Below, one piece after another: positions 1 through 64,000 of a DNA stretch of 64,000 bases. Source of the DNA: a bacterium (GTDB lineage Bacteria; Electryoneota; RPQS01). Numbering within the stretch: the first letter of the stretch is position 1; each line of letters starts with the position of its first letter. Below the pieces are notes generated by a model. It ran no database searches. It worked only from the letters and a program-made list of their open reading frames with translations, and was not told the origin of the DNA. The stretch is taken from positions 5,042-69,041 of the forward strand of contig JAHJDG010000009.1 of assembly GCA_018812265.1 (NCBI GenBank). Direction: 5' to 3'. The position numbers and the translations under genes were made by a program.

Positions 1-1975
1 CGCTCTCGCACGTCGCCACGATACCCGAAAGTCCGCGCTGACGCGAGGAGATCAAATGCGTGGTAAACTCGCCCAAGTTGTTCGTGTAGCCGGAAGACGG
101 GCTCATTTGACCGAGCGTGGCGCTGACCGAGATCGCATAGCCGCTTCCCACGGAGTTGCCGAAAACGTCCGTCACTCGACAAACCACCGCCGTGGAGCTG
201 ATCCCGTCCGCCGGAAGTTCGGTAGCCGCGGGCGTCACTTGAATCCGCGCCGCTGCGCCGGGCAAATAGGTAAGAGTCTCGCGGTCGAGGAGTCCCTGCA
301 CCTCGGCCGAAACCGTATCCGTTCCGACCGCAGTCGGGCTGATGAGAGTCGCATAGGCGTAGCCGCCGACCGTGGTGGTCGTGTAGAGTGCATTCGTGCG
401 TCCGAATCCGCCTCGCGAATCGCGATGGTTCTCGTCGAAACTCCGATTGCGATCGCGCGATGCCGGCTTCACTGCCCCTCCCCACTTCGAGGACGGCGCG
501 ACCTCTCGGTCATTGCGACGCGCGGCCACTCCTCCGCCACCCGCCAGCGATCCGTACCGGGCCGCAAAGGTAACGCTCGTCCCGTCGGACACCGGCCGGC
601 CCTGCGCATCGAGCACCGTGGCCCGCAAGGCGGATTGCGCGTTTCCGTCGGCCACAAGCTGCTGAGGATTCGCGGAGAGATTGATCGTCGCCGCCAGAGT
701 CGGCGCCAGATAGATCACCACCGAACCCTGTACACCGGCTTGCGAAGCGATAATGGCCGCCGGTCCCACCAGCAATCCGGCCTGAAACGTGGCGTTCGCC
801 ACGCCGTTCGAACCCACCGTAGACGATTCGGTGACGATCCCGCCTTGCGCGGAGAAGCTTACCGGCGTTCCTTCCGAAACGGGATTTCCGAAGGCATCGC
901 GAACCGTGGCCGTAATCGTCGTTGTACTGCTGTTGTCCGCGTAAAGAGTATCGGCGGCGGCGGTGACCGTCACCGAGGCACTCGGTCCGGCCACAATCTG
1001 CACCGATGTTTGTCCGCTGATCTGGCCCCCCGTGGTGGCCGCCACCGTTGCCGTGCCGACGCCGGAAGAAGCAAACAGCTTGGTGATCGCCACGCCCCCC
1101 GTCGTTCGTGCCGTCAGGAGACTGAGCGTTCCGCGCGTCGTCGAGAACGAGACCACGGTATTGTCCACAACCGGCTGCCCGCGATCGTTAAACACGCGAG
1201 CCGTGATCGTCGCGCTGTCGGTCCCCGCCGAGATTTGCGGCCGGCTGGAACTCACTTCGATCAGGCTGGCTGACGCCGGCTGCAGGAAGGCGATCCGCGC
1301 GCTGTCTGCGCTTGATCCGTACCGTGCGATCACGAGGGCCTGTCCGGTTTCCGTCGTCGAAACCAGCGTCGCCCGGGCCGTGCCCGTCAAACTGTCGGTT
1401 CGGGCTGGAGACGTGATCGAACCGACGGTCGTCGAGAAGAAAATCAGAACGCCCGCAATCGGATTATGGTTCTCGTTGCGGAGGCGTGCGTAAACCAGAG
1501 TTGAGGAGATTCCGTTGTCCGCGAACAGCGTATCCTGATCCGCCCACACGGTCAGATCTCCTTCCCGTGCTTCGGCCGCTCCCACGCTGATAACGGCGGT
1601 TCGGATCTCACCCATCCCCACCAGCTCGGTGCGCAATTGAACCGGCCCGCTGTCCGGCGGAGCCGTGAACGTGGTCCGCGCCCAACCGAGGAGATCGCTA
1701 TTCACGGTGGTGTCGGCTCGCGATCCGCCCAGAACTCCACGGTTGACGCTGAACCGAACCCGCTCGTTGTGGGCCGGAGCGTTCTCCTCATCGAGAATCC
1801 GGGCTCCAATCGCGGCCGTCTGCCCCGGAGCGACAATCCCCGGTTCGATGGCGACGGTATCAATATAGGTGAGCACACTCGTGCCGCCACCCGTGGGGCT
1901 GATGTCGCCTTTTTGTTCACAACCCAGCCACAGCACCAGTGCGGCCAAAACAATCGCGAGGAGCCACACACTCAT
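1..1975 (-). CDS. Lipoprotein with tandem bacterial Ig-like (Big-type) repeats. Partial: the 3' end runs off the window start.
   Basis: The reverse-complement reading from 1975 gives MSVWLLAIVLAALVLWLGCEQKGD..., a lipobox signal peptide. The frame stays open to position 1 with repeated Thr/Ser/Val/Gly-rich Ig-like modules. The plus-strand ORFs 56..1273, 963..1493 and 1637..2167 are Arg-rich shadow ORFs. The ORF track omits this frame only because it has no in-window stop. Confidence 0.55.
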   Translation of the reverse strand, partial: MSVWLLAIVLAALVLWLGCEQKGDISPTGGGTSVLTYIDTVAIEPGIVAPGQTAAIGARILDEENAPAHNERVRFSVNRGVLGGSRADTTVNSDLLGWARTTFTAPPDSGPVQLRTELVGMGEIRTAVISVGAAEAREGDLTVWADQDTLFADNGISSTLVYARLRNENHNPIAGVLIFFSTTVGSITSPARTDSLTGTARATLVSTTETGQALVIARYGSSADSARIAFLQPASASLIEVSSSRPQISAGTDSATITARVFNDRGQPVVDNTVVSFSTTRGTLSLLTARTTGGVAITKLFASSGVGTATVAATTGGQISGQTSVQIVAGPSASVTVTAAADTLYADNSSTTTITATVRDAFGNPVSEGTPVSFSAQGGIVTESSTVGSNGVANATFQAGLLVGPAAIIASQAGVQGSVVIYLAPTLAATINLSANPQQLVADGNAQSALRATVLDAQGRPVSDGTSVTFAARYGSLAGGGGVAARRNDREVAPSSKWGGAVKPASRDRNRSFDENHRDSRGGFGRTNALYTTTTVGGYAYATLISPTAVGTDTVSAEVQGLLDRETLTYLPGAAARIQVTPAATELPADGISSTAVVCRVTDVFGNSVGSGYAISVSATLGQMSPSSGYTNNLGEFTTHLISSRQRGLSGIVATCES

Positions 1976-2009
1976 CGCCCAGCGGCTGTGCTTCACGATC
2001 CGTCCTCCT

Positions 2010-3383
2010 CTATCTGCAGTTGTACTCTTTCAGCTTGTAAAGCAGAGATCGGTGCGAGATCTCCAGAAGTTTCGCCGCGCGCGTCCGGTTGTTGTTGGTC
2101 AACTTCAACGCGCGCTGAATCAATTCGCGTTCCACGCGAGGAACCAGTTCGCTCAGCGTTTGCTTGATGCTGAGCTGTTCCTCGGGTATTTCGACCCGGA
2201 ACTCCTCCGCCGCGCGGCGCACTTCCGACGGCAGCGAGTCCACCGTAATGGTGTTGGAATCCGAAAGCACCACGGCTCGCTCCACGATATTTTGCAGCTC
2301 TCGAACGTTGCCCGGCCACGCATATCTCATGAGGATCTGCATGGCGTCCAATGCTACGTCCATCTGCGAACGCCCGTGCGTTAATCTCTTCAAGAAATGG
2401 TGGACGAGCAAGGGAATATCCTCCGGACGTTCCCTGAGCGGCGGCATGACGATCGGAATGATATTCAGCCGGTAAAAGAGGTCTTCCCGGAATCTCCCCG
2501 CTCGCACCTCTTCCCCCAGGTTTCGCGACGTGGCGGCGATGACGCGAACGCTGACCGTCAACTCGCTGACGTCACCCAACCTCCGCAGCCGCCCCTCCTG
2601 CAGGACGCGCAAGAGCTTGACCTGCAGCGACGTCGGCAACTCGCCGATCTCATCTAAGAGCAGCGTTCCTCCGTCCGCCTCCTCGAACAAGCCGCGCTTG
2701 GTGCGAACGGCGCCGCTGAACGCTCCGCGGACGTAGCCGAACAGCTCCGACTCCAGCAGCGTTTCCGGTATCGCGCCGCAGTTCACCGTCACGAACGGAT
2801 TGTTGCGAATCCCGCTGTGGAGGTGAATCAGGCGGGCAATCACTTCTTTTCCCGTTCCCGATTCCCCGCTGATCAAAACCGTGCTGTTGAAGGGCGCGAT
2901 GCGCTCGACTTTCTGGAAGATATCCCGCATCACCGCCGACTTTCCGACCACGTTGGCGAACGAATAGCGTTCCGCCAACTCGCGGCGAAGCCGGTCGTTC
3001 TCCGTTCGCAGCTTGCGCTGTTCTATGGCGTTCGCCACCGTCAAGTCTATGACCTCCGGCGACAATTCCTCTTTGGCCACGTAGTCCAGCGCCCCCACTT
3101 TCATCGCCTGAACCGCGTTCTGAACATGCCCATAGGCCGTCATGATGATAATGGGCGTATCCCGGTTGATAGCTTTGAGTTTCCGCAGGACTTCCACGCC
3201 GTCGTCGCCGGGAAGCTGATGATCGAGCAGCACCAGATCGAACTCTTCCTCCCCGTACACGTCAAGCGCACCGTTGCCGTCAGGTACGGTTGTGACGACG
3301 CAATCGCGTTCCTCGAGGTGTTCCTTCAGGAATGCGCTGTAATCGGATTCGTCTTCAACAACAAGAATCTTAACGTGGTGCAT
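2010..3383 (-). CDS. Sigma-54-dependent response regulator (NtrC/PilR family): REC + AAA+ sigma-54 activator + Fis-type HTH. Orphan, with no adjacent kinase.
   Basis: N-terminal receiver (ILVVEDE...[11 protein letters not shown]). Walker [15 protein letters not shown] variant of the GAFTGA sigma-54 contact loop. C-terminal HTH ([19 protein letters not shown]). Confidence 0.9.
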
Positions 3384-3435
3384 GAAGTTTGAGACCCCGT
3401 GACACGCGAAACAAGAGGCGTCACTGCAAGTGTTT

Positions 3436-3450
3436 GCAAGCCTTGTGCCA
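3436..3450 (-). promoter_or_regulatory. Candidate sigma-54 (-24/-12) promoter for the 2010..3383 activator gene.
   Basis: The minus strand reads TGGCACAAGGCTTGC, a perfect TGGCAC-N5-TTGC, ending ~53 nt upstream of the start codon at 3383. Confidence 0.55.
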
Positions 3451-3600
3451 CGCTACGCAACGCGGTGCAACATCAATAGCGGTGGGAGATTGCGGATGAT
3501 TGCCGACAGCGGTACCGGAATTCTCCGCAGATGCTTGCGCATCCGGCGGCGCATATTGCCGCGTACCCGTTCAAACCAGCCGTCTCTTGCCGAGCAAACA

Positions 3601-3623
3601 GCCCTCGGCGATCCGCCGAGGGC
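3601..3623 (-). terminator. Intrinsic-terminator-like hairpin downstream of pilA.
   Basis: Perfect 10-bp GC stem GCCCTCGGCG-ATC-CGCCGAGGGC, 60 nt after the pilA stop, followed on the minus strand by TGTTTGCT. Confidence 0.55.
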
Positions 3624-3684
3624 TGGACACTCGCTCGAAGAGGAATGCGCGCTGTGCACACAACCTCCCCGCTGCGTGAGGTGC

Positions 3685-4107
3685 TTACTGGACGCCGTCC
3701 GGCGTGGCCGTCAGCACGCTGCCGGCGTTGTCAAGACAGGTCACCTGGATCTGATAAGTCGTCGGCGAGACCGCACCGTTGTAGGCATAGGCGAAGCTAC
3801 CGGCCGCGAAGTTGCCCCCCGCCGGCAGTGACATATACGGATTGGTCTGCGGATCCACCAGAACCGTGGGAGCCGTAGCCAGCGTCATCGCCGCCGGATA
3901 GTCGGCGTAGTCAATCTCGAACATACCCAGAGCTTGACGGAATTGGTCAAGGTCGGCGCGCGCTGCGCCCACTCGCGCACGATCCTGCGCTCCCATGAAA
4001 CGCGGCACGGCAACGGCGGCCAGAATGCCGATGATCACGATCACGACCAACAGTTCGATCAGCGTGAATCCCCGGCCGGCTTTCTTCCTGCGGATGGCTT
4101 TCAACAT
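3685..4107 (-). CDS. pilA: Type IV major pilin (PilA-like).
   Basis: Prepilin motif G|FTLIELLVVIVIIGILAAVAVP with the conserved Glu5 and a basic 13-aa leader MLKAIRRKKAGRG. RBS GGAGG. 140 aa. Confidence 0.9.
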   Translation of the reverse strand: MLKAIRRKKAGRGFTLIELLVVIVIIGILAAVAVPRFMGAQDRARVGAARADLDQFRQALGMFEIDYADYPAAMTLATAPTVLVDPQTNPYMSLPAGGNFAAGSFAYAYNGAVSPTTYQIQVTCLDNAGSVLTATPDGVQ

Positions 4108-4167
4108 GATTCCTCCTGACTAACGTATTTTCGGTTGATGGATGTGCGACGTTCTGGTAATAGCTTT

Positions 4168-4183
4168 GGCAACACTCATGCCA
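4168..4183 (-). promoter_or_regulatory. Candidate sigma-54 (-24/-12) promoter for pilA.
   Basis: The minus strand reads TGGCATGAGTGTTGCC, with GG and GC at the canonical 10-nt spacing, ~60 nt upstream of the pilA ATG. This is consistent with the PilR (sigma-54 activator) gene immediately upstream. Confidence 0.55.
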
Positions 4184-4329
4184 CGTTCTTACCTCTTTGA
4201 TACTTCCTTGACTGGATTGAAGATGAACGCTGCTGACCGTAGCCCATGCGCTGAAGATCGGTCCATACAAGACTGCGTTCTGCAATGGCCGCTGCAAATC
4301 GCCTCGGCGTTCATTCGGCTGATGACCCG

Positions 4330-5697
4330 CTACCCTCGCGGGGATTCGATACCGTACCGCTGAAGCTTGCGATAAATCGTGGATGGATCTATTCCGAGGA
4401 TCTCCGAAGCCCGCTTCTTCTGCCAACCGGTTTCTTCCAGAACCCGCAGCAGGTGCTGCCGTTCAACGTCCTCCAGTTTCGCGAGCGAGGTATCGTCATG
4501 AGTGTGAAAACCCGCGGATTCCGAAGAGCGAATCTTTCCCGGTAGAGTGGACGCCGGGATTTCCGCCTCTTCCGTAAGAATCACCGCCCGTTCGATGGTG
4601 TTTTCAAGTTCCCGCACGTTGCCCGGCCAACCGTAGCGCAGAAACAAACGGCGGGCTTCCTCGGATAGCGATTTCAGAGGAATCCCGTGGCGGCGGCACG
4701 TCCGTTCCAGAAAATACAGCGCGAGATCCAGAATGTCTTCCTTGCGCTCGCGCAGCGGATGAACGTGGATCGGAATCACCGACAAACGATAGTAAAGATC
4801 ACTCCGGAATTCGCCGGATCGCTGCTTCCGCTCCAGATCGGAGTTGGTGGCCGCAATCACCCGCACGTCCACTCGAATCGGACGAGTCGCGCCCAACGGC
4901 AGCACCTCCCGCTCCTGCAAGGCCCGCAGCAGCTTCACCTGAAGCGCCGCCGACATGTCGCCGATCTCGTCCAGAAACAGCGTCCCCCCGTTGGCCGCCT
5001 TGAACAGGCCGTCCTTGTCCCTCACCGCTCCCGTAAAGCTGCCGCGAGTATGACCGAACAACTCGCTCTCCAATAGCGTATCGGGAAGGGCAGCGCAATT
5101 GATGGTGACGAACTCGCCGGTCGCGCGTTCCGATAGCTGATGGATCACCTGAGCCACCACCTCTTTCCCCGTTCCCGACTCCCCCGTGATGAGAATCGTC
5201 GAATCGGAGGGAGCCACCCGCCCGATCAGCTCGATCAGCTCGCGGATTTGCCGGGAGCTTCCGATGATCCGCGGGACCGCGCCCTCTTCGGCCAGTTTCG
5301 CCTTCAGCCGGCGGTTCTCCTTGCGCAAGGCCTGATTGTCGAGCACCTTCGCCACCACCGCCCGAATCTCATCCACCTGAAACGGCTTGGTGATGTAGTC
5401 CGCCGCACCCAGTCGCAGAGCCTCCACCGCCGATTCCAACGATGCAAAGGCGGTCATCACGACGACGCCCAACTCCGGATACCGCTTGCGCGCCGCGCTC
5501 ACCAGTTCAAGCCCATTCATTTCCGGCATGCGAAGATCGGTGATCATCACCTGTTGCGGCTCTTCTTCCAGCACCCGCAGGGCTTCCTGGCCGCTCTGAG
5601 TCGCGCGGGCGCGATAGCCGTCCTTGCTGAGCAGCAGCGTCAGAAACTCGCCCATGCTGCGCTCGTCGTCAACGATCAGGATTTTTTCTTTCGCCAT
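4330..5697 (-). CDS. pilR: Sigma-54-dependent response regulator PilR (REC + AAA+ + HTH).
   Basis: REC domain (ILIVDDE...ITDLRMPEMNG). [14 protein letters not shown] loop. C-terminal HTH (ASEILGIDPSTIYRKLQ). It lies between pilS and pilA, as in Myxococcus and Geobacter. Confidence 0.85.
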   Translation of the reverse strand: MAKEKILIVDDERSMGEFLTLLLSKDGYRARATQSGQEALRVLEEEPQQVMITDLRMPEMNGLELVSAARKRYPELGVVVMTAFASLESAVEALRLGAADYITKPFQVDEIRAVVAKVLDNQALRKENRRLKAKLAEEGAVPRIIGSSRQIRELIELIGRVAPSDSTILITGESGTGKEVVAQVIHQLSERATGEFVTINCAALPDTLLESELFGHTRGSFTGAVRDKDGLFKAANGGTLFLDEIGDMSAALQVKLLRALQEREVLPLGATRPIRVDVRVIAATNSDLERKQRSGEFRSDLYYRLSVIPIHVHPLRERKEDILDLALYFLERTCRRHGIPLKSLSEEARRLFLRYGWPGNVRELENTIERAVILTEEAEIPASTLPGKIRSSESAGFHTHDDTSLAKLEDVERQHLLRVLEETGWQKKRASEILGIDPSTIYRKLQRYGIESPRG

Positions 5698-5703
5698 ATT
5701 CGT

Positions 5704-7248
5704 TCAAATAGCTAATTCGAACCAGGTTCCGATTCCCGGCTCGGTGTTTAAAGTCAGCTCGCCTCCGTGAGCATGAACGGCTCGCAGCGCGGTCGGCAAA
5801 GCGAAACCGTTGGAAAAGCGCTGCACTCCCGAAAACGGCCGGAATGCGCCATCCTGCACCTCGGCCGACACTTCCTTCCCCTCCAGAAGAAAACGAACGG
5901 ATCTCGGCTTGTGCGGACTGCGAGAAATCGCAATCTCGCCTTGCCCCTCCGCCCATTCGCACAGCGACAGCAGCACCGCACTGACCGCCAAACCGATCTG
6001 ATCCGCGTCGAAATCCGCTTCCAGCGTGGCGGGCAGATTGTCCCGAATCGGCAACGTGATCTGACGGTCCGTTGCGTACCTCCGAATCGTCGTGGCCAAA
6101 TCACCGCGCAAACGATTCGGCGCTTGCAGGTGGGCGAACGTCAGGAAATCGCACAGCAGACCGTTCAGCCGGTCCGACTCGCGCAGCGCCAGATCGAGAT
6201 ACGCGCCCAGTCCGTTCGCTTCCGAATCGCTCAACCGGATCATCTCCACGCAGCCTCGCACGGTGGCCAGCGGATTCCGGATTCCGTGCGCCAAATCCCG
6301 CGACAAGCGGCCGATGGCCGCCAGACGGTCGCGCTCCCGGTCGGCGCGCTCCGCCTCCTTCACGCGCGTCAAATCGCTGAACAGAATGATGCTGCCGCGT
6401 CGCTCACCGGTCATGTCAAATAGCGGTGAACACGAAAAACCGATCGGCCGATGACCGCTCGCAATCGGCAGCTCCATCTCACTCCGAATCTCTTCCGTCG
6501 GATCCTCGAGCAGCGGACGAATGGCCTTCCCGAACGGTGATTCGATATGCAAGAGCGAGCGCATCGTCTCCACCGGAGCATCGGCGGGCAATCCCAAAAT
6601 CTGCCGCCCCGCCGGATTGGAATAGAATACCTGCAACTCGGGATCCACCACCAGCACGCCCGTGCTGAGCGAATCCAGGATCGCCTGCGTGTCCAGCCGT
6701 GCCTGCTCGAGTTCGCCCAGCGTCCGTACGTGACTGCGTTCCCGCTCCCGGAACCGTTCATAAACGTAAGCCGTCAGGAATGCGGTCACAACGAAGTTCA
6801 CCGAATAGAGCAACGCATAGAAGCTCTGTTCGCTCAGGTAGGTGGCCGACTCGTTGCGATACAGCCAGAGCAGCCCCGCCGACGACAGCAGAGCCGTCCA
6901 TAAGCTGGCCGGAAGGCCGGTCAAAAGTCCGGCCGATCCGACCGAAAAAAAGTACAGGAACACGAACTCGCTGCGCGCGCCGCCCGTGTATTGCAGCACC
7001 AGCGTATCCAGAAATACCGCGCTCGACAAGACCACCCATTTCAGCGAACCCACCAGTCGCCGACGACGAAACCACTCCCACGCGCCGAGACTCAGAATCA
7101 CGTTGCCCGCAAACAGAGTCAGATACGGCACCACGCTCTGTCCGGTGGGCCGGAAGAGTATCGCCAGTCCCAGCAGCACGGTCACGAAAATCAGCCGCGC
7201 CGCCAGAAACGTCGAGAAGTTCCGTCCGGTTTCGAAGATGAGTCGCAT
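5704..7248 (-). CDS. pilS: Sensor histidine kinase PilS-like (polytopic N-terminal membrane domain + PAS + HisKA + HATPase).
   Basis: About 6 hydrophobic helices at the N-terminus. PAS-like segment. H-box LAHGIRNPLATV. C-terminal ATPase motifs. Its stop abuts the pilR start. Confidence 0.8.
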   Translation of the reverse strand: MRLIFETGRNFSTFLAARLIFVTVLLGLAILFRPTGQSVVPYLTLFAGNVILSLGAWEWFRRRRLVGSLKWVVLSSAVFLDTLVLQYTGGARSEFVFLYFFSVGSAGLLTGLPASLWTALLSSAGLLWLYRNESATYLSEQSFYALLYSVNFVVTAFLTAYVYERFRERERSHVRTLGELEQARLDTQAILDSLSTGVLVVDPELQVFYSNPAGRQILGLPADAPVETMRSLLHIESPFGKAIRPLLEDPTEEIRSEMELPIASGHRPIGFSCSPLFDMTGERRGSIILFSDLTRVKEAERADRERDRLAAIGRLSRDLAHGIRNPLATVRGCVEMIRLSDSEANGLGAYLDLALRESDRLNGLLCDFLTFAHLQAPNRLRGDLATTIRRYATDRQITLPIRDNLPATLEADFDADQIGLAVSAVLLSLCEWAEGQGEIAISRSPHKPRSVRFLLEGKEVSAEVQDGAFRPFSGVQRFSNGFALPTALRAVHAHGGELTLNTEPGIGTWFELAI

Positions 7249-7257
7249 CGCAGCGTT

Positions 7258-8460
7258 CTATTTGATCGCGCCGATCATGTCGAACATCGGCAAATACATG
7301 GCCACCAGCATCCCGCCGATCACCGCGCCCATGACGACGATTACCACCGGCTCGATGAGCGAGGTCATCGCCGAAACGGCCGCGTCCACTTCCTCATCGT
7401 AGAAATCGGCGATCTTGCCGAGCATCTCCGCCAAACGGCCCGTTTGCTCGCCGACCGCCACCAGCTGCACCACCATCGCCGGAAAGACTCCGCTCTCTCC
7501 CAACGGCACCGTGATGTTCTTGCCCTCGGAAATGGATTTCCGCACCCGTTCGATGGCCTGCTGAATCACCATGTTCCCCGCCGTCTTGGCCGTAATATCC
7601 AGCGCATGAAGAATCGGAACACCGGAGGAAATCAGCACGCCCAGCGTTCGTGTGAACCGCGCAATCGCCGTTTTCCGGATCACGCCGCCGATCACCGGCA
7701 GCTTGAGCAGAAACTTGTCCACCGCGATCTTGCCGTGCTCCGTCTTGTGCCATCGTTTGTAGATGAACAGAAGGACGACCAGAACTCCCAAACCCGGAAG
7801 AAAAGTCCGCTGCATGATCTCCGAGATCAGGAGCACGAACTTCGTGGGTCCGGGAAGCTCGGCCCCGAGGTCGGCGAACATCTTCGCGAACACCGGAATC
7901 ACCTTGAGCAACATGAAAATTGTTGCGCCGAGCGCAACGCATGCGATGACCGTCGGATAGATCATCGCCCCTTTCACCTTCCGCCTCAAGGCGTCCGCCT
8001 TCTCGAGGTACGTGGCCAGCCGCTGGAATACCATGGCCAGTGCGCCGCCGGCTTCGCCGGCCGCCACCATGTGCACGAACAGATTGTCGAACACCTTCTT
8101 ATGCCGGGCCAGAGCGTCCGCCAGCGACGAACCGCCCGAGACGGCGTTATGCACCTCGGAGATCGCCTTCTTGAAGGATTTGTTCTTGGTCTGTTCGGCC
8201 AGAATCTGCAGACACATGTCAATCGGCAATCCCGCATTGACCATCGTGCCGAACAGGCGGGCGAAGATCTTCAGATCTTTCACGCCCACTTTGCGCTGCA
8301 TCCCGCCCGCCGCCAGATCCTTGGGTTTGCTGCGCACGTCCGCCACCACCACCCGCCGTTGCCGAAGCTTCGAGATGGCTTCCTGCTTGTCGCGCGCCTC
8401 AATTTCGCCGGCAACGCTCTTCGAGCCCGCCGTCCGTCCCTGGTACACAAAAACCGGCAT
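7258..8460 (-). CDS. pilC: Type IV pilus inner-membrane platform protein PilC (GspF family).
   Basis: 400 aa with two GspF repeats and conserved motifs such as AGEAGG and GEQTGRL. Confidence 0.9.
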   Translation of the reverse strand: MPVFVYQGRTAGSKSVAGEIEARDKQEAISKLRQRRVVVADVRSKPKDLAAGGMQRKVGVKDLKIFARLFGTMVNAGLPIDMCLQILAEQTKNKSFKKAISEVHNAVSGGSSLADALARHKKVFDNLFVHMVAAGEAGGALAMVFQRLATYLEKADALRRKVKGAMIYPTVIACVALGATIFMLLKVIPVFAKMFADLGAELPGPTKFVLLISEIMQRTFLPGLGVLVVLLFIYKRWHKTEHGKIAVDKFLLKLPVIGGVIRKTAIARFTRTLGVLISSGVPILHALDITAKTAGNMVIQQAIERVRKSISEGKNITVPLGESGVFPAMVVQLVAVGEQTGRLAEMLGKIADFYDEEVDAAVSAMTSLIEPVVIVVMGAVIGGMLVAMYLPMFDMIGAIK

Positions 8461-8483
8461 GACTGTCCTATTCGGTAGTGAAG

Positions 8484-9599
8484 TTAACGACCCATACGAC
8501 TTGCGAGCACACGCGCCTTGTCGCCCGGACCGCTCCGCGCGATTCCCAACATGCGCTCAAGTTCTTCGGGCAGATTCGACGCCGTCAACGCTCGCTCGGC
8601 CGACGCCTGCCCGGTGGTCACCAGATCATGCAGCGACGCGTTCATCGTCAACATCCCGTACTTCTGCGAAACCTGAAGCACGCCGTACATTTCGTGAACC
8701 TTGCTCTCGCGGATCAGCGCTCGAATCGCCGGCGTGCACATCATCACCTCAGCCGCCAGAACGACTCCCCCGCCGGTTCGCCGTGGCAATAGCTTCTGAG
8801 TCATCACCGCCTCCAGAGTCATCGAAAGTTGCGCCCGCACTTGGCCTTGCTGATGAGGCGGAAAAACGTCTATGATGCGGTTCACGGATTCGGTGGCCGA
8901 GTTGGTGTGCAGAGTGGCGAAAACCAAGTGACCGGTCTCGGCGGCCGTCAGAGCCGCTTGAATGGTCTCCAGATCACGCATCTCACCGACCATGATCACG
9001 TCCGGGTCCTGCCGCAACACGTACTTGAGCGCCGTCGCGAACGTCTTGGTGTCCGCCCCGACCTCGCGCTGGTTGACGATGGCTTGCTTGTGGGTGTGGA
9101 CGTACTCGACCGGATCCTCAATCGTAATGATATGCACCGGCCGCTCGCTGTTGATGCGATCCACGATGGCGGCCAGTGTCGTGGACTTTCCCGATCCGGT
9201 CGGACCCGTCACCAAGATCAGGCCCTTCGGCTTGGAGGGAAATGCTTGGCAGATCTTGGGCAACTTCAACTGCTCAACGGTCGGAATTTTGAACGGAATC
9301 GCCCGGATCACCGTGGTCAGCGAACCGCGCTGGAAAAATACGTTGCCGCGGAATCGCGAAAGACCGTCTATCCCGAACGCAAAGTCCACTTCGAGATCCA
9401 TCTCGAGCTTCTTCTGCTGCTTGTCGGTGAGGATGCTGTAGGCCAGACTCTTGCATTCCTCGGAGTGAAGAGTCTCATACTTGAGCATCTGTATCTGCTG
9501 ATCCACGCGAATCCGCGGCGGGGTGTTCGCCGCCAGATGCAAGTCGCTCCCGCGCGCCTCAAGTAAATCACTGAGTAAGGTGCGAATGTCTAATCTCAT
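8484..9599 (-). CDS. pilT: Type IV pilus retraction ATPase PilT.
   Basis: 371 aa. Walker A GPTGSGKSTTLAA. Typical PilT size. N-terminus MRLDIRTLLSDLLEARGSDLHL. Confidence 0.85.
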   Translation of the reverse strand: MRLDIRTLLSDLLEARGSDLHLAANTPPRIRVDQQIQMLKYETLHSEECKSLAYSILTDKQQKKLEMDLEVDFAFGIDGLSRFRGNVFFQRGSLTTVIRAIPFKIPTVEQLKLPKICQAFPSKPKGLILVTGPTGSGKSTTLAAIVDRINSERPVHIITIEDPVEYVHTHKQAIVNQREVGADTKTFATALKYVLRQDPDVIMVGEMRDLETIQAALTAAETGHLVFATLHTNSATESVNRIIDVFPPHQQGQVRAQLSMTLEAVMTQKLLPRRTGGGVVLAAEVMMCTPAIRALIRESKVHEMYGVLQVSQKYGMLTMNASLHDLVTTGQASAERALTASNLPEELERMLGIARSGPGDKARVLASRMGR

Positions 9600-9628
9600 C
9601 GAAATCTCCTGATCTTGCTGCGATAGCC

Positions 9629-10522
9629 TTAAACCACGTTGCCGGCGAACTGCTCAAAACGGACCATGGCCAGTCCCATCGAATTCACGATGCGCTTGAC
9701 CACTTCCATGCGATCCGCAAAATCCTGCGAATTGATCGTTTCCTTGAAAGCGAGATTCCGCTTCCGTTCCGAGTCATAGGCTTCCAGAACAAGCCGCACG
9801 CCCGGGGATGCCGACTCGTCCGACGACAGACGTTCCATGTTGTACTTCAGAGTGGTCACCTCACAAGCCGCCACCTGCTTCAGGAACGTCATCAGCGATT
9901 CATTGTCGTATCGTCCGCCGCTGCCGCTGAAGATCCCCGGAATCACTCGATAAACCGCCCGCCCTTCCGCATCGAAGGGAGCGGGAACGACCGAGTGCTT
10001 GTCGGGCCACTCATGATAGCTGTTCTCATCCATCAAGAGTGAGTTCGGCGCGCAGCGCAGCGCCAACCCGCTGGCCCGCGGGATGAGCGCCGAACGCCGG
10101 ATACTCCGCACCGATCCCGGCGCCAATGTGTCGAGACCCGTGGCCAATCCCATCTTCACCGCAAACCGAAGCGAAAGCCGCTCATACCGTCCGTTGAGTT
10201 CCGGCAAACCGCTGAGCAGCGCCGCCGACGTCCGGCCCGCGTCCGTCACGGTGTTGAACAGCACCACGCTGACCTCCGGCGAAAACGTCAGCACCGCTCC
10301 GCCGCCCTGCGCCGCGCTGCCGGTCACGTACCGGCGAGCGTCCTGCGCGAAACGCGTTAAGTCCGGCAGATTCGGCGTCTGCAGGATCGGCTTGTCGGTC
10401 TGAATCGCCAACACCGAGTAGTTCCGCCGGTATCGCTCTTTGCGACGCTCCAACTCCTGCTCCAAAAACAGGATCTCTTCAAGCGTCAGTGTATTCAGGA
10501 ATATGGGTAGTCTGCTGCGCAT
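9629..10522 (-). CDS. Hypothetical protein embedded in the pilus operon between pilB and pilT.
   Basis: 297-aa ORF. Its start overlaps the pilB stop by 14 nt and its stop lies 30 nt before pilT. No recognisable motif. N-terminal coiled-coil-like LEQELERRKERYRR. Confidence 0.6.
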   Translation of the reverse strand: MRSRLPIFLNTLTLEEILFLEQELERRKERYRRNYSVLAIQTDKPILQTPNLPDLTRFAQDARRYVTGSAAQGGGAVLTFSPEVSVVLFNTVTDAGRTSAALLSGLPELNGRYERLSLRFAVKMGLATGLDTLAPGSVRSIRRSALIPRASGLALRCAPNSLLMDENSYHEWPDKHSVVPAPFDAEGRAVYRVIPGIFSGSGGRYDNESLMTFLKQVAACEVTTLKYNMERLSSDESASPGVRLVLEAYDSERKRNLAFKETINSQDFADRMEVVKRIVNSMGLAMVRFEQFAGNVV

Positions 10523-10535
10523 ACAACGCTACCTG

Positions 10536-12230
10536 TCAGATTTCACCGGTAACACGAAGCACTTCATCTATGGTGGTAATGCCCCGCTCAAACTTCTTGA
10601 TCGCGCCCGTGCGCAGTGTGAGCATACCGTCCTCAACGGAAGCCGCCTCCAGTTCGGCGGTGGTCCTTCCGTCCAGGATCATCGTCCGTATTTTCGGAGT
10701 GATGGGCATGACTTCGTAAATTCCCGTCCGCCCGCGATATCCCGTGCTGTTGCATTCGATGCACCCCGCGCCCCGGTAGAACGTGTGCCCCTGATAGGCC
10801 TGCGGATCGAGATTGATCTCACGCAACGCTTCCGGATGAATTTCGGTCTCGGTCTTGCACTTCATGCAGATCTTCCGAATCAAGCGCTGAGCCACCAGGA
10901 GCGACAGAGACGACGACACCAGAAAACGCTCCACTCCCATGTCCACCAATCGCGAAATCGTCGCTGCGGCTGAGTTGGTATGTAAGGTCGTGAGCACCAG
11001 ATGGCCCGTGAGGGCCGCCCGCACTGCGATCGAGGCCGTCTCCAAGTCACGAACCTCGCCGATCATGATGATATCCGGGTCCTGTCGCAGAAACGCTCGC
11101 AGCGCCGTGGCGAACGTCAGTCCCACTTCGTCGCGAACCAGCACCTGATTCAACCCGGAGAAGTTGTATTCGACCGGATCCTCGGCGCTCATCGTATTCA
11201 CCGTCGGAACGTTCAACTTGGAAAGCACGCTGTAGAGCGTGGTCGTTTTGCCGGAACCGGTGGGACCCGTAACCAGCAGCATTCCGTAGGGCAAGCGGAT
11301 CGCGCGTTCGAAGTCCGCCAGCGCCTTCTCCTCGAATCCGAAGGTGGTCAAATCGAGTGTCAGATTCGTCTTGTCGAGAATCCGCATCACCACCTTCTCG
11401 CCGAACAGCGTGGGCAGCGTGGACACCCGCAAGTCAATCGTACGATCCGACAGCTTCATCTTGATGTGTCCGTCCTGCGGCACGCGGCGCTCGGCGATGT
11501 TAAGGTTCGCCATGATCTTGGCCCGCGAAATCAGGGCGTTCCGCATGTGATACGGCGGCGACATGACTTCCGTCAGCATGCCGTCCACCCGGAAGCGAAC
11601 CCGAAGCTGGTATTCATACGGCTCGACGTGAATGTCCGATGCGCCGCGATGCACCGCGTCGGCGATGATCCCGTCCAGCAGCTTGACGACCGGCGCCGCC
11701 TCGATATCCTCACTAAGTTTGTCCGCTTCCGCATCATCGCTGTCCTGAATCACCTCGGCCGCGACGTCGTCTCCGATGTCGCGCAGAATCTTGTCCAGCG
11801 TTCCACCCAGATGATAGTAGAGCTCGATGGCCCGGAAGAATTGCGTTTCCGTCGCGACGACCGGCTGCACGTTGAGTCCCGTGATGAACTTGATGTCCTC
11901 GATGACGAAATCAATACTCGGATCCACCAGCGCCACCTTGAGCGTCTTGCCGTTGCGTTGAACCGGCAACACCTGGTGCTTCTGGATGAACTCGGGCGAC
12001 AGCAGTTTCCGTACATTCTCCGAAATCTCGGCCGCTTCCAGATCAACGACCGGCAAATCGTAGTAGCTGGCCAGAAACGAAGCGACCTGAACTTCATCCA
12101 CCACTCCAAGTTTGCAGAGCTCGGTTACCACCGAGTTCCCCGAGTCCTTCTGCCTCGACTTGAACAAAAGGAACTGCTCCTGAGTGATGATGTTGTTGTT
12201 CAGGAGAAGGTTAGGAAGGCGCGAGTTCAT
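10536..12230 (-). CDS. pilB: Type IV pilus assembly ATPase PilB (GspE family).
   Basis: 564 aa. N-terminal GspE_N domain. Walker A GPTGSGKTTTLYS. Tetracysteine Zn motif CMKCK...CIECNSTGYRGRTGIYEV. Confidence 0.9.
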   Translation of the reverse strand: MNSRLPNLLLNNNIITQEQFLLFKSRQKDSGNSVVTELCKLGVVDEVQVASFLASYYDLPVVDLEAAEISENVRKLLSPEFIQKHQVLPVQRNGKTLKVALVDPSIDFVIEDIKFITGLNVQPVVATETQFFRAIELYYHLGGTLDKILRDIGDDVAAEVIQDSDDAEADKLSEDIEAAPVVKLLDGIIADAVHRGASDIHVEPYEYQLRVRFRVDGMLTEVMSPPYHMRNALISRAKIMANLNIAERRVPQDGHIKMKLSDRTIDLRVSTLPTLFGEKVVMRILDKTNLTLDLTTFGFEEKALADFERAIRLPYGMLLVTGPTGSGKTTTLYSVLSKLNVPTVNTMSAEDPVEYNFSGLNQVLVRDEVGLTFATALRAFLRQDPDIIMIGEVRDLETASIAVRAALTGHLVLTTLHTNSAAATISRLVDMGVERFLVSSSLSLLVAQRLIRKICMKCKTETEIHPEALREINLDPQAYQGHTFYRGAGCIECNSTGYRGRTGIYEVMPITPKIRTMILDGRTTAELEAASVEDGMLTLRTGAIKKFERGITTIDEVLRVTGEI

Positions 12231-12533
12231 TGAGCGAGAGTTTCGTTTCCGTTAATCATCCGGTCAAGCATCCTGCAATGGATCGAGTTCTCGCTTTGCA
12301 AAACGCATACCACGCCCGACCGTGAATGGAATCCTGCAAGGGCCGCCAATGGGAACGTTTCTTCCCTGTGCGTCAGGATTTCCCGTTCGGTTTCCCTTCG
12401 CCACCCTCGGTTCCGCTGCGCCGCCGGGACGTTGCGAGATGGAAACCAAAACGCGAAGCGGTCGGTTGAGTTCCGGCGGGCCGCGACGAACCGGTTGCGT
12501 TCTTGCGACACGGCGCGGAGAATCGGTCAGACA

Positions 12534-12562
12534 CGAGAAAGCCCCGGCGCTGCGTCCGGGGC
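12534..12562 (-). terminator. Intrinsic-terminator-like hairpin after ychF.
   Basis: GCCCCGG-CGCTGCGT-CCGGGGC stem, followed on the minus strand by TTTCTCG, ~30 nt after the ychF stop. Confidence 0.5.
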
Positions 12563-12591
12563 TTCTCGCAATCGAAATCGAGTGGCGCGTA

Positions 12592-13671
12592 TCAACCACT
12601 GTGGCGGATCAGCAGGATGTCTCCGTCCTTGACCGGGTACTCTTTGCCTTCGAGCCGCAACAGGCCTTTTGCTTTACAGTGTGAATATCCGCCTTCGCGG
12701 GTGAAATCATCGAAGTGCACGACCTCGGCCCGGATGAAGCCGCGCGCCAAGTCGGTATGGACTGCGGCGGCGGCATCTAGAGCCGTTTCACCGTTTCGCA
12801 GCGGCCAGGCCCGGTTCTCCTTGTCGTTGGTGGTCAAGAACGTTATCAAGTCCATCATGCCGAAGCTCGCCTTCAGGACTCGCTCGCGGGCGAGCTCGGT
12901 CACTCCGATGTCTTCCATGAACACGGCTCGCGCCTCCGGTTCGAGACGCGCGATCTCACCTTCCAGATTTGCCGAAAGGGCGATGGCCGTGATTTGATGG
13001 GGATTGAGCTTGCTATGAAGATCGGCAAGGCTCGCTTCGGCCTCTGGCAGTGCGTTTTCGGCGGCGTTGATCACAGCCAGCGCGGGCTTCTCCGAGAGGA
13101 ATTGGAATCCGCGCAGTCGCTTCTTCTCGAACGGATCCAGAACCATTTTCCGCAGCGGCGTACCGGCCGCGAGTTGTTCGTTCGCCCGCTGCAACAGGCC
13201 CACTTCGAGTTGATCCTCGGTCGTCAGCACCTTGACTTTGCGTTGTCGCTCCAACCGTTCGAGTCGCTTCTCGAGGATAATGAGATCGGACAGGATCAGT
13301 TCATCCTGCACGGCCAGCACGTCGCGCAGCGGATCGAGCGGCTCAGAGATTTCATCGGCTCCGAAGGCGCGCGCGACGATGAGCAGCGCGTCGGTGTATT
13401 TGACGCCGCCATCGAGCGCGGCGGTGAACCAGTCGGATTTGGCCGCGCCCGCATCGAAGGCGGGAGCATCCACGTACTCGACGGTCACGCAGGTTCGCTT
13501 GTGCGAGCCGGTGATGTCGGCCACCTTGTCCACGCGCTCATCGGGGACGTGAGTCACACCCTGTTGCACTTCGTGTTTGAAGGTGGCGGCGGGATCCGGT
13601 TCGGTTCCGGTGAGCAGGTGGAAGGTGGTGGTCTTACCCGACCGCGACTTTCCGATGAGGCCGATTTTCAT
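12592..13671 (-). CDS. ychF: Ribosome-associated ATPase YchF/OLA1 family (divergent G1 loop) with a C-terminal TGS/DUF933 domain.
   Basis: P-loop GKSRSGKTT. C-terminus ITFLTTNDKENRAWPLRNGETALDAAAAVHTDLARGFIRAEVVHFDDF...VKDGDIL, matching the YchF C-domain. Confidence 0.75.
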   Translation of the reverse strand: MKIGLIGKSRSGKTTTFHLLTGTEPDPAATFKHEVQQGVTHVPDERVDKVADITGSHKRTCVTVEYVDAPAFDAGAAKSDWFTAALDGGVKYTDALLIVARAFGADEISEPLDPLRDVLAVQDELILSDLIILEKRLERLERQRKVKVLTTEDQLEVGLLQRANEQLAAGTPLRKMVLDPFEKKRLRGFQFLSEKPALAVINAAENALPEAEASLADLHSKLNPHQITAIALSANLEGEIARLEPEARAVFMEDIGVTELARERVLKASFGMMDLITFLTTNDKENRAWPLRNGETALDAAAAVHTDLARGFIRAEVVHFDDFTREGGYSHCKAKGLLRLEGKEYPVKDGDILLIRHSG

Positions 13672-14064
13672 TGAGGTAGTAACGGAAAATGTTTTTTGAC
13701 CAAACGAACTTCGTTACCTAATAAAAATACTGAAATTCTGAAACGCTGAAAACCTAGCTATTTCGGGGAATTGAGCCATAGGGCGGGGAGAATTCAGGAG
13801 CAAGGGGAGCAGGCGGGAATAGTAGTCTATTTGAGACAAGATATGTTGAGGAGGCGAGAAAGTCAAGGAAAATTGAGAATACGTTCAAATGGCGGTTGGA
13901 TCGCTGTTTTGGGGGAATTGGCATTGGAGATAGTAAAGGAAGATGTTCTGAAGAGAGGCGATGAGGGAAATCCAAAATCCGAAGCAACACCCTTCTTGTA
14001 TTCCCCCCAAAACGAAGATTTGGGGGAAAGGAATGCATCAGTAGTCATCCGTCTGTAAACAGGG

Positions 14065-14160
14065 AGAGAAGCGCACTGCCGTGCGGCACTACAGCAAGGG
14101 GGAGCGCATATCCATGCGGTGCTACAAAGATTAAGGCCAGGCGAGCGCCCGGATCGGCGG
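14065..14160. repeat. Repeat cluster A: two units of a degenerate ~28-nt family, plus a ~100-nt segment homologous to 15800..15880.
   Basis: GCGCACTGCCGTGCGGCACTACAGCAAGG and GCGCATATCCATGCGGTGCTACAAAGATT, compared with GCGCACGCAGTGCAGCCCTACAAAGG and GCGCATATCCATGCGGCGCTACGAAGATT in cluster B. Confidence 0.7.
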
Positions 14161-14222
14161 TCTCAGGGGGATGTTGGGCCGGAGGCCCGACCCAGGGGAG
14201 AGAAAGATCTCAACACAGGCGG

Positions 14223-15680
14223 CTATTTCAACAATACCATTTTCCGCGCTTGAGAAAATCCTTCGCTTTGAAGAAGGTACAGATAGACTCCCGAAGCCAG
14301 AGCGGAGCCGTCGAAGGAAAGCGTGTGAATGCCGGTGGGTTGAATACCGTCTGCAAGAGTTGCGATTTGTTCGCCCAGGAGATTGAAGACGGTTAGCCTG
14401 ACGTGCGCAGCCTTGGGAAGAGCATAGGAGATTCGTGTGGACGGATTAAAGGGATTGGGGAAGTTGGGATAGAGCATGTATTGGCTCGGCGCGCTTAGGC
14501 AGATCGGTTCGCTGTCCAGTTGATCGGGACCCGTCTTGACCAGATAAAAATCGCGGGAGCCAGCCCCGAACGACTCGGTGTATCCGGCCATGATATAGCC
14601 GCCATCAGAGGTCTGCTGAACGGACTGGGCTTCATCCCAGGTGTTCCCTCCAAAGGTGCGCGTCCACAACAAGCCCCCTTGACTGTTCGTCTTGACCAGA
14701 TAGAGATCATTCGAGGCTGCACTGAGAGAATAGGTGTATCCGGCTATGATATAGCCTGCGTCGGTAGTTTGCTGAACGGAATAGCCGTACTCCCAGCTAC
14801 TCCCGCCATACGTGCGCGTCCAGAGCGTGTCGCCGAGGCTATCCGTCTTCACGAGATAGAAATCGTAGAGGCCCGCGCCAAACGACTCGGCATATCCCGC
14901 CACGATATAACCTCGGTCGGTGGTCTGCAGAACGAAAAGGGCTTCATCCCGGCTCCCCCCTCCATAGGTGCGCGTCCATACCGTATCGCCGAGGCTGTTC
15001 GTCTTCACCAGATAGAGATCATAGTTGCCCGCGCCAAAGGAAAAGGTGGTTCCCGCCAGGACATAACCACCGTCGGCGGTCTGCCGAACGGACCACGCTC
15101 CATCCGAAGCGCTCCCGCCATAGGTGCGCGTCCAGAGCGTATCGCCTTGACTATTCGTCTTCACCAGATAGACGTCGCTCCGGCCTGCACCGAAAGAGTC
15201 GGTCCATCCCGCCACGATGTAGCCGCCGTCGGAGGTTCGCTGAACGGAGTAGGCGTAATCATTGTCGGTTCCCCCGTAGGTGCGCGTCCAGAGCGTATCG
15301 CCTTGACTGTTCGTCTTCACCAGATAGAAATCGGCAAGGCCCGCGCCACGGGAGTGAGTGTATCCGGCCACGATGTAGCCGCCGTCGGAGGTCTGCTGAA
15401 TGAAATAGGCCCAATCATCGTTGGTTCCCCCATAGGTGCGCGTCCAGAGGGTGTCGCCGAGGCTATTCGTCTTGACCAGATAGAAGTCATGGCCGCCCGC
15501 CCCGAAGGATCCCGTGACTCCCGCCACGATGAAGCCACCGTCGGAGGTCTGCTGGATGGAGTAGGCCCAATCGTAGCCGCTCCCGCCAAAGGTATGTGTC
15601 CAGAGGGTGTCGGGATTGGGCTGGGCACCAGCCGTAACAAGCAAGGACAGCATGAAAACGAGAACGGTGATTGTCTTCAT
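14223..15680 (-). CDS. Secreted beta-propeller repeat protein (10 x ~48-aa SBBP-like blades) with a T9SS (Por) C-terminal sorting domain.
   Basis: Signal peptide MKTITVLVFMLSLLVTAGAQP preceded by GGGGAGG. The start was moved in from 15842 because the upstream extension lies in the repeat cluster. Ten repeats of TLWTRTYGG..D.A.SVQQTSDGGYIVAG.T.SFGAG..D.YLVKTNS.GD. CTD YPNFPNPFNPSTRISYAL...GVYLYLLQ...KMVLLK. Confidence 0.8.
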   Translation of the reverse strand: MKTITVLVFMLSLLVTAGAQPNPDTLWTHTFGGSGYDWAYSIQQTSDGGFIVAGVTGSFGAGGHDFYLVKTNSLGDTLWTRTYGGTNDDWAYFIQQTSDGGYIVAGYTHSRGAGLADFYLVKTNSQGDTLWTRTYGGTDNDYAYSVQRTSDGGYIVAGWTDSFGAGRSDVYLVKTNSQGDTLWTRTYGGSASDGAWSVRQTADGGYVLAGTTFSFGAGNYDLYLVKTNSLGDTVWTRTYGGGSRDEALFVLQTTDRGYIVAGYAESFGAGLYDFYLVKTDSLGDTLWTRTYGGSSWEYGYSVQQTTDAGYIIAGYTYSLSAASNDLYLVKTNSQGGLLWTRTFGGNTWDEAQSVQQTSDGGYIMAGYTESFGAGSRDFYLVKTGPDQLDSEPICLSAPSQYMLYPNFPNPFNPSTRISYALPKAAHVRLTVFNLLGEQIATLADGIQPTGIHTLSFDGSALASGVYLYLLQSEGFSQARKMVLLK

Positions 15681-15744
15681 GTCAGAACCTCCCCAATTGG
15701 TTAATTCCAATGTACGCACGAAATCCGCGATTGTCAACGGCGTA

Positions 15745-16175
15745 GGCGCGATGAATCGGGCCCCTACAACAACACACTGCCGTGTGGAACTACGAACGGA
15801 TAGAAGCGCACGCAGTGCAGCCCTACAAAGGCGCATATCCATGCGGCGCTACGAAGATTCGGGCTCGGCGGGCAGACGGGCACGATAAATCGGCCCCTAC
15901 AATAACACACTGCTGTGTGAAACTACGGATTCGCAGAGGCGCTCCCCCCCCTGCCCCCCCGTAAACGGAGGGGGGAAAGAATAGCCCGTTCCACGTGGAA
16001 CGGGCCGAATCCTGCACAGGAGAGGTTTGTTGCGGCTCACGCGTCGCTTCGCTCCCCCCTTGATCCCCCCATAGAATGGGGGGAGACAAGAAAAAGCACG
16101 ATGCAATCGGCTCCCGCAAGCATATCCATGCGGCGCTACCCCCCCCTGCCCCCCCGTAAACGGAGGGGGGAATAA
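15745..16175. repeat. Repeat cluster B: at least 6 degenerate ~28-nt units, a 46-bp direct repeat pair, a 22-bp perfect palindrome, and two identical 33-nt poly-C/G hairpin elements.
   Basis: 15750-15795 matches 15883-15928 at ~89% identity. CCCCCCCCTGCCCCCCCGTAAACGGAGGGGGGAA is identical at 15944-15976 and 16139-16171. GCCCGTTCCACGTGGAACGGGC lies at 15981-16002. TCCCCCC-ATAGAAT-GGGGGGA lies at ~16064-16084. Confidence 0.75.
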
Positions 16176-16179
16176 ATCA

Positions 16180-16653
16180 CTATTGGCAGCAGTTGGCGAG
16201 GCGGACGAAGTCCTCTTCAATCGTCTGGACGTGCGTGTCCAAAGCTGAGGGAGCACCACCGTAGCAGATTTCCTTCAGCTTCTTGCAGTTGCGCACCAAA
16301 TCCTTGGCGGCACGGCGATACTGCTTGTAGTTCATGCCATCGCAGCAGGGCTTGGCCTTCAGGACGTCACGGGCGGCGGCATACAAAGCGGCGGAAGACT
16401 CACGCACATAGGAAAACTCGCTGCTCTTGCGGGCCTCCATCACGGGAATCAGTTTGCCGTGGAACTGTTGAAGAGACGGCGGAGCGCAGTCGGGCATGTA
16501 GTAGGCGCTGGTGTAGTCATAGGCCGCCTTCGGAGTCTCGCACGAAGCCTTGCTCTTGCCGCAGGTACGCGCGCACGACTTGGCGCAGCCTTCTCCGGCC
16601 AATGACACCGACACGGCCAGTAGAACGATCAGAGAAACCAGAAAAGATTTCAT
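16180..16653 (-). CDS. Small secreted cysteine-rich protein (11 Cys in a ~137-aa mature chain). Function unknown.
   Basis: Signal peptide MKSFLVSLIVLLAVSVSLAGEG. C-x3-C-x3-C-x6-C cluster, two CC pairs and a C-terminal NCCQ. Confidence 0.6.
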   Translation of the reverse strand: MKSFLVSLIVLLAVSVSLAGEGCAKSCARTCGKSKASCETPKAAYDYTSAYYMPDCAPPSLQQFHGKLIPVMEARKSSEFSYVRESSAALYAAARDVLKAKPCCDGMNYKQYRRAAKDLVRNCKKLKEICYGGAPSALDTHVQTIEEDFVRLANCCQ

Positions 16654-16732
16654 GGGATCAACCCCTGTTGGATTTTTTGCAAGTTGGGCCTAATATAGCA
16701 CTTCGAGAAAAGAAACGCAAGCAGCATCAGCC

Positions 16733-17779
16733 CTATTCCGTTGGATGCTGCAAGACTTGATCCTTTTCCGGGACCGGTTGAGCATCAGCGGATTCGGGAG
16801 ATTCTCCGTTCCGGAGAGCCGTACGAAGAGCCGTAACGGCGACTTCGCACATGGCCGGATCAGGCTCTTGAGTGGTGATTTTCTGGAGCCATAGACCGGG
16901 TTGGATTGCCACTTTAACCAGCCGATTTTCGGTATGTTTGGCTGAGAACTTTAATATTTCATATGAAATCCCGGCGACCAGCGGGACCAGCGGCAAATGG
17001 ACGGCGAAGCGGGCCAAGACGCTCGGATAGTCCCCCCACACGGCGGTCACGATGCTGTCCACGATGGCGAAGAAGATGATGGCCGAGAGAGCAACGATCA
17101 GGAGGAAGCTGGTGCCGCAGCGGGGATGGAAACGGGTGTGTTTGAGGACCCGGTCGGCAGACAGTTCATCGCCCTTCTCGAAGGCGAAGATGGTCTTGTG
17201 CTCGGAACCGTGGTATTGAAAGACCCGGTGAATGTCCTTCCAGAAGGAGATCGCCCACATGTAGCCGAGGAGGATTAGGACCCGTACGGCCCCGGCCACG
17301 ATGTTGAGTCCGATCTGACCGGCTGCCGAGAGTTCGCTGCCATGGCTGCCGACGGCGGTCCGCCCCACCCACAGAGGGAAGTATAGAAACAGAGCCAGAG
17401 CGATAACGGTGGCCAGCAACATCGTTCCGGCGAGGGTCAGGCGATCTTTGGCTTTGGATTTCGGCTTGGCGGCTTCCTCTTCCGGCGCGGCCTGTTCGGC
17501 CGACCAGTTGAGGGCTCCGATGCCAATCTTCAGCGACTCGACCAGTCCGACGGCTCCCCGAATGACAGGCTGGCCGATCCATTTCTTGCGCTTGGCGAGA
17601 GGAGTGTATGGAAAAGTGCGGACGGCGATCTCGCCATTGGGTTTGCGGACGGCCACGGCTACGCGGTGGGGACTGCGCATCATGACGCCCTCGATTACCG
17701 CTTGCCCGCCCATAGCCAGTTCGGTGGACAGATCGGCGGCGGACTCGGATTCTATGCGGGGGTCTCGATCAGTACTCAC
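16733..17779 (-). CDS. DUF1385 (YqhQ-like) integral membrane protein.
   Basis: GGQAVIEGVMMRSP and the FQYHGSEHK signature, with multiple TM helices. Confidence 0.75.
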   Translation of the reverse strand: MSTDRDPRIESESAADLSTELAMGGQAVIEGVMMRSPHRVAVAVRKPNGEIAVRTFPYTPLAKRKKWIGQPVIRGAVGLVESLKIGIGALNWSAEQAAPEEEAAKPKSKAKDRLTLAGTMLLATVIALALFLYFPLWVGRTAVGSHGSELSAAGQIGLNIVAGAVRVLILLGYMWAISFWKDIHRVFQYHGSEHKTIFAFEKGDELSADRVLKHTRFHPRCGTSFLLIVALSAIIFFAIVDSIVTAVWGDYPSVLARFAVHLPLVPLVAGISYEILKFSAKHTENRLVKVAIQPGLWLQKITTQEPDPAMCEVAVTALRTALRNGESPESADAQPVPEKDQVLQHPTE

Positions 17780-17849
17780 GCTGAAATTTCCTGAGAAACG
17801 GGCGGCACCGCTCGGCGCCGCCCGCAGAGTTTTTCTGTACGAAGAATCT

Positions 17850-18062
17850 TTAAGCCTTAGCTTTCTTGTACTTCCGGAGGAACTTGTCCACCCGACCGGC
17901 GGTATCCACGAGCTTTTGCTGGCCGGTAAAGAAGGGGTGGCAGGCAGAACAGATTTCGACCTTCATGGAGTCGCCCGCCTGAGTGGAACGGGTCTGGAAC
18001 GTGTGTCCGCAGGCACAGTTCACGGTGATCAAGTGGTATCCGGGATGGAAGTCGTTTTTCAT
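17850..18062 (-). CDS. rpmE: 50S ribosomal protein L31.
   Basis: 70 aa [20 protein letters not shown]...[10 protein letters not shown], with the Zn-ribbon CxxC...CxxC of type A L31. Confidence 0.9.
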
Positions 18063-18364
18063 GATTCTGCGAAAGCGAATTGTTTGCTCACAAGTTGCAA
18101 ATATACCAAGAGTTTCTTAAGGAGTCAAGTTGCATCTTGCTCGAACATTATCGGTACTTCGTTTGCGCAGAATAACATTAACCCTAAATAAATAGATATT
18201 TAACGAGATGACGGTTGAACAAAGCAGATTCCCCTGCGAAGGTGTCTCGTCAATACGGGCACAGATATCGAGGATTTTGGGAGGCTCATTTTCTTGTGGC
18301 ATTTGTGAGCGGGAATTGCGTAGTTAAGTTGGTGTATTTCACTCAAAGAAGGAGGGTTCTCGGT

Positions 18365-19804
18365 ATGTTTGTGCTCGCAGTGGTCATCCTACTGACTCTG
18401 GCGGGATCAGCTCCAGCCCAGACCTTCAATGATTTTCTGGCCCGGCTGTACTCGCTGCCCGAATCCGAACGGCCCGCTATCGTGGACAGTTTCATGGCGG
18501 TTGTGCAGGGCTTCCCCTACCTTGAAAACGATACCGTCGCGCACTTCATCTATCGCGGCACGGCGCAGCAAGTGACCGTCCCCGGCGATGCCAATAATTG
18601 GAATCCGAATTCGTATCCGATGAATACGGTGTCGGGAACGGATTTCTGGTATCATTCCCGCGGGTTCGAGTCGGACGCGCGGCTGGACTACAAGTTCGTT
18701 TTAAACGGATCCACGTGGATTCTCGATCCTCGGAATCCGTACACGGTGGTGGGAGGATACGGTCCCAATTCGGAACTGCGGATGCCGGACTATGCGATGC
18801 CGCCCGAGATCGAGTACCGGCCGGAGATCCCGCATGGAGCTTTGCGGGACACGATGTTCTACAGCACGAATCTGGGGAATACGCGGAGAGTGCGAGTATA
18901 CACTCCCCCGGACTACAACGGATCGGAAGACTCATTCGGAATAATCCTGTTCCACGACGGGCTGGAGTATATCGCGCTGGCGAGCGCGAACAACGTGCTG
19001 GACTATCTGATTTGGCAACAGCGAATCGCACCGGTGATCGCGGTGTTCGTTCCGCCGGTCAATCGAACCGGAGAGTACGCGGGCAATCTCAAGGAAGAAT
19101 TCGGCGCTTTCATCGTGGACGAACTCATGCCGTGGGTGGACGAGGAGTTCCGGACTTTGTCGAATCTCTCTCAGCGGGCGACCTTGGGCGCATCGAACGG
19201 CGGGAATATCGCGCTGTGGCTGGGGCTTCATCACGGGGAGGTATTCGGGAGGATTGCCGCGCAGTCGAGCAACGTGGAGACCGAGATTTCGAGCGCGATT
19301 CAGAGCGGGCCCCAACTGCCGCTTGAGTTCTATCTCGATCTGGGAACCTATGATATTCCGGTGCTGATTCCACTCGTGCGGAACTTCGTTTCGATTCTCG
19401 ATGGGCGCGGGTACACGTACGAATACCACGAGTATCACGAGGGTCACAGTTGGGGGAATTGGCGAGCGCACATGGACAATGCTCTCGAGAGGTTCTTTCC
19501 GTTTCAGACGGGCACGACACCAAGCCCGCCGGCGAGCGCGCCCGGCCGAATCGAACTCGCCGTGTATCCGAATCCGTTTAACGCGGTGGCGGTGGTGCAG
19601 TTCCAGCTTCCGGTCTCCGGGCGTGTCCAGCTTGTGCTGTACAATGTGCGAGGGCAGGCGGTGAGGACGGTGACGGAAGGAGTGTTTTCGTCCGGATCAC
19701 ATCAAGTGGCCGTGGATTCCGCGGATCTTTCTACAGGGATTTACTTCCTGCGGCTTTTTGGTGCGCAGGGAAATGCGGTGCAGAAGTTGTTGCTGGTGAA
19801 GTAG
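18365..19804 (+). CDS. Secreted esterase (Esterase-D/enterochelin-esterase-like fold with an N-terminal CBM48/Ig-like domain) carrying a T9SS CTD.
   Basis: Start reset to the MFVLAVVILLTLAGSAPAQ signal peptide after AAGGAGGG. Esterase core ...GASNGGNIALWLGLHH... with the nucleophile in G-A-S-N-G. CTD YPNPFNAVAVVQF...GIYFLRLF...KLLLVK. Confidence 0.8.
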   Translation: MFVLAVVILLTLAGSAPAQTFNDFLARLYSLPESERPAIVDSFMAVVQGFPYLENDTVAHFIYRGTAQQVTVPGDANNWNPNSYPMNTVSGTDFWYHSRGFESDARLDYKFVLNGSTWILDPRNPYTVVGGYGPNSELRMPDYAMPPEIEYRPEIPHGALRDTMFYSTNLGNTRRVRVYTPPDYNGSEDSFGIILFHDGLEYIALASANNVLDYLIWQQRIAPVIAVFVPPVNRTGEYAGNLKEEFGAFIVDELMPWVDEEFRTLSNLSQRATLGASNGGNIALWLGLHHGEVFGRIAAQSSNVETEISSAIQSGPQLPLEFYLDLGTYDIPVLIPLVRNFVSILDGRGYTYEYHEYHEGHSWGNWRAHMDNALERFFPFQTGTTPSPPASAPGRIELAVYPNPFNAVAVVQFQLPVSGRVQLVLYNVRGQAVRTVTEGVFSSGSHQVAVDSADLSTGIYFLRLFGAQGNAVQKLLLVK

Positions 19805-19899
19805 CATCGGAAAGATTCCGGCGGGGTAACGCACACAAGCATCTCTGTTCGGACTATTCCTCTGTGTTTAACCCGCTCGGCGAGTAGGGATTTTAGGAA
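19805..19899 (+). promoter_or_regulatory. Copy 1 (5' portion, ~90 nt) of a leader element shared by three consecutive intergenic regions.
   Basis: GATTCCGGCGGGGTAACGC...GGACTATTCC..TTTAACCCGCTCGGCGAGTAGGGATTTTAGG aligns with the first ~95 nt of the copies at 22363 and 24208. Confidence 0.6.
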
Positions 19900-22362
19900 A
19901 TGAACATGAAGAACCTGTCTATCTTCCTGAATAAGACTATTCTACGATGCGTGCTGACGGTGGTGGTTACGGTTGTCAGCGTGTTGCCAGCGCTCGCGGG
20001 ATATGAGTTCTTGGGGAATGCGAAATCGGCGGAGACTATTCCGGGCGGAATTGCCGTGCGCTGCGACGGCGGACATACGCTGCGAATGGTTTTCGTCACA
20101 GATCACGTGCTGCGAATCACGCTCGAAAGAACGGGAGACGACGAAACGTTGCTTGACTATGCGCTGACGGATATTCCGGCGCGAGCGATTGTTCCGGTCG
20201 TTGAGGATCGCGACAGTTTGTGGATTTTACAAACGGACGAGGCGGAAGTCCACGTGAACAAGTTTCCCTGCGCGGTTGTTGTACTGGACAAGAGCGGGAA
20301 GACGGTGTGCGCGGACGAACCGGGTCTCGGCATCGGCTGGGACGGAAATGAGATCCGATGCTGGAAGACGATTGAGGCAAATGAACGATTCTTTGGATTG
20401 GGTTTGAAAGTCGGAGACGTCAACAAGCGCGGCCGCGAATGGGTGATGTGGAACAGCGACGTGCCGGCCTACGGATGGCAGAGCGATCCACTCTACGAGA
20501 GCATTCCGTTTTTTGTTGGAATCCGCGACAGCAATGCCTACGGAATCTATTTCAACAACAGCTATCGAACGCGGTTCAACATGGGGGCGGGGAATCTGCG
20601 GTATTACTCGTTCGCGGCCGAAGGTGGAGCGTTGGACTATTTCGTGATCCTCGGTCCGGAGGTTGGTAAGGTCGTGGAACGATATTCAGAACTCACGGGC
20701 CGGATGCCGATGCCGCCGCTATGGGCTTTGGGCTATCAGCAATGCCGGTGGAGCTACTACCCCGACAGCGAAGTATTGTCGCTGGCGCTGACGTTCCGGG
20801 AACGGCGAATTCCCTGCGATGCGATCTATCTCGACATTCACTACATGAACGACTACCGAGTGTTCACCTGGCATCCGAACAGATTTTCCGATCCGCGCGG
20901 TTTGTGTCAGTCGCTGCGTCGCGATGGATTCCGAATCGTGACGATCATTGATCCGGGAGTGAAGGCGGACACGAATTATCAGATTGCGCGCGAAGGTCTG
21001 GAGGGTAATCACTTCGTGCGGTATCCCGACGATCAAACATACGTCGGAGAAGTGTGGCCGGGGAAATCATACTTTCCGGATTTCAGCCGTCGAGAAACGC
21101 GAAAGTGGTGGGGAGAGTACGTGGGAGAATGGCTCGGTTATGGGGTGTCGGGAATCTGGAACGACATGAACGAGCCGGCCGTGTGGGGGCAGGCGTTCCC
21201 GACCGAAACGATCTTCAACGACGACGGCCGCATCGCATCACACAAGAAACATCACAATCTCTACGGACTGCTGATGGCACGCGCAACCTATGAAGGCGCA
21301 CGGCAATCCCAGCCGAACCAGCGTCCGTTTATCCTGACACGCGCGGGTTTTGCGGGAGTGCAGCGTTACTCCGCGGCTTGGACGGGAGACAACATTGCAG
21401 ACTGGGATCATCTGGCGCTGGGGATTCGCATGATGCAGGGAATGAGTCTGTCGGGAGTCCCGTTCGTGGGAACCGACGTGGGCGGATTCATCGGATCGCC
21501 GTCGGGCGAACTCTTCACGCGCTGGATTCAGGTGGGTTCCCTCTCCCCACTTCTCCGCACGCACTCCGAGTATCATACGGACTTGCAGGAACCGTGGTCA
21601 TATGGACGCGATCTGGAGGACATCAACCGCCGCTACATCGAGTTTCGCTATCGTCTTCTCCCCTATCTCTATTCGCTGTTCCGGGAAACGAACCGGGACG
21701 GAACACCGATCTGGCGGCCGCTCTTCTGGAACGACCAAGGAGACGTGCGAACGTTCGACGGATGGTTTCAACATCAGTTTTTCGTGGGCGAGCGGCTGCT
21801 GGCGGTTCCGGTCATTCGCGAGGGTGAAGTGTACCAGAAAGTCTATCTGCCAGAGGGGAAATGGCTGGACTGGAGTACGCATGAAGCGTATGAAGGACCG
21901 AGGGAGATCATTGTAGACGCTCCGCTCGACCGGTTGCCGTTGTTTCTGCGAGAAGGAGCGATCATTCCGATGCGGGACGTGGTGCAATACACGGGAGAGC
22001 GACCGATCTCGACGCTCTCACTGACGGTGTTTCCTTCCAATGTGCTGACTGAGTTCGAGTTGTACGAAGACGACGGAGAGACGTTCGCGTACCTGAAGGG
22101 TGGGTATCGGATCACGAACTATGCGTGTCAAAATGCGACTGATTCTGTAGTCATTTCTAAGAATATCTCTCACGACGGGTATGCTCCTGCGAAACGTGGG
22201 ACAGAAATTCTTCTTCAAGTACAATACCTACCACCTGCAGAGGTTCTACTCGATGGGCGGCCGCTGCCGGCGACATGCAGGAAGGAATACGACGCGGAGA
22301 GCCATGTGTTGACGCTTCGCTTGCAGGAAGGCGTGGTGTGGGAGAGGATTGTCGTGCGGTGA
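19900..22362 (+). CDS. Glycoside hydrolase family 31 alpha-glucosidase.
   Basis: 820 aa with a signal peptide. GH31 catalytic region GIWNDMNEPAVW (nucleophile Asp) and WTGDN. No Por CTD. Confidence 0.85.
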   Translation: MNMKNLSIFLNKTILRCVLTVVVTVVSVLPALAGYEFLGNAKSAETIPGGIAVRCDGGHTLRMVFVTDHVLRITLERTGDDETLLDYALTDIPARAIVPVVEDRDSLWILQTDEAEVHVNKFPCAVVVLDKSGKTVCADEPGLGIGWDGNEIRCWKTIEANERFFGLGLKVGDVNKRGREWVMWNSDVPAYGWQSDPLYESIPFFVGIRDSNAYGIYFNNSYRTRFNMGAGNLRYYSFAAEGGALDYFVILGPEVGKVVERYSELTGRMPMPPLWALGYQQCRWSYYPDSEVLSLALTFRERRIPCDAIYLDIHYMNDYRVFTWHPNRFSDPRGLCQSLRRDGFRIVTIIDPGVKADTNYQIAREGLEGNHFVRYPDDQTYVGEVWPGKSYFPDFSRRETRKWWGEYVGEWLGYGVSGIWNDMNEPAVWGQAFPTETIFNDDGRIASHKKHHNLYGLLMARATYEGARQSQPNQRPFILTRAGFAGVQRYSAAWTGDNIADWDHLALGIRMMQGMSLSGVPFVGTDVGGFIGSPSGELFTRWIQVGSLSPLLRTHSEYHTDLQEPWSYGRDLEDINRRYIEFRYRLLPYLYSLFRETNRDGTPIWRPLFWNDQGDVRTFDGWFQHQFFVGERLLAVPVIREGEVYQKVYLPEGKWLDWSTHEAYEGPREIIVDAPLDRLPLFLREGAIIPMRDVVQYTGERPISTLSLTVFPSNVLTEFELYEDDGETFAYLKGGYRITNYACQNATDSVVISKNISHDGYAPAKRGTEILLQVQYLPPAEVLLDGRPLPATCRKEYDAESHVLTLRLQEGVVWERIVVR

Positions 22363-22535
22363 CAGGTTCCGGCCGGATTGCGCGCGGTTACTGCGTTGTA
22401 AATGTTGGACTCTTCACGCTTAACCCGGCTCGGCAGTAGAGGGGAGATTCTGGACGCCCGCGCGCTGCTGCATAAACGACAGGTTAAACAATCGGCACGG
22501 TGCCCAGAATGACAAACGGGAGTGACTGTGGAGAG
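22363..22535 (+). promoter_or_regulatory. Copy 2 (full length, ~170 nt) of the shared leader element, upstream of the SSF symporter.
   Basis: TTCCGGCCGGATTGCGCGCGG...GCTTAACCCGGCTCGGCAGTAGAGGGGAGATTCTGGACGCCCGCGC...AGGTTAAACAATCGGC...CCCAGAATGACAA. It contains the imperfect inverted repeat ATTCTGGACGCCCGCGC / GGCACGGTGCCCAGAAT. Confidence 0.65.
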
Positions 22536-22600
22536 TCACCACCGGGAGAAGTCGGGCATTCTTTCTCTGATGGTTTTGGGATACGCTCAAGGAGACGCTC

Positions 22601-24202
<1,602 letters not shown>

Positions 24203-24207
24203 GGGAG

Positions 24208-24385
24208 CTTCCGGCCGGGTTGCGCGCGGGTTGTTGGTCGTGCGTCATTAGACATATAGCGCTTAACCCGGCTCGGCGGTGGAAGGCGATTCTGGACGCC
24301 CGCGCAGTGCCATATAAGCGATAACCTAAACAATCTGCGCGCGATGTCCAGAATGACAAGTGGAGATGTAGCAAATCAAGGAATA
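24208..24385 (+). promoter_or_regulatory. Copy 3 (full length) of the shared leader element, upstream of the GH57-clan gene.
   Basis: About 75% identical to copy 2 over ~170 nt. Inverted repeat ATTCTGGACGCC...GATGTCCAGAAT with a 9-10-bp stem. Confidence 0.65.
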
Positions 24386-24387
24386 CG

Positions 24388-27300
24388 ATGATGAGAAATG
24401 TTGCGTTGACTATGCTGATTCTGGGTGTTGCGATCGGATCTGTTGCCGCTCCGGTGCACACGACGTACATCTGGCACATGGAGCAGCCGATTTACTGGCC
24501 CGCCGCTTCCACGTGGCACGCGGGCTATCAGACGGCGTGGGAGTCCATCGTGCTGAAGGACGGCGGCGCGCCCCACCCGGAAAACGACGTGCGGGCGATT
24601 TTCTCGGTAGCCGACCGGGTGGCCGCCTATCAGTACCGACCGCGCGATGCGATACAGGCGATGACGGGAGCGGACGCGGGAGCGCAGGTGACGTACACTG
24701 GCGGATTGATCCGCAACGTGGCCAGTCTGGGAGCGGCCGGGCAGCTTGGATACACCTCCAACTGGAATCAACCGTTCATTACGGGACGCGGGTGGAATAC
24801 GAGCGGCGGCAGACCGCGACTGGAGATGACCATTATTCCCTATCACCACGCGCTGGCACCACTGGTGGATCGCGCCGTGTTGAAAAAGGAAATCCAGATC
24901 TATCAGCACGTGTATCCGCAAGTTTGGGGAAGCACGCCGCCCGCTTCGGTGGGATTCTTCCCGCCGGAGCTGGCCTCCAGCGAGCGAATCATTCCCGTGC
25001 TTGCCGAGTGCGGGATTGGTTGGTGTTTTGTCCCTTCCAATCATCTGTCACGCGCCTGCTCGAACTTTCCGTTGGTGTTGGGCACGGGCGGCGAAAACTG
25101 CGATCCGCCCAACCGGGCCGATCAGATCAATCCCTCGTCCGATCACTGGTTTTCGATGACGATCAGCCGGGGCTGCACGCCGACGGACGCCGTGCCGTTT
25201 TCGTTTCAACTCCACTGGGCGGAGCAGGTTGATCCGCAAACCGGAACTCCGGCACGGGTAATCGTCGTACCGGTGGCGATGGCGATGAGCTGGCAGGATG
25301 GATATCAAGTATACGGCGTGGGCGACGTCAACACGATTGCGCCGTGGAACGATCCGGCCCGTCCGATGCTGGTGGCCCTCGGACATGACGGCGACAACGC
25401 GTTCGGGGGCGGATACTCCTACTACATGGAGAGCGTGCCGGGCTTCACTTCGCAAGCGGTGGCACAGGGGTATGAGCCGACGACCGTTCCGGAGTATCTG
25501 GCCGATCATCCGGTGCCGACTTCGGACCTCGCGCACGTTGAAGACGGAGCCTGGATAAACGCCGACGGGGATTTCGGCAGTCCGGATTTCATCAACTGGA
25601 ACTGGCCGCCCTACAACGCGAGCGGACAATTCGACATTCCCAACGGCTGGGCGCTCGATATCCGAAACTGGGCGGTGATCACGGCGGCCACGAATCGCGT
25701 GGTGACGGCGGAAGCGGCGGCGGGCGGAAGCTCGATTGCGGCGATCCAGAATCCGACCACGACCTCGCCGGCGGCGATTGATCTGGCGTGGCACTTTCTG
25801 CTTGGATCGCTGAATTCGGGATATATGTATTACGGCTCGGCACTCGACATGGAGATGAAGCCGACGGTGGCCTGCAACATCGCGACGGACTGGGCGGATC
25901 AAGTTCTGCCGGGCGCGGGCGACCCGATTCCGCCGACGATCTGGATTTTGCAGCAGCATCCGCACAATCCGGGCGGAATCGGATTCGGATCGCTGTGGGG
26001 CTATCAGCAGACGGTGCAGCCGCGCGAGTTCTACGTATGGACGTTCATCTACGACGTTTCAGGGGTCTCTTCCGCAACGTTTTACTATCGTCTTGATGCG
26101 GACGGAATGAATCCGCTGTCATCCACGCAGAACGAGACGTTTGCGGGAGGCGGTGAAGTTTCCACGTGGCGGTCGAGGGAGATGAACCGTCGGGCATTCC
26201 CCGCCGGGAACGTATATAATGATCCGTCTATTGTGTTCGGGGAGATGCCCGACTACATCGCGGAGCAGTTCACCTACTATGTGAATGATGCCGAGATCGT
26301 GGACTCGGGCGGAGTTCTCGTAGACTACTACGTAGAAGCGATGGATTCGCTGGGGAACATCGCCCGCTCCGACATCTATCATACCTACGTGGATTCGGGG
26401 TCGGGAGGTTCGCCCGGCAATCGCGTGTGGTGGACACCCGAAGAGCCGGAAGGCGGGGAGAACGTCACGATCTATTATGATGCGGAGGCGGGGCCGCTGC
26501 CGTCGGGGACGAATCCAGTGTACATTCACATCGGGCACTCGGGATGGCAGGGGATTCTCAATCCCGATCCGCAGATGACCTACGACACCGGCGAAGAGGC
26601 TTGGCGATACACGTACTCCATTCCCTTAACGGCGACCGCGGTGGATTTCGTTTTCCAAGACGGCCTTGGTCATTGGGACAACAATAACGGCGCCGACTGG
26701 CACATCCCAACCACACCGGGCGGTTCCGGTTTCGTGATGGACGGCAGTCGCGATGGTGCCTCCGTGGTTGTGGCGGAGGCAGGCGGGATTACGCTCTGGG
26801 CAGGTTGGGACGGACGGGAATTGTACGTGGCTACGTCGCGCGTTCAGGGCACGGCCTACGATCAATTCATCTTCGTGGCTTCGCCGCCGGGAGCGATGAG
26901 ACCAGCACCGTGGGCGAAGTCAGGCCAAGTGGCGACATGGGCGGCCTATCTGGCGGAGGAAGGGAGCAACGGGTACAACGCTTGGTATGACACACAGGGG
27001 AGCGCTGTCAAAGCCGCCGGGAGCGTGCTGGAGGGAGCAGTGGACCTGACCGGAGAATTGGGGACGGTTCCGGGAGAGGTATGGCTGTGTTGCGGTAGAT
27101 ATCAGACGGCGGATGGAGGGATTTTGGCGGCTCAGGCACCGGCGGCGGTGGCTCCGGGCGGTCACATTGAGGCATCCGAATGGGTGCGATTGGTTCTGCA
27201 GCCGGACTCCCTGACAATTTCGGTGGTGGGACCGACAACCATTGAACTCCGCTGGTCTGCCGTCGTTGGTGCTACGGAATATGCCGTATTTCGGGCGGAT

Positions 27301-27405
27301 AGCCTATCCGGTAGTTTTGTTGAGGTTGGCCGAGTGTCATCCTTGTCATTTCAGGACTCGCCTGCCTCAGCAAGTGGAAAATATCAAGTAAGAGCTTGTT
27401 ATTGA
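24388..27405 (+). CDS. GH57/GH119-clan glycoside hydrolase-like enzyme (putative alpha-glucan-active) with an internal CBM25-like starch-binding domain and a C-terminal Fn3-like domain.
   Basis: GH57-like regions: YIWHMEQPIYW (region I-like), FFPPELASSE (WxxE-like nucleophile region) and LGHDGDNAFGGG (HDDGEKFG-like). CBM25-like ...VTIYYD...FVFQDGLGHWDNNNGADW. Signal peptide. Confidence 0.6.
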   Translation: MMRNVALTMLILGVAIGSVAAPVHTTYIWHMEQPIYWPAASTWHAGYQTAWESIVLKDGGAPHPENDVRAIFSVADRVAAYQYRPRDAIQAMTGADAGAQVTYTGGLIRNVASLGAAGQLGYTSNWNQPFITGRGWNTSGGRPRLEMTIIPYHHALAPLVDRAVLKKEIQIYQHVYPQVWGSTPPASVGFFPPELASSERIIPVLAECGIGWCFVPSNHLSRACSNFPLVLGTGGENCDPPNRADQINPSSDHWFSMTISRGCTPTDAVPFSFQLHWAEQVDPQTGTPARVIVVPVAMAMSWQDGYQVYGVGDVNTIAPWNDPARPMLVALGHDGDNAFGGGYSYYMESVPGFTSQAVAQGYEPTTVPEYLADHPVPTSDLAHVEDGAWINADGDFGSPDFINWNWPPYNASGQFDIPNGWALDIRNWAVITAATNRVVTAEAAAGGSSIAAIQNPTTTSPAAIDLAWHFLLGSLNSGYMYYGSALDMEMKPTVACNIATDWADQVLPGAGDPIPPTIWILQQHPHNPGGIGFGSLWGYQQTVQPREFYVWTFIYDVSGVSSATFYYRLDADGMNPLSSTQNETFAGGGEVSTWRSREMNRRAFPAGNVYNDPSIVFGEMPDYIAEQFTYYVNDAEIVDSGGVLVDYYVEAMDSLGNIARSDIYHTYVDSGSGGSPGNRVWWTPEEPEGGENVTIYYDAEAGPLPSGTNPVYIHIGHSGWQGILNPDPQMTYDTGEEAWRYTYSIPLTATAVDFVFQDGLGHWDNNNGADWHIPTTPGGSGFVMDGSRDGASVVVAEAGGITLWAGWDGRELYVATSRVQGTAYDQFIFVASPPGAMRPAPWAKSGQVATWAAYLAEEGSNGYNAWYDTQGSAVKAAGSVLEGAVDLTGELGTVPGEVWLCCGRYQTADGGILAAQAPAAVAPGGHIEASEWVRLVLQPDSLTISVVGPTTIELRWSAVVGATEYAVFRADSLSGSFVEVGRVSSLSFQDSPASASGKYQVRACY

Positions 27406-27567
27406 TAGGTTACCGGACGTAAAAGACGAGTAGATGGGCAAATTGAACGGCATTCCTGTGCAAGCCACGACGCAGGGGTTCTCCGGCTTGACCTCATGGC
27501 GAAACCGGCGGGTTCGTGCCATTGGGAAAGGGATTCAAACACAATTTGTTAGCGGGTCACTTTTCCA

Positions 27568-27595
27568 TTGACAAATTCTCAGGAATTGATAAGTT
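27568..27595 (+). promoter_or_regulatory. Candidate sigma-70-type promoter for the TonB-receptor operon.
   Basis: TTGACA-16nt-TAAGTT, about 60 nt upstream of 27658. Confidence 0.35.
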
Positions 27596-27657
27596 AATTC
27601 TATCGCAGTGCGTTCGTCGGCGGGTCTCGTTCCCGCCATGCGAAAGCAACCGATTTC

Positions 27658-30438
27658 TTGGAGTCATTGTCCATGTCCCACCGGAAATACGCCTCCTCTC
27701 TCATGGCTTTCATCATGAAGTGCATTTGGGTCGTCAGCCTGCTCGTGGCCGGCAGCGCCGTCTTTGCCGGAACGGTCGGTAAAATCGCCGGCCGGATTAC
27801 TGATGCACAAAGCGGTGATCCCGTAATCGGGGCAGCGGTGATGATCGTGGGAACGTCGCTGGGAGCAGCCACGGACTTGAAGGGCGATTTTTTCATTCTC
27901 AACGTTCCACCGGGCAAGGTAGATATCCGGGCCAGTGCTCTGGGGTATGGTACGCAGGTGATGAGCGGCATTCAAGTGATCTCGGACCAGACCGCCAATG
28001 TTGACTTCGCGTTCACCGAGGAAGCGCTGATGGGAGAAGAGGTCATCGTGTATGCCGAGCGCAAGCTGATCGAGATGGACCGGACGTTCGGAACGGCGAC
28101 GGTAGGCGCGCAGGACATTGGAGCACTGCCCGTCACCAACCTTAGTCAGGTTATTGAGATTCAAGCGGGCGTAGTGGACGGGCACTTCCGAGGCGGGCGG
28201 AGGAATGAAGTTCTTTACCTCGTGGACGGCTTGTCGGTGACGGACGCCTACGACAACTCGCAGGGCACGCAGGTGGACGACCAGATCGTCGAGGAACTGC
28301 AGGTGATTTCGGGCACATTCAACGCCGAGTACGGTCAGGCGATGTCGGGCGTGGTGAATATCGTGACCAAGGAAGGAGCGAGCGAGTACGGCGGATCGTT
28401 CAGCTCGGAATTCGGCGACTACCTTTCGAACCGTGACGACGTCTTTCTGAACATCGAAGACGTTTCGCCGCTGGCGATCCAGGACTATTCGGGCACGCTC
28501 TACGGACCGGTACCGCGTGTCGAAGGACTCTCGCTTTTCGTCAGTGGCCGTTATCAGGATGATAACGGCTGGATGTACGGGCAGAATCGTTGGAAGCCGA
28601 CGATTCAGATCGTGGAAGAAATCCTGACCACCGGCGACACCGATCCTTTCGGGGACAACAGCTATTCGCCGATGAACTACAATATTGAGAGTTGGGGTCA
28701 TGGGAAGCTCTCCTACGACGTCACCGGTAAGATCAAGCTGAATTATTCGTCGCTGTTCAGCGGCCGGACGTACAAGGACTACGCGCAAGACTGGAAGTTC
28801 GCTCCGTTCGCCACTCTTCGCCGCTACCGCACGGGGCGAACCAATTTTATCAAACTGAATCATGCCTTGACGGCGTCGGCTTTCTATGAGGTGGCCGCCG
28901 CCAACAGCTTTTCCGAATATCAGCATTATCTCTACGAAGACCCGTTCGATTCCCGCTACGTGGATCCGGCTTGGGCAGACATTGATCCGGGCTTCACGCT
29001 CAACGCCGCCGGCAATGATCTCTCGCGCTATCGGCGATGGACCAACACGAACGAAGTTCTTGGCCACATGACGTGGCAGGCCAACAAGCAGCATCTTTTC
29101 AAGTTCGGTTTCGACGTCAAGCTGCATGATCTCTTTTTCGAAGACATCAATCTGACGGACACCAGCCGGGCGGAGTTGTTCCGCATCAACGACGTCGGGA
29201 TTGACCCGTATTTCGAACCGATGATTTTGGACGTGTCATCTCCGGCGCACGACCGCTATCGCAACCATCCGTGGGAGTTTGCGCTATACGTACAGGACAA
29301 GTTTGAGGTGAAATCGCTCATCATCAACGCCGGGCTGCGGTTCGACTATTTCGAGCCGGACGGTCGCGTTCTGGCCGACGAGAAGGATCCCAACGTCTAC
29401 AATCCCCTGAGAACCGAACGAGCCGCCGATCCGCTGTCAACGCGACTCGGCTACTGGTATAAGGAGGCCACCGCCAAGTATCAGTTGTCGCCTCGGCTCG
29501 GCATCGCCTATCCGATGAGCGACCGCGGGGTGTTCCATTTTGCCTACGGTCATTTCGTGCAGCGGCCGACGTTCGAGAGGTTGTACGCCAATCCGGAGTA
29601 TGAAATGGAGTCGGGCGTGGGACTGAACACGGTGATGGGAAATCCGGACCTGAAGATGGAGGAGACCACGACGTATGAGTTTGGATTTCAGCAGGAAATC
29701 ACCGAGGACTTGGCCATCAACACCGCGCTCTTCTATCGCGATATCCGCAACCTGGTGGCAACGGATAAGATCGTCGAAACGTATTCCTCGGGAACGAAAT
29801 ATTCCCAATACGTGAACCGATCCTTCGGCGAGGTGAAGGGAATCACGCTCTCTTTCGATAAGCGCTACGCGAACAATTTCAGCTCGTTCGTGGATTATAC
29901 CTATCAAACGGCCAAGGGGGACGCTTCCGATCCGCAGTCGGCGTACAATGATCAGCGGGGGAACAATCCCCGCGAGCCGCAGCGGCAGCTGGTGCCGTTG
30001 GATTGGGATCGCCGCCACACGTTGAACGTCAGCCTTACCTATGCGACCGTCGGGCCGTCAGGCTGGGGAACCACGTTGCTTGGGAAGTACGGCAGCGGCC
30101 TGCCCTACACTCCCGAGGAGCAGGCGGGCGTGCGCACCGGTTTCGAGAATGACGGCCGCCGTCCGGATTTCTACAACCTTGATCTTTCCGTCTACAAGGA
30201 GTTTTCGCTCTCGTCGAAGTTGAAGCACAAGATCGTACTCATGCTGACCGTGCTGAACCTTCTTGACACGGACAACGAGGACAACGTATACCGCGATACG
30301 GGCCGGGCCGGCTACTCGGCGGAAGAGCGATACGCGGTGGAGGATCCTTCCTTCAACACATTGGAAGAATTCTACAACAATCCATCCCACTATTCGCGTC
30401 CGCGCATGGTGAAAGTGGGCGTCAAATACGAGTTCTGA
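27658..30438 (+). CDS. SusC-like TonB-dependent outer-membrane receptor (N-terminal carboxypeptidase-regulatory-like domain + plug + barrel).
   Basis: GRITDAQSGDPVIGAAVMIVGTSLGAATDLKGDFFIL (CarbopepD_reg). Plug EEVIVYAERK...LPVTNLSQVIEIQAGV. 926 aa. The start may be one of the internal Met (27673/27703/27715). Confidence 0.8.
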   Translation: MESLSMSHRKYASSLMAFIMKCIWVVSLLVAGSAVFAGTVGKIAGRITDAQSGDPVIGAAVMIVGTSLGAATDLKGDFFILNVPPGKVDIRASALGYGTQVMSGIQVISDQTANVDFAFTEEALMGEEVIVYAERKLIEMDRTFGTATVGAQDIGALPVTNLSQVIEIQAGVVDGHFRGGRRNEVLYLVDGLSVTDAYDNSQGTQVDDQIVEELQVISGTFNAEYGQAMSGVVNIVTKEGASEYGGSFSSEFGDYLSNRDDVFLNIEDVSPLAIQDYSGTLYGPVPRVEGLSLFVSGRYQDDNGWMYGQNRWKPTIQIVEEILTTGDTDPFGDNSYSPMNYNIESWGHGKLSYDVTGKIKLNYSSLFSGRTYKDYAQDWKFAPFATLRRYRTGRTNFIKLNHALTASAFYEVAAANSFSEYQHYLYEDPFDSRYVDPAWADIDPGFTLNAAGNDLSRYRRWTNTNEVLGHMTWQANKQHLFKFGFDVKLHDLFFEDINLTDTSRAELFRINDVGIDPYFEPMILDVSSPAHDRYRNHPWEFALYVQDKFEVKSLIINAGLRFDYFEPDGRVLADEKDPNVYNPLRTERAADPLSTRLGYWYKEATAKYQLSPRLGIAYPMSDRGVFHFAYGHFVQRPTFERLYANPEYEMESGVGLNTVMGNPDLKMEETTTYEFGFQQEITEDLAINTALFYRDIRNLVATDKIVETYSSGTKYSQYVNRSFGEVKGITLSFDKRYANNFSSFVDYTYQTAKGDASDPQSAYNDQRGNNPREPQRQLVPLDWDRRHTLNVSLTYATVGPSGWGTTLLGKYGSGLPYTPEEQAGVRTGFENDGRRPDFYNLDLSVYKEFSLSSKLKHKIVLMLTVLNLLDTDNEDNVYRDTGRAGYSAEERYAVEDPSFNTLEEFYNNPSHYSRPRMVKVGVKYEF

Positions 30439-30490
30439 CGATCTGATTTTCCACCCGTTCTCCGATTTCTAACGTTATCATCTCTACTCG

Positions 30491-33400
30491 ATGCACATGA
30501 GAAGAACCATCAGCATAACCGTCTTTGTGGTGATCTGTCTGACGCTTGTGGCCCTGGTCGGCTGGAGTCAAGGTCCGGAGGATTGGGAGTACTACAAGGG
30601 CAGTACGCTCAATCGCGCCAGAAATACGATGAGCGGAAACCTCGTTCGAACGGTGTTCTACAACTACGGTCTGACGGGGAATATCGGGGAGATCTCGGGC
30701 GAGTGGCCGATCGGTACGGGCAACGAATATGTGGGGGACGTCTCGCCGCTGGTGGGGATTGAATTTGTTCATCCTTCGGGCGACACTTTGCGGTCGGTTC
30801 TAACCTCCGACGGGCCGCGCGGGAATCCCGACGGACCTCCAGGCGGCGGAACCTTCTGGGGATTCGAACCTCTACCGGGTTTTGCGGCACTGCCCGCGAT
30901 CGGCGAGGATCCGAAGGTGGCAATGTCGAATCAGCCGCTCACCTGGCCGGACTTCTGGCCCGACAAATACGTCAATGATCCCAACGATCCGACCTGGCGC
31001 ATCCAGAGCGATCGGGGCTGGCGAGGATCGTGGAATGGGTATTTCGGCAAGAACGTGACGAACGCCGATCAAGAGACCTACTTCGTAACGGACGATCAGG
31101 CGGACATGGAGTGGTTCGAGCGATCCGACTCGCTGGGCAACGTCTATCGCTATTATCCCAATCCCGAAGATTCAGCTCGTCGGGGACTGGGGATTCGAGT
31201 GTCGGTGCGCGGTCTGCAGTGGGCGCATTTTCTGGCGCAAGACTGCATTTTCTGGCTCTATGATATTACCAACATCAGTTCCTACACCTACAACAAGGTC
31301 GCGTTCGGGATGGTAGTGGGAACGCTTTCGGGCGGGCGGCAGGATTCGCGGGACGATCTGGCCTATTTCGACCTCGGCTACGATATCACCTACAGTTGGG
31401 ACAGCGACGATCAGGGTTCTGCCGGCTGGATTCCGGTGCGTCCGGGCGAGATCAACGTCGGATACGTGGGCTATGCCTTTTTGGAATCACCCGGCAATCC
31501 CTATGACGGGATTGACAACGACGGCGACGTCCCCAGTCCAAGCTACGTATTGGAACCGTCCGATTTCCAGGCGCGATCCTACAACGTGGGAAATCGCTTG
31601 TTCCTGATCAATTACAGCACCTTCGAGCGGATTGACACGACTATGCCGACTCAGGGGATTTCGTTTACCGCCTACGGGCGCCAGTTTAACGTATATCCCG
31701 GCCAGATGTTGGAGGAAAACGGACGGAACAATATTGACGACAATCTGAACGGACTGATTGACGAACGGATCGAAGACCATCTCGGACTGACCTACAAGGA
31801 TTACTTCAACAATCGCGGACTCGATAATCTCCTGATTGACGAGGCGCGCGATGACGGCATTGACAACGACGGCGACTGGGATCCGCTGACCGACGACGTG
31901 GGAGCGGACGGCGTGCCGGCTACGGGAGACTACGGGGAGGGCGACGGCCTTCCGACGAACGGCGAGCCGCATTTCGACCGGACGGACGTGGACGAATCGG
32001 ATCAGATCGGACTGACGTCCTTCGAGTATTTCAGTCCTCCGGGAGCGGTTCGGATGCGGGACGACGCAGCGCTCTGGACCCGGATGGAACCGGGTCACTT
32101 CGACGTCACCCCCAACACTCCCGAAGACGGCGATTTCATCTACGGTTCGGGCTACTTCCCGCTTCGTCCGGGGCAGACGGAACGATTTTCGATGGCCTTG
32201 TTGTACGGCGAGGATTTCGCGGATCTGACCGAGAACAAAATCACCGTCCAGCAGGTTTACGACGAGAATTACAATTTCGCCCGCCCGCCCGAGAAGCCCA
32301 CCGCCTGGGTGGTACCGGGCGACGGCCGGGTAACCCTTTACTGGGATGACGTTGCCGAGTCGTCACTTGATCCCGTTTCCGGCTACGACTTTGAAGGGTA
32401 CAAGATCTACCGCGCCACCGATCCGAACTTCCGCGAAGTGTTTTCGATCACCGACGGATTCGGGCGGCGCGTATTCCACCGACCCATCGCCCAGTTCGAT
32501 CTGATCAACGAATATGAGGGTTTCTTCCCGATCATTCGCAACGCCGTGATCGTGTATCTTGGCGCTAATACGGGCCTCCAGCACTCGTGGACGGACACCA
32601 CGGTGGAGAACGGTCAAACGTATTACTACGCGGTGGTCGCCTACGACCACGGGGATATCGAGAAGGCGATTCTCCCGGCGGAGAACAATAAGACCATCGT
32701 GGTGGACGAGGCGGGCAACGTCACTCTGGACAAGAATACGCTCCTCGTCACTCCCCGCGCTCCGGCGGCCGGATATCAGGAACCGCGCCTTTCTTCGGTT
32801 GCACACGTCGGCGGTTTCTCGACCGGGATGATCGGTGTTGAGGCGTTGGATCCGCGGGAGATTCAAGACGACCGGCAATACGACTTCCGGTTCTCGGCGC
32901 AGCCATCAGACACGCCCAGTGTGCCGTCCCACGTCGAATATCACGTGCTTCGTCAGTCTGACGGACAGACGGACACGTTGATCGGCGGCAAGCTCCTCGT
33001 GCCGGAACCGAATCTTCTTCCACAGGCGGATCCATTCGCGGCCTACTATGACTCGCTGTTCAATCTTCCACCCGGCACGTATGATCCCGCCCTCTACTTT
33101 ACCGTGGCGGGAACACAGGTTTTTGACGGGCAGCGGGCGTACATGCTGCTCCCACGGGACGTCAAGCTGATCCCACAGGCCAGCGGATGGGCGGATACAA
33201 GCCGGCACTTGTACAGCTACCGCTTCACCAAGGCGTCCTTGTGGTATCAGGGCTATCAGATCGTGACCGGCGTAGCCTATCCCTCCGACTACCACGTGGA
33301 ATGGTATGAAGGCGTGGTGGATACATCCACGTACCTCAATTTCTACAACCTGTTGATTTATCCGGCGCGACCGGTGAACTTCCGCGTGAAGAACCTGAAC

Positions 33401-33976
33401 CGGAATGAGTATATCGAATTCGGATTCATCGAGCAGGCGGCCACAACGAATGGAGTCGTTGATCCGGGCGAGGTGATTCTCTTTCTCGAAAACGACACTC
33501 TGGTGACGTGGGCGCTTGAATTTCGCCGGACCGTGGGGGGAAGTGACAGCACGCGACCGGATAACGGCGATGACCTGCAGCTTCGATTGTATCAGCCGTA
33601 TTCCGACGCGGACGTCTATCGGTATACGACCCGCGCCGCGCGCGTGGATCCGGGGGCGGTGAATCTCGATCGCATCCGGGTGTACCCCAATCCCTACGTA
33701 GCGGTATCGGCGCAGGAGCCGGCCAACCGGTACGGCGAGGGCCGCGGCGAACGTCGGATTTCCTTCATCCATTTGCCGGATCGCTGCACCATTCGCATTT
33801 ATACGGTGCGCGGTGACCTTGTGGAAACCATTGAACACCTGACGACCATTGACGACGGAATGGAATCGTGGGACTTGCGGAGTCGCGACGGATTAAACGT
33901 TGCCTATGGAGTCTATCTCTACCACATTGATTCGCCCTACGGCGAGAAGATCGGACGCTTTGCGGTGATCAAATGA
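30491..33976 (+). CDS. Large secreted protein (1161 aa) with thrombospondin-type-3-like Ca-binding DNDGD repeats and a Por-type C-terminal domain. It sits where a SusD would be expected.
   Basis: Signal peptide. GIDNDGDVPSP and DDGIDNDGDWDPLTDDVGADGVPATGDYGEGDGLPTNGEPHFDRTDVDESDQ. C-terminus VYPNPY...TIRIYTVRGDLV...GVYLYHI...GRFAVIK. 52 nt downstream of the receptor. Confidence 0.6.
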   Translation: MHMRRTISITVFVVICLTLVALVGWSQGPEDWEYYKGSTLNRARNTMSGNLVRTVFYNYGLTGNIGEISGEWPIGTGNEYVGDVSPLVGIEFVHPSGDTLRSVLTSDGPRGNPDGPPGGGTFWGFEPLPGFAALPAIGEDPKVAMSNQPLTWPDFWPDKYVNDPNDPTWRIQSDRGWRGSWNGYFGKNVTNADQETYFVTDDQADMEWFERSDSLGNVYRYYPNPEDSARRGLGIRVSVRGLQWAHFLAQDCIFWLYDITNISSYTYNKVAFGMVVGTLSGGRQDSRDDLAYFDLGYDITYSWDSDDQGSAGWIPVRPGEINVGYVGYAFLESPGNPYDGIDNDGDVPSPSYVLEPSDFQARSYNVGNRLFLINYSTFERIDTTMPTQGISFTAYGRQFNVYPGQMLEENGRNNIDDNLNGLIDERIEDHLGLTYKDYFNNRGLDNLLIDEARDDGIDNDGDWDPLTDDVGADGVPATGDYGEGDGLPTNGEPHFDRTDVDESDQIGLTSFEYFSPPGAVRMRDDAALWTRMEPGHFDVTPNTPEDGDFIYGSGYFPLRPGQTERFSMALLYGEDFADLTENKITVQQVYDENYNFARPPEKPTAWVVPGDGRVTLYWDDVAESSLDPVSGYDFEGYKIYRATDPNFREVFSITDGFGRRVFHRPIAQFDLINEYEGFFPIIRNAVIVYLGANTGLQHSWTDTTVENGQTYYYAVVAYDHGDIEKAILPAENNKTIVVDEAGNVTLDKNTLLVTPRAPAAGYQEPRLSSVAHVGGFSTGMIGVEALDPREIQDDRQYDFRFSAQPSDTPSVPSHVEYHVLRQSDGQTDTLIGGKLLVPEPNLLPQADPFAAYYDSLFNLPPGTYDPALYFTVAGTQVFDGQRAYMLLPRDVKLIPQASGWADTSRHLYSYRFTKASLWYQGYQIVTGVAYPSDYHVEWYEGVVDTSTYLNFYNLLIYPARPVNFRVKNLNRNEYIEFGFIEQAATTNGVVDPGEVILFLENDTLVTWALEFRRTVGGSDSTRPDNGDDLQLRLYQPYSDADVYRYTTRAARVDPGAVNLDRIRVYPNPYVAVSAQEPANRYGEGRGERRISFIHLPDRCTIRIYTVRGDLVETIEHLTTIDDGMESWDLRSRDGLNVAYGVYLYHIDSPYGEKIGRFAVIK

Positions 33977-35001
33977 GCTCTTCAACCTTCAGCAAGACCG
34001 TGGCGCTGGTGCTGGCGCTTATGATGACGACCTCCGTTTGGGCCCAGAGCAAGGTGGGAACTACGGCGGCGCCGTTTCTGGGGATTGCCGTCGGCGCTCG
34101 GGCGGTCGGGATGGGCGGGGCATTTACGGCCGTAGCGAACGACGCCACCGCTCTTTATTGGAATCCCGCCGGGATCGCCGGAATGGAGAAATTCTCGGCG
34201 AATCTGGTGCACACGGACTGGCTGGCCGATCTCAGTTTCGACGTGGTGGGGGCGGTTCTGCCGATGGGCGACGCGGGAGTTTTGGGAGCACAGATTACGC
34301 TGCTCTCCATGCCCGATCAGGAGATCACCACGACTCGGCAGGGCGAGCAGGACGGCAACGGATTATACTTCAGCGCGGGCAGCATGGCGATAGCCGGCAC
34401 CTATGCACGGGCTTTCACGGATCGCTTCAAGCTGGGAATTACGGCTAAGTACGTTCACGAGTGGATCTGGCATGAGAGCGCCACCGGACTGGCTCTCGAT
34501 CTCGGCAGCCTCTACACGACGACGTTCAACGACATGCGGATCGGCGTGGCGATCACGAACTTCGGTGGCGACATGCGGATGGACGGACGCGATCTGGTTC
34601 ACAACCATGACGTGGACGGCACGCGGGAAGGGAACAATGACCGTGTTCTCTCCGATTGGCGGACGGACGACTGGCCATTGCCGCTCCAGATGCGGATCGG
34701 ACTGGCGATGGAAGTGCTGCAGGACGCCCGTCATCGGGTGACCGTGGCGGCGGACGCCGTGCATCCCAACGACAACTATGAGTACGTGAATTTGGGAAGC
34801 GAATGGGCCTATCGCGAGCAGTTCATGGTGCGGGCGGGATACAAGTCGCTTTTTCTTCCCGATTCGGAGGAATCGTTGACGTTCGGCTTGGGCGTACGCG
34901 TTCCGACGCGCGGCGGTCCCGAATTCGGTTTCGACGCCGCCTACGAGAATTTCGGAAGATTCGAGGCGGTGTACAAATACTCTCTGACGGTGTCCTACTA
35001 A
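33973..35001 (+). CDS. Outer-membrane beta-barrel protein, PorV/LptO-like (putative T9SS cargo shuttle) or FadL-like.
   Basis: Signal peptide. N-terminal motif GTTAAPFLGIAVGARAVGMGGAFTAVANDATALYWNPAG. Alternating beta-strand pattern, C-terminal aromatic Y. The start overlaps the upstream stop by 4 nt. Confidence 0.4.
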   Translation: MSSSTFSKTVALVLALMMTTSVWAQSKVGTTAAPFLGIAVGARAVGMGGAFTAVANDATALYWNPAGIAGMEKFSANLVHTDWLADLSFDVVGAVLPMGDAGVLGAQITLLSMPDQEITTTRQGEQDGNGLYFSAGSMAIAGTYARAFTDRFKLGITAKYVHEWIWHESATGLALDLGSLYTTTFNDMRIGVAITNFGGDMRMDGRDLVHNHDVDGTREGNNDRVLSDWRTDDWPLPLQMRIGLAMEVLQDARHRVTVAADAVHPNDNYEYVNLGSEWAYREQFMVRAGYKSLFLPDSEESLTFGLGVRVPTRGGPEFGFDAAYENFGRFEAVYKYSLTVSY

Positions 35002-35067
35002 CTCAACTTTGGCGAACTGGAACAACTGAGAATCATCCATACACATTCAATCTCGGAGGTCGTCATC

Positions 35068-36576
35068 ATGAGGTCATCTCTACTGACTGCAATCGTGGTG
35101 ATCCTTCTCGCCACGACGGTGGCCTGGGCCACCAACGTTACTTTTCAGGTGAACATGGGCTTCCAGCGAACGCTGGGGAACTTCGATCCGACTACGAACA
35201 GCGTGGTGGTTCGCGGCGGATTCAACAACTGGTCAGGCAACGGCAACATGCTCACGGATCCTGACGGCGACAGCATCTATGTGGGTACCTGGGACGTTCC
35301 CACCGCCGTTCCCGACACCACTTACCAGTACAAATTCCTGATCGTGGGTGGAGCATCGGACGTTTGGGAAGCGGATCCCAACCGCGAATTCACAGTGGGT
35401 GCGGATACCCTGACGCTGCCGGTGGTGTGGTTTAACCGTCAAGAGCCGGTGGTAACTGCCAACGTCGAGGTGAGTTTCAGCGTGGACATGAACATTCAGA
35501 TCCTCGTCGGGAGCTTCAATCCGGAAGTGGACTGGGTAATCATCCGAGGAAATCACACTAACCTCGGGAATTGGGGCGGGGAAATCCGATTGGATGAAGT
35601 GACCGGCAGTCCGGGGATCTACTCGATTCTCATCCAATTCGACGATATGCCCGTGGGCACGGGAGTCGGCCATAAGTTTCTGATTCTCGAGGGCGGTGTG
35701 GGTGGAACCGCACATTGGGAGTCCGGATCGGATCGCCTTTTCACTCCGACCGGGAACGAACCTGACAACTTGCCACCTCCCAGCGGCAACGGCTACGGTG
35801 AGATTCTGCTACCGGTTGTCTACTATTCGAATACCGGACCGGACGACATCATCACGAATCCGGTCAATGCCGTATTCCAGGTGGATATCCGTCCACTCTA
35901 TGGACGCATACGGGACGAGGGATACGTTCAGGACGTCCAGGGCGGAGATACCATTTTCTTCGTCGAGAGCATCCAAATCGCCGGAGACAACATCTGCGGT
36001 TGGCCGTGGGGCAGTTTCCCGTTGGAGTACTTCCTCAACGACAATGGACAAGACGGTGACGTGGCGGCGGGCGACTCCGTGTGGAGTCTAACCGTCCTCT
36101 TCCCGGCCGCATCCGCCCGCAGCCAGATTTACAAATACGGCGCAAACCAACTGGACGCCGAGGCAGGATTCGCCATGAATCACATCGTGAATCTTGACGA
36201 CAGCCAACCTACGTTCATGGTTCCGTCCGATTGTTGGGGATCACCGGATACGCTGTACGACGATTGGCCCTGCCTGCTGGCGGGCAGCGATGGGGCGGCG
36301 GAACTCCATCCGCTGGAGTATCAGCTTTCGCAGAACTATCCCAATCCGTTCAACCCGTCAACGATGATCAGCTTCGTCCTGCCGCGCGCCGAGCTGGCGA
36401 AGCTGGCGGTATTCGACGTTTTGGGTCGCCAAGTCGCAACGATCGTGGACGGCCGTCTCGAGGCCGGTAAGCATATCGTTTCGTTCGACGGATCGTGGCT
36501 TTCGTCCGGTGTGTATTTCTATCGTCTGGAAGCCGGTTCGTTCCGCGCCACGCACAAGATGCTCCTGCTCAAGTAA
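35068..36576 (+). CDS. Secreted glucan-binding protein with three CBM20-like starch-binding modules and a T9SS CTD (functional analogue of SusE/F?).
   Basis: Three modules beginning VTFQVNM..., VEVSFSVDMN... and VNAVFQVDIR..., with conserved Trp/Tyr ligand positions. CTD YPNPFNPSTMISFVL...GVYFYRL...KMLLLK. Confidence 0.65.
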   Translation: MRSSLLTAIVVILLATTVAWATNVTFQVNMGFQRTLGNFDPTTNSVVVRGGFNNWSGNGNMLTDPDGDSIYVGTWDVPTAVPDTTYQYKFLIVGGASDVWEADPNREFTVGADTLTLPVVWFNRQEPVVTANVEVSFSVDMNIQILVGSFNPEVDWVIIRGNHTNLGNWGGEIRLDEVTGSPGIYSILIQFDDMPVGTGVGHKFLILEGGVGGTAHWESGSDRLFTPTGNEPDNLPPPSGNGYGEILLPVVYYSNTGPDDIITNPVNAVFQVDIRPLYGRIRDEGYVQDVQGGDTIFFVESIQIAGDNICGWPWGSFPLEYFLNDNGQDGDVAAGDSVWSLTVLFPAASARSQIYKYGANQLDAEAGFAMNHIVNLDDSQPTFMVPSDCWGSPDTLYDDWPCLLAGSDGAAELHPLEYQLSQNYPNPFNPSTMISFVLPRAELAKLAVFDVLGRQVATIVDGRLEAGKHIVSFDGSWLSSGVYFYRLEAGSFRATHKMLLLK

Positions 36577-36696
36577 CTCACGAATTACTGTTTTCGCAGC
36601 TCTGACTTGGGAGGGGAGCGCATCCACCGGGCGCTCCCCTCCCGTATCACGGCCCGCATCCAGCCGAAGGGTCATGCTTTCATGAGGGATCAAACG

Positions 36697-39600
36697 ATGT
36701 ATCGTTGTCTGGCCATTGCCGCCGCCTTGCTCATCCTCAGTGGTGTTTCACTGGGGCAACCCGTGTACTGGATACCGGAAGCCCCACGGGTGGGCGACGT
36801 GCTGACAATTTACTATGACACTCGCCCCGCCGGAGGGCTGGAACCTTCCGTCAGCCAGATTTGGTTGCACTGGGGAGTGTACGATCCGAGCTCGGGCAAC
36901 TGGTCCACGCCGCCGCAGGGAATCTGGCCGGCCGGCTCGCGGCTGCATTCGGACAACATCGCTCTGCAGAGTCCCATGACCCGCCACGCGGATTCGGTGT
37001 TCTATGTCGCGATAGATTTCGACACATCCGTCCACGATATCCAGTTCGTGTTTACCGACGGCCAGAGCACGTGGGACAACAACAATGGAAACAATTGGAC
37101 GATCCATTTTCAGAGTCTCGGCACGGTCGCCTGGTGGACGCCTGAAGAACCCGAGCCCGGCGATACCATCCGGATCTACTACGACGTGGTAGCGGGGACT
37201 CTGCCCGACGGTTCCCAGGCCGTGCGACTCCACTGGGGCGTGAACGAGCAGGGCCATGGGAACTGGCGACTTCCGCCGTCGGTGATCTGGCCTCCCGGAA
37301 CGATCTCGATGGGACAAGCGGCGCAGACGCCGATGATCTCTCAAGGAAACGGAATCTTCGCGCTCAACATCGGTACCAACGATTCCATTGCAACACTGCA
37401 TTTCGTTTTCACTGACGGGACCAACTGGGACAACAACAATACTCAGAATTGGAACATTTTTCTGACGGAACCGCCGATCCCGATCTTTACTTGGGTGGCG
37501 TTTCGCTATGATCCGCGTTCGGCGTATGCCACCTACATCGGCGCAAACGTCAATTCGCTCAATCTGGCGGGAGCATTCAACGGCTGGTCCACGACGGCGA
37601 CTCCGCTCACGCGGCTCGATCCCTACGGCAACCGGTGGGGCGAAGTACAGATTCCGGTGGGCGCCAATGAATACAAATTCGTCGCCAACGGCAACATCTG
37701 GATCACCGATCCCGATAATCCGCAAACGGCCGGTGGTGGATACAATAATTCGCTGTTGACCGCGGTCGTAGACTCGCTTCCGCAGGTTCATGACGTTCAG
37801 CCCGGAGAGAACCGGGTTTTTCCGGCCGACAGCACCGTGGTCGTTACGGTTCGAATTCGACCGGGAGACTTGGGGCCGGGACTGGCCGGGGCTCCGACGG
37901 TGCTCTTGAATGGTCAGCCGTGGGGATCGGTCTGGAACGCCGGACAATCCCTCTTGACTCTGTCTTCACTCCCGGATGATGACGGTCTGGTGTTTCTTCA
38001 GATCAGCGCCACCGACTCGGCAGGCCGCACGGGAAGCCAACATTTGACGTATGGCTTCCGTCAATCCGGTTATCGCGCGGTGGACGCGAAAAACGACGTT
38101 CTGTACACCCCGCCGCAATCCGCCGCCACGTTCGATTTGACCGGTCTGACGATCCGCGAGCGCGCGGGCGGAGATTCCCTCGATTTCACGGTGTCTTTGG
38201 CGGAAATCGGCGGCGCAACGTTCCCGATGATTCTACTCACGGCGTCGAGCTCGGTGAATGGTTGGGCGGCAGTGCCGGGACTGGCGGCGGAAATTCGCGT
38301 GCCGGATTTGGGCGCGGGCGGAGCAGCGATTCTGCTGCTCGATCCCCTCAGCCCTCACTACAATCCAAGCGTACACAATCGGATCCACCCGGCAGGCGAT
38401 CTGGCAGTGGCCGGCCCGGCGGTTACGTTTTCGATTGATCCCACCACCCGCAGCTACAAGGCAATTGTCGCAAAGAGCGATTTGGAGTCGAGTCTCGGTC
38501 TCTATCAATCCGACTGGTACTATACGTGTTCGAGTCTGATGCCCGCCTCGTCCGCCGACGAATATTGCACGGAGATCACCTCGGCCATGGGCGGAGTGTC
38601 GGGAATCGAGGAACCGGACGTTCTGGACGTGTTGTTTATGCAGGCGGCCGACGTCCAAACGAAACTGATGAAAAACTACGGAACCACTCGCCGAGCCACG
38701 TTGGACGCTCCAGGACGCGGCGTGGCGAAGATTCATCCGGATGATATCGGCCCCAACGTCGGCACGGCCGGGCCCTATTGCACGGTGTTGACGCGCGGCG
38801 CACCCACGATTGACACGACGCGCGTCGTCTGCGGGCGGGTAACGTCATCGGTAAGCGTAGCCCAAGCGTGGCTTGTGCAGAACAACGTCTGGACACCGGT
38901 CACGCTCGTACAGGACACGTTTGCCCGCAACGTAACGCTGGTGGAGGGTCCCAATTCGTTCCAAGTGCGAGCCGTGGATACCAACGGGGACAGCGGACGC
39001 TCGCCAACGATGATCTATACTCTGGTGATTGATCACTCGCCGCGCATCAGCATCACGACTCGCCAGGAAGGTCTGCAGGGCGCTCTCGATGCTTCGGGAA
39101 CAACGGATCCCGAACAACAGCCGCTCACGTTCGCGTGGTCTGCGGATCCGGGCAATCCCGGTCCGGTCACTCTGCAGACCGCGAACACCGCCGTGGCCCG
39201 ATTCACGTTTCCCACTACTCCGGGCGAGTACTACTTCAATCTCACGGTCACCGATCCCGACACTCATTCCAGCCACGGCCGGACGCTGTTCAACGTCCAG
39301 CCGGGATCCGTAGACGGTTTCTCACTCAACGAGGCGGTGGACTGGGTGATGAACGCAATGATTTACGAGATCTATCCGCGTTCCTACTCGGCGACCGGCA
39401 ATCTGGCGGGGATCACCGCCGACATGCAACGGATCGCGGACCTGGGCGTGAACTGCATCTGGCTCATGCCGATTTTCGACGGGCCATCGGACCACGGATA
39501 TGAAATCACCAACTACTACGCCATCGAGCAGGATTACGGAACCGAGCAGGACCTGCGAGATCTGGTGGCCGTCGCTCACGCCCGCGGAGTCCGGGTGATT

Positions 39601-40959
39601 CTCGACATGGTCATCAATCACACGGGAATCGGTCATCCGTTCATGCAGGATGCGCTCCGCCATGGGCGACATTCGCACTACTGGGATTACTATGACCGCG
39701 ATGCCAGCGGCAACTACACCTACTACTTCGACTGGTTGTCGCTTCCCAATCTCAACTTGAACAATCCGGAGACGGCCAAGTATTTCATTGACATGTGCGT
39801 TTATTGGGTCGAGGAGTTCGACATTGACGGCTATCGCTGCGACGTAGCGTGGGGTCCGCTGCAGCGATCTCCGCAGTTCTGGGCGCAATGGCGAAACGCG
39901 CTGAAGACCGTCAAGCCGGAGTGTTTGCTGCTGGCCGAAGCCGGGGCAAACGATTTCGCGATTTTCGAAAACCGCTTCGATCTGGCGTTCGATTGGAACC
40001 TCCATCATGAAGGCGGAGCGGCGTTCTCGCGTTGGTTCCCGGCGATTCCCAGTTTCGGTGCGCTCGACGACCTTATTGCGAACTACGGCTATCCGTGGCC
40101 GGCCTACAAGAATCCGCTTCGCTTCATGGAGAACCATGATGAAGACCGGTTCATTGCCGGGAATACTCCGGCACAAGCCAAGCTGGCCGGATCGTTCTGT
40201 ATGTCCATTCCCGGCGCAGTCATGCTGTATGCCGGGCAAGAGGTCGGCACGAGTTCGCAACGCGGAGCGATTCTCTGGGACTATGATCCCAGCGCCATGA
40301 ATCCGCACTATTACCGCGTGACAAACGCGCGGAAGCTCCTCCCCGCCCTGCGGACGGGAAGCTGGACACGACTTGCCAACAACGTGAGCGCCAGTTGCTA
40401 CAGCTTCGCCCGTTACGGGACAAACATGGATCCCTGTGTGTGGGTCGGAAATTTCTCCGGATCGCCGCAGGTGGTTCGCGTGACACTGGAACCGGCGCTG
40501 ATGGGCATTGTGGCCGACTGCACGTATACGGTCTCCGAGCTGATCGGCGGCAGCAACTTCACGACTCCCGGCAGCGGGCTTTCGTCCATTCTGCTCAGTT
40601 TGGCCCCCTATCAGTCACAGCTCTGGGTGGTATCCGATTCGATTGTTTCCGTGGATGCGCCTCCGTCTCGGCCCGAACTTCCGGATCGGCCCGTGCTGCA
40701 CACGGCCTATCCGAATCCATTCAATCCGGCGACGACGCTGCGATTCGACCTTAGTTCCTCCGCGCACGTGACTTTGCGGATCTACGATATTCTGGGTCGC
40801 GAGGTAGCAATCCTTGCCGATGGGATATTCACCGCCGGATCCCATCATGTTCTGTGGGACGCCAATGCATCCGGCCGGGCCGTCGGCAGTGGATTGTATT
40901 TCGCAGTCTTCACCACGGAAGGAACGCGGCAGATTAAAAAACTCGTATTGCTCCGGTGA
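36697..40959 (+). CDS. Cell-surface alpha-amylase: 2 x CBM25-like starch-binding domains + Ig-like region + GH13 catalytic domain + T9SS CTD.
   Basis: Start reset to MYRCLAIAAALLILSGVSLGQP. CBM25-like ...TIYYD...LHWG...FVFTDGxxWDNNNGxNW twice. GH13 regions I DMVINHTG, II GYRCDVAWG, III LLAEAG, IV FMENHDEDR. CTD YPNPFNPATTLRFDL...GLYFAVF...KKLVLLR. Confidence 0.85.
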   Translation: MYRCLAIAAALLILSGVSLGQPVYWIPEAPRVGDVLTIYYDTRPAGGLEPSVSQIWLHWGVYDPSSGNWSTPPQGIWPAGSRLHSDNIALQSPMTRHADSVFYVAIDFDTSVHDIQFVFTDGQSTWDNNNGNNWTIHFQSLGTVAWWTPEEPEPGDTIRIYYDVVAGTLPDGSQAVRLHWGVNEQGHGNWRLPPSVIWPPGTISMGQAAQTPMISQGNGIFALNIGTNDSIATLHFVFTDGTNWDNNNTQNWNIFLTEPPIPIFTWVAFRYDPRSAYATYIGANVNSLNLAGAFNGWSTTATPLTRLDPYGNRWGEVQIPVGANEYKFVANGNIWITDPDNPQTAGGGYNNSLLTAVVDSLPQVHDVQPGENRVFPADSTVVVTVRIRPGDLGPGLAGAPTVLLNGQPWGSVWNAGQSLLTLSSLPDDDGLVFLQISATDSAGRTGSQHLTYGFRQSGYRAVDAKNDVLYTPPQSAATFDLTGLTIRERAGGDSLDFTVSLAEIGGATFPMILLTASSSVNGWAAVPGLAAEIRVPDLGAGGAAILLLDPLSPHYNPSVHNRIHPAGDLAVAGPAVTFSIDPTTRSYKAIVAKSDLESSLGLYQSDWYYTCSSLMPASSADEYCTEITSAMGGVSGIEEPDVLDVLFMQAADVQTKLMKNYGTTRRATLDAPGRGVAKIHPDDIGPNVGTAGPYCTVLTRGAPTIDTTRVVCGRVTSSVSVAQAWLVQNNVWTPVTLVQDTFARNVTLVEGPNSFQVRAVDTNGDSGRSPTMIYTLVIDHSPRISITTRQEGLQGALDASGTTDPEQQPLTFAWSADPGNPGPVTLQTANTAVARFTFPTTPGEYYFNLTVTDPDTHSSHGRTLFNVQPGSVDGFSLNEAVDWVMNAMIYEIYPRSYSATGNLAGITADMQRIADLGVNCIWLMPIFDGPSDHGYEITNYYAIEQDYGTEQDLRDLVAVAHARGVRVILDMVINHTGIGHPFMQDALRHGRHSHYWDYYDRDASGNYTYYFDWLSLPNLNLNNPETAKYFIDMCVYWVEEFDIDGYRCDVAWGPLQRSPQFWAQWRNALKTVKPECLLLAEAGANDFAIFENRFDLAFDWNLHHEGGAAFSRWFPAIPSFGALDDLIANYGYPWPAYKNPLRFMENHDEDRFIAGNTPAQAKLAGSFCMSIPGAVMLYAGQEVGTSSQRGAILWDYDPSAMNPHYYRVTNARKLLPALRTGSWTRLANNVSASCYSFARYGTNMDPCVWVGNFSGSPQVVRVTLEPALMGIVADCTYTVSELIGGSNFTTPGSGLSSILLSLAPYQSQLWVVSDSIVSVDAPPSRPELPDRPVLHTAYPNPFNPATTLRFDLSSSAHVTLRIYDILGREVAILADGIFTAGSHHVLWDANASGRAVGSGLYFAVFTTEGTRQIKKLVLLR

Positions 40960-43745
40960 TGCGCTTTCTCGCACTCGCCGTTCTTCTTGCGGCGATCACG
41001 CAGTCCTGCACAAGCCCACCGCCCGCACCGCCGCACGATCAAGTGGCGGTCACGGATGCTTTGGACAGCCTTGCCATCTGGGTTCCTCCCGGCGAAGGCC
41101 GTCCGTTCTTGCTGGCCAATCGAACAGGGACATATTTCTACGGCTGCACCGGCGCTGCGTGGGACAGCGGGTGGATGGGCTTGTGGGTGAAGCGTCGCCG
41201 TGTCCTGGAAAATATCGTGGTGCTCGATTCCGCGGGAACACGTCTTTCTTTTTCCGCAGCATGGTGCCGAGTTTCACCGGCCGATGTGCTTTGGATCTGG
41301 CCGGGAAATACGGCGAGAAGTCTTCGGCTCTTTTTTGCGGTACGAAACGACTCACTCTACTACGAGAGTCGTGGCGGCCTGAATGCAGAAGGTGATTCCT
41401 ATGTGCAACCTTGCCCGACCCGTGGCGCACCCCCGCTGCGCCGCGAACTCTTGGAGGAATTAAGGAACTGCACATTCACGTGCGCCGATACCGCGTTCAG
41501 CAAGGCGGTGGCGTGGGCTCATCTTCAGCTTCTGTTTCTGCTGGCGGAGGACGATTCCCTTCTCTATGCGGGAATTCCGTGGTTCAATGAGGGCTGGGGA
41601 CGTGATACGTTCATCTCGCTGCCCGGGCTTCTCGTGTGCGGCCACACCGACGCCGCCCGCAAGCTGCTGATGCGATTCGGCGGATGGATGGATCGCGATT
41701 CCCTCCATCTGACCTTTGGCAGAATTCCAAATCGGATTCGTCCCGGCGAGGAGATCGCCTACAATACCGCCGACGGCACACCGTGGTGGATTCTCGGATC
41801 GTTTTCCTATGGTTTGTACGCGAGGGACTACACGCTATGGGATCGGCTGGTGGGTACACCCGTCCCCAATGATCCCGCATCCGGTACAGTCGCAATTGCG
41901 CTCGCCGGAGCGATGTCACACACGGACAGCTCGGGATTCCTGAGTCACGGCGATGCGGAGACGTGGATGGACGCCGTCGGACCGGACGGCCCGGAAACTC
42001 CGCGCGGAAATCACGCCGTCGAGATCACCGCTCTGCATCACGCATCGTTGGACGCCGCCGTGCGCATGGCTTCCGCGAGTGGCAGAGTATCCGCCGATTC
42101 CGTTCGCAAGTGGCGTAACGTGCGCCGGAGAATCGAGAATGATTTTTCGGGAGCGTTTCTCACGCCATCGCATGACATGCTGGCGGACCGGCTCCGCACC
42201 GACGGAAGTCCCGATTCATCCGTCCGCCCCAATCAGCTGTTCGCGCTCACGGTTCCGCTGACGCCGCTGGTACCGCCGCAACTTCACACGGATATTCTGC
42301 GGACCGTCACGAAGAATCTTGTTCACGACTACGGTGTTCTTTCGCTCGCGCCAAGCGACTCCAATTTCCATCCTTTCCATCAGGACGAACATTATCCCAA
42401 AGACAAAGCGTACCACAACGGCATCGTCTGGACCTGGCTTTCCGGCCCGGCCAAGACGGCGCTCACGCGACAGGGACGCGGCGACTTGGCTCTGAAGATG
42501 GCCGAATACGAATGCGACATGCTGCTGCATCGCGGATGCGTCGGCTCACTTCCCGAGGTTACGGATGCTATGCCTCGGCCCGGTTCGCACGAGGTGAGTC
42601 TATCGGGAACGGTCACACAAGCGTGGAGTCTCGCCGAGTTCCTGCGAACGATGTATCAGGATTTCCTCGGTATTCGTCCCATACAGATTGCCAATCGGGT
42701 GGAGCCTTTATGGCTGTTCGATCCGCGCATTCCCCAGTCGTGGGGGAGAGTAGAAGCCAGAGTAATAATCGAGAATACTCCTTTTCGCGTAGTCATGCGG
42801 AACTTCGGCGATTCGCTGGTCGTGACACTTCAAGCGGAGACGGAGCCCGCGTCGCCCATCAGCATCAAGGTGTTCCATCCGCAAAACGGCATCACCGGCG
42901 TCTTGCGCGGCACGGATCCCGTTCGTCTTGTCTATCGGCCCGATAAGGAGATCGCATACGCCGACGGTACCCCGACGGCGAAGGTGAAACTAACGGGCTG
43001 GCCCTATGACGAAGGACCGAAGGACCTGACGTTTGCTCCACCGATTCGGACGCGGGATTTCGCCGCGCTCCGCCCGCCGCCGTGGGATATCCTGAAGACG
43101 GAAGAGGTGCTGCTCGCTCCCAATAAATCCCGCGTTCTGCTGAGTGCCGAGGATTCCCAAAATGACGACGTGGGTCCCGGCACGTTCACGTATCCCCAGG
43201 ATGAACATTTCGCGCCGGGAATTCTCGATCTGACCCATCTTGAGATATCGGAAAGTGATAAATCGTATCGTTTCCGCCTTCAATTCCGGAATCTCGTTCA
43301 ACCGGGCTGGCATCCCGAATACGGATTTCAATTGACTTTTGCAGCAGTGTGTCTCCATACACGGAACAGCCGACGACCGGACGCGGGCGCGAATTCGGGC
43401 TACCGCTTTCCAGACGAGCATTTTTTGTCCCGTGTGATCTACATCGGCGGGGGAATTCGCATCGAGGATGATTCGCACGAGATTCTCGCCCAATTCACAC
43501 CGCGAACCACGTCGGACGCGTTCGGTGACACAACCGCGAGCGTCATCTCCTTTGCAATTCCCAAACGCTATTTCCCCGCCTTTGACGACTCCTGGCGCTG
43601 GACGGCGCTGATCGGCGCGCAGGATGATCACGGCGGCGCCGGAATGGGTGAGTTCCGCAGCGTCAGACCGGTTGCCGAGCGATGGGCCGGCGGCGGAAAC
43701 GAATCCGGATCACCTAACGTTTACGATATACTCACGGTCCCCTAA
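40956..43745 (+). CDS. Lipoprotein related to glycogen-debranching enzyme / amylo-alpha-1,6-glucosidase (GDE_C, six-hairpin glycosidase fold) with a C-terminal glucodextranase-like domain.
   Basis: MMRFLALAVLLAAITQSC lipobox. LLYAGIPWFNEGWGRDTFISLPGLLV... (GDE_C-like). C-terminal region similar to the glucodextranase C-domain. The start overlaps the amylase stop. Confidence 0.5.
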   Translation: MMRFLALAVLLAAITQSCTSPPPAPPHDQVAVTDALDSLAIWVPPGEGRPFLLANRTGTYFYGCTGAAWDSGWMGLWVKRRRVLENIVVLDSAGTRLSFSAAWCRVSPADVLWIWPGNTARSLRLFFAVRNDSLYYESRGGLNAEGDSYVQPCPTRGAPPLRRELLEELRNCTFTCADTAFSKAVAWAHLQLLFLLAEDDSLLYAGIPWFNEGWGRDTFISLPGLLVCGHTDAARKLLMRFGGWMDRDSLHLTFGRIPNRIRPGEEIAYNTADGTPWWILGSFSYGLYARDYTLWDRLVGTPVPNDPASGTVAIALAGAMSHTDSSGFLSHGDAETWMDAVGPDGPETPRGNHAVEITALHHASLDAAVRMASASGRVSADSVRKWRNVRRRIENDFSGAFLTPSHDMLADRLRTDGSPDSSVRPNQLFALTVPLTPLVPPQLHTDILRTVTKNLVHDYGVLSLAPSDSNFHPFHQDEHYPKDKAYHNGIVWTWLSGPAKTALTRQGRGDLALKMAEYECDMLLHRGCVGSLPEVTDAMPRPGSHEVSLSGTVTQAWSLAEFLRTMYQDFLGIRPIQIANRVEPLWLFDPRIPQSWGRVEARVIIENTPFRVVMRNFGDSLVVTLQAETEPASPISIKVFHPQNGITGVLRGTDPVRLVYRPDKEIAYADGTPTAKVKLTGWPYDEGPKDLTFAPPIRTRDFAALRPPPWDILKTEEVLLAPNKSRVLLSAEDSQNDDVGPGTFTYPQDEHFAPGILDLTHLEISESDKSYRFRLQFRNLVQPGWHPEYGFQLTFAAVCLHTRNSRRPDAGANSGYRFPDEHFLSRVIYIGGGIRIEDDSHEILAQFTPRTTSDAFGDTTASVISFAIPKRYFPAFDDSWRWTALIGAQDDHGGAGMGEFRSVRPVAERWAGGGNESGSPNVYDILTVP

Positions 43746-43771
43746 GAACGCCTTTCGGAAAATAACTGCAC

Positions 43772-44842
43772 ATGGCTGAGATCGAACTTCGCAATATCAG
43801 CAAGCAATTCGGCAGCACTTCGGTTCTGCGGAATGTGTCCTTCACGATCCACGACGGGGAGTTCGCCGTTCTGGTCGGGCCGTCCGGCTGCGGTAAATCC
43901 ACGATTCTCCGCATTATTGCCGGTTTGGAAACTCCTACGACCGGAGACATCCGTATCGGCGGTTCGGTGGTCAATCAAGTGGCTGCGCGCGACCGCGATA
44001 TTGCGATGGTGTTTCAGAATTACGCGCTGTATCCGCACATGACGGTGTTCGACAATATGGCATTCGGATTGAAAATGCGGAAGCTGCCGAAAAGCGATAT
44101 CGAGCATCGCGTGCATGAAGCGGCGGAGTTTCTCCACTTGGACGATCTGCTTCGTCGAAAACCGCGACAGCTCTCCGGCGGTCAGCGGCAGCGGGTGGCG
44201 CTCGGACGCGCGCTCGTCCGCAATCCGCGAGCGTTTCTGTTCGATGAACCGTTATCGAATCTCGACGCCAAACTGCGAACACATACGCGAACCGAACTCG
44301 CGCGCCTCCACAAGCAACTTGGAACGACGATGGTCTACGTTACGCACGATCAAGTGGAGGCCATGACTCTCGGACAGCGGATCATCGTGCTCAAGGACGG
44401 CGAGGTGCAACAGGTGGACGCTCCCCTGGAGGTCTATCGCCGTCCGGCCAATCGTTTCGTGGCGGGATTCATCGGCTCGCCGGCCATGAACTTCCTGCCC
44501 GGCACTCGCACGGGCGATCAAATCACATGCGGATCGCTCAGGTTTGCGCTTCCGCATATCATATCCGCGAAGCACTCCAACCCGACACTTATTATCGGTC
44601 TGCGTCCGGAGCAATTGCTTCTGCAACACCCGGGTTCCACTGCCGCCAAGCTCGACGTCACCGTCGAGGTGGTAGAGCCGCTGGGAAATGAGATTCTCAT
44701 CTACGCCAGGTTCGAATCGGAACGTTTGGTTATCCGCGCAGCGCCGGCAACGGAAGTTAAGCCCGACGACCATTTGCCGGTCTATTTCGATCCCAATGCC
44801 ATTCACTATTTCGACGGAGCAACCGATGCGGCGATCCAGTGA
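43772..44842 (+). CDS. Sugar ABC transporter ATP-binding protein (MalK/MsmK/UgpC family) with a TOBE domain.
   Basis: Walker A GPSGCGKST. Signature LSGGQRQRVALGRAL. Walker B FLFDEPLSNLD. C-terminal regulatory domain. Confidence 0.9.
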   Translation: MAEIELRNISKQFGSTSVLRNVSFTIHDGEFAVLVGPSGCGKSTILRIIAGLETPTTGDIRIGGSVVNQVAARDRDIAMVFQNYALYPHMTVFDNMAFGLKMRKLPKSDIEHRVHEAAEFLHLDDLLRRKPRQLSGGQRQRVALGRALVRNPRAFLFDEPLSNLDAKLRTHTRTELARLHKQLGTTMVYVTHDQVEAMTLGQRIIVLKDGEVQQVDAPLEVYRRPANRFVAGFIGSPAMNFLPGTRTGDQITCGSLRFALPHIISAKHSNPTLIIGLRPEQLLLQHPGSTAAKLDVTVEVVEPLGNEILIYARFESERLVIRAAPATEVKPDDHLPVYFDPNAIHYFDGATDAAIQ

Positions 44843-47141
44843 AACGATTTCAAGTCGAGTGCATGTTATTGCGTTCCTCGCTTTGTTCGCGGCATTATCA
44901 TCGCTGGCCGCCGGTGCTTCGCGTCCGGGACATCTCTATGTCAATTTGATCTGGCATCAGCATCAGCCACTCTACGTTGATCCCGAAACCGATCAACTAC
45001 GCGGCCCGTGGGTGCGCACGCACGCCACCAAGGACTACTATGACATGGCGGCCATGCTCAAGGAGTATCCAGAGGTTCACGCTACGATCAATCTGACCTC
45101 GTCGCTGCTGCTGCAATTAACCGAGTACTACTATGATCGGCTTACTCCCTCACTCTACAAACACGGCGACGGCAATTGGGCGGTGGATACCGCGAAGTAT
45201 TTCGAACAATGGCAGGGCAAGACCGATCCGTGGATTGATCTGGCGTTGCGGCCTACGGAATCGTTCAATGAAGACGACATTGCCAAGCTCGTCTATGAGC
45301 CGTGGAACGCTTTCGGAATCTCGTCCATACAGATTGCACACTTCCCGGAATATGCGGCATTGCGCGACAAATCCCGCAGTGAATTAACAACCGACGACTA
45401 TACGGCGATTAAGGCGTGGTTCTACTTGGCCCACTTCGATCCGGACTTTCTGCGCGGTACGTCCGATCTTGACGTGAACCTCTCCGATTTGATCGTAGAG
45501 CGAGAACCGGACCGATTCTATCTCGTGCATCCACTGATGGAGCGTGATGCCAATCGTTTGGTGGCTGATGCCGTGCGGGTCATGCAGGAAGTGATTCCGA
45601 TTCACGCATCGCAGGATTTTGATAATGACAAGCGTCGCGCCGACGGGACCGCCTACTGGCAACTGGAAATCATCACCACCCCATTCTATCATCCGATTCT
45701 TCCCCTGCTCATTGATTCCGACGTGGCGCGCATCTGTCAACCGAAGGACTCGCTACCCCATCGCTTCGCCTATCCCGCCGACGCCGCCGCCCAAGTAGTC
45801 AAAGGATGTTATTTTTTCAATCGGATGTTTGGTTATCCGAATCTCGGTATGTGGCCGGCTGAGGGTTCGATTTCCCAAGCCACGGCGGATATCTTTGCCA
45901 AAAGTGGAATCGAATGGATTTGTGGAGATATGCGCGTTCTGGAGAGATCGAAGCCGTCGAATTTGGACGTTGCCAAACCTTGTCGTTTGAGTACGCCGCA
46001 TGGCGACATCATGATTGTCTTTCGCGAAACGAATCTTTCCGATCATATCGGATTCACCTATCAGCATATGCAACCAGATAGCGCGGTTCGACACTTCATA
46101 TCTGAAGTGAAGAAGTACCGGCCCAAAACCGATGAGCCGGATCGCTTGCTAACCGTGATCCTCGATGGTGAGAATGCTTGGGAATGGTACGAGTACGACA
46201 TGGATGGTAAAAAGTTTCTGCATGGTTTGTATCAGGCACTATCGGAAGCATACCGGCAGGGCGAGTTCACTTGCGTCACACCATTGGAATACATTGATGG
46301 TGCGCCGGAACGCGGAGTGCCACCTCATCCCATCGAAACCATGCAAAAGATCGAGCAGCTTTGGCCGGGTTCGTGGATCAATGCGAATTTCGATACGTGG
46401 ATCGGCGAGCCGGAAGAGAATCGTGCGTGGGAGTATCTGCTGCAAACCCGGCGTGATCTGGAAATGAGTGGCTTGAAACAACCTGATCCGTTCGATGTCG
46501 GCGGACCGCACCACTCCATATCAGATAATGATGCCAAGCTGTGGATGCTGGCACAGAACGCCTATGAATCCATGTATGCGGCCGAGGGATCGGATTGGTT
46601 CTGGTGGTACGGAGCGGATCAATCGGCGCTGGGCGGCGACCGTCCGTTTGAGGAAGGTTTCTTCGCGCATTTGCGATCGGTTTACCGATGGATGGCGGAG
46701 ACCGGTGTATGGGAGGGCGATCCGCCAGAGTTCGAGCCCATTTTAAGCGCGAGCAAAATGGAGCTTCAGGAGCGTTCGGGAGTGATGGCACGGGGAAGTG
46801 AACCAATCACCGTGCGATTCGAGTGCGACGCGAAAGACGTTCGGGTTACGAAAGCCATCTATATCGCGGGGAATCTGCCCGAGCTCGGCGATTGGACACC
46901 CAACTCCATCGCCATGCGTGACGACGGAAAAGAGGGTGATCGAAAAACTGACGACGATATCTGGACTCTTACATTGATACTCCTACGCGGTCAGGAAGTA
47001 CAATACAAGTATACCAATTCCGGAACGCGCGGCGAATGGTCTCCCTCGGAAGAGTTTCCCCAATCGAATCGCTCGTTCACGGTGGAAGGGACGACGGATT
47101 CGGTTGTCGTCCGGAAGGATACGTTCGGCAAGTATGAGTAG
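44826..47141 (+). CDS. GH57-family alpha-glucan enzyme (alpha-amylase / 4-alpha-glucanotransferase type) with a C-terminal CBM20-like starch-binding domain.
   Basis: Start set at MRRSSE...VIAFLALFAALSSLAAGA. GH57 region I LIWHQHQPLY, region III GMWPAEGS (Glu nucleophile) and region IV ILDGENAWEWY. C-terminal ...IYIAGNLPELGDWTPN...QYKY. Confidence 0.8.
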   Translation: MRRSSETISSRVHVIAFLALFAALSSLAAGASRPGHLYVNLIWHQHQPLYVDPETDQLRGPWVRTHATKDYYDMAAMLKEYPEVHATINLTSSLLLQLTEYYYDRLTPSLYKHGDGNWAVDTAKYFEQWQGKTDPWIDLALRPTESFNEDDIAKLVYEPWNAFGISSIQIAHFPEYAALRDKSRSELTTDDYTAIKAWFYLAHFDPDFLRGTSDLDVNLSDLIVEREPDRFYLVHPLMERDANRLVADAVRVMQEVIPIHASQDFDNDKRRADGTAYWQLEIITTPFYHPILPLLIDSDVARICQPKDSLPHRFAYPADAAAQVVKGCYFFNRMFGYPNLGMWPAEGSISQATADIFAKSGIEWICGDMRVLERSKPSNLDVAKPCRLSTPHGDIMIVFRETNLSDHIGFTYQHMQPDSAVRHFISEVKKYRPKTDEPDRLLTVILDGENAWEWYEYDMDGKKFLHGLYQALSEAYRQGEFTCVTPLEYIDGAPERGVPPHPIETMQKIEQLWPGSWINANFDTWIGEPEENRAWEYLLQTRRDLEMSGLKQPDPFDVGGPHHSISDNDAKLWMLAQNAYESMYAAEGSDWFWWYGADQSALGGDRPFEEGFFAHLRSVYRWMAETGVWEGDPPEFEPILSASKMELQERSGVMARGSEPITVRFECDAKDVRVTKAIYIAGNLPELGDWTPNSIAMRDDGKEGDRKTDDDIWTLTLILLRGQEVQYKYTNSGTRGEWSPSEEFPQSNRSFTVEGTTDSVVVRKDTFGKYE

Positions 47142-48378
47142 ACTGCTCAGCCGACGATTGCTCGCACTTCTTACCATCGGTGTGGGCATTCTTTGGATCG
47201 GATGCACACGACACGACGGTGTCGTGCGACTTCAGATCTGGCACCAACTCCGTCCGGAAGATCGCGCGCTTCTTGCGAAGGTCGTTCGCGAGTACGAAAC
47301 GATTCATGACAGCCTGGCGGTTGAAGTCATTTATAAAGAGACCGAGGAATTGCGCTCGTCCTATCAATCGGCGGCGCTGGCAGGTTTGGGTCCCTGCCTG
47401 ATTCACGGGCCGGCCGATCAGGTGGGACCGCTGGCAACGATGGGTTTCATTCGTCCATTGGAGGACATCCTGCCTGCACCGCGACTGGCCGAGCTTGATT
47501 CGGCGGCGCTTATTGTCTATCGCGGTCACCTTTTTCAGGCTCCCGATCGAGTCGGAAATCATCTTGCCTTGGTCTACAACAAGGACATCCTGCCGGAACC
47601 GCCTCGCAACACGGACGAACTGATCGAAATGGGCCGGTCTGCAACTCTCGACAAGAACAGCGACGGCAAGATGGATCAGTGGGGAATCGTCTGGAATTTT
47701 ACGGAGCCGTACTTTTTCGTCCCGTGGCTCTCGGGGTTCGGTGGCTGGGTTTTCGACGATAGCGGCGAGCCCAGCCTGAATACACGCTCCGCCATTGAAG
47801 CCTTTCGATTCGTGAAATCGCTGCGCGATGAGTATCGCATCATCCCGCCCGACTGCGACTACGCGATGGCCGACGCACTCTTCAAAGAAGGCCGCGCCGC
47901 CATGATCGTCAACGGTCCGTGGTCATGGCCGGGATACGAACAGGCGGGCGTGAACTACGAGCTGGCGCGTATCCCGAGCGTTACGGCTACCGGGTTGTGG
48001 CCGGCTCCGATGGTCTCGCCGCTCGGCTATTCACTCAACGTCAACGCACGAGGTCGCGAACTGGAAGAAGCGACGCGCCTGCTCGAGTACCTGATTTCCG
48101 ATTCCGTGCAGAAACGATTCGTTATCGAGATCGGCGTCATTCCCTCCAGCATCAGACTCCGAGGCGACTCGGCCTATCTCGCCCGACCGCACATGGCCGA
48201 GAGTCTGGCGCAACTCGAAGTCGGCCGCATGATGCCGGTGCAACCGGAATTACGCGCGGTGTGGGACGCCATGCGCCCCGCCTATCAGTCCGTGTTAGGT
48301 GGAGCCTTGTCACCGGAGCAGGCCGCCCAGCAGATGCAGGCGGACGCCATGCAGAAAATCCGGGAGATGAATGAGTAG
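47134..48378 (+). CDS. Maltose/maltodextrin-type ABC substrate-binding lipoprotein (MalE-like).
   Basis: Start at MSRLLSRRLLALLTIGVGILWIGC (lipobox). Periplasmic-binding-protein fold. Positioned directly before the two permeases. Confidence 0.75.
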   Translation: MSRLLSRRLLALLTIGVGILWIGCTRHDGVVRLQIWHQLRPEDRALLAKVVREYETIHDSLAVEVIYKETEELRSSYQSAALAGLGPCLIHGPADQVGPLATMGFIRPLEDILPAPRLAELDSAALIVYRGHLFQAPDRVGNHLALVYNKDILPEPPRNTDELIEMGRSATLDKNSDGKMDQWGIVWNFTEPYFFVPWLSGFGGWVFDDSGEPSLNTRSAIEAFRFVKSLRDEYRIIPPDCDYAMADALFKEGRAAMIVNGPWSWPGYEQAGVNYELARIPSVTATGLWPAPMVSPLGYSLNVNARGRELEEATRLLEYLISDSVQKRFVIEIGVIPSSIRLRGDSAYLARPHMAESLAQLEVGRMMPVQPELRAVWDAMRPAYQSVLGGALSPEQAAQQMQADAMQKIREMNE

Positions 48379-49252
48379 CGACAGACGGTTCATCGTTTTT
48401 CTCATCGCGCCGGCGGCGGTCGTCATCGCCGTTGTGGTCGTATATCCGTTTCTGTACAATTTCCTGCTGTCGCTCTCGAATATGAGTCTCTTGCACATTC
48501 GGGATTGGGAGATCATCGGACTGCGACAATATGAGAAGGTACTGTCGGAACCGCGTTTCTATCACATTCTGTGGAAAACGCTGCTGTGGACGGTTATCAA
48601 CGTTACCTTCCACGTGACTATTGGAGTTACGCTTGCGCTCATTCTTCACGAGAAGGTGCCGGGGAAGCGACTGTTTCGGACGCTGTTGATTCTCCCGTGG
48701 GCGATTCCGCCGGTGGTAACGGCGCTCACGTGGCGCGGCATGTTTCACTATGAATACGGCGCGGTCAATCTGATTCTGAGCAAGGTGTTCCTGCAAACAC
48801 CGATTCAGTGGCTGAATGATCCGGTCGGTACTTTTGCGGCGTGTATCATCACCAACGTCTGGCTCGGTTTTCCGTTCATGATGGTGGTTGCGCTCGGCGG
48901 CTTGCAGAGCATTCCGCACGAACTCTACGAAGCGGCCATTATTGACGGGGCCGGACCGTGGCAACGATTCCGGAAGGTTACGCTGCCGATGCTCGTTCCC
49001 GTCCTGACTCCGGCGGTGATTCTCGGCTTCGTGTGGACGTTCAACAAGGTGGACATCGTCTGGCTGGTCTCCAACGGCGGTGAGCCCGCCGATCAGACGC
49101 ACATTCTGGTTTCCTATGTTTATCGCGCGGCGTTTAATCTGTATCGCTATGGCTACGCCGCCGCGTTCTCCGTTATCATCTTCCTGATTCTGGTTGCATT
49201 CTCGGTGGTCTTCATGAGGCACCAGCACCGAAGACAACTCACGGCGACGTAA
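48371..49252 (+). CDS. Sugar ABC transporter permease (MalF/UgpA-like).
   Basis: Six TM helices. Permease fold with a conserved EAA-region equivalent. Confidence 0.85.
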   Translation: MSSDRRFIVFLIAPAAVVIAVVVVYPFLYNFLLSLSNMSLLHIRDWEIIGLRQYEKVLSEPRFYHILWKTLLWTVINVTFHVTIGVTLALILHEKVPGKRLFRTLLILPWAIPPVVTALTWRGMFHYEYGAVNLILSKVFLQTPIQWLNDPVGTFAACIITNVWLGFPFMMVVALGGLQSIPHELYEAAIIDGAGPWQRFRKVTLPMLVPVLTPAVILGFVWTFNKVDIVWLVSNGGEPADQTHILVSYVYRAAFNLYRYGYAAAFSVIIFLILVAFSVVFMRHQHRRQLTAT

Positions 49253-49276
49253 CTTGTCCAAATCCTCCCGAAACCG

Positions 49277-50095
49277 ATGTTGAAGAAGACTGTCCTGCTT
49301 ATCGTGATGCTGGCTTTCGTCGTCATCACGCTCTATCCGATTCTCACCGTGGTCACGGTTTCGCTGCGACCCGGCGACCGACTGCTCTCGACGTCACTCT
49401 CCATCATTCCCGAAGATGCGACGATCGAAAGCTACATCGCGTTGTTCCGCGACAAGCCGTTCGCTCGCTGGATGTTCAACAGCACGATCGTGGCCCTCGC
49501 CGTTACGATTCTCGGAACCTCCCTTGCTTCTACGGCGGGCTACGCCTTTTCTCGTTTTCGATTTCCCGGTCATCGGGCGGGTATGATGATGCTGCTCATT
49601 ACACAGATGTTCCCGGCGACGATGCTGCTTTTACCGCTCTTCGTGATGCTGGCCAAGTTGCATCTCATCAACTCGTATCTGGGTCTCATTGTGATCTACT
49701 CGGCGACGGCTTTGCCGTTCACCGTGTGGCAGATGAAGGGCTACTACGACACGATCCCGCGCGAACTCGAAGAGGCCGCGCTGATGGACGGTGCCGGCCG
49801 CTGGCGAGTTTTCTATTCCATCATCCTCCCCCTGGCGGCACCGGCTCTGGTCATTACCGCTCTGTTTTCTTTTCTCACCGCATGGAGCGAATACGTTGTG
49901 GCGGCGCAGGTGCTTCTGACCGAGGATCTGTACACGCTCCCCGTCGGGCTCAAGCAGTTTCAGTCGAGCATGACCACCGAGTGGGGATTGTACTCGGCCG
50001 GTTCGATTATCATCAGCATTCCGGTGGTGGCTCTCTTTCTCTACCTCTCCCGGTGGCTGGTATCGGGTCTGACTCTCGGCAGCGTGAAGGGATAG
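49277..50095 (+). CDS. Sugar ABC transporter permease (MalG/UgpE-like).
   Basis: EAA motif EAALMDGAGRWRVF. Six TM helices. Confidence 0.85.
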   Translation: MLKKTVLLIVMLAFVVITLYPILTVVTVSLRPGDRLLSTSLSIIPEDATIESYIALFRDKPFARWMFNSTIVALAVTILGTSLASTAGYAFSRFRFPGHRAGMMMLLITQMFPATMLLLPLFVMLAKLHLINSYLGLIVIYSATALPFTVWQMKGYYDTIPRELEEAALMDGAGRWRVFYSIILPLAAPALVITALFSFLTAWSEYVVAAQVLLTEDLYTLPVGLKQFQSSMTTEWGLYSAGSIIISIPVVALFLYLSRWLVSGLTLGSVKG

Positions 50096-50197
50096 GAATT
50101 TTTCGAGTGTGCGATTTTGCCTTGATTTCGGTGAGATAGGGTCTTATCATAAAAAGGTGAGTTTCCATTGCGAGGACAACCATCCAAGGATAGACGT

Positions 50198-53100
50198 ATG
50201 AATAGGTTGCTGAACACGTTGGCAGTGGCTCTCACGGTATTCCTGGCCGTGAAAGCCTCCTTTGCATTCGAGTGGCGTCTCAACGACTGGGTCATTAAGG
50301 ATGAAATCGGTGAGATCGAGGCGGGAGATTTCGATCTGTGTAACGGATTTTTCCGCGAAGACTCCGATCGAACCTACCTCAAGATCACGACCCGCAGTCC
50401 ACTCACTCAAGACGTTGACGTATGGGTCAGAACTACGGACAAACTGGGTCAGCAACTTTCGTTGCGGCGAGACGCGCCCTCGACGCGGGCGACTGTCAAC
50501 GCCTTCCGGGGCGTCTTTGAAATCGAGTGGATTCGACCGAGTGATTGGCAGGGTACGGCAACACTGTCCATTCAAACCGTTCGCAGCGGGACGATGGAGA
50601 TCGTTGATGAAGCCGCTGTGGACATGAACCCGCGTTCCTCGCTCGACAATGAGACGGGCAACTGCGCGTTTGTCCATCACGGGAATCAGGGACTCACTTA
50701 TACGGACGTTTTCCGGGGGAGCGGCGGAAGCCCGAACAACGGATTCGATGAGATTTTGGAATTGCACCAGAATCTCGCTACGCCGGGCAACTTCCACATG
50801 AGCGGAACATTGATTTCGGCGGCCGAGTGGTATGATCCCAGTTTCAATCAATGGCTGCGCGACGGAATCAGTCAAGGCTGGGCAGCGATGCTGACCTCGG
50901 TCTATGCTCAACACATCATGCCGTTTGTTCAAGACAACATGAACAACTGGGCGGTCAGCACCGAACAGGATTTGATCTCGACGATCTACGGATACGACGC
51001 CCGCGTCGCGTGGATTCCCGAGCGCGTGTGGCTGGCGAATGGAGTATATCCCGACGCCGGCATCGTGGATCCGTGGCTGGGCGACAACTGGACTCAGCAC
51101 GGTGTGGACGCAGTCATTCTCGATGACTGGCCGCACGTCAGCGGCAACAGCGACCGCAAGATTCACTGGATGAACAACGGTTCCGGAATCACACTGCGCG
51201 TCATTCCGATTGACGGCGAATTCACCGGCAACTGCCATTACAATCCGGGTGCGGCCATTGCGCATATTCAGGGAACGGGACGATACGGCATCGTGGTCTA
51301 CGGAACCGACTGGGAAGCTGCCGCGGAAATGGCCGACTTTTCCTGCCCCGATTGTCTCGAGAATTATTCGCAGGTCGTCACGTGGGTCCATGACAACTAC
51401 CCTGCCGTTGGCGCCTGGAAACTCGATGCCGCGCTTGCCAATTCCGACTTCAACGGTTGGGGAATCAACGTCGGTAACGGAACGTACGGACTCATCGGCG
51501 GCACCGACGGCTATGGCGGCAGCAACAACAGTTGGTACACGCACTGGGCCGGCACGGCATCGCACTCCGATTTCCATAATCCGGCGTGGAACTACGGCCA
51601 TGCCTGGTGGCAGACGTATCTGAAGGTTATGGGTTCGCCGAGCAACAATCTGTCGGAAACGGCCTGGTACGTGATGATGACCAACCTCCACGAGACCGGC
51701 TGGCACGATTACATGGGCGGGCCGATCAGCGGCTGGCAGCACCGCTATTCGAGTCACATCAAGAACGCCAACGTCTATGCCGAAGCCGCGCACTGGGCGG
51801 CGGGAGAGTACGCGATTCCGGTGAACGCGTACTTCGCCGATCCCGACAGCGACGGTGTTTCGGAACTGATGATCCACAACGATCGCGTGATGGCCGTCTT
51901 CGAGCCGACCGGCGGACGGGCCCAGTGGATTTTCGCCAAAACGCCGTCAAGCGACAACTACTCGATCGTCGGCAGCTGCAACACCTACTGGGCGGAGACC
52001 GAAGGCGACTACGACGAGTCGGGATCCAACAATCATCAGGCCGCCTTTGCCGAGGTGAGCCCGCACTACCGAAATGACACCTATGACATGTTCGTGGAGG
52101 AACTCACCGACACGACGGCGAAGATTCGGCTGGTTCACAATGAAGTAACTAAACGGATCTCCGTGAAGCTCGGCAATCCCTACTTCAAAGCCGAGTACGA
52201 AGTCGGATCTCAAACCTGCTATCTGCGGCACGGTTTCTCGCCCGATCTGCTCGATCTTATCTGGAGCGCGGACATGTATCGCATTTGGCCGCCCGACGCG
52301 GCGTACATGGGATTACGCAATCCGAACAGCGGCGCTACCGGAGCATGCATCCTCGCCAACGGCGGCGCGAATCATCAATTGGAATTCAGCGGAACGTTGC
52401 TGCGAGGAGACGAGTTGCGTGGGTATGACCAATTCGCGTTTCTGCTCTACACCGGACCGACCTCGGCTCCCGACGGATCGGGACGGATTGCCGAACTCGA
52501 GACCCTGAAGACGATGAACCTCGATCGCTACGGACCGAGACTCGACGCGCAGGCCATCTTCCTCAATGCGAGTACGGTGGAAGTATCGTTCAATGAGTCC
52601 GTGGAGCAAACCAGCGCCCAGAATATCTCACACTGGACCCTGCAAGGATTCTCCCACACCTATTCGGTAACGGCGGCGGTCCGGCAATCCGATTGGCGAC
52701 GCGTCCGGCTTACGATCAACCCGAGTCTTATCGGCGGCGATGCGGGTCAGATTGCGGCAAGCGACGTCTATGATCTGAATGGCAACGTTGTTGATCCAAA
52801 TTACGATACCGCGTCACTCATCGTTCCCACCGGACTCACGCCTCACACCATCGTCATTGACGGTGTCAAGGACTTCGATCGTGCCAACGAATGCCTGTTC
52901 GCAGGAACGGATACGCTGTTCCTGACGTGGGACATGTCCGCCTTGTACGTCGGCTATTTTCCCAAGGATCTTTCGACGGGCGATTTCTTCATTCACATTG
53001 ACGTCAACCAGCAGACCGGGATGGGAGCTCCCACCGGCAGTTGGGGACGGGAGAGTTTCGCCAATCCATTCCGCATCGAGTATCAACTCGCCATCGAAGG

Positions 53101-53656
53101 CGGCGTCGGCGGGATTCAATTGAATCGCTGGACGGGCAGCGCGTGGGAGTATCCGGGTCCGGGAACTCCACCCGCCACCAGCTACAACGGATGGTCGGGC
53201 AATCCATTTACCGAGGTACGCATCCCGTGGGACGCCATCGGCAATCCGTCCGGGATCGCACTGGCGGTCAGCATCACGCAAGAGGACAATCTCATTACCG
53301 ATCGGGTATTCCCGCCCTCCAATCCGACGGGCAACTCGATTACCATTTCCCAGATGTATCGTTTGTACCAACCGTACATCTCCGGCAACATGCCGTTGTC
53401 GGGCGTTCGGCCGAAGTACATTCTCAGCGGTGACCTCGGTACACCGGCCAATCTCGTGGCCTATCCGATCAGCGGACACGTGGGACTCAGGTGGTCGGCG
53501 GTTGTGGGAGCGGTTACCTATGTGATTCATCGCGCGGAATCCGCAGCCGGTCCCTTCAACGTGTTGGATGAAGTCTCGGCCACACAGTATGAGGACAACA
53601 GCGTAGCGGGAGGCCTGCGGTACTTCTATCGAGTGACCGCCAAATCGGGTATTTGA
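50198..53656 (+). CDS. Large secreted GH57/GH119-clan glycoside-hydrolase-like protein with a C-terminal Fn3-like domain.
   Basis: Start reset to MNRLLNTLAVALTVFLAVKASFA (ATG at 50198; the ORF track begins at an upstream TTG). RVAWIPERVW (GH57 region-III-like with Glu). C-terminal ...LRWSAVVGAVTYVIHRAESAAGPF...YFYRVTAKSGI, homologous to the C-terminus of 24388..27405. Confidence 0.55.
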   Translation: MNRLLNTLAVALTVFLAVKASFAFEWRLNDWVIKDEIGEIEAGDFDLCNGFFREDSDRTYLKITTRSPLTQDVDVWVRTTDKLGQQLSLRRDAPSTRATVNAFRGVFEIEWIRPSDWQGTATLSIQTVRSGTMEIVDEAAVDMNPRSSLDNETGNCAFVHHGNQGLTYTDVFRGSGGSPNNGFDEILELHQNLATPGNFHMSGTLISAAEWYDPSFNQWLRDGISQGWAAMLTSVYAQHIMPFVQDNMNNWAVSTEQDLISTIYGYDARVAWIPERVWLANGVYPDAGIVDPWLGDNWTQHGVDAVILDDWPHVSGNSDRKIHWMNNGSGITLRVIPIDGEFTGNCHYNPGAAIAHIQGTGRYGIVVYGTDWEAAAEMADFSCPDCLENYSQVVTWVHDNYPAVGAWKLDAALANSDFNGWGINVGNGTYGLIGGTDGYGGSNNSWYTHWAGTASHSDFHNPAWNYGHAWWQTYLKVMGSPSNNLSETAWYVMMTNLHETGWHDYMGGPISGWQHRYSSHIKNANVYAEAAHWAAGEYAIPVNAYFADPDSDGVSELMIHNDRVMAVFEPTGGRAQWIFAKTPSSDNYSIVGSCNTYWAETEGDYDESGSNNHQAAFAEVSPHYRNDTYDMFVEELTDTTAKIRLVHNEVTKRISVKLGNPYFKAEYEVGSQTCYLRHGFSPDLLDLIWSADMYRIWPPDAAYMGLRNPNSGATGACILANGGANHQLEFSGTLLRGDELRGYDQFAFLLYTGPTSAPDGSGRIAELETLKTMNLDRYGPRLDAQAIFLNASTVEVSFNESVEQTSAQNISHWTLQGFSHTYSVTAAVRQSDWRRVRLTINPSLIGGDAGQIAASDVYDLNGNVVDPNYDTASLIVPTGLTPHTIVIDGVKDFDRANECLFAGTDTLFLTWDMSALYVGYFPKDLSTGDFFIHIDVNQQTGMGAPTGSWGRESFANPFRIEYQLAIEGGVGGIQLNRWTGSAWEYPGPGTPPATSYNGWSGNPFTEVRIPWDAIGNPSGIALAVSITQEDNLITDRVFPPSNPTGNSITISQMYRLYQPYISGNMPLSGVRPKYILSGDLGTPANLVAYPISGHVGLRWSAVVGAVTYVIHRAESAAGPFNVLDEVSATQYEDNSVAGGLRYFYRVTAKSGI

Positions 53657-53737
53657 CAAACGGTTTCTCCGCAAACATTCGACGAAGATGATAGGGTAGA
53701 TCGGATCAGACACACAATCAACGGACAAGGAGCCAAC

Positions 53738-55603
53738 ATGAACAGAGCAATTCTTGTATGTGTGCTCGCCCTGCTTGTCGCAGGATATGCTGGGGCGGTT
53801 CCGTCCTTCACGCCCGTCGTGGACGGAATCAAGGACGTCGGCTGGGGCAGCGTACCGGATCACTCAACGACCACATTGCGCGAACCGGTTACGTTCAATC
53901 TCGACAGTGGCTTTTATGTCACGGACGACAGCGAGTTCATCTATTTCGGCTTCTGGGCCGACAACGATCCCTGGACCGATGCGATGAACCCGCATATCCA
54001 CATTCTGATGGACATCGGCAGCACGGCCGACGGCGGAACGTTTGCCGCGTGGGGAGCAAACAACGTTCTTTACGCCCACGCTTTCAAGCCGGAATATGAC
54101 ATCGTCACGCAGTGGGGTGACGGAGCGGCACCCTATACCAACGACATTCAGTTTACCGGATTGAATCGTTGGGTTACCGGAAGCTGGAATCAGATCATGG
54201 AGCTGACGATTGACGATGGCGGCGGCAGTCAATGGACGGAAATCGCCGTCCGCAAGGCGGATATCGGATCACCGGCCAACGGCGTGGTATTGAACCTCTC
54301 CATGTGGCTGCGTCCCGCGTGGAACAAGGCAGGTGGCAATTGCTGTCTGCCCGCGGATGAAGACTTCCCCAGCGATTGGGCAAACACGGCCGGCACATTC
54401 GATCAGCAGTTCGCCTATACGCTTCAGGCAGCGATCTCCGACACCGACCCGCCGGGGATTGACCACGTTCATCAGATTGACCGCACCGGCATCGAGATCG
54501 TGTTCGATGAGCCGATGGACACGACAACGTTTCTGGCCGGCAATTTCACTCCTACCGGTTGGACATTCACGGGCTTTCGCTATAAGACGTCCAACACCGT
54601 AGGAATTTCCGCGGCACCTCCGGGTTTCCAGATGGGCACGGTATATTCCGTCGTTCTGTCTTCCGCCATCGAGGATGTCGCCGGCAATTCCATGGATCCG
54701 GCCGACGACTCGACCTCGTGGACGGGTGTCGGCTATGCGGACGTCACCTTCCTATGCATAGATGCCTCTGCGACCCACGACACGATTCTGTTCAAGGGAT
54801 CGTTCAACTTCTACCACGAGTACGATGCTTTCTGGTCGGGTGGCAGCCATCTCATGTATGACGACGGCACTCACGGAGACGTAGCCACCGGTGATCATAC
54901 CTTCACTCGCATTTGGCCCATGGTTCCCAACGGAGGAACACCCAACTTCGAGTGGGGAGTTCGCGACGAGTTCGACAACTGGCTCGTGATCGGCCCGAAT
55001 CCCAGCTTCTCGTTGCCCGACACCAACGATATCACGGTGAGCTACACGATTCCCGACGTAACCCACAACCCGGTAGACGTCACCTTCACGGTGGACATGC
55101 AGTTCATTCCCGCGACGATTGACAGCATGATGCTCGCCGGAAGCTTCACGGATTGGGGAACCAATCCCGTGACGATGACGAATAACCTCGACGGCACCTA
55201 TTCCCGGACAGTAAACTTCCCGGCCGGATCGCAGCGAACGCATTACTTCAAGTTCATCCGTATGGAAGGCGGGAATCAAGACTGGGAAGGGATCAGCGAC
55301 CGCGAATTCGACCTCGACGACAGCCAGCCCACTCTGAATTTGGGACTGCTGTTCTTCAACAATTGGATTCCCGCGCCCTATGACGTGACCGCATACCCGG
55401 CTACCGGCGGCGTGGACATCCGTTGGAATGATAATTACCAGCGGGTCGAGTTCGAAGTCTACGGATCGAGTAACCTCTACTCGATTATCGAGCCAATCAA
55501 TCTGCTGGGCATCGTTCCGGCCGGTACGGGAAATCATTTCCTGGACACCGATGTGACGGCTACCAGCAAATTCTATCAAGTTCGCACGGTGTACACACCG
55601 TAG
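53738..55603 (+). CDS. Secreted surface protein with an SbsA-type Ig-like (Big_5) domain, a CBM20-like glucan-binding module and a C-terminal Fn3-like domain.
   Basis: Signal peptide MNRAILVCVLALLVAGYAGA. DPPGIDHVHQIDRTGIEIVFDEPMDTTTF (Big_5-like). VDVTFTVDMQFIPATIDSMMLAGSFTDWG (CBM20-like). C-terminal Fn3-like. Confidence 0.55.
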   Translation: MNRAILVCVLALLVAGYAGAVPSFTPVVDGIKDVGWGSVPDHSTTTLREPVTFNLDSGFYVTDDSEFIYFGFWADNDPWTDAMNPHIHILMDIGSTADGGTFAAWGANNVLYAHAFKPEYDIVTQWGDGAAPYTNDIQFTGLNRWVTGSWNQIMELTIDDGGGSQWTEIAVRKADIGSPANGVVLNLSMWLRPAWNKAGGNCCLPADEDFPSDWANTAGTFDQQFAYTLQAAISDTDPPGIDHVHQIDRTGIEIVFDEPMDTTTFLAGNFTPTGWTFTGFRYKTSNTVGISAAPPGFQMGTVYSVVLSSAIEDVAGNSMDPADDSTSWTGVGYADVTFLCIDASATHDTILFKGSFNFYHEYDAFWSGGSHLMYDDGTHGDVATGDHTFTRIWPMVPNGGTPNFEWGVRDEFDNWLVIGPNPSFSLPDTNDITVSYTIPDVTHNPVDVTFTVDMQFIPATIDSMMLAGSFTDWGTNPVTMTNNLDGTYSRTVNFPAGSQRTHYFKFIRMEGGNQDWEGISDREFDLDDSQPTLNLGLLFFNNWIPAPYDVTAYPATGGVDIRWNDNYQRVEFEVYGSSNLYSIIEPINLLGIVPAGTGNHFLDTDVTATSKFYQVRTVYTP

Positions 55604-55627
55604 TCCGCCATCAACCGTCCCGCCAGC

Positions 55628-55659
55628 GAAGCGGGCCGTCCGGAAGGACGGCCCGCTTC
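55628..55659. terminator. Bidirectional terminator hairpin between convergent genes.
   Basis: Perfect 14-bp stem GAAGCGGGCCGTCC-GGAA-GGACGGCCCGCTTC, sited between the end of 53738..55603 (+) and the end of 55690..58407 (-). Confidence 0.6.
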
Positions 55660-55689
55660 CTCTATAGGAAGTAAGCATGTGCCACTCGT

Positions 55690-58407
55690 TCATCTCAACA
55701 GGACCATCTTACGCGTCAGGCATTCCCCTTCCGCTTGCAGCCGACAGAAATAAACTCCACTTGGCCAGCCTCGGGCGTCAATCGCACGAGTGTACCGCCC
55801 CGCAGCAAGAGACTCTTGAAAAAGAGTTGCTACCAATCGGCCATTCAGATCAAACACTCTTAGTGTCGCATGCGCCGCCTGCCCGAGCGTAAATGTGATG
55901 TTCGTAGATGCATTGAACGGATTTGGGACGTTCTGATCGAGGGCAAACATTTTCGGAATGACCGCCCGATCTTCGGCCACCGGCAGTAGTCCCGTTCCAT
56001 GCAAGACCAAGTTTGAAGCCGTGCCGTCCCAGGAAAAAACCGTGTGCAGGACGTACGATTCTTCGGACCAGTACGCTACGGAATCCCCGGTCAGAAGCTC
56101 AGCAAGACTCGCGACGAACAGCGCCGGTATTCCACTGACTTCCACCTCCTCCGGTCTATGCGCAATCCTGTGAAACTGAACGTGCATCCATCGTGTAGAA
56201 GGTGCACCGGGATACCCATCGTGAGTTGTCGTCAGTTCCACCGCAATACTATCAGTGGTCACGTATCCGGCGAAGTTCAGCGTATTGTACAAACCTTGTT
56301 CCGGAGCATCCGGTGCCATGCCGTCATCTTCGTACATTGCATTTGAACTTGCCGGCGTGCCGGCATCCGGATAATAGTGCAGCTCCAGTGTATCGCCTGC
56401 GTAGTCAGACGTTGATTCGATCTCGGGAATCATCGGGACGAAGCTTCCCCCGCGGACGAAAACCGGTATCTTCGACAACCGGGCATCTACCGAATAATGA
56501 CTTTCGCCCACGAATGTCTCGTCCGTCCAGAAGTCCACCCAGACTCCCTCAGGCAAAAGTACGTCGCGAGTTCGTTGACCCGCTTCAAGAGCAGGAGCAA
56601 TCAGAAACGACGGACCCCATAAGTACTCGTCATCGAGCCGGGCAAACGCTTCATCGTTGAACACCATGCACAGCGGTCTGGCCAGCGGCATTCCGGAAAG
56701 CGAGTTTTCCCAAGCCAGCGTGTAATTATAGGGAAGCAGACGGTAGCGAAGATTGATGTAGAACGTCACGATCTCGCGCGTGGCCGGATCGTAGTAGATC
56801 GGCTCGGGGGGGACGCCCACTCCGTGCGCTCGCATGACCGGTGCGAACACTCCCAGCTGCATTCCACGAATGTACTGCTCGCTGTCGCGCGGTCCGCAGT
56901 CGAAGCCGCTGATGTCGAAACCCGTATACGCAACGCCGGACATCCCCATGCTCAGTATAATGGGAAGCTGCGCCTGAAGTCCCGCGAAAGTTCTCTGCAC
57001 GTCTCCCGACCAGGGGAACGTGCCGTAGCGCTGCATTCCCGCGTATCCGGATCGTATGAGGTTGAATAGTCTCTGGTCAGGATAGAATTCCCGATAGCGA
57101 TTATAGAGCAACTTGGCCCAGCGGAGCGAATAGGTATTGTGAACTCGTTCCGCCGGACCGTCATGATGCACCATCTGCGACGGATGGGCCTCCGGTTCGC
57201 CCAGATCGCACCACCATCCTCCAACGCCCTCGGCAATGCGGTCGGCATAGAACGTCCACCACCAGTCGCGCGCGGTAGGCAAAGTGACGTCCAGAAGTCC
57301 GGCCGGTCCGGCCCAGAAATTCGGTATCACCACCGGAATGCCGGTTGAGTCTGGTGTCAGATAACGGTTTTGATATGCATGCGCGTAGTTGGAAGACGTC
57401 TGGATAATGTATGGCTCGGTGATGAGGATGGTTTTCACTCCCAGCGAGTTGAAATCGGCCATCATCCCGATAGGATTCGGCCACTGCGAGCGGTCCCAAT
57501 CGAAGTCTCCCATCTGCCCCCATCCGAACCAATACAAATCGAGAATGATTGCATCCAGCGGAATACCTTGATCGCGAAACGCCTGAACCACGCTTCGGGC
57601 TTCGCTCTCACTGGTGTATCCGAAGCGTGACTGCAAATAGCCGAGCGCCCATCGCGGCGGCATCGGCGGCCGGCCGGTGAGCAGGGTGTAACGCTGCAGA
57701 AGCTCTGGTCCACTTGCGCCTATTATGATGAAGTAGGATAGTTCTCCGCCGGATACACCGTACTCGAACACGGTTTGCTCGGCTGCGCCAACGTCGAAGC
57801 GTCCGGGATACGGATTATCGAAATAAACTCCATATCCATTCGACGACCATAGAAACGGAACGGTGATGTTGAGATTGGGCTCGCCGACACCGTAGCAGTA
57901 GTGCGCCGCATTATACGAGTCGAGCGACTGACCACGCCGGTCTATGGAGACGGCTCGCTCGCCTCCGCCATACAAGTGTTCACTCGGCTGAAGCCGGAAC
58001 CTGACTCCGCGTTCCTCTCCACTCCAAAAAAATCCGTCCTCATCCGCCAGCACCAACCGGTTTGCATTCAGAAAGTGAAACCGAACCGGGAACTTGGAAA
58101 TCTCGATTTCCATTCCAGTCATTTGCATCGTCAGCGTCGAGTCATTCTCCGACAACTGCCAGAACGCAGGCTCGGGTGATAGGCAGACGACATGCGAACT
58201 ATCGGGCCATGACTGCCCATCCGGCGAGAGCGTTATTCGAACGATCCCGTCCGCGAAGGGTCGCACCGCAACGACCGAGCCGCCGGCGAAAATCCGAAGC
58301 TCACTGTCCTGCAGCACATGCGAGCTGTAGTTCCCGAGAAGTTCCGCTGCAACCGCTCGCCATAGACCCAGCACGAAAATCAGATAGATGAGAATCCTCA
58401 CGATCAC
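55690..58407 (-). CDS. Glycoside hydrolase family 31 alpha-glucosidase with a T9SS CTD.
   Basis: Signal peptide. GH31 core ...WWCDLGEPE... (Asp nucleophile region). CTD VPNPFNASTNITFTL...GVYFCRL...KMVLLR. Confidence 0.8.
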   Translation of the reverse strand: MIVRILIYLIFVLGLWRAVAAELLGNYSSHVLQDSELRIFAGGSVVAVRPFADGIVRITLSPDGQSWPDSSHVVCLSPEPAFWQLSENDSTLTMQMTGMEIEISKFPVRFHFLNANRLVLADEDGFFWSGEERGVRFRLQPSEHLYGGGERAVSIDRRGQSLDSYNAAHYCYGVGEPNLNITVPFLWSSNGYGVYFDNPYPGRFDVGAAEQTVFEYGVSGGELSYFIIIGASGPELLQRYTLLTGRPPMPPRWALGYLQSRFGYTSESEARSVVQAFRDQGIPLDAIILDLYWFGWGQMGDFDWDRSQWPNPIGMMADFNSLGVKTILITEPYIIQTSSNYAHAYQNRYLTPDSTGIPVVIPNFWAGPAGLLDVTLPTARDWWWTFYADRIAEGVGGWWCDLGEPEAHPSQMVHHDGPAERVHNTYSLRWAKLLYNRYREFYPDQRLFNLIRSGYAGMQRYGTFPWSGDVQRTFAGLQAQLPIILSMGMSGVAYTGFDISGFDCGPRDSEQYIRGMQLGVFAPVMRAHGVGVPPEPIYYDPATREIVTFYINLRYRLLPYNYTLAWENSLSGMPLARPLCMVFNDEAFARLDDEYLWGPSFLIAPALEAGQRTRDVLLPEGVWVDFWTDETFVGESHYSVDARLSKIPVFVRGGSFVPMIPEIESTSDYAGDTLELHYYPDAGTPASSNAMYEDDGMAPDAPEQGLYNTLNFAGYVTTDSIAVELTTTHDGYPGAPSTRWMHVQFHRIAHRPEEVEVSGIPALFVASLAELLTGDSVAYWSEESYVLHTVFSWDGTASNLVLHGTGLLPVAEDRAVIPKMFALDQNVPNPFNASTNITFTLGQAAHATLRVFDLNGRLVATLFQESLAAGRYTRAIDARGWPSGVYFCRLQAEGECLTRKMVLLR

Positions 58408-58437
58408 CTCGGAGTGATTACATCTTGAATTCTCGCA

Positions 58438-59802
58438 TCAACGCGATAGCACCCGATAACCCCAAGCACCGAGCTCAAGAGGAGCATTCTCGGAAACATT
58501 CACCCGTTCACCCGTAAAGGCGTCCAAGAACTCACCCGTGAGTCTGCTCTTCACTTCAACCAGCTTGGGCTCCGCCGAAAGGTTCAGCACGACAAGCACA
58601 TCTTGGTCATCCTTTTCGCGCACAAATGCAGAGACTGTCTCAGGCAGATTAGTCTCGCAGCGCACTATCGCGCCGCCGCTCGATCCGTTCCAGAGAGCGC
58701 GATTCTCCCGTTTCAGGCGAAGAAGGATGCGATAAACGTCCCTCAGATGATGTTCCCGCCAGTCAATCGGATCGCGCTCAAAGAATTCGAGCTGCTTGTC
58801 CAGACCGGCTTCCTGCCCGCTATAGATCAAAGGAATTCCCGGTACGGTGAGTGTCAACACGGCGAACGCTTCGGCGGCGTCGCCCAACCGTTCGAATACC
58901 GTACCATTCCACGAGTTCTCGTCGTGATTATCGGTGAACCGCAACCGATGGGCGTCCGGCGGATAGGCGTTGCGCTCCCGAATGAATAGGCTGTCGAGAG
59001 CAAGAACCGACCGCTTGCCGTGCGCGATTCCACTCATCAGCCAGTGCAAGTTCCAGGAATAAGTGACGTCGAAACCCTTTTCGTGTGCGGCGGGAGATTC
59101 ATCCTCGGCGAGCATGAAGACGGGCTTGATCTCATGAAGGGCTTCTATGGCGTCGGCCCAGAAGTCCCATGGTACCATGCCGGCTACGTCACAGCGGAAA
59201 CCGTCTATGTCCGTTTCCCTGATCCAGAATCGCATGGCTTCAATCATATAATCGCGCAGGCCTTCTCTTTCGTAGTTCAGATCAATCACGTCATGCCAGT
59301 CGGGAACGGGCGGAACGAAATCGCCCTTTTCATTCTGTGTGAACCAGTCCGGATGTTCTTCTACCAGCGGATTGTCCCAGGCGGCGTGGTTGGCCACCCA
59401 ATCAATCAAGACGTGCATTCCAAGATCGTGAGCACTGCGAACGAGACTCTTGAACTCGTCCATCGTACCGAACTCGGGATTCACAGCCAAGTAATCGCGT
59501 ACACTATAATAGCTTCCGAGAGTGCCCTTACGGTTCTGCTCGCCGATGGGATGAATCGGCATGAACCACAGCACACGCACGCCCAATTCTTTGAGGCGAG
59601 GCAGATGTTCGCGAAATTCGGCAAACGTTCCCGCCGGAGTGAATTGCCGAACGTTGACCTCATAGATGCAAACGTTGCGCGACCACTCCGGTGGATTCCT
59701 GTGCTCGGACCGGCCTTCTCTATCTGCGGAATGTGCGAGGTTCCACGGCAGGAGAAGAGTCAACCATAATCCGAGCACAATCCATGAAGCAGGTCGTGGC
59801 AT
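58438..59802 (-). CDS. GH13 alpha-amylase-family enzyme (periplasmic or secreted).
   Basis: Start set at MPRPASWIVLGLWLTLLLPWNLAHSA (ATG 59802). Region I DWVANHAA, region II GFRCDVAGM, region III MLAED, region IV FTDNHDE. Confidence 0.8.
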   Translation of the reverse strand: MPRPASWIVLGLWLTLLLPWNLAHSADREGRSEHRNPPEWSRNVCIYEVNVRQFTPAGTFAEFREHLPRLKELGVRVLWFMPIHPIGEQNRKGTLGSYYSVRDYLAVNPEFGTMDEFKSLVRSAHDLGMHVLIDWVANHAAWDNPLVEEHPDWFTQNEKGDFVPPVPDWHDVIDLNYEREGLRDYMIEAMRFWIRETDIDGFRCDVAGMVPWDFWADAIEALHEIKPVFMLAEDESPAAHEKGFDVTYSWNLHWLMSGIAHGKRSVLALDSLFIRERNAYPPDAHRLRFTDNHDENSWNGTVFERLGDAAEAFAVLTLTVPGIPLIYSGQEAGLDKQLEFFERDPIDWREHHLRDVYRILLRLKRENRALWNGSSGGAIVRCETNLPETVSAFVREKDDQDVLVVLNLSAEPKLVEVKSRLTGEFLDAFTGERVNVSENAPLELGAWGYRVLSR

Positions 59803-60041
59803 CACCAAGCGAGATTTCGAGATAAAAGCCGTTCTTTGTTGAATTGAGTCCATTGGTTCCGTCCCTTGATCTGCGGATAAGAAAATATAGGAATTCTCTT
59901 GATAGTATGCTACTCCCGAGTTTGTGGAGCACTCGGTCGCGATCTTTCTACGCCAGTTCCGGTCAGAATCCCAAAATAAAACTGCCTTGCCATATCGTGA
60001 CGGCAAGGCAGCGTGCGGTTATTGCGATGATAATGTAGAGC

Positions 60042-60905
60042 TTACAGCGTACGCTCCGATTCGTTTCGGCTTCCGCCTTTCGGACTGCCAACGGTTCGGC
60101 GAAGGTGCACGACTGCGCCGATCGGAATGCCATCTCGGCAGATTGCCGTCACCTCGGCCGTGCATGAACCTCCCCATTCGACAAATTCCGTCTGGGTCGC
60201 GGTTGGTTGCGCGCGCAGGGCATGCGCCACCGCCCCGCCCAACCTTCCGAATACTCCGGATTCCGGCGATCCTTCTTTCCCCTCTACGGAAGAACCGATC
60301 CAGCGGCTTGCCGCATCATTCACGATCCGAAGCACTCCGTCTCGATCGTACACCAAAAGCGGCGTCGCAACCGCCGCGATGGCGGCTTCGTACAATTCAA
60401 GATCGCTCACCCGGCTCTCGAGTTCCAAGTTGCGCTGGTTCAGCTGTTCGCGTTCGTCGCGTTCCTCCGTGAACAGACTTTCGCTGGCGGCCAACGCCGT
60501 TTCCGCCAACTGACGGATCTGGCGAAGGTCATGTTGCCGCTCGGCAGCCTCGCGGACCGTATCCTTCAGTTCGGTCTCCGCCCACGGCTTGCTGATGAAC
60601 TTGAAGATTGCGCCTTCATTGATGGCGGTAATTACCGCCGTGATATCCGCATATCCCGACAGAACGATGCGCATCGTATCCGGCCAACGCTCGCTGACCA
60701 GTCGGAGGAATTCTCCACCGTTCATCTGAGGCATCCGGTAATCCGAGACCACCACGTCAATGGGGATTCGTTCCAGCAAATCCAGACCGTCCCGCGCCGA
60801 CGTGGCGAGATGAATCCGATAGGGTTCATCAATGAAGTGGCGACGGAGGGCTTTCAGGACCTTCTCTTCGTCGTCCACGAACAGGATGGACGTCGTTTCA
60901 CTCAT
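60042..60905 (-). CDS. Response regulator without a DNA-binding domain (REC + coiled coil + PAS-like C-terminal domain).
   Basis: REC ILFVDDE...VVSDYRMPQMNG...KP. No HTH. C-terminal PAS-like ...PLLVYDRDGVLRIVNDAA.... The start overlaps the HK stop. Confidence 0.75.
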   Translation of the reverse strand: MSETTSILFVDDEEKVLKALRRHFIDEPYRIHLATSARDGLDLLERIPIDVVVSDYRMPQMNGGEFLRLVSERWPDTMRIVLSGYADITAVITAINEGAIFKFISKPWAETELKDTVREAAERQHDLRQIRQLAETALAASESLFTEERDEREQLNQRNLELESRVSDLELYEAAIAAVATPLLVYDRDGVLRIVNDAASRWIGSSVEGKEGSPESGVFGRLGGAVAHALRAQPTATQTEFVEWGGSCTAEVTAICRDGIPIGAVVHLRRTVGSPKGGSRNESERTL

Positions 60906-62739
60906 GATGGATCTCCTGCGCGAATTCCACCGGTTGTTTGTTTACGGGGAAACAGAGCATGAACGTCGTCCCCTTGCCGAGCTGGCTTTCCACTTTGATA
61001 TCTCCGCCGTGTTTCTGTACGATGTCGTAAACGATGCTTAGTCCCAAGCCGGTTCCCTGCCCCACGTCCTTCGTCGTGAAGAACGGCTCGAAGATCCGTC
61101 CGAGGTGATTCGATGCGATTCCGGCTCCGTTATCCGACACATGAACAATGACACGATCTTTTTGCTGATGCACGGAAATCCGAATCTCACCCTGTTCAGG
61201 AATCGCCTGAGCCGCATTGGTAAGGAGGTTGCTGAACACCTGCTGCAAAGCGCCGAGGTGACCGAGGATCGGGGGTGCGTCTTTATAGTCCCGGACCACT
61301 TGCGCCTTATACTTGATTTGATTCCAGACGACTCGAATGCTGTTTTCGATGGCGTCGCATACATCCACCAGCATCGGAACGTCGTCGTCTTCCCGCGAAT
61401 AAAGCTTGAGAGCTCGAACGATGGTCTCGATTTCATCCGTTCCCTCCAGGGAATCCTTCACGAGTTCCAGAAGATCCTCGAGAACGAATTCGAGCTTGAG
61501 CGTCTGCCGCAGGGACGACAACTCGGTGCGAATTCGGGTGGCTGTCTCATAATCCTCGGCAGCGATGCTCTGTTCAAGCTCGGATACCCAACCGAGGTAG
61601 TTGCGGATTTTGGTGGTATAGTTCGCCAGTTCGCGAAGATTGCTGCTGATAAAGCCGATGGGATTGTTGATCTCATGGGCGATCCCGGCCGCCAGCACGC
61701 CGACTGACGCCATTTTCTCGGCGTGAACGATGGATGCCTGTGCGCCCTGCAGCTTTCGCAGCGCCTGCTCGGTTTCTTCCTTTGATACTGCCAATTGCTC
61801 CAGCGACTCCGCCAGCTCGGACGACAGTCGCGCCTGCTCGTTCCACAATGCTTCAAGTTGTCCCGCGTATTCCTTCTGGGCGTTTTCCGCCCGAATTCGA
61901 GCGGTAACGTCATCCATGATCTGCACGGCGGCAATCACGCGACCATCGCCGTCTGTCACCGGCGAAGACACCACACGGAAGCAACGCTCAACATCGCCCT
62001 TAGATTTCGTGGACAACGACTCCTGCGAGCATCCACTCAGCAGTGTCCGATGGGTGGCGCAATCGGGACAGATGAATTCTCTCGGCGGATCACAGAGTAC
62101 CTGATAGCAATACGGTTGATCCGTCAGGTTTCGAGTGGGGAACCACTCCAGCATCCGCTTGTTCATGGTCAACAGGCGCATGTCTGATGAGATTACCGCC
62201 ACCCCCAAACCGACGCTGTCTACGACGGTCCGGTATTTCCGCTCACTCTCTCGCAGGGCTTGTTCGGCTTCCTTTTCGCGTGTAACGTCCGCCAGCACAC
62301 CGACCGCTCCCACAAACCGGTTGTCTTCCATGATGGGGCTGGCGGCGATCCGAATGACGCATTCCCCGCCGCCGAGACGTTGAAGACTCACCTCATACGA
62401 GTCGCTGATCCCCGCCAATCGCCGAGCCGTTCCTTCGCGAATCGTGGCGCGACCCGCTTCATTTAGATATTCATCTATGGCTTTCCCGATCAATTCTCCC
62501 TCGGCAACTCCGAGCAGCGAATGAGCGGCCACGTTGGCATACAGAAAGCGTTCGTCCTCATTTACGAGAATAATCCCGTCGGTTGCCAGTTCAACCAACG
62601 AGCGAAATTGCGCAAGTTCAGCCCGTAGCTCCCGTTCCACCGAATGCTGTGCCTGCAGCGTGTTTTCCAGCTCACCGATGCGGGCTTCAAGCGCCGCATG
62701 TTCCGGCGGCCGTGACGGATGATTTTTCACCCGCGTCAA
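60898..62739 (-). CDS. Cytoplasmic PAS-PAS sensor histidine kinase.
   Basis: Two PAS segments. H-box AAGIAHEINNPIGFI. N/G1/G2 boxes ...GTGLGLSIVYDIVQKHGG.... No TM helices evident. Confidence 0.8.
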   Translation of the reverse strand: MTRVKNHPSRPPEHAALEARIGELENTLQAQHSVERELRAELAQFRSLVELATDGIILVNEDERFLYANVAAHSLLGVAEGELIGKAIDEYLNEAGRATIREGTARRLAGISDSYEVSLQRLGGGECVIRIAASPIMEDNRFVGAVGVLADVTREKEAEQALRESERKYRTVVDSVGLGVAVISSDMRLLTMNKRMLEWFPTRNLTDQPYCYQVLCDPPREFICPDCATHRTLLSGCSQESLSTKSKGDVERCFRVVSSPVTDGDGRVIAAVQIMDDVTARIRAENAQKEYAGQLEALWNEQARLSSELAESLEQLAVSKEETEQALRKLQGAQASIVHAEKMASVGVLAAGIAHEINNPIGFISSNLRELANYTTKIRNYLGWVSELEQSIAAEDYETATRIRTELSSLRQTLKLEFVLEDLLELVKDSLEGTDEIETIVRALKLYSREDDDVPMLVDVCDAIENSIRVVWNQIKYKAQVVRDYKDAPPILGHLGALQQVFSNLLTNAAQAIPEQGEIRISVHQQKDRVIVHVSDNGAGIASNHLGRIFEPFFTTKDVGQGTGLGLSIVYDIVQKHGGDIKVESQLGKGTTFMLCFPVNKQPVEFAQEIHHE

Positions 62740-64000
62740 GTGTCCTTCCTCTTCATCTCCACCTCAAGATTCCCTTTTCCGTCGGAGCGTATGGCCGCCG
62801 GACCCTCGAGCTGGGAAATGTCACCCTCCACGCCGTCAATGGATATTACCGTCTTTGCTGAAATCCGTTCCCGAATCACCACCACGCTTTCGTCCCCCTG
62901 TTCTCGCTGTGCAATCTGCCTTGCCAAGTCCACGTTTTCCGCTTCCTTCTGTGCCATCAGCTGCAGGGTGGGAAGCACCGATTCGATCAACCTGCGATAT
63001 ACTTCAACCTGCTTTTTCGATTGCTGATCTTGGTTCATGCGGTGTTTGGCGAGGAACTTCATCAGGATCGTTTGAGGGCTCGTCGCTCCGATCTGATGCA
63101 TCAAATCTGAACCGAGAAGCAGTTCGATCCGGCTCAGATTCTCGCGGGCCTTCTCGACGAATTCCTGGTTATCGCGAACGCGTTGTTTGAAGAAGTCCAA
63201 CATTCCCACGCAAATCGTTGACAGGATATTGCCCTCATCGGCGTCAATTCGGTCGAGAATCGCCTTTTTTCGGGCGACGATCTTGCTCCCCTGGACCGCG
63301 CCCGCCGAAACGGTGTCGGCGACGACCGTCGAATCCTTTACGGTACCCTTGATGATGATCTTGTCCTTGGCCGACAGCCGCGAATCGCGAACGGATCCTT
63401 GCGCAATGACGCTGCGATCACTGCTGACAATTGAGCTTCGGATTTGCCCCTCGACCGTAATGTCGTCTCCCGCCTCGATGATGCTGTCTTCCTGAACGTC
63501 ACCCGAGACGAACACCTCGGAGTCGGTGAGGATACGGCTGCCAATATGCAAATCTCCAACGACCTCGACGCACTGACTGGTGGAGATATCCACCACCTGA
63601 TTGCCCTCTACCCGAAGAAGCGGATTGATCTTGAGCCGAACCGCCCGCGGGAATTCCTTGACCCCCTGGAGCGTCTTGACACGACGAATCTCGCGGTCCA
63701 CGACCACCACGCCGTCGGTCTCGGCCACGGCTTCATTATGATCGAAGGACAAGGCAACGCCCGGGCCGGCCTTCAACTCAACGTCGAGTCCGCTGCGCGG
63801 AGGAAGCGTCTCTCCGCGTACGTTCCGTCCGGCTTTTCGACCGACGGTTGCGGGCGTTTTCTGACATAGAAGATCACCCTTGCTGACTTTCCGCGAGGAG
63901 TAGTAGACGTCGGTATTGCCGGGCTCGGCGACGGCCTGAAAGAAGAACTGAATCTCCGCATCGGCTCCCGACTCCGGAAACTCCCCTCGGGCAACCAGAA
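62736..64000 (-). CDS. DUF342/FapA-like polymer-forming protein (N-terminal domain + left-handed beta-roll of hexapeptide-like repeats). The 5' end runs off the window.
   Basis: The frame is open from 64000 with no start codon, so the annotated start at 63776 is only the first in-window TTG. ...AVAEPGNTDVYYSSRKVSKGDLL...GRNVRGETL... is an N-terminal FapA-like domain. Repetitive V.G...V/I..G.V beta-roll. The stop overlaps the HK start. Confidence 0.6.
   Translation of the reverse strand, partial: LVARGEFPESGADAEIQFFFQAVAEPGNTDVYYSSRKVSKGDLLCQKTPATVGRKAGRNVRGETLPPRSGLDVELKAGPGVALSFDHNEAVAETDGVVVVDREIRRVKTLQGVKEFPRAVRLKINPLLRVEGNQVVDISTSQCVEVVGDLHIGSRILTDSEVFVSGDVQEDSIIEAGDDITVEGQIRSSIVSSDRSVIAQGSVRDSRLSAKDKIIIKGTVKDSTVVADTVSAGAVQGSKIVARKKAILDRIDADEGNILSTICVGMLDFFKQRVRDNQEFVEKARENLSRIELLLGSDLMHQIGATSPQTILMKFLAKHRMNQDQQSKKQVEVYRRLIESVLPTLQLMAQKEAENVDLARQIAQREQGDESVVVIRERISAKTVISIDGVEGDISQLEGPAAIRSDGKGNLEVEMKRKDT

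What the first reader, a model, noticed from the sequence alone, without database searches (positions are those of the whole stretch)
24388..55603. Shared extreme-C-terminal Fn3-like domain on three large secreted enzymes lacking the Por CTD: a possible alternative sorting or anchoring tag
Proteins 24388..27405, 50198..53656 and 53738..55603 all have signal peptides, lack the Por CTD, and end in a ~65-aa module with the pattern L(R/I)W(S/N)..VGA.(E/T)Y.(V/I).RA.S..G.F....VS...Y.D.........Y.YRV. The 24388 and 50198 tails are closely related. Co-localised cargo with a common C-terminal domain at the very end of the polypeptide resembles the way CTDs define secretion classes (T9SS type A/B, PEP-CTERM, LPXTG).
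Basis: inference. Interest (0 to 1): 0.55.

Follow-up and report, generated by a model that had tools for sequence, protein, structure and literature searches.

The report
Terminal Fn3 module missing its last strand
Three starch-degrading proteins of an uncultured KSB1/Calditrichota-like bacterium each end in a fibronectin-III-type domain cut off just before its last strand; related bacteria carry a secretion tag or a dockerin at that same spot, so it is probably a new docking or sorting module, though its function is untested.

Summary
The proteins at 24388-27405, 50198-53656 and 53738-55603 have Sec-type signal peptides and no Por/T9SS CTD. Each ends in a ~70-aa module homologous to the common bacterial Fn3 repeat. 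The parent family is ordinary: 117,948 database representatives, mostly in tandem internal arrays.

The tails, however, stop 2-5 residues after strand F, so the ~13-16 residues of strand G are missing. This holds in 80 of 83 members of the three protein families. It was seen in 0 of 124 random metagenomic Fn3 domains carrying the same F-strand motif.

AlphaFold models the p2 tail confidently as a six-stranded sandwich. Orthologues of the same enzymes in other phyla carry a T9SS type A CTD, a dockerin, or a complete Fn3 at this position. In one Cloacimonadota operon the whole gene set carries CTDs.

I read it as a lineage-specific C-terminal docking/anchoring module with an open beta-sheet edge. 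This is inferred, and no partner was found. Rivals are a non-canonical T9SS signal and a plain accessory domain. It is a new variant of a known kind, of moderate to high interest.

The parts
24388..27405 (+). p1: secreted GH57-like enzyme (1005 aa) with a CBM25/CBM53 starch-binding module and a truncated Fn3 tail
   Evidence: ORF and translation. Pfam: Glyco_hydro_57 E=1.4e-8; CBM53/CBM_25 just below cutoff. Orthologues found in 45 GTDB loci.
27190..27402 (+). p1 tail (residues 935-1005): Fn3 strands A-F, ending ...GKYQVRACY followed by the stop codon; no G strand
   Evidence: Generic Fn3 HMM aligns positions 4-76 of 101 to residues 935-1004, E=5e-11. The TGA stop is followed by a second in-frame stop (TAG), and no downstream frame encodes a G strand. 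Twelve orthologues end the same way.
50198..53656 (+). p2: secreted GH57-like enzyme (1152 aa) with a Big_5-like domain, a CBM9/DOMON-like domain and a truncated Fn3 tail
   Evidence: AlphaFold mean pLDDT 86.8. Best PDB fold match is the GH57 4-alpha-glucanotransferase 1k1x, E=2e-19.
53438..53653 (+). p2 tail (residues 1081-1152): six predicted strands, A 1087-91, B 1094-98, C 1107-13, C' 1121-26, E 1130-33, F 1143-49; the chain ends 3 residues later (KSGI followed by the stop codon)
   Evidence: AlphaFold DSSP, with pLDDT 86-90 over the tail. Generic Fn3 HMM positions 6-76 of 101, E=4e-16. 41 of 120 homologues end the same way.
53738..55603 (+). p3: secreted non-catalytic protein (621 aa) with a CBM9/DOMON-like N-domain shared with p2, Big_5, a CBM-like region and a truncated Fn3 tail
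   Evidence: Distant homologues carry CBM48, CBM20 and X25 domains plus a T9SS CTD.
55367..55600 (+). p3 tail (residues 544-621): a divergent copy of the same truncated Fn3, ending ...KFYQVRTVYTP followed by the stop codon
   Evidence: HMMs built without p3 match it at E=3e-4 to 6e-4 over HMM positions 5-76. Family-level hhalign against the p2 tails gives 98.9%, E=1.4e-17. 35 of 36 orthologues end 1-4 residues after the F strand; the 36th, P0298, ends within the tail.
27658..35001 (+). Context and candidate docking site: TonB-dependent receptor (27658-30438), a 1161-aa protein with a CTD (30491-33976) and a PorV/PorQ-family barrel (33973-35001)
   Evidence: Pfam and NCBIfam. In relatives L006, L008 and L022 a TonB-receptor gene lies divergently next to a p2-p3-p1 operon, and in L006 and L008 the 1161-aa gene is seen beside it. 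The partner role is speculative.
35068..40959 (+). Comparators in the same locus that do carry a T9SS type A CTD: a CBM20 protein (35068-36576) and a GH13 amylase (36607-40959)
   Evidence: Por_Secre_tail E=3e-7 and 1.8e-5. Further CTD proteins lie at 14223-15842(-), 18215-19804(+) and 55690-58407(-).

Best explanation
SHOWN: each of the three proteins ends in a module derived from the ordinary bacterial fibronectin type III domain that stops right after strand F. It is therefore a six-stranded (A-B-E / C'-C-F) sandwich. The seventh strand (G) is absent, which leaves the F-strand edge of one sheet open. This truncated form is conserved within each of three unrelated protein families, and it also occurs on other secreted proteins in related genomes. 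Orthologues from other phyla carry a T9SS type A CTD or a dockerin at the same position.

INFERRED: the module is a lineage-specific C-terminal protein-protein docking or anchoring element. It would tether or assemble the co-operonic starch-degrading trio (two GH57-like enzymes and a starch-binding protein) at the cell envelope. The likeliest site is near the TonB-dependent maltooligosaccharide importer. The likeliest mechanism is beta-sheet augmentation at the open F edge, either with a partner protein or with another tail. In role it would resemble a dockerin or the surface-attachment function of a T9SS CTD. The partner, the location, and the route across the outer membrane are all unknown.
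For: Homology:
- A 20-tail profile hits 117,948 representatives, the best being 9-44-copy tandem arrays.
- The consensus of those repeats matches Pfam fn3 at E=1.4e-13.
- The tails match solved bacterial Fn3 domains: 3mpc at E=4.6e-16, and 5g56.

Missing G strand:
- The tandem period is 88-92 aa against 74 positions in the tail profile, a 13-16 aa gap.
- In a 101-position HMM the F motif is at 69-75 and G at 83-92. In 80 of 83 terminal domains the alignment stops at 72-80, and in 79 of those 80 the chain ends 2-5 residues after position 75.
- AlphaFold models six strands at pLDDT 86-90.
- The stops are genuine (mixed TGA/TAG/TAA) and no G strand is encoded downstream.

Specificity: of 124 metagenomic Fn3 domains carrying YFYRVRA, 104 were internal, 20 were terminal with strand G and 0 were truncated.

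Modularity: the tail is the only similarity between p1 and p2. It also sits on a 262-aa and a 266-aa protein and on Delongbacteria proteins with NIDO/CBM56 and PPC domains. One of those has two complete internal Fn3 domains plus a truncated terminal one.

Positional swap:
- p1 orthologues: 12 truncated Fn3, 15 dockerin or dockerin-like, 4 T9SS CTD.
- p2 homologues: 41 truncated, 41 dockerin-like, 31 CTD-like.
- In Cloacimonadota L020 the p2 and p1 orthologues and two neighbouring genes (a CBM20 protein and a 372-aa protein) all carry CTDs.
- In L006 the three truncated-tail genes form one p2-p3-p1 operon beside the TonB receptor. L008 and L022 have the same gene order, but there only the p2 and p1 tails passed the scan threshold.
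Against: - No partner or donor strand was found. A G-strand-only HMM gives no signal in the locus proteins, although the motif is too short to be informative.
- The last residues are conserved within each family but differ between families: ..SGI/GGI, ..VAP/YTP, ..ARF/AEY/ACY, ..AAN. This argues against a single receptor that reads the C-terminus. It may instead mean each tail caps its own core and is stable alone.
- AlphaFold's confidence in the isolated six-strand form is compatible with a self-sufficient domain.
- Whether a strand from elsewhere in the same chain fills the G position could not be checked, because no coordinates were available.
- Co-occurrence with the TonB receptor may simply reflect phylogenetic relatedness.
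- Docking does not explain how the proteins would cross the outer membrane.
Confidence: 0.45

Rival explanations
1. The truncated Fn3 is a non-canonical T9SS export signal, a third kind of CTD. It would be recognised by the translocon or by a PorV/PorQ-family shuttle, so p1-p3 would be T9SS cargo despite lacking type A or type B CTDs.
For: - The organism clearly uses T9SS. The window has at least six Por_Secre_tail proteins and a PorV/PorQ-family gene.
- Orthologues of p1 and p2 in Cloacimonadota, Ignavibacteriales and Bacteroidales carry type A CTDs at the same position, so these enzymes are extracellular there.
- The tail has the size of a CTD (~70 aa), is an Ig-like sandwich, and sits at the extreme C-terminus after a Sec signal.
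- Truncated tails were seen only in MAGs labelled KSB1, Calditrichota, Cloacimonadota or Delongbacteria, or in unclassified or evidently mislabelled MAGs. They were seen in none of the 11 Planctomycetota orthologues, which carry dockerin-like ends.
- T9SS signals outside types A and B are accepted to exist, since most but not all CTDs fall into those two families (PMC12618676).
Against: - The tails do not match PF18962, PF13860, TIGR04183 or TIGR04131, even at E<=10.
- Type A CTDs have seven strands, and their last strands carry the conserved motifs (PMC12618676). Here the last strand is exactly what is missing.
- No PorP/SprF-like shuttle gene lies next to p1, p2 or p3.
- The C-terminal residues are not shared between the three families.
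- The dockerin alternative in orthologues points to anchoring rather than to an export signal.
Confidence: 0.2
2. It is an ordinary accessory Fn3 domain that happens to be last in the chain, serving for example as a stabilising or glycan-contacting module or a homodimerisation surface. It tolerates loss of strand G and has no sorting or anchoring role. p1-p3 would then be periplasmic, or exported by an unrelated route.
For: - The parent family is the most common bacterial spacer-type domain and is mostly internal.
- Solved relatives are structural Fn3 modules of Clostridium thermocellum CAZymes.
- AlphaFold folds the six-strand form confidently on its own.
- The short, family-specific end residues could be self-capping.
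- Some p1 orthologues (L015, L039) end in a complete Fn3, so strand G comes and goes within the family.
- No machinery or partner was identified.
Against: - A spacer has nothing to space at a chain end.
- The truncation point is identical in three unrelated families and is conserved down to roughly 45% body identity. It was absent from 124 random Fn3 domains.
- The module is replaced as a unit by two known sorting/anchoring modules in orthologues, and across a whole operon in L020.
- p3 looks like a surface starch-binding protein, and the orthologues are T9SS-exported, which argues against a periplasmic location.
Confidence: 0.3
3. The truncation is an artefact: a mis-called stop, a frameshift, a contig end or a pseudogene.
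For: Some p1 orthologues in MAGs are split by in-frame stops or frameshifts (L002, L003, L040). Metagenomic gene calls are often partial.
Against: - About 80 independent orthologues from many assemblies stop at the same structural position, using all three stop codons.
- The downstream DNA encodes no G strand in any frame.
- p3 is followed by a GC-rich hairpin that looks like a terminator.
- The next gene starts 81 nt after the p2 stop.
Confidence: 0.01

Closest known systems
Bacterial fibronectin type III domain (Pfam PF00041; e.g. PDB 3mpc, and the Fn3 of C. thermocellum CtXyl5A, 5g56)
   Same: Clear sequence homology: profile E=4.6e-16 to 3mpc, and 97.8-99.5% hhalign probability to the tandem-repeat consensus. 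The B-strand Trp and the F-strand Tyr motif are conserved. Strand order A-B-C-C'-E-F is the same in the AlphaFold model.
   Different: Strand G is absent, so the module has ~70 rather than ~90 residues. It is always the last element of the chain and is never found in tandem. The window tails on their own do not reach any Pfam model.
T9SS type A C-terminal sorting domain (TIGR04183 / PF18962 / FlgD_ig-type CTD)
   Same: Similar size, an Ig-like beta-sandwich, and the extreme C-terminus of Sec-exported multidomain CAZymes. It occupies the identical position in orthologues of p1 and p2. It coexists in the same locus and organism.
   Different: No sequence match. Six strands instead of seven. The conserved terminal-strand motifs of type A CTDs are absent. 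No evidence for PorV binding or PorU cleavage.
Dockerin-cohesin anchoring of glycoside hydrolases (cellulosome/amylosome logic; Pfam PF00404)
   Same: A small C-terminal, non-catalytic module appended to several enzymes of one pathway. Dockerin or dockerin-like modules replace the tail in Marinimicrobia, Planctomycetota and Bacteroidales orthologues.
   Different: The fold is unrelated: a Ca-binding helical dockerin versus a beta-sandwich. No cohesin-like partner or scaffold was identified here.
Incomplete Ig-like folds completed by a donor strand (chaperone-usher pilins; type V pilins of Bacteroidota)
   Same: An Ig-type sandwich that lacks its C-terminal G strand and therefore has an open edge or groove. 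This is the structural premise of donor-strand complementation.
   Different: No donor strand, chaperone or usher was found. The module sits at the end of large enzymes rather than being a pilin subunit. The resemblance is structural only and is a lead, not a finding.

Membership tests
Fibronectin type III domain (PF00041-type bacterial Fn3) | Significant sequence similarity to family profiles | tested here: met
   The tail profile retrieves Fn3 tandem arrays whose consensus hits PF00041 at E=1.4e-13. hhalign to that repeat gives 97.8-99.5%. PDB Fn3 3mpc matches at E=4.6e-16. Caveat: single window tails give no Pfam hit, even at E<=10.
Fibronectin type III domain (PF00041-type bacterial Fn3) | Seven-stranded sandwich A-B-E / C'-C-F-G | tested here: not met
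   The alignment to a 101-position Fn3 HMM stops at positions 72-80, whereas G occupies 83-92, in 80 of 83 family members. The chain ends 2-5 residues after position 75 in 79 of those 80. The AlphaFold model has six strands and no G.
Fibronectin type III domain (PF00041-type bacterial Fn3) | Conserved B-strand Trp and F-strand Tyr motif | tested here: met
   W21 and Y66 are invariant in the 20-tail alignment.
T9SS type A CTD (TIGR04183 / PF18962) | Match to the family models | tested here: not met
   No hit on the full proteins at E<=0.1 (Pfam) or E<=0.01 (NCBIfam). No hit on the tails alone at E<=10.
T9SS type A CTD (TIGR04183 / PF18962) | Extreme C-terminal position on a protein with a Sec signal peptide, in a T9SS-bearing organism | tested here: met
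   Position and signal peptides are read directly from the sequence. The window has at least six PF18962 proteins and a PorV/PorQ-family gene. T9SS core genes themselves are not in the window.
T9SS type A CTD (TIGR04183 / PF18962) | Seven antiparallel strands in an Ig-like sandwich (PMC12618676) | tested here: not met
   Six strands are predicted.
T9SS type A CTD (TIGR04183 / PF18962) | T9SS/PorV-dependent export and removal by PorU | not testable with these tools
   Requires genetics or proteomics in a cultured relative.
T9SS type B CTD (TIGR04131) | Match to the model, and a cognate PorP/SprF-like gene next to the cargo gene (PMC12618676) | tested here: not met
   No NCBIfam hit. The genes downstream of p1, p2 and p3 are a TonB receptor, p3 and a convergent GH31 respectively.
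Dockerin (PF00404) | Duplicated Ca-binding F-hand motif | tested here: not met
   No Dockerin_1 or EF-hand hit on the tails. By contrast the Marinimicrobia p1 orthologue tail hits Dockerin_1 at E=2.5e-9.
Donor-strand-complemented Ig folds (chaperone-usher / type V pilins) | Ig-like fold lacking its C-terminal strand | tested here: met
Donor-strand-complemented Ig folds (chaperone-usher / type V pilins) | An identifiable donor strand (N-terminal extension or chaperone strand) | tested here: inconclusive
   A G-strand-only HMM gives only negative scores on the locus proteins, but the motif carries too little information. The mature N-termini of p1-p3 are part of folded domains.
Donor-strand-complemented Ig folds (chaperone-usher / type V pilins) | Chaperone and usher, or pilin-processing genes, nearby | tested here: not met
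   None among the 35 window ORFs scanned against Pfam and/or NCBIfam. A few ORFs were not scanned (9629-10522 and 60042-63776).

The most novel reading that the evidence does not exclude
The G-less terminal Fn3 is an acceptor module whose missing strand is supplied in trans by an outer-membrane or surface partner, or by a T9SS shuttle. This would be donor-strand complementation used to sort or anchor enzymes rather than to build pili. It would define a third class of C-terminal tag in the uncultured KSB1-, Calditrichota-, Cloacimonadota- and Delongbacteria-labelled lineages sampled here, one that is interchangeable with T9SS CTDs and dockerins.
Probability: 0.2. Interest if true: 0.85.

Novelty: new variant of a known kind. 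Interest (0 to 1): 0.6.

Why it matters
- Finding cargo. Cell-surface and secreted CAZymes of the large uncultured candidate phyla (KSB1, Calditrichota, Cloacimonadota and others) are identified almost entirely by their T9SS CTDs. A second, unannotated C-terminal module on core starch-degrading proteins would mean that current secretome and polysaccharide-utilisation predictions for these phyla miss a class of cargo.
- Mechanism. A conserved Ig-type fold with a deliberately open edge, at the end of enzymes, would be a new way of building enzyme complexes or anchoring them. It would sit alongside cohesin-dockerin pairs, CTD/A-LPS attachment and lipoprotein-based Sus 'utilisomes'.
- Annotation. 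The module is invisible to Pfam and NCBIfam, so a dedicated HMM that requires termination after strand F would be immediately useful.
- Testability. The natural three-way swap (CTD, dockerin, truncated Fn3) on orthologous enzymes gives a ready-made experimental design.

Tried and rejected
1. Word-indexed homologue search with the three-tail alignment found nothing, not even the identical database protein. The index is unsuited to 75-aa queries.
2. Single-sequence AlphaFold of the p2 tail failed (pLDDT 40) and was discarded.
The first DNA pattern had too few plain bases.
4. Foldseek on the full-length p2 model only identified the GH57 body. Because no coordinates are returned, I could not check whether another part of the chain fills the G position.
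5. A G-strand-only HMM searched against the locus proteins gave only negative scores. This is uninformative.
6. Programmed readthrough or a frameshift encoding strand G is rejected. Stop codons are mixed and no frame downstream encodes a G strand.
7. Whole-gene paralogy as the source of the shared tail is rejected for p1 vs p2, where only the tail is similar. p2 and p3 do share further weak domain similarity.
8. Phylogenetic profiling of neighbours: the TonB receptor and the 1161-aa protein co-occur only with truncated-tail loci, but those are also the closest relatives, so this does not discriminate.
9. The Limisphaerales orthologue's '...YYRIQLLPQ' end aligns in register with the tails but not significantly, at 10-18% probability.
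10. Three literature searches found no description of a G-less terminal Fn3 tag.

Full report
**What is in the window**

The region is a large alpha-glucan (starch/glycogen) utilisation locus in an uncultured bacterium. Database proteins identical to p2 and p3 are annotated only as 'bacterium'. The nearest named relatives, at 62-75% identity, are candidate division KSB1 and Calditrichota MAGs.

Gene content, in order:

| Coordinates | Product |
|---|---|
| 18215-19804 | esterase + CBM48 + Por CTD |
| 19900-22362 | GH31 |
| 22601-24202 | sodium:solute symporter |
| 24388-27405 | p1: GH57-like + CBM25/53 |
| 27658-30438 | TonB-dependent receptor |
| 30491-33976 | 1161-aa protein with a CTD |
| 33973-35001 | PorV/PorQ-family barrel |
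| 35068-36576 | CBM20 protein + CTD |
| 36607-40959 | GH13 amylase + CTD |
| 40956-43745 | GDE_C / glucodextranase-C protein |
| 43772-44842 | MalK |
| 44688-47141 | GH57 + CBM20 |
| 47104-50095 | MalEFG |
| 50198-53656 | p2: GH57-like |
| 53738-55603 | p3: Big_5, no catalytic domain |
| 55690-58407 (-) | GH31 + CTD |
| 58438-60006 (-) | GH13 |

**Checking the observation**

The three ORFs are as described.
- All three begin with Sec-type signal peptides and have no lipobox. This is by inspection only.
- None matches Por_Secre_tail or the NCBIfam T9SS type A/B models.
- An HMM of the three tails finds only those three sites in the six-frame translation of the window.
- The tail is the only significant similarity between p1 and p2: 39% identity, E=1e-7.
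- p3's tail is divergent. HMMs that exclude it still align it end to end at E~3e-4.
- At family level the tails are unambiguously homologous: hhalign 98.4-99.4%, E from 8e-15 to 8e-22.

**What the module is**

An exhaustive HMMER search with a 20-tail profile found 117,948 representative proteins. The best hits are giant proteins with 9-44 tandem copies. The consensus of those repeats is a textbook bacterial Fn3, matching PF00041 at E=1.4e-13. The tails also match solved Fn3 domains: 3mpc at E=4.6e-16, and 5g56. The fold family is therefore ordinary, and the parent family is mostly internal.

In tandem arrays the repeat period is 88-92 residues, yet the tail profile covers only 74 positions. 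Each complete repeat has a further 13-16 residues, with consensus ..AAGES-AASNEVSATT. These residues are strand G.

I built a 101-position HMM from 400 complete repeats. The F motif occupies positions 69-75 and strand G positions 83-92.
- In 80 of 83 terminal domains in the p1, p2 and p3 families the alignment stops at positions 72-80.
- In 79 of those 80 the polypeptide ends 2-5 residues after position 75.

AlphaFold2 on full-length p2, with a 72-sequence alignment, gave mean pLDDT 86.8. It models residues 1087-1149 at pLDDT 86-90 as exactly six strands (A, B, C, C', E, F), and the chain ends three residues later.

The stop codons are genuine. TGA, TAG and TAA are all used, no frame downstream encodes a G strand, and p3 is followed by a GC-rich hairpin.

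**Is the truncation more than chance?**

I scanned metagenome contigs for DNA encoding the F-strand motif YFYRVRA and kept the matches that lie inside an Fn3 domain. Of 124 evaluable domains:
- 104 were internal;
- 20 were terminal with 17-35 further residues, meaning strand G was present;
- none stopped within 8 residues.

Among the 150 best multi-repeat proteins, only 4 end within 10 residues of the profile end, while about 40 end with a complete domain.

One Delongbacteria protein (L046 1308-6677) provides an internal control. It has two complete internal Fn3 domains and a truncated terminal one.

**Conservation and modularity**

- p2: 41 of 120 homologues end in the truncated tail, down to about 45% body identity.
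- p3: 35 of 36 orthologues do; the 36th, P0298, ends within the tail.
- p1: 12 of 38 orthologues with a complete 3' end do.
- Other bodies also carry it: a 262-aa and a 266-aa protein in L005 and L022, and Delongbacteria proteins with NIDO/CBM56 and PPC domains.
- In L006 the three truncated-tail genes form one p2-p3-p1 operon, divergent from the TonB receptor. L008 and L022 have the same gene order, and in L005 p3- and p1-type genes are contiguous and preceded by a contig-truncated p2-like gene. In L008 and L022 the p3-type tail did not pass the scan threshold. In the window the trio has been split.

**The positional swap**

The same enzyme bodies end differently in other lineages.

| Family | Truncated Fn3 | Dockerin or dockerin-like | T9SS type A CTD | Other |
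|---|---|---|---|---|
| p1 orthologues | 12 | 15 | 4 | complete Fn3 in L015, L039 (+VGEFDRxL) and probably L011 |
| p2 homologues | 41 | 41 | 31 | 7 partial or other |

- For p1, Dockerin_1 scores E=2.5e-9 in the Marinimicrobia orthologue. Weaker dockerin-like ends occur in Planctomycetota.
- For p1, the CTD forms occur in Cloacimonadota L020, Ignavibacteriales L042, and the unclassified MAGs L018 and L045.
- A complete Fn3 followed by a conserved VGEFDRxL motif occurs on several proteins in the Zixibacteria and Gemmatimonadota loci.
- In Cloacimonadota L020 the p2 orthologue, a CBM20 protein, the p1 orthologue and a fourth gene all carry Por_Secre_tail/FlgD_ig CTDs.

An operon-wide exchange of C-terminal module between lineages is the pattern expected for sorting or anchoring tags. 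It is not expected for a spacer.

**How it most likely works**

Shown: the module is a conserved, strictly terminal, six-stranded Fn3 derivative with an exposed F-strand edge. It sits where orthologues carry known sorting or anchoring modules.

Inferred: it is a docking or anchoring element. It would hold the two GH57-like enzymes and the starch-binding protein together, or on a common envelope partner near the TonB-dependent importer, by edge-strand (beta-augmentation) contacts. I give this 0.45.

Points against this reading:
- No partner was found.
- The final residues are family-specific rather than shared.
- AlphaFold is content with the isolated six-strand form.
- Docking does not explain passage across the outer membrane.

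Rivals:
- A non-canonical T9SS signal (0.2). T9SS is active in this organism and the orthologues are T9SS cargo. Against it, the tail matches no CTD model, and the last strands that type A CTDs depend on are the part that is missing (PMC12618676).
- A plain accessory domain with no sorting role (0.3).
- An artefact (0.01).

**Comparison with known systems, and novelty**

By homology the module belongs to the Fn3 superfamily, but it fails the seven-strand criterion. It is not a member of T9SS type A or B CTDs, or of dockerins, because the defining models were tested and not met. It shares the 'missing G strand' premise of chaperone-usher and type V pilins, but no donor strand, chaperone or usher was found.

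Neither Pfam nor NCBIfam recognises it. Three full-text literature searches found no description of such a tag.

I rate it a new variant of a known kind, with interest 0.6. The structural and evolutionary pattern is solid and unexpected. The function is unproven.

Noticed in passing
window 27658-35001: A TonB-dependent receptor is followed by a 1161-aa protein with a PorZ-like/type A CTD end. That gene overlaps a PorV/PorQ-family barrel gene by 4 nt (NF033709, E=5e-62). The full trio is seen in L040. L001, L006 and L008 show the receptor next to the 1161-aa gene before the contig ends. It looks like a SusC/D-like unit in which the surface partner is anchored through T9SS parts, as a cargo plus its cognate shuttle.
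   Followed up: partly
L031 2781-3332 and 3429-7073; L039 1761-5657 and 8149-10941; protein P0311: In Zixibacteria and Gemmatimonadota loci at least four different proteins end in a complete Fn3 followed by a conserved 'VGEFD(R/K)xL' motif and about 5 more residues. This may be another lineage-specific C-terminal tag. NCBIfam and Pfam have no model for it.
   Followed up: partly
proteins P0041-P0120 (Bacteroidales p2 homologues): 41 of 120 p2 homologues end in a dockerin-like Ca-binding repeat, 'GDANADG...DKN..W.PN.G..SQVPE', that no Pfam model recognises.
   Followed up: partly
L028 516-5453 and 5457-8618: In a Cloacimonadota MAG a 1646-aa C25 peptidase (gingipain/PorU-like) with a T9SS CTD lies directly upstream of the p1 orthologue, which ends in a truncated Fn3.
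   Followed up: no
L033 5159-8347: The Limisphaerales (Verrucomicrobiota) p1 orthologue ends in a ~70-aa module, '...PERYYRIQLLPQ' followed by the stop codon, that also stops right after a YYRI strand. It aligns in register with the tails but not significantly, at 10-18% hhalign probability. It may be an analogous module outside T9SS-bearing phyla.
   Followed up: partly
window 2010-12230 (- strand): Type IV pilus-type genes are present: PilC-like T2SSF (7258-8460), PilT-like (8484-9599) and PilB-like with an MshEN domain (10536-12230). Two NtrC-type response regulators and a PAS histidine kinase lie at 2010-7248.
   Followed up: no
window 43772-44842 and 44688-47141: The MalK ORF and the GH57+CBM20 ORF overlap by 155 nt as listed. 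The true start of the GH57 gene is probably further downstream.
   Followed up: no
L002 9929-12946; L003 1610-4783; L040 9986-13067: p1 orthologues in three MAGs are split by an in-frame stop or a frameshift. These could be pseudogenes or assembly errors. Several of these MAGs are labelled 'Alphaproteobacteria' or 'Puniceispirillum' although their genes are KSB1-like, which suggests mislabelled bins.
   Followed up: no
window ~55631-55656: A GC-rich inverted repeat (GCGGGCCGTCC-GGAA-GGACGGCCCGC) lies between the convergent p3 and GH31 genes and is probably a bidirectional terminator. This was read by eye.
   Followed up: no

What the first reader, a model, noticed from the sequence alone, without database searches (positions are those of the whole stretch)
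30491..35001. Giant DNDGD-repeat T9SS protein and PorV-like barrel translationally coupled to the SusC-like receptor: a candidate SusD-replacing module
The 1161-aa ORF begins 52 nt after the TonB receptor. It carries thrombospondin-type-3-like Ca-binding repeats and a Por CTD. The next gene overlaps its stop by 4 nt and has the N-terminal GxxAAxFLxIxxGARAxGMGGAFxAxAxDAxAxYWNPAG signature reminiscent of PorV/LptO-type barrels. A T9SS shuttle protein encoded inside a nutrient-uptake operon is unusual. It suggests a dedicated export or attachment route for this cargo, or a cargo-receptor complex.
Basis: inference. Interest (0 to 1): 0.7.

Follow-up and report, generated by a model that had tools for sequence, protein, structure and literature searches.

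The report
TonB receptor, surface protein, PorV-like anchor
Inside a starch-utilisation locus sits a three-gene outer-membrane cassette (TonB-dependent receptor, an uncharacterised 1161-aa secreted protein and its own PorV/PorQ-type barrel) that recurs in hundreds of genomes from relatives of the Bacteroidota and probably does the job SusD does in Bacteroides, although no experiment has tested this.

Summary
The ORFs, the 52-nt gap, the 4-nt ATGA overlap and the PorV-like N-terminal signature are all real. "Giant DNDGD-repeat protein" is overstated: there are two DNDGD motifs and one related motif, and no thrombospondin hit.

The 1161-aa protein ("BIG") matches no Pfam family, yet it has at least 1537 relatives (50%-identity clusters, E<=1e-30). 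It is not a lipoprotein. Its model contains a galactose-mutarotase-like beta-super-sandwich, a fold shared with glucoamylase N-domains. It also has an FN3-like domain, a variable beta region and a divergent T9SS C-terminal domain that best matches the retained tail of PorZ.

The 342-aa protein is a genuine PorV/PorQ-family 14-strand barrel, closest in fold to F. johnsoniae PorV. It is not an ortholog of PorV or PorQ.

Receptor, BIG and barrel are adjacent in about 70 of 84 related loci; the rest are mostly cut by contig ends. These loci span Calditrichota, KSB1, WOR-3, Gemmatimonadota, Marinimicrobia, Ignavibacteria, Rhodothermia and Fermentibacteria. Some lie next to beta-glucan or amino-sugar enzymes, and one genome carries two copies.

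Best reading: T9SS exports BIG, its dedicated barrel holds it at the surface as PorQ holds PorZ, and it serves the receptor as a glycan-capture partner. I found no paper describing this cassette. Interest 0.7.

The parts
27658..30438 (+). TonB-dependent receptor (926-aa maximal ORF; the likely true start is the ATG at 27673). Architecture is CarboxypepD_reg N-domain, Plug and a 22-strand-type barrel. First gene of the cassette.
   Evidence: Pfam hits PF13620, PF07715, PF00593 and PF25183. It fails the SusC/RagA model TIGR04056 at 63.9 against 368 bits. Homologs lie directly upstream of BIG in 68 of 84 related loci.
30491..33976 (+). 'BIG': a 1161-aa secreted protein of an uncharacterised family. 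Second gene of the cassette.
   Evidence: No Pfam hit. At least 4370 homologs, all named 'hypothetical'. 1537 clusters at 50% identity with E<=1e-30. AlphaFold model has pLDDT 81.
30491..30571 (+). Type-I signal peptide of BIG (aa 1-27, ...LVALVGWSQ). No lipobox.
   Evidence: Read directly from the sequence. Model helix spans aa 3-26. Only 1 of 84 family N-termini has a lipobox-like motif.
31811..32050 (+). The most conserved stretch of BIG (aa 441-520). It is an acidic Asp/Gly-rich loop region containing DGIDNDGDWDPLTDDVGADG...TDVDESDQ. I infer it binds Ca2+. AlphaFold cannot place it.
   Evidence: Identity is 0.73-0.76. pLDDT is below 50 for aa 463-505. Invariant D/E/G columns are listed.
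32771..33610 (+). Variable beta-sandwich region of BIG (aa 761-1040). Candidate specificity module. Some relatives carry Reg_prop beta-propeller domains, whose position within the protein was not determined.
   Evidence: Identity is 0.17-0.37. Reg_prop hits occur in 6 of 37 diverse relatives. Its divergence tracks that of the receptor: r 0.85, partial r 0.59.
33668..33973 (+). Divergent T9SS C-terminal domain of BIG (aa 1060-1161). It has a conserved 15-aa insertion, QEPxNxYxxGRGERR, at aa 1069-1084 (33695-33742).
   Evidence: hhalign against the window's canonical CTDs gives probability 96%, E 2e-9, with the insertion as a gap. All 17 family CTDs hit the PorZ C-terminus, best E 6e-7. Only 1 of 5 canonical CTDs does so, at E 0.025.
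33973..35001 (+). PorV/PorQ-family 14-stranded outer-membrane barrel (342 aa, signal peptide ...SVWA/QSK). Third gene of the cassette, overlapping BIG's stop by 4 nt.
   Evidence: NF033709 scores 210 against a cutoff of 90. The equivalogs PorV (84/250), PorQ (91/220) and PorV2 (79/325) all fail. The only PDB sequence hit is PorV 6h3i_F, E 2.6e-10. The model has pLDDT 83 and 14 long strands. Foldseek's best matches are PorV 8gl6_F and 6h3i_F.
35068..36576 (+). CBM20 starch-binding protein with a canonical type-A T9SS CTD. A frequent fourth gene after the cassette.
   Evidence: Pfam CBM_20 and Por_Secre_tail, plus TIGR04183. Orthologs follow the barrel gene in 34 related loci.
36607..40959 (+). 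GH13 alpha-amylase (1450 aa) with Ig_N_CWD1/CBM, PKD and a T9SS CTD. This is the locus's secreted depolymerase.
   Evidence: Pfam Alpha-amylase at E 2.7e-49, plus Ig_N_CWD1 and Por_Secre_tail.
24388..27405 (+). GH57-like protein with CBM25/CBM53, upstream of the receptor. It belongs to the same alpha-glucan locus, which spans about 18215-58407.
   Evidence: Pfam hits. The remaining locus genes are annotated.

Best explanation
The three genes 27658-35001 encode a conserved outer-membrane module used for TonB-dependent glycan uptake by relatives of the Bacteroidia that lack SusD.

Proposed steps:
1. BIG is exported to the periplasm by its type-I signal peptide.
2. T9SS carries it across the outer membrane, using its C-terminal domain as the signal.
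3. The C-terminal domain is not cleaved and linked to LPS. Instead it stays bound to the dedicated PorV/PorQ-family barrel encoded immediately downstream. This is how PorQ holds PorZ and PorV holds PorU in Porphyromonas gingivalis.
4. The barrel keeps BIG beside, or on top of, the co-encoded TonB-dependent receptor.
5. BIG's carbohydrate-type super-sandwich and its variable region capture alpha-glucan chains or oligosaccharides. These are released by the locus's T9SS-secreted amylase and CBM20 protein and are handed to the receptor.

Shown by the evidence: the gene order and its conservation, the family assignments, the predicted folds and the CTD homology. Inferred: surface retention on the barrel, contact with the receptor and glycan binding.
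For: 1. Cassette conservation. In 84 related loci, 66 have receptor, BIG and barrel in that order and 4 have receptor, barrel, BIG. The remaining loci are mostly cut off by contig ends. BIG-to-barrel gaps are mostly -4 to +30 nt. Independent look-ups with Pfam labels agree.

2. The cassette is independent of substrate. It occurs beside GH16 plus GH30, beside GH18/GH85 plus NamZ plus an S66 peptidase, and beside a lipase and an FG-GAP CTD protein. Here and in most close relatives it lies beside amylase and CBM20.

3. One MAG carries two cassettes. All three proteins are 44-45% identical between the copies, so the unit duplicates whole.

4. BIG needs a route to the surface other than lipidation. 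It has a type-I signal peptide, and only 1 of 84 relatives has a lipobox-like motif. Its C-terminus is homologous to T9SS CTDs.

5. The BIG CTD leans towards the retained PorZ type. All 17 family CTDs hit the PorZ C-terminal region, against 1 of 5 canonical CTDs from the same window. The barrel's best equivalog score is PorQ. PorZ keeps its CTD and is anchored on PorQ (PMC10947112, section 3.3). Type-B CTD proteins are likewise anchored on adjacent PorP/SprF barrels (PMC9143113).

6. The barrel is PorV-like in sequence and fold. BamG is a precedent for a FadL/PorV-type barrel that binds another barrel laterally while holding a surface protein with its loops (PMC12578637).

8. No SusD appears in the window or in the sampled neighbourhoods.
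Against: - No physical interaction was tested.
- Mirror-tree correlations among the three proteins are high (r 0.75-0.88), but partial correlations are weak. They do not single out a CTD-barrel pair.
- The BIG CTD is not more conserved relative to its body than the CTD of the ordinary CBM20 cargo. Conservation therefore gives no extra support for a retained CTD.
- The PorZ similarity is weak in absolute terms: 18-22 bits for this protein. Foldseek's PorZ hit has TM of only 0.09-0.13.
- One short contig shows a 997-aa relative with no barrel gene after it.
- The core, which is the conserved part, stays the same across loci for different glycans. That fits a structural or docking role better than direct sugar recognition.
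Confidence: 0.55

Rival explanations
1. The PorV-like barrel is a locus-specific shuttle or docking platform for all CTD-bearing proteins of the locus (the CBM20 protein, the GH13 amylase, GH31, the esterase). It concentrates them near the receptor. BIG would be just one client, or not a client at all.
For: The window encodes at least five canonical type-A CTD proteins around the cassette. Of 85 sampled neighbour proteins in related loci, 21 carry Por_Secre_tail. PorV proper binds many CTDs (PMC5562754, as cited in PMC10947112).
Against: The invariant neighbour of the barrel is BIG, not the enzymes. The enzymes differ from locus to locus and are absent from some neighbourhoods. BIG has its own family-specific CTD with a conserved insertion. 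Gaps between BIG and the barrel are -4 to +30 nt.
Confidence: 0.15
2. BIG is an unrecognised enzyme, such as a new glycan-active or polymer-modifying family, and not a binding or lid protein. The cassette would couple extracellular catalysis to import.
For: The core has many invariant acidic and aromatic residues: D158, D193, E195, D201, D202, R230, R240, D288, D289, D304, E332, E502, D504 and others. Its closest folds are domains of glycoside hydrolases and phosphorylases. The family is unnamed, so no function is excluded.
Against: The matched domain is the non-catalytic N-terminal super-sandwich of those enzymes. The model has almost no helices and no (alpha/alpha)6 or TIM barrel. The same conserved core sits in alpha-glucan, beta-glucan and amino-sugar loci, which argues against a substrate-specific active site. 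No profile hit to any catalytic family was found.
Confidence: 0.15
3. The 342-aa barrel is a FadL-type diffusion channel for a hydrophobic or amphipathic substrate, or an accessory of outer-membrane protein assembly like BamG. On this view it has no relation to T9SS cargo.
For: FadL, TodX and BamG structures are all significant Foldseek hits with E 1e-9 to 1e-7. Some homologs carry precomputed Toluene_X hits, and JGI names some of them 'long-subunit fatty acid transport protein'. There is a weak NCBIfam BamG hit at E 2e-4.
Against: PorV is the best hit by sequence and the only PDB sequence hit. It is also the best hit by fold, at TM 0.70 against about 0.55 for FadL and 0.47 for BamG. The PorV/PorQ family model is matched over its full length above cutoff. 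The context is glycan uptake with T9SS cargo.
Confidence: 0.04
4. The barrel is simply the organism's housekeeping PorV or PorQ, and its gene happens to lie in this locus.
For: It belongs to the PorV/PorQ family. The rest of the genome could not be inspected for another copy.
Against: It fails every equivalog cutoff. The adjacency is conserved in about 70 loci across many phyla. Two diverged cassette copies, each with its own barrel, occur in one MAG.
Confidence: 0.02

Closest known systems
PorQ-PorZ and PorV-PorU sub-complexes of the Porphyromonas gingivalis T9SS attachment complex
   Same: A PorV/PorQ-family 14-strand barrel is paired with a large beta-rich surface protein that is itself a T9SS substrate. 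The proposal here is that the protein's CTD is retained and serves as the anchor. The BIG CTD best matches the PorZ C-terminus, the barrel's best equivalog score is PorQ, and some BIG relatives even carry Reg_prop propellers like those of PorZ.
   Different: Neither partner is an ortholog, since all equivalog cutoffs fail. The pair is encoded in a cassette with a TonB-dependent receptor inside catabolic loci, and can be present in more than one copy per genome. PorQ-PorZ, by contrast, is a single housekeeping part of the secretion machine. BIG's core fold differs from PorZ's double propeller. There is no evidence for LPS delivery or sortase function.
SusC/SusD (RagA/RagB) pairs of Bacteroidota polysaccharide utilisation loci
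   Same: A TonB-dependent receptor with an N-terminal carboxypeptidase-regulatory-like domain is followed directly by a gene for a surface-exposed partner. Both sit within a locus of secreted glycanases, CBM proteins and inner-membrane sugar transporters.
   Different: The receptor does not reach the SusC/RagA family threshold. The partner is not a SusD: it has no SusD Pfam hit, is beta-rich where SusD is helical/TPR, is 1161 aa and is not a lipoprotein. A third component, the PorV-like barrel, is obligatory. Surface display would depend on T9SS and not on lipoprotein export.
Type-B CTD proteins anchored on adjacent PorP/SprF-family barrels (SprB-SprF, PG1035-PorP)
   Same: The genetic logic is the same: a T9SS cargo gene lies next to the gene for its own outer-membrane barrel, and the barrel retains it at the surface (PMC9143113).
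   Different: The barrel family differs (PorV/PorQ, not PorP/SprF). The CTD is nearer to type A and PorZ than to type B; only weak CHU_C hits were found, in 7 of 37 relatives.
BamG-BamH in the Bacteroidota BAM complex
   Same: A FadL/PorV-type 14-strand barrel binds another outer-membrane barrel laterally and holds an extracellular protein through its loops (PMC12578637). This is the architecture proposed here for barrel, receptor and BIG.
   Different: The function is different (outer-membrane protein assembly). Sequence similarity is only weak, with NCBIfam BamG at E 2e-4 and TM 0.47. The surface partner is not CTD-bearing.
N-terminal beta-super-sandwich (galactose-mutarotase-like) domains of GH15 glucoamylase/glucodextranase and GH65/GH94 phosphorylases
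   Different: Sequence identity is only 7-12%. BIG lacks the catalytic (alpha/alpha)6 domain that follows in those enzymes.

Membership tests
PorV/PorQ family (NCBIfam NF033709; Pfam PF19572) | Full-length match to the family HMM above the curated cutoff | tested here: met
   NF033709 scores 210.3 bits against a cutoff of 90, covering residues 30-341 of 342. PF19572 scores 43.3 against 27.
PorV/PorQ family (NCBIfam NF033709; Pfam PF19572) | 14-stranded FadL-type outer-membrane beta-barrel, closest in fold to PorV | tested here: met
   The model has pLDDT 83 and 14 long strands. Foldseek's top hits are PorV 8gl6_F (E 6e-15) and 6h3i_F (TM 0.70), with FadL at about 0.55.
PorV proper (NF033710), PorQ proper (NF033711) and PorV2 (NF052325) equivalogs | Score above the equivalog cutoff, indicating orthology and the same function | tested here: not met
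   Scores against cutoffs are 84.4/250, 90.9/220 and 79.5/325. Only the N-terminal ~190 residues align.
PorV proper (T9SS shuttle) | Binds cargo CTDs and docks on the SprA/Sov translocon | not testable with these tools
   This needs biochemistry or complex modelling.
T9SS type-A C-terminal sorting domain (TIGR04183 / PF18962) | Match of the C-terminal ~75 aa to the curated CTD model | tested here: inconclusive
   Pfam PF18962 does not hit the full-length protein at E<=0.01, and NCBIfam TIGR04183 does not hit its isolated CTD at E<=1. Sixteen of 17 relatives' CTDs hit TIGR04183, best E 5e-6. hhalign against the window's canonical CTDs gives probability 96%, E 2e-9, with a 15-aa insertion. The domain is homologous but divergent.
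PorZ-type retained CTD | The CTD is not cleaved after secretion and binds a PorQ-type barrel | not testable with these tools
   Only similarity was tested. All 17 family CTDs hit the PorZ C-terminal region with E down to 6e-7, against 1 of 5 canonical CTDs.
SusD/RagB family | SusD Pfam domains (PF07980, PF12741, PF12771, PF14322), a helical/TPR fold and an N-terminal lipobox | tested here: not met
   No Pfam hit at all. The model is almost entirely beta. The signal peptide is type I, and only 1 of 84 relatives has a lipobox-like motif.
SusC/RagA family (TIGR04056) | Score above the family cutoff across plug and barrel | tested here: not met
   63.9 bits against 368.25, and only the N-terminal 2-208 of the model is matched. 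PDB sequence hits are limited to the plug of YncD and PqqU.
Canonical Bacteroidota PUL | An adjacent susC-susD gene pair | tested here: not met
   No SusD was found among the window's annotated ORFs. None appears among the 25 most frequent families of the 85 sampled neighbours.
Thrombospondin type-3 repeat proteins (PF02412) | Tandem array of Ca-binding DxDxDGxxDxxD repeats detected by the family model | tested here: not met
   No Pfam hit at E<=0.01. There are two DNDGD motifs about 116 aa apart plus one related motif.
FadL/TodX hydrophobic-compound channels (PF03349) | Match to the Toluene_X model, and closest fold to FadL | tested here: not met
   No PF03349 hit for this protein at E<=0.01. 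FadL structures rank below PorV, at TM about 0.55 against 0.70.

The most novel reading that the evidence does not exclude
The receptor, the PorV-like barrel and BIG form one stable tripartite outer-membrane machine. It would be the counterpart of SusCD in the non-Bacteroidia FCB lineages (Calditrichota, KSB1, Marinimicrobia, Gemmatimonadota, WOR-3, Ignavibacteria, Rhodothermia and others). A T9SS-delivered, barrel-anchored protein would act as the substrate-capturing lid of a TonB-dependent transporter. The conserved core would dock on the receptor, and the variable module would set glycan specificity. T9SS would then be a prerequisite for nutrient import as well as for enzyme secretion.
Probability: 0.4. 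Interest if true: 0.85.

Novelty: new variant of a known kind. Interest (0 to 1): 0.7.

Why it matters
SusC/SusD pairs define how Bacteroidota capture glycans, and they are the basis for predicting polysaccharide use from genomes. Their sister lineages are abundant in sediments, oceans, soils and digesters. Those lineages have many TonB-dependent receptors and T9SS cargo enzymes but no SusD, so their loci escape PUL predictors.

A conserved, easily recognised three-gene cassette would give a marker for such loci. It would assign a role to a protein family of more than 1500 clusters that has no Pfam model. It would also assign a role to the many 'extra' PorV/PorQ paralogs in these genomes. Finally, it suggests a new use of T9SS barrel anchoring, namely building a nutrient-import complex.

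The idea can be tested in cultured hosts. NCBI-labelled Caldithrix abyssi sequences encode the cassette, and the type strain grows on starch (PMC5317091). Ignavibacteria and Melioribacteraceae relatives also carry the cassette.

Tried and rejected
1. Known-domain explanations for BIG. Pfam, NCBIfam and PDB profile searches returned nothing beyond the CTD and a marginal FN3 hit.

2. Foldseek of the whole BIG model against PDB. It gave only low-TM multi-domain matches (PorZ top, TM 0.09-0.13). I treat these as weak.

3. The afdb50 fold library was unavailable.

4. CTD conservation as a test of retention. The BIG CTD-to-body identity ratio (0.55/0.45) is no higher than that of the ordinary CBM20 cargo (0.48/0.33), so the test does not discriminate.

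5. Mirror-tree and partial correlations intended to pick out the barrel's partner. All components co-diverge, and the partials of 0.2-0.6 are not decisive. The CBM20-CTD comparison failed with NaN values.

6. Promoter and terminator scan of 24000-41500. It found fewer sites than in shuffles and none in the intergenic gaps, so it is uninformative beyond being consistent with one operon.

7. Eight literature searches for the cassette found no description. The Caldithrix abyssi genome paper does not mention it.

8. Rejected: 'repeat protein', 'housekeeping PorV' and 'FadL channel'. The reasons are given under the rival explanations and membership tests.

Full report
**What is at the coordinates.** The window encodes, on the + strand, a 926-aa TonB-dependent receptor (27658-30438). 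After a 52-nt gap comes a 1161-aa ORF (30491-33976), and then a 342-aa ORF (33973-35001) whose ATG overlaps the preceding TGA as ATGA. The description of the large protein as a "giant DNDGD-repeat" or thrombospondin-type-3-like protein is not. It has two DNDGD motifs (aa 342 and 458) and one related NIDDNLNGLIDE stretch. No Pfam family matches it at all.

**Context.** The cassette lies in a locus of about 40 kb for alpha-glucan use. Its genes are:
- a CBM48 esterase with a CTD
- GH31
- a Na+/solute symporter
- a GH57-like protein with CBM25/53
- the three cassette genes
- a CBM20 protein with a CTD
- a 1450-aa GH13 amylase with a CTD
- an amylo-1,6-glucosidase-type protein
- MalK, a binding protein and two ABC permeases
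- two more GH57-like proteins
- a GH31 with a CTD

At least five proteins carry canonical type-A T9SS tails, so the organism uses T9SS. No SusD homolog is present. The window is identical to a MAG record labelled only "bacterium" (KKH27_00755 / MBU1984411.1). The closest relatives are labelled Calditrichota and KSB1.

**The small protein.** It matches the NCBIfam PorV/PorQ family model over its full length, at 210 bits against a cutoff of 90. It fails the equivalog cutoffs for PorV (84/250), PorQ (91/220) and PorV2 (79/325). Its only sequence relative in the PDB is Flavobacterium johnsoniae PorV (E 2.6e-10). An AlphaFold model built from 54 homologs (pLDDT 83) is a 14-strand barrel. Its best Foldseek matches are PorV chains 8gl6_F and 6h3i_F (E 6e-15, TM 0.69-0.70). 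These rank ahead of FadL and TodX (TM about 0.55) and BamG (0.47). The protein is a member of the PorV/PorQ family but a separate subfamily, not the shuttle PorV.

**The large protein (BIG).**
- It has a type-I signal peptide and no lipobox. Only 1 of 84 relatives has a lipobox-like motif.
- The family is large and unnamed. There are at least 4370 hits in the 90%-clustered database, all "hypothetical" and without Pfam domains. In the 50%-clustered library there are 1537 clusters at E<=1e-30 and 5045 at E<=1e-10.
- An AlphaFold model from 56 homologs has pLDDT 81 and is almost entirely beta.
- Conservation splits the protein into four parts: a conserved core (aa 35-760), an FN3-like domain within it, a variable region (aa 761-1040) and a conserved C-terminal domain. 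The core includes an extremely conserved acidic Asp/Gly loop region at aa 441-520, which AlphaFold cannot place.
- In diverse relatives some members carry Reg_prop beta-propellers.
- A 61%-identical ortholog carries a 125-aa insertion between query residues 211 and 218. The insertion contains the starch-binding-type Ig_N_CWD1 domain, which scores above the Pfam cutoff.

These features fit a non-catalytic, modular glycan-binding surface protein. They do not prove it.

**The C-terminal domain.** Pfam's Por_Secre_tail model misses it. A profile of 17 family CTDs nevertheless aligns to the five canonical CTDs of this window with probability 96% (E 2e-9). The difference is a conserved 15-residue insertion, QEPxNxYxxGRGERR, after the first strand. 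The isolated family CTDs were scanned against NCBIfam. All 17 hit the C-terminal region of PorZ (best E 6e-7), all 17 hit PorU, and 16 hit the type-A tail. In the control, the window's canonical CTDs hit the type-A tail strongly and PorU as well. Only 1 of 5 hits PorZ, at E 0.025. PorZ and PorU are the T9SS substrates whose CTDs are not cleaved, and they are held at the surface by the barrels PorQ and PorV. [quoted passage not shown] The similarity is weak in absolute score, but it is specific relative to the control.

**Conservation of the cassette.** The loci come from Calditrichota, KSB1, WOR-3, Stahlbacteria, Gemmatimonadota, Marinimicrobia/Fidelibacterota, Ignavibacteria/Melioribacteraceae, Rhodothermia and Fermentibacteria, and from MAGs labelled Bacteroidota.

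In the 84 loci held, 66 show receptor, BIG and barrel in that order, and 4 show receptor, barrel, BIG. The rest are mostly cut by contig ends. BIG-to-barrel spacing is mostly -4 to +30 nt. Independent look-ups with precomputed Pfam labels agree.

More distant family members sit in the same cassette next to other enzyme sets:
- GH16 plus GH30, a laminarin-type set
- GH18/GH85 with a CTD, NamZ, an S66 peptidase and a symporter, an amino-sugar or peptidoglycan-type set
- a GDSL lipase plus an FG-GAP CTD protein

One short contig has a relative without a following barrel gene. One Calditrichota MAG has two cassettes whose three proteins are each 44-45% identical between copies. The unit therefore duplicates and diverges as a whole, and the barrel is not a housekeeping PorV. 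Among 85 sampled neighbour proteins the most frequent families are Por_Secre_tail (21), alpha-amylase (7), CBM20 (6), GH94 (4), GH66 (3) and GH97 (2). SusD is not among the 25 most frequent.

**Proposed mechanism.** BIG is exported by Sec and then by T9SS. Its PorZ-like CTD stays bound to the dedicated PorV/PorQ-type barrel. The barrel places BIG next to the co-encoded receptor, where BIG captures glycan chains or oligosaccharides produced by the locus's secreted enzymes and feeds them to the receptor. There are precedents for each step:
- PorQ-PorZ and PorV-PorU (PMC10947112)
- type-B CTD proteins anchored on adjacent PorP/SprF barrels (PMC9143113)
- BamG, a FadL/PorV-type barrel that binds BamA laterally and holds surface BamH with its loops (PMC12578637)

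The gene order, family memberships, folds and CTD homology are shown by the evidence. Retention of the CTD, contact with the receptor and glycan binding are inferred. I put confidence in this model at about 0.55.

**Rivals.**
- The barrel serves all CTD-bearing enzymes of the locus (0.15).
- BIG is an unrecognised enzyme (0.15).
- The barrel is a FadL- or BamG-type protein unrelated to T9SS (0.04).
- The barrel is a housekeeping PorV located here by chance (0.02).

**Tests that did not discriminate.** The CTD-to-body conservation ratio is similar for BIG and for ordinary CBM20 cargo. Mirror-tree correlations are high for all pairs (r 0.75-0.88) and the partial correlations are weak. Whole-model Foldseek matches have very low TM.

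**Comparison with known systems.** The cassette works like a SusCD-type glycan import unit and like a PorQ-PorZ anchoring pair, but it belongs to neither.
- The receptor fails the SusC/RagA threshold.
- BIG fails every SusD criterion: domains, fold and lipidation.
- The barrel fails the PorV and PorQ equivalog thresholds.

Eight full-text literature searches found no description of the cassette or of the BIG family, and the Caldithrix abyssi genome paper does not mention it. Subscription-only literature was not searchable.

**Verdict.** The finding is real, non-random and conserved. The repeat description and the "shuttle" label do not hold. I rate it a new variant of known kinds, namely TonB-dependent glycan loci and T9SS barrel anchoring. 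Interest is 0.7.

Noticed in passing
window 18215-58407: A locus of about 40 kb for alpha-glucan use. It has three GH57-like ORFs (24388-27405, 44688-47141, 50168-53656), two GH31, a GH13 and an amylo-1,6-glucosidase-type protein. It encodes two import routes across the inner membrane: an SSF symporter at 22601-24202, and MalK plus a binding protein plus two permeases at 43772-50095. The 1005-aa GH57-like/CBM25/CBM53 protein has no NCBIfam hit.
   Followed up: partly
window 14223-15842 (-), 18215-19804 (+), 35068-36576 (+), 36607-40959 (+), 55690-58407 (-): Five proteins carry canonical type-A T9SS C-terminal domains: a DUF5122 propeller protein, a CBM48 esterase, a CBM20 protein, the GH13 amylase and a GH31. 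The organism therefore relies heavily on T9SS for its starch enzymes. These CTDs served as the internal control for the BIG CTD.
   Followed up: yes
window 2010-12230 (-): Type IV pilus / type II secretion-like genes (T2SSF 7258-8460, a PilT-like ATPase 8484-9599, T2SSE with an MshEN domain 10536-12230). They sit with two sigma-54 response regulators (2010-3383, 4330-5697) and a PAS histidine kinase (5704-7248). They are unrelated to the finding.
   Followed up: no
window 43772-44842 and 44688-47141: The maximal ORF of the GH57/CBM20 protein overlaps the MalK-like ORF by 155 nt. The true start is probably further downstream.
   Followed up: no
L089 8827-14366; L086 3746-9017; L085 3022-8846: Distant cassette copies sit next to GH18/GH85 + NamZ + S66 LD-carboxypeptidase + SSF (a peptidoglycan or amino-sugar type set), next to GH16 + GH30 (a laminarin type set), and next to a GDSL lipase. 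The BIG relatives in L089 and L085 are 1495-1592 aa and carry faint Reg_prop propeller hits. The NamZ/LdcA association may be relevant to muropeptide scavenging described for Fidelibacter (PMC11652737 abstract).
   Followed up: partly
L004 7971-15703 and L013 9911-17643 (WOR-3): Two BIG-family paralogs occur in tandem (about 1100 aa and 949 aa, the second with FlgD_ig/Por_Secre_tail hits), followed by a single PorV-like gene. This variant has two surface proteins per barrel.
   Followed up: no
neighbourhoods of L005-L084 (sample of 85 proteins, alignment A7): PPIC-type peptidyl-prolyl isomerase (rotamase) genes recur near the cassette, in 6 of 85 sampled neighbours. This may be a periplasmic chaperone link, or it may be coincidence.
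   Followed up: no
window 31811-32050 (BIG aa 441-520): The most conserved segment of the whole protein is an Asp/Gly-rich acidic stretch that AlphaFold leaves unstructured (pLDDT below 50 for aa 463-505). It may fold only with Ca2+, or on a partner protein.
   Followed up: partly
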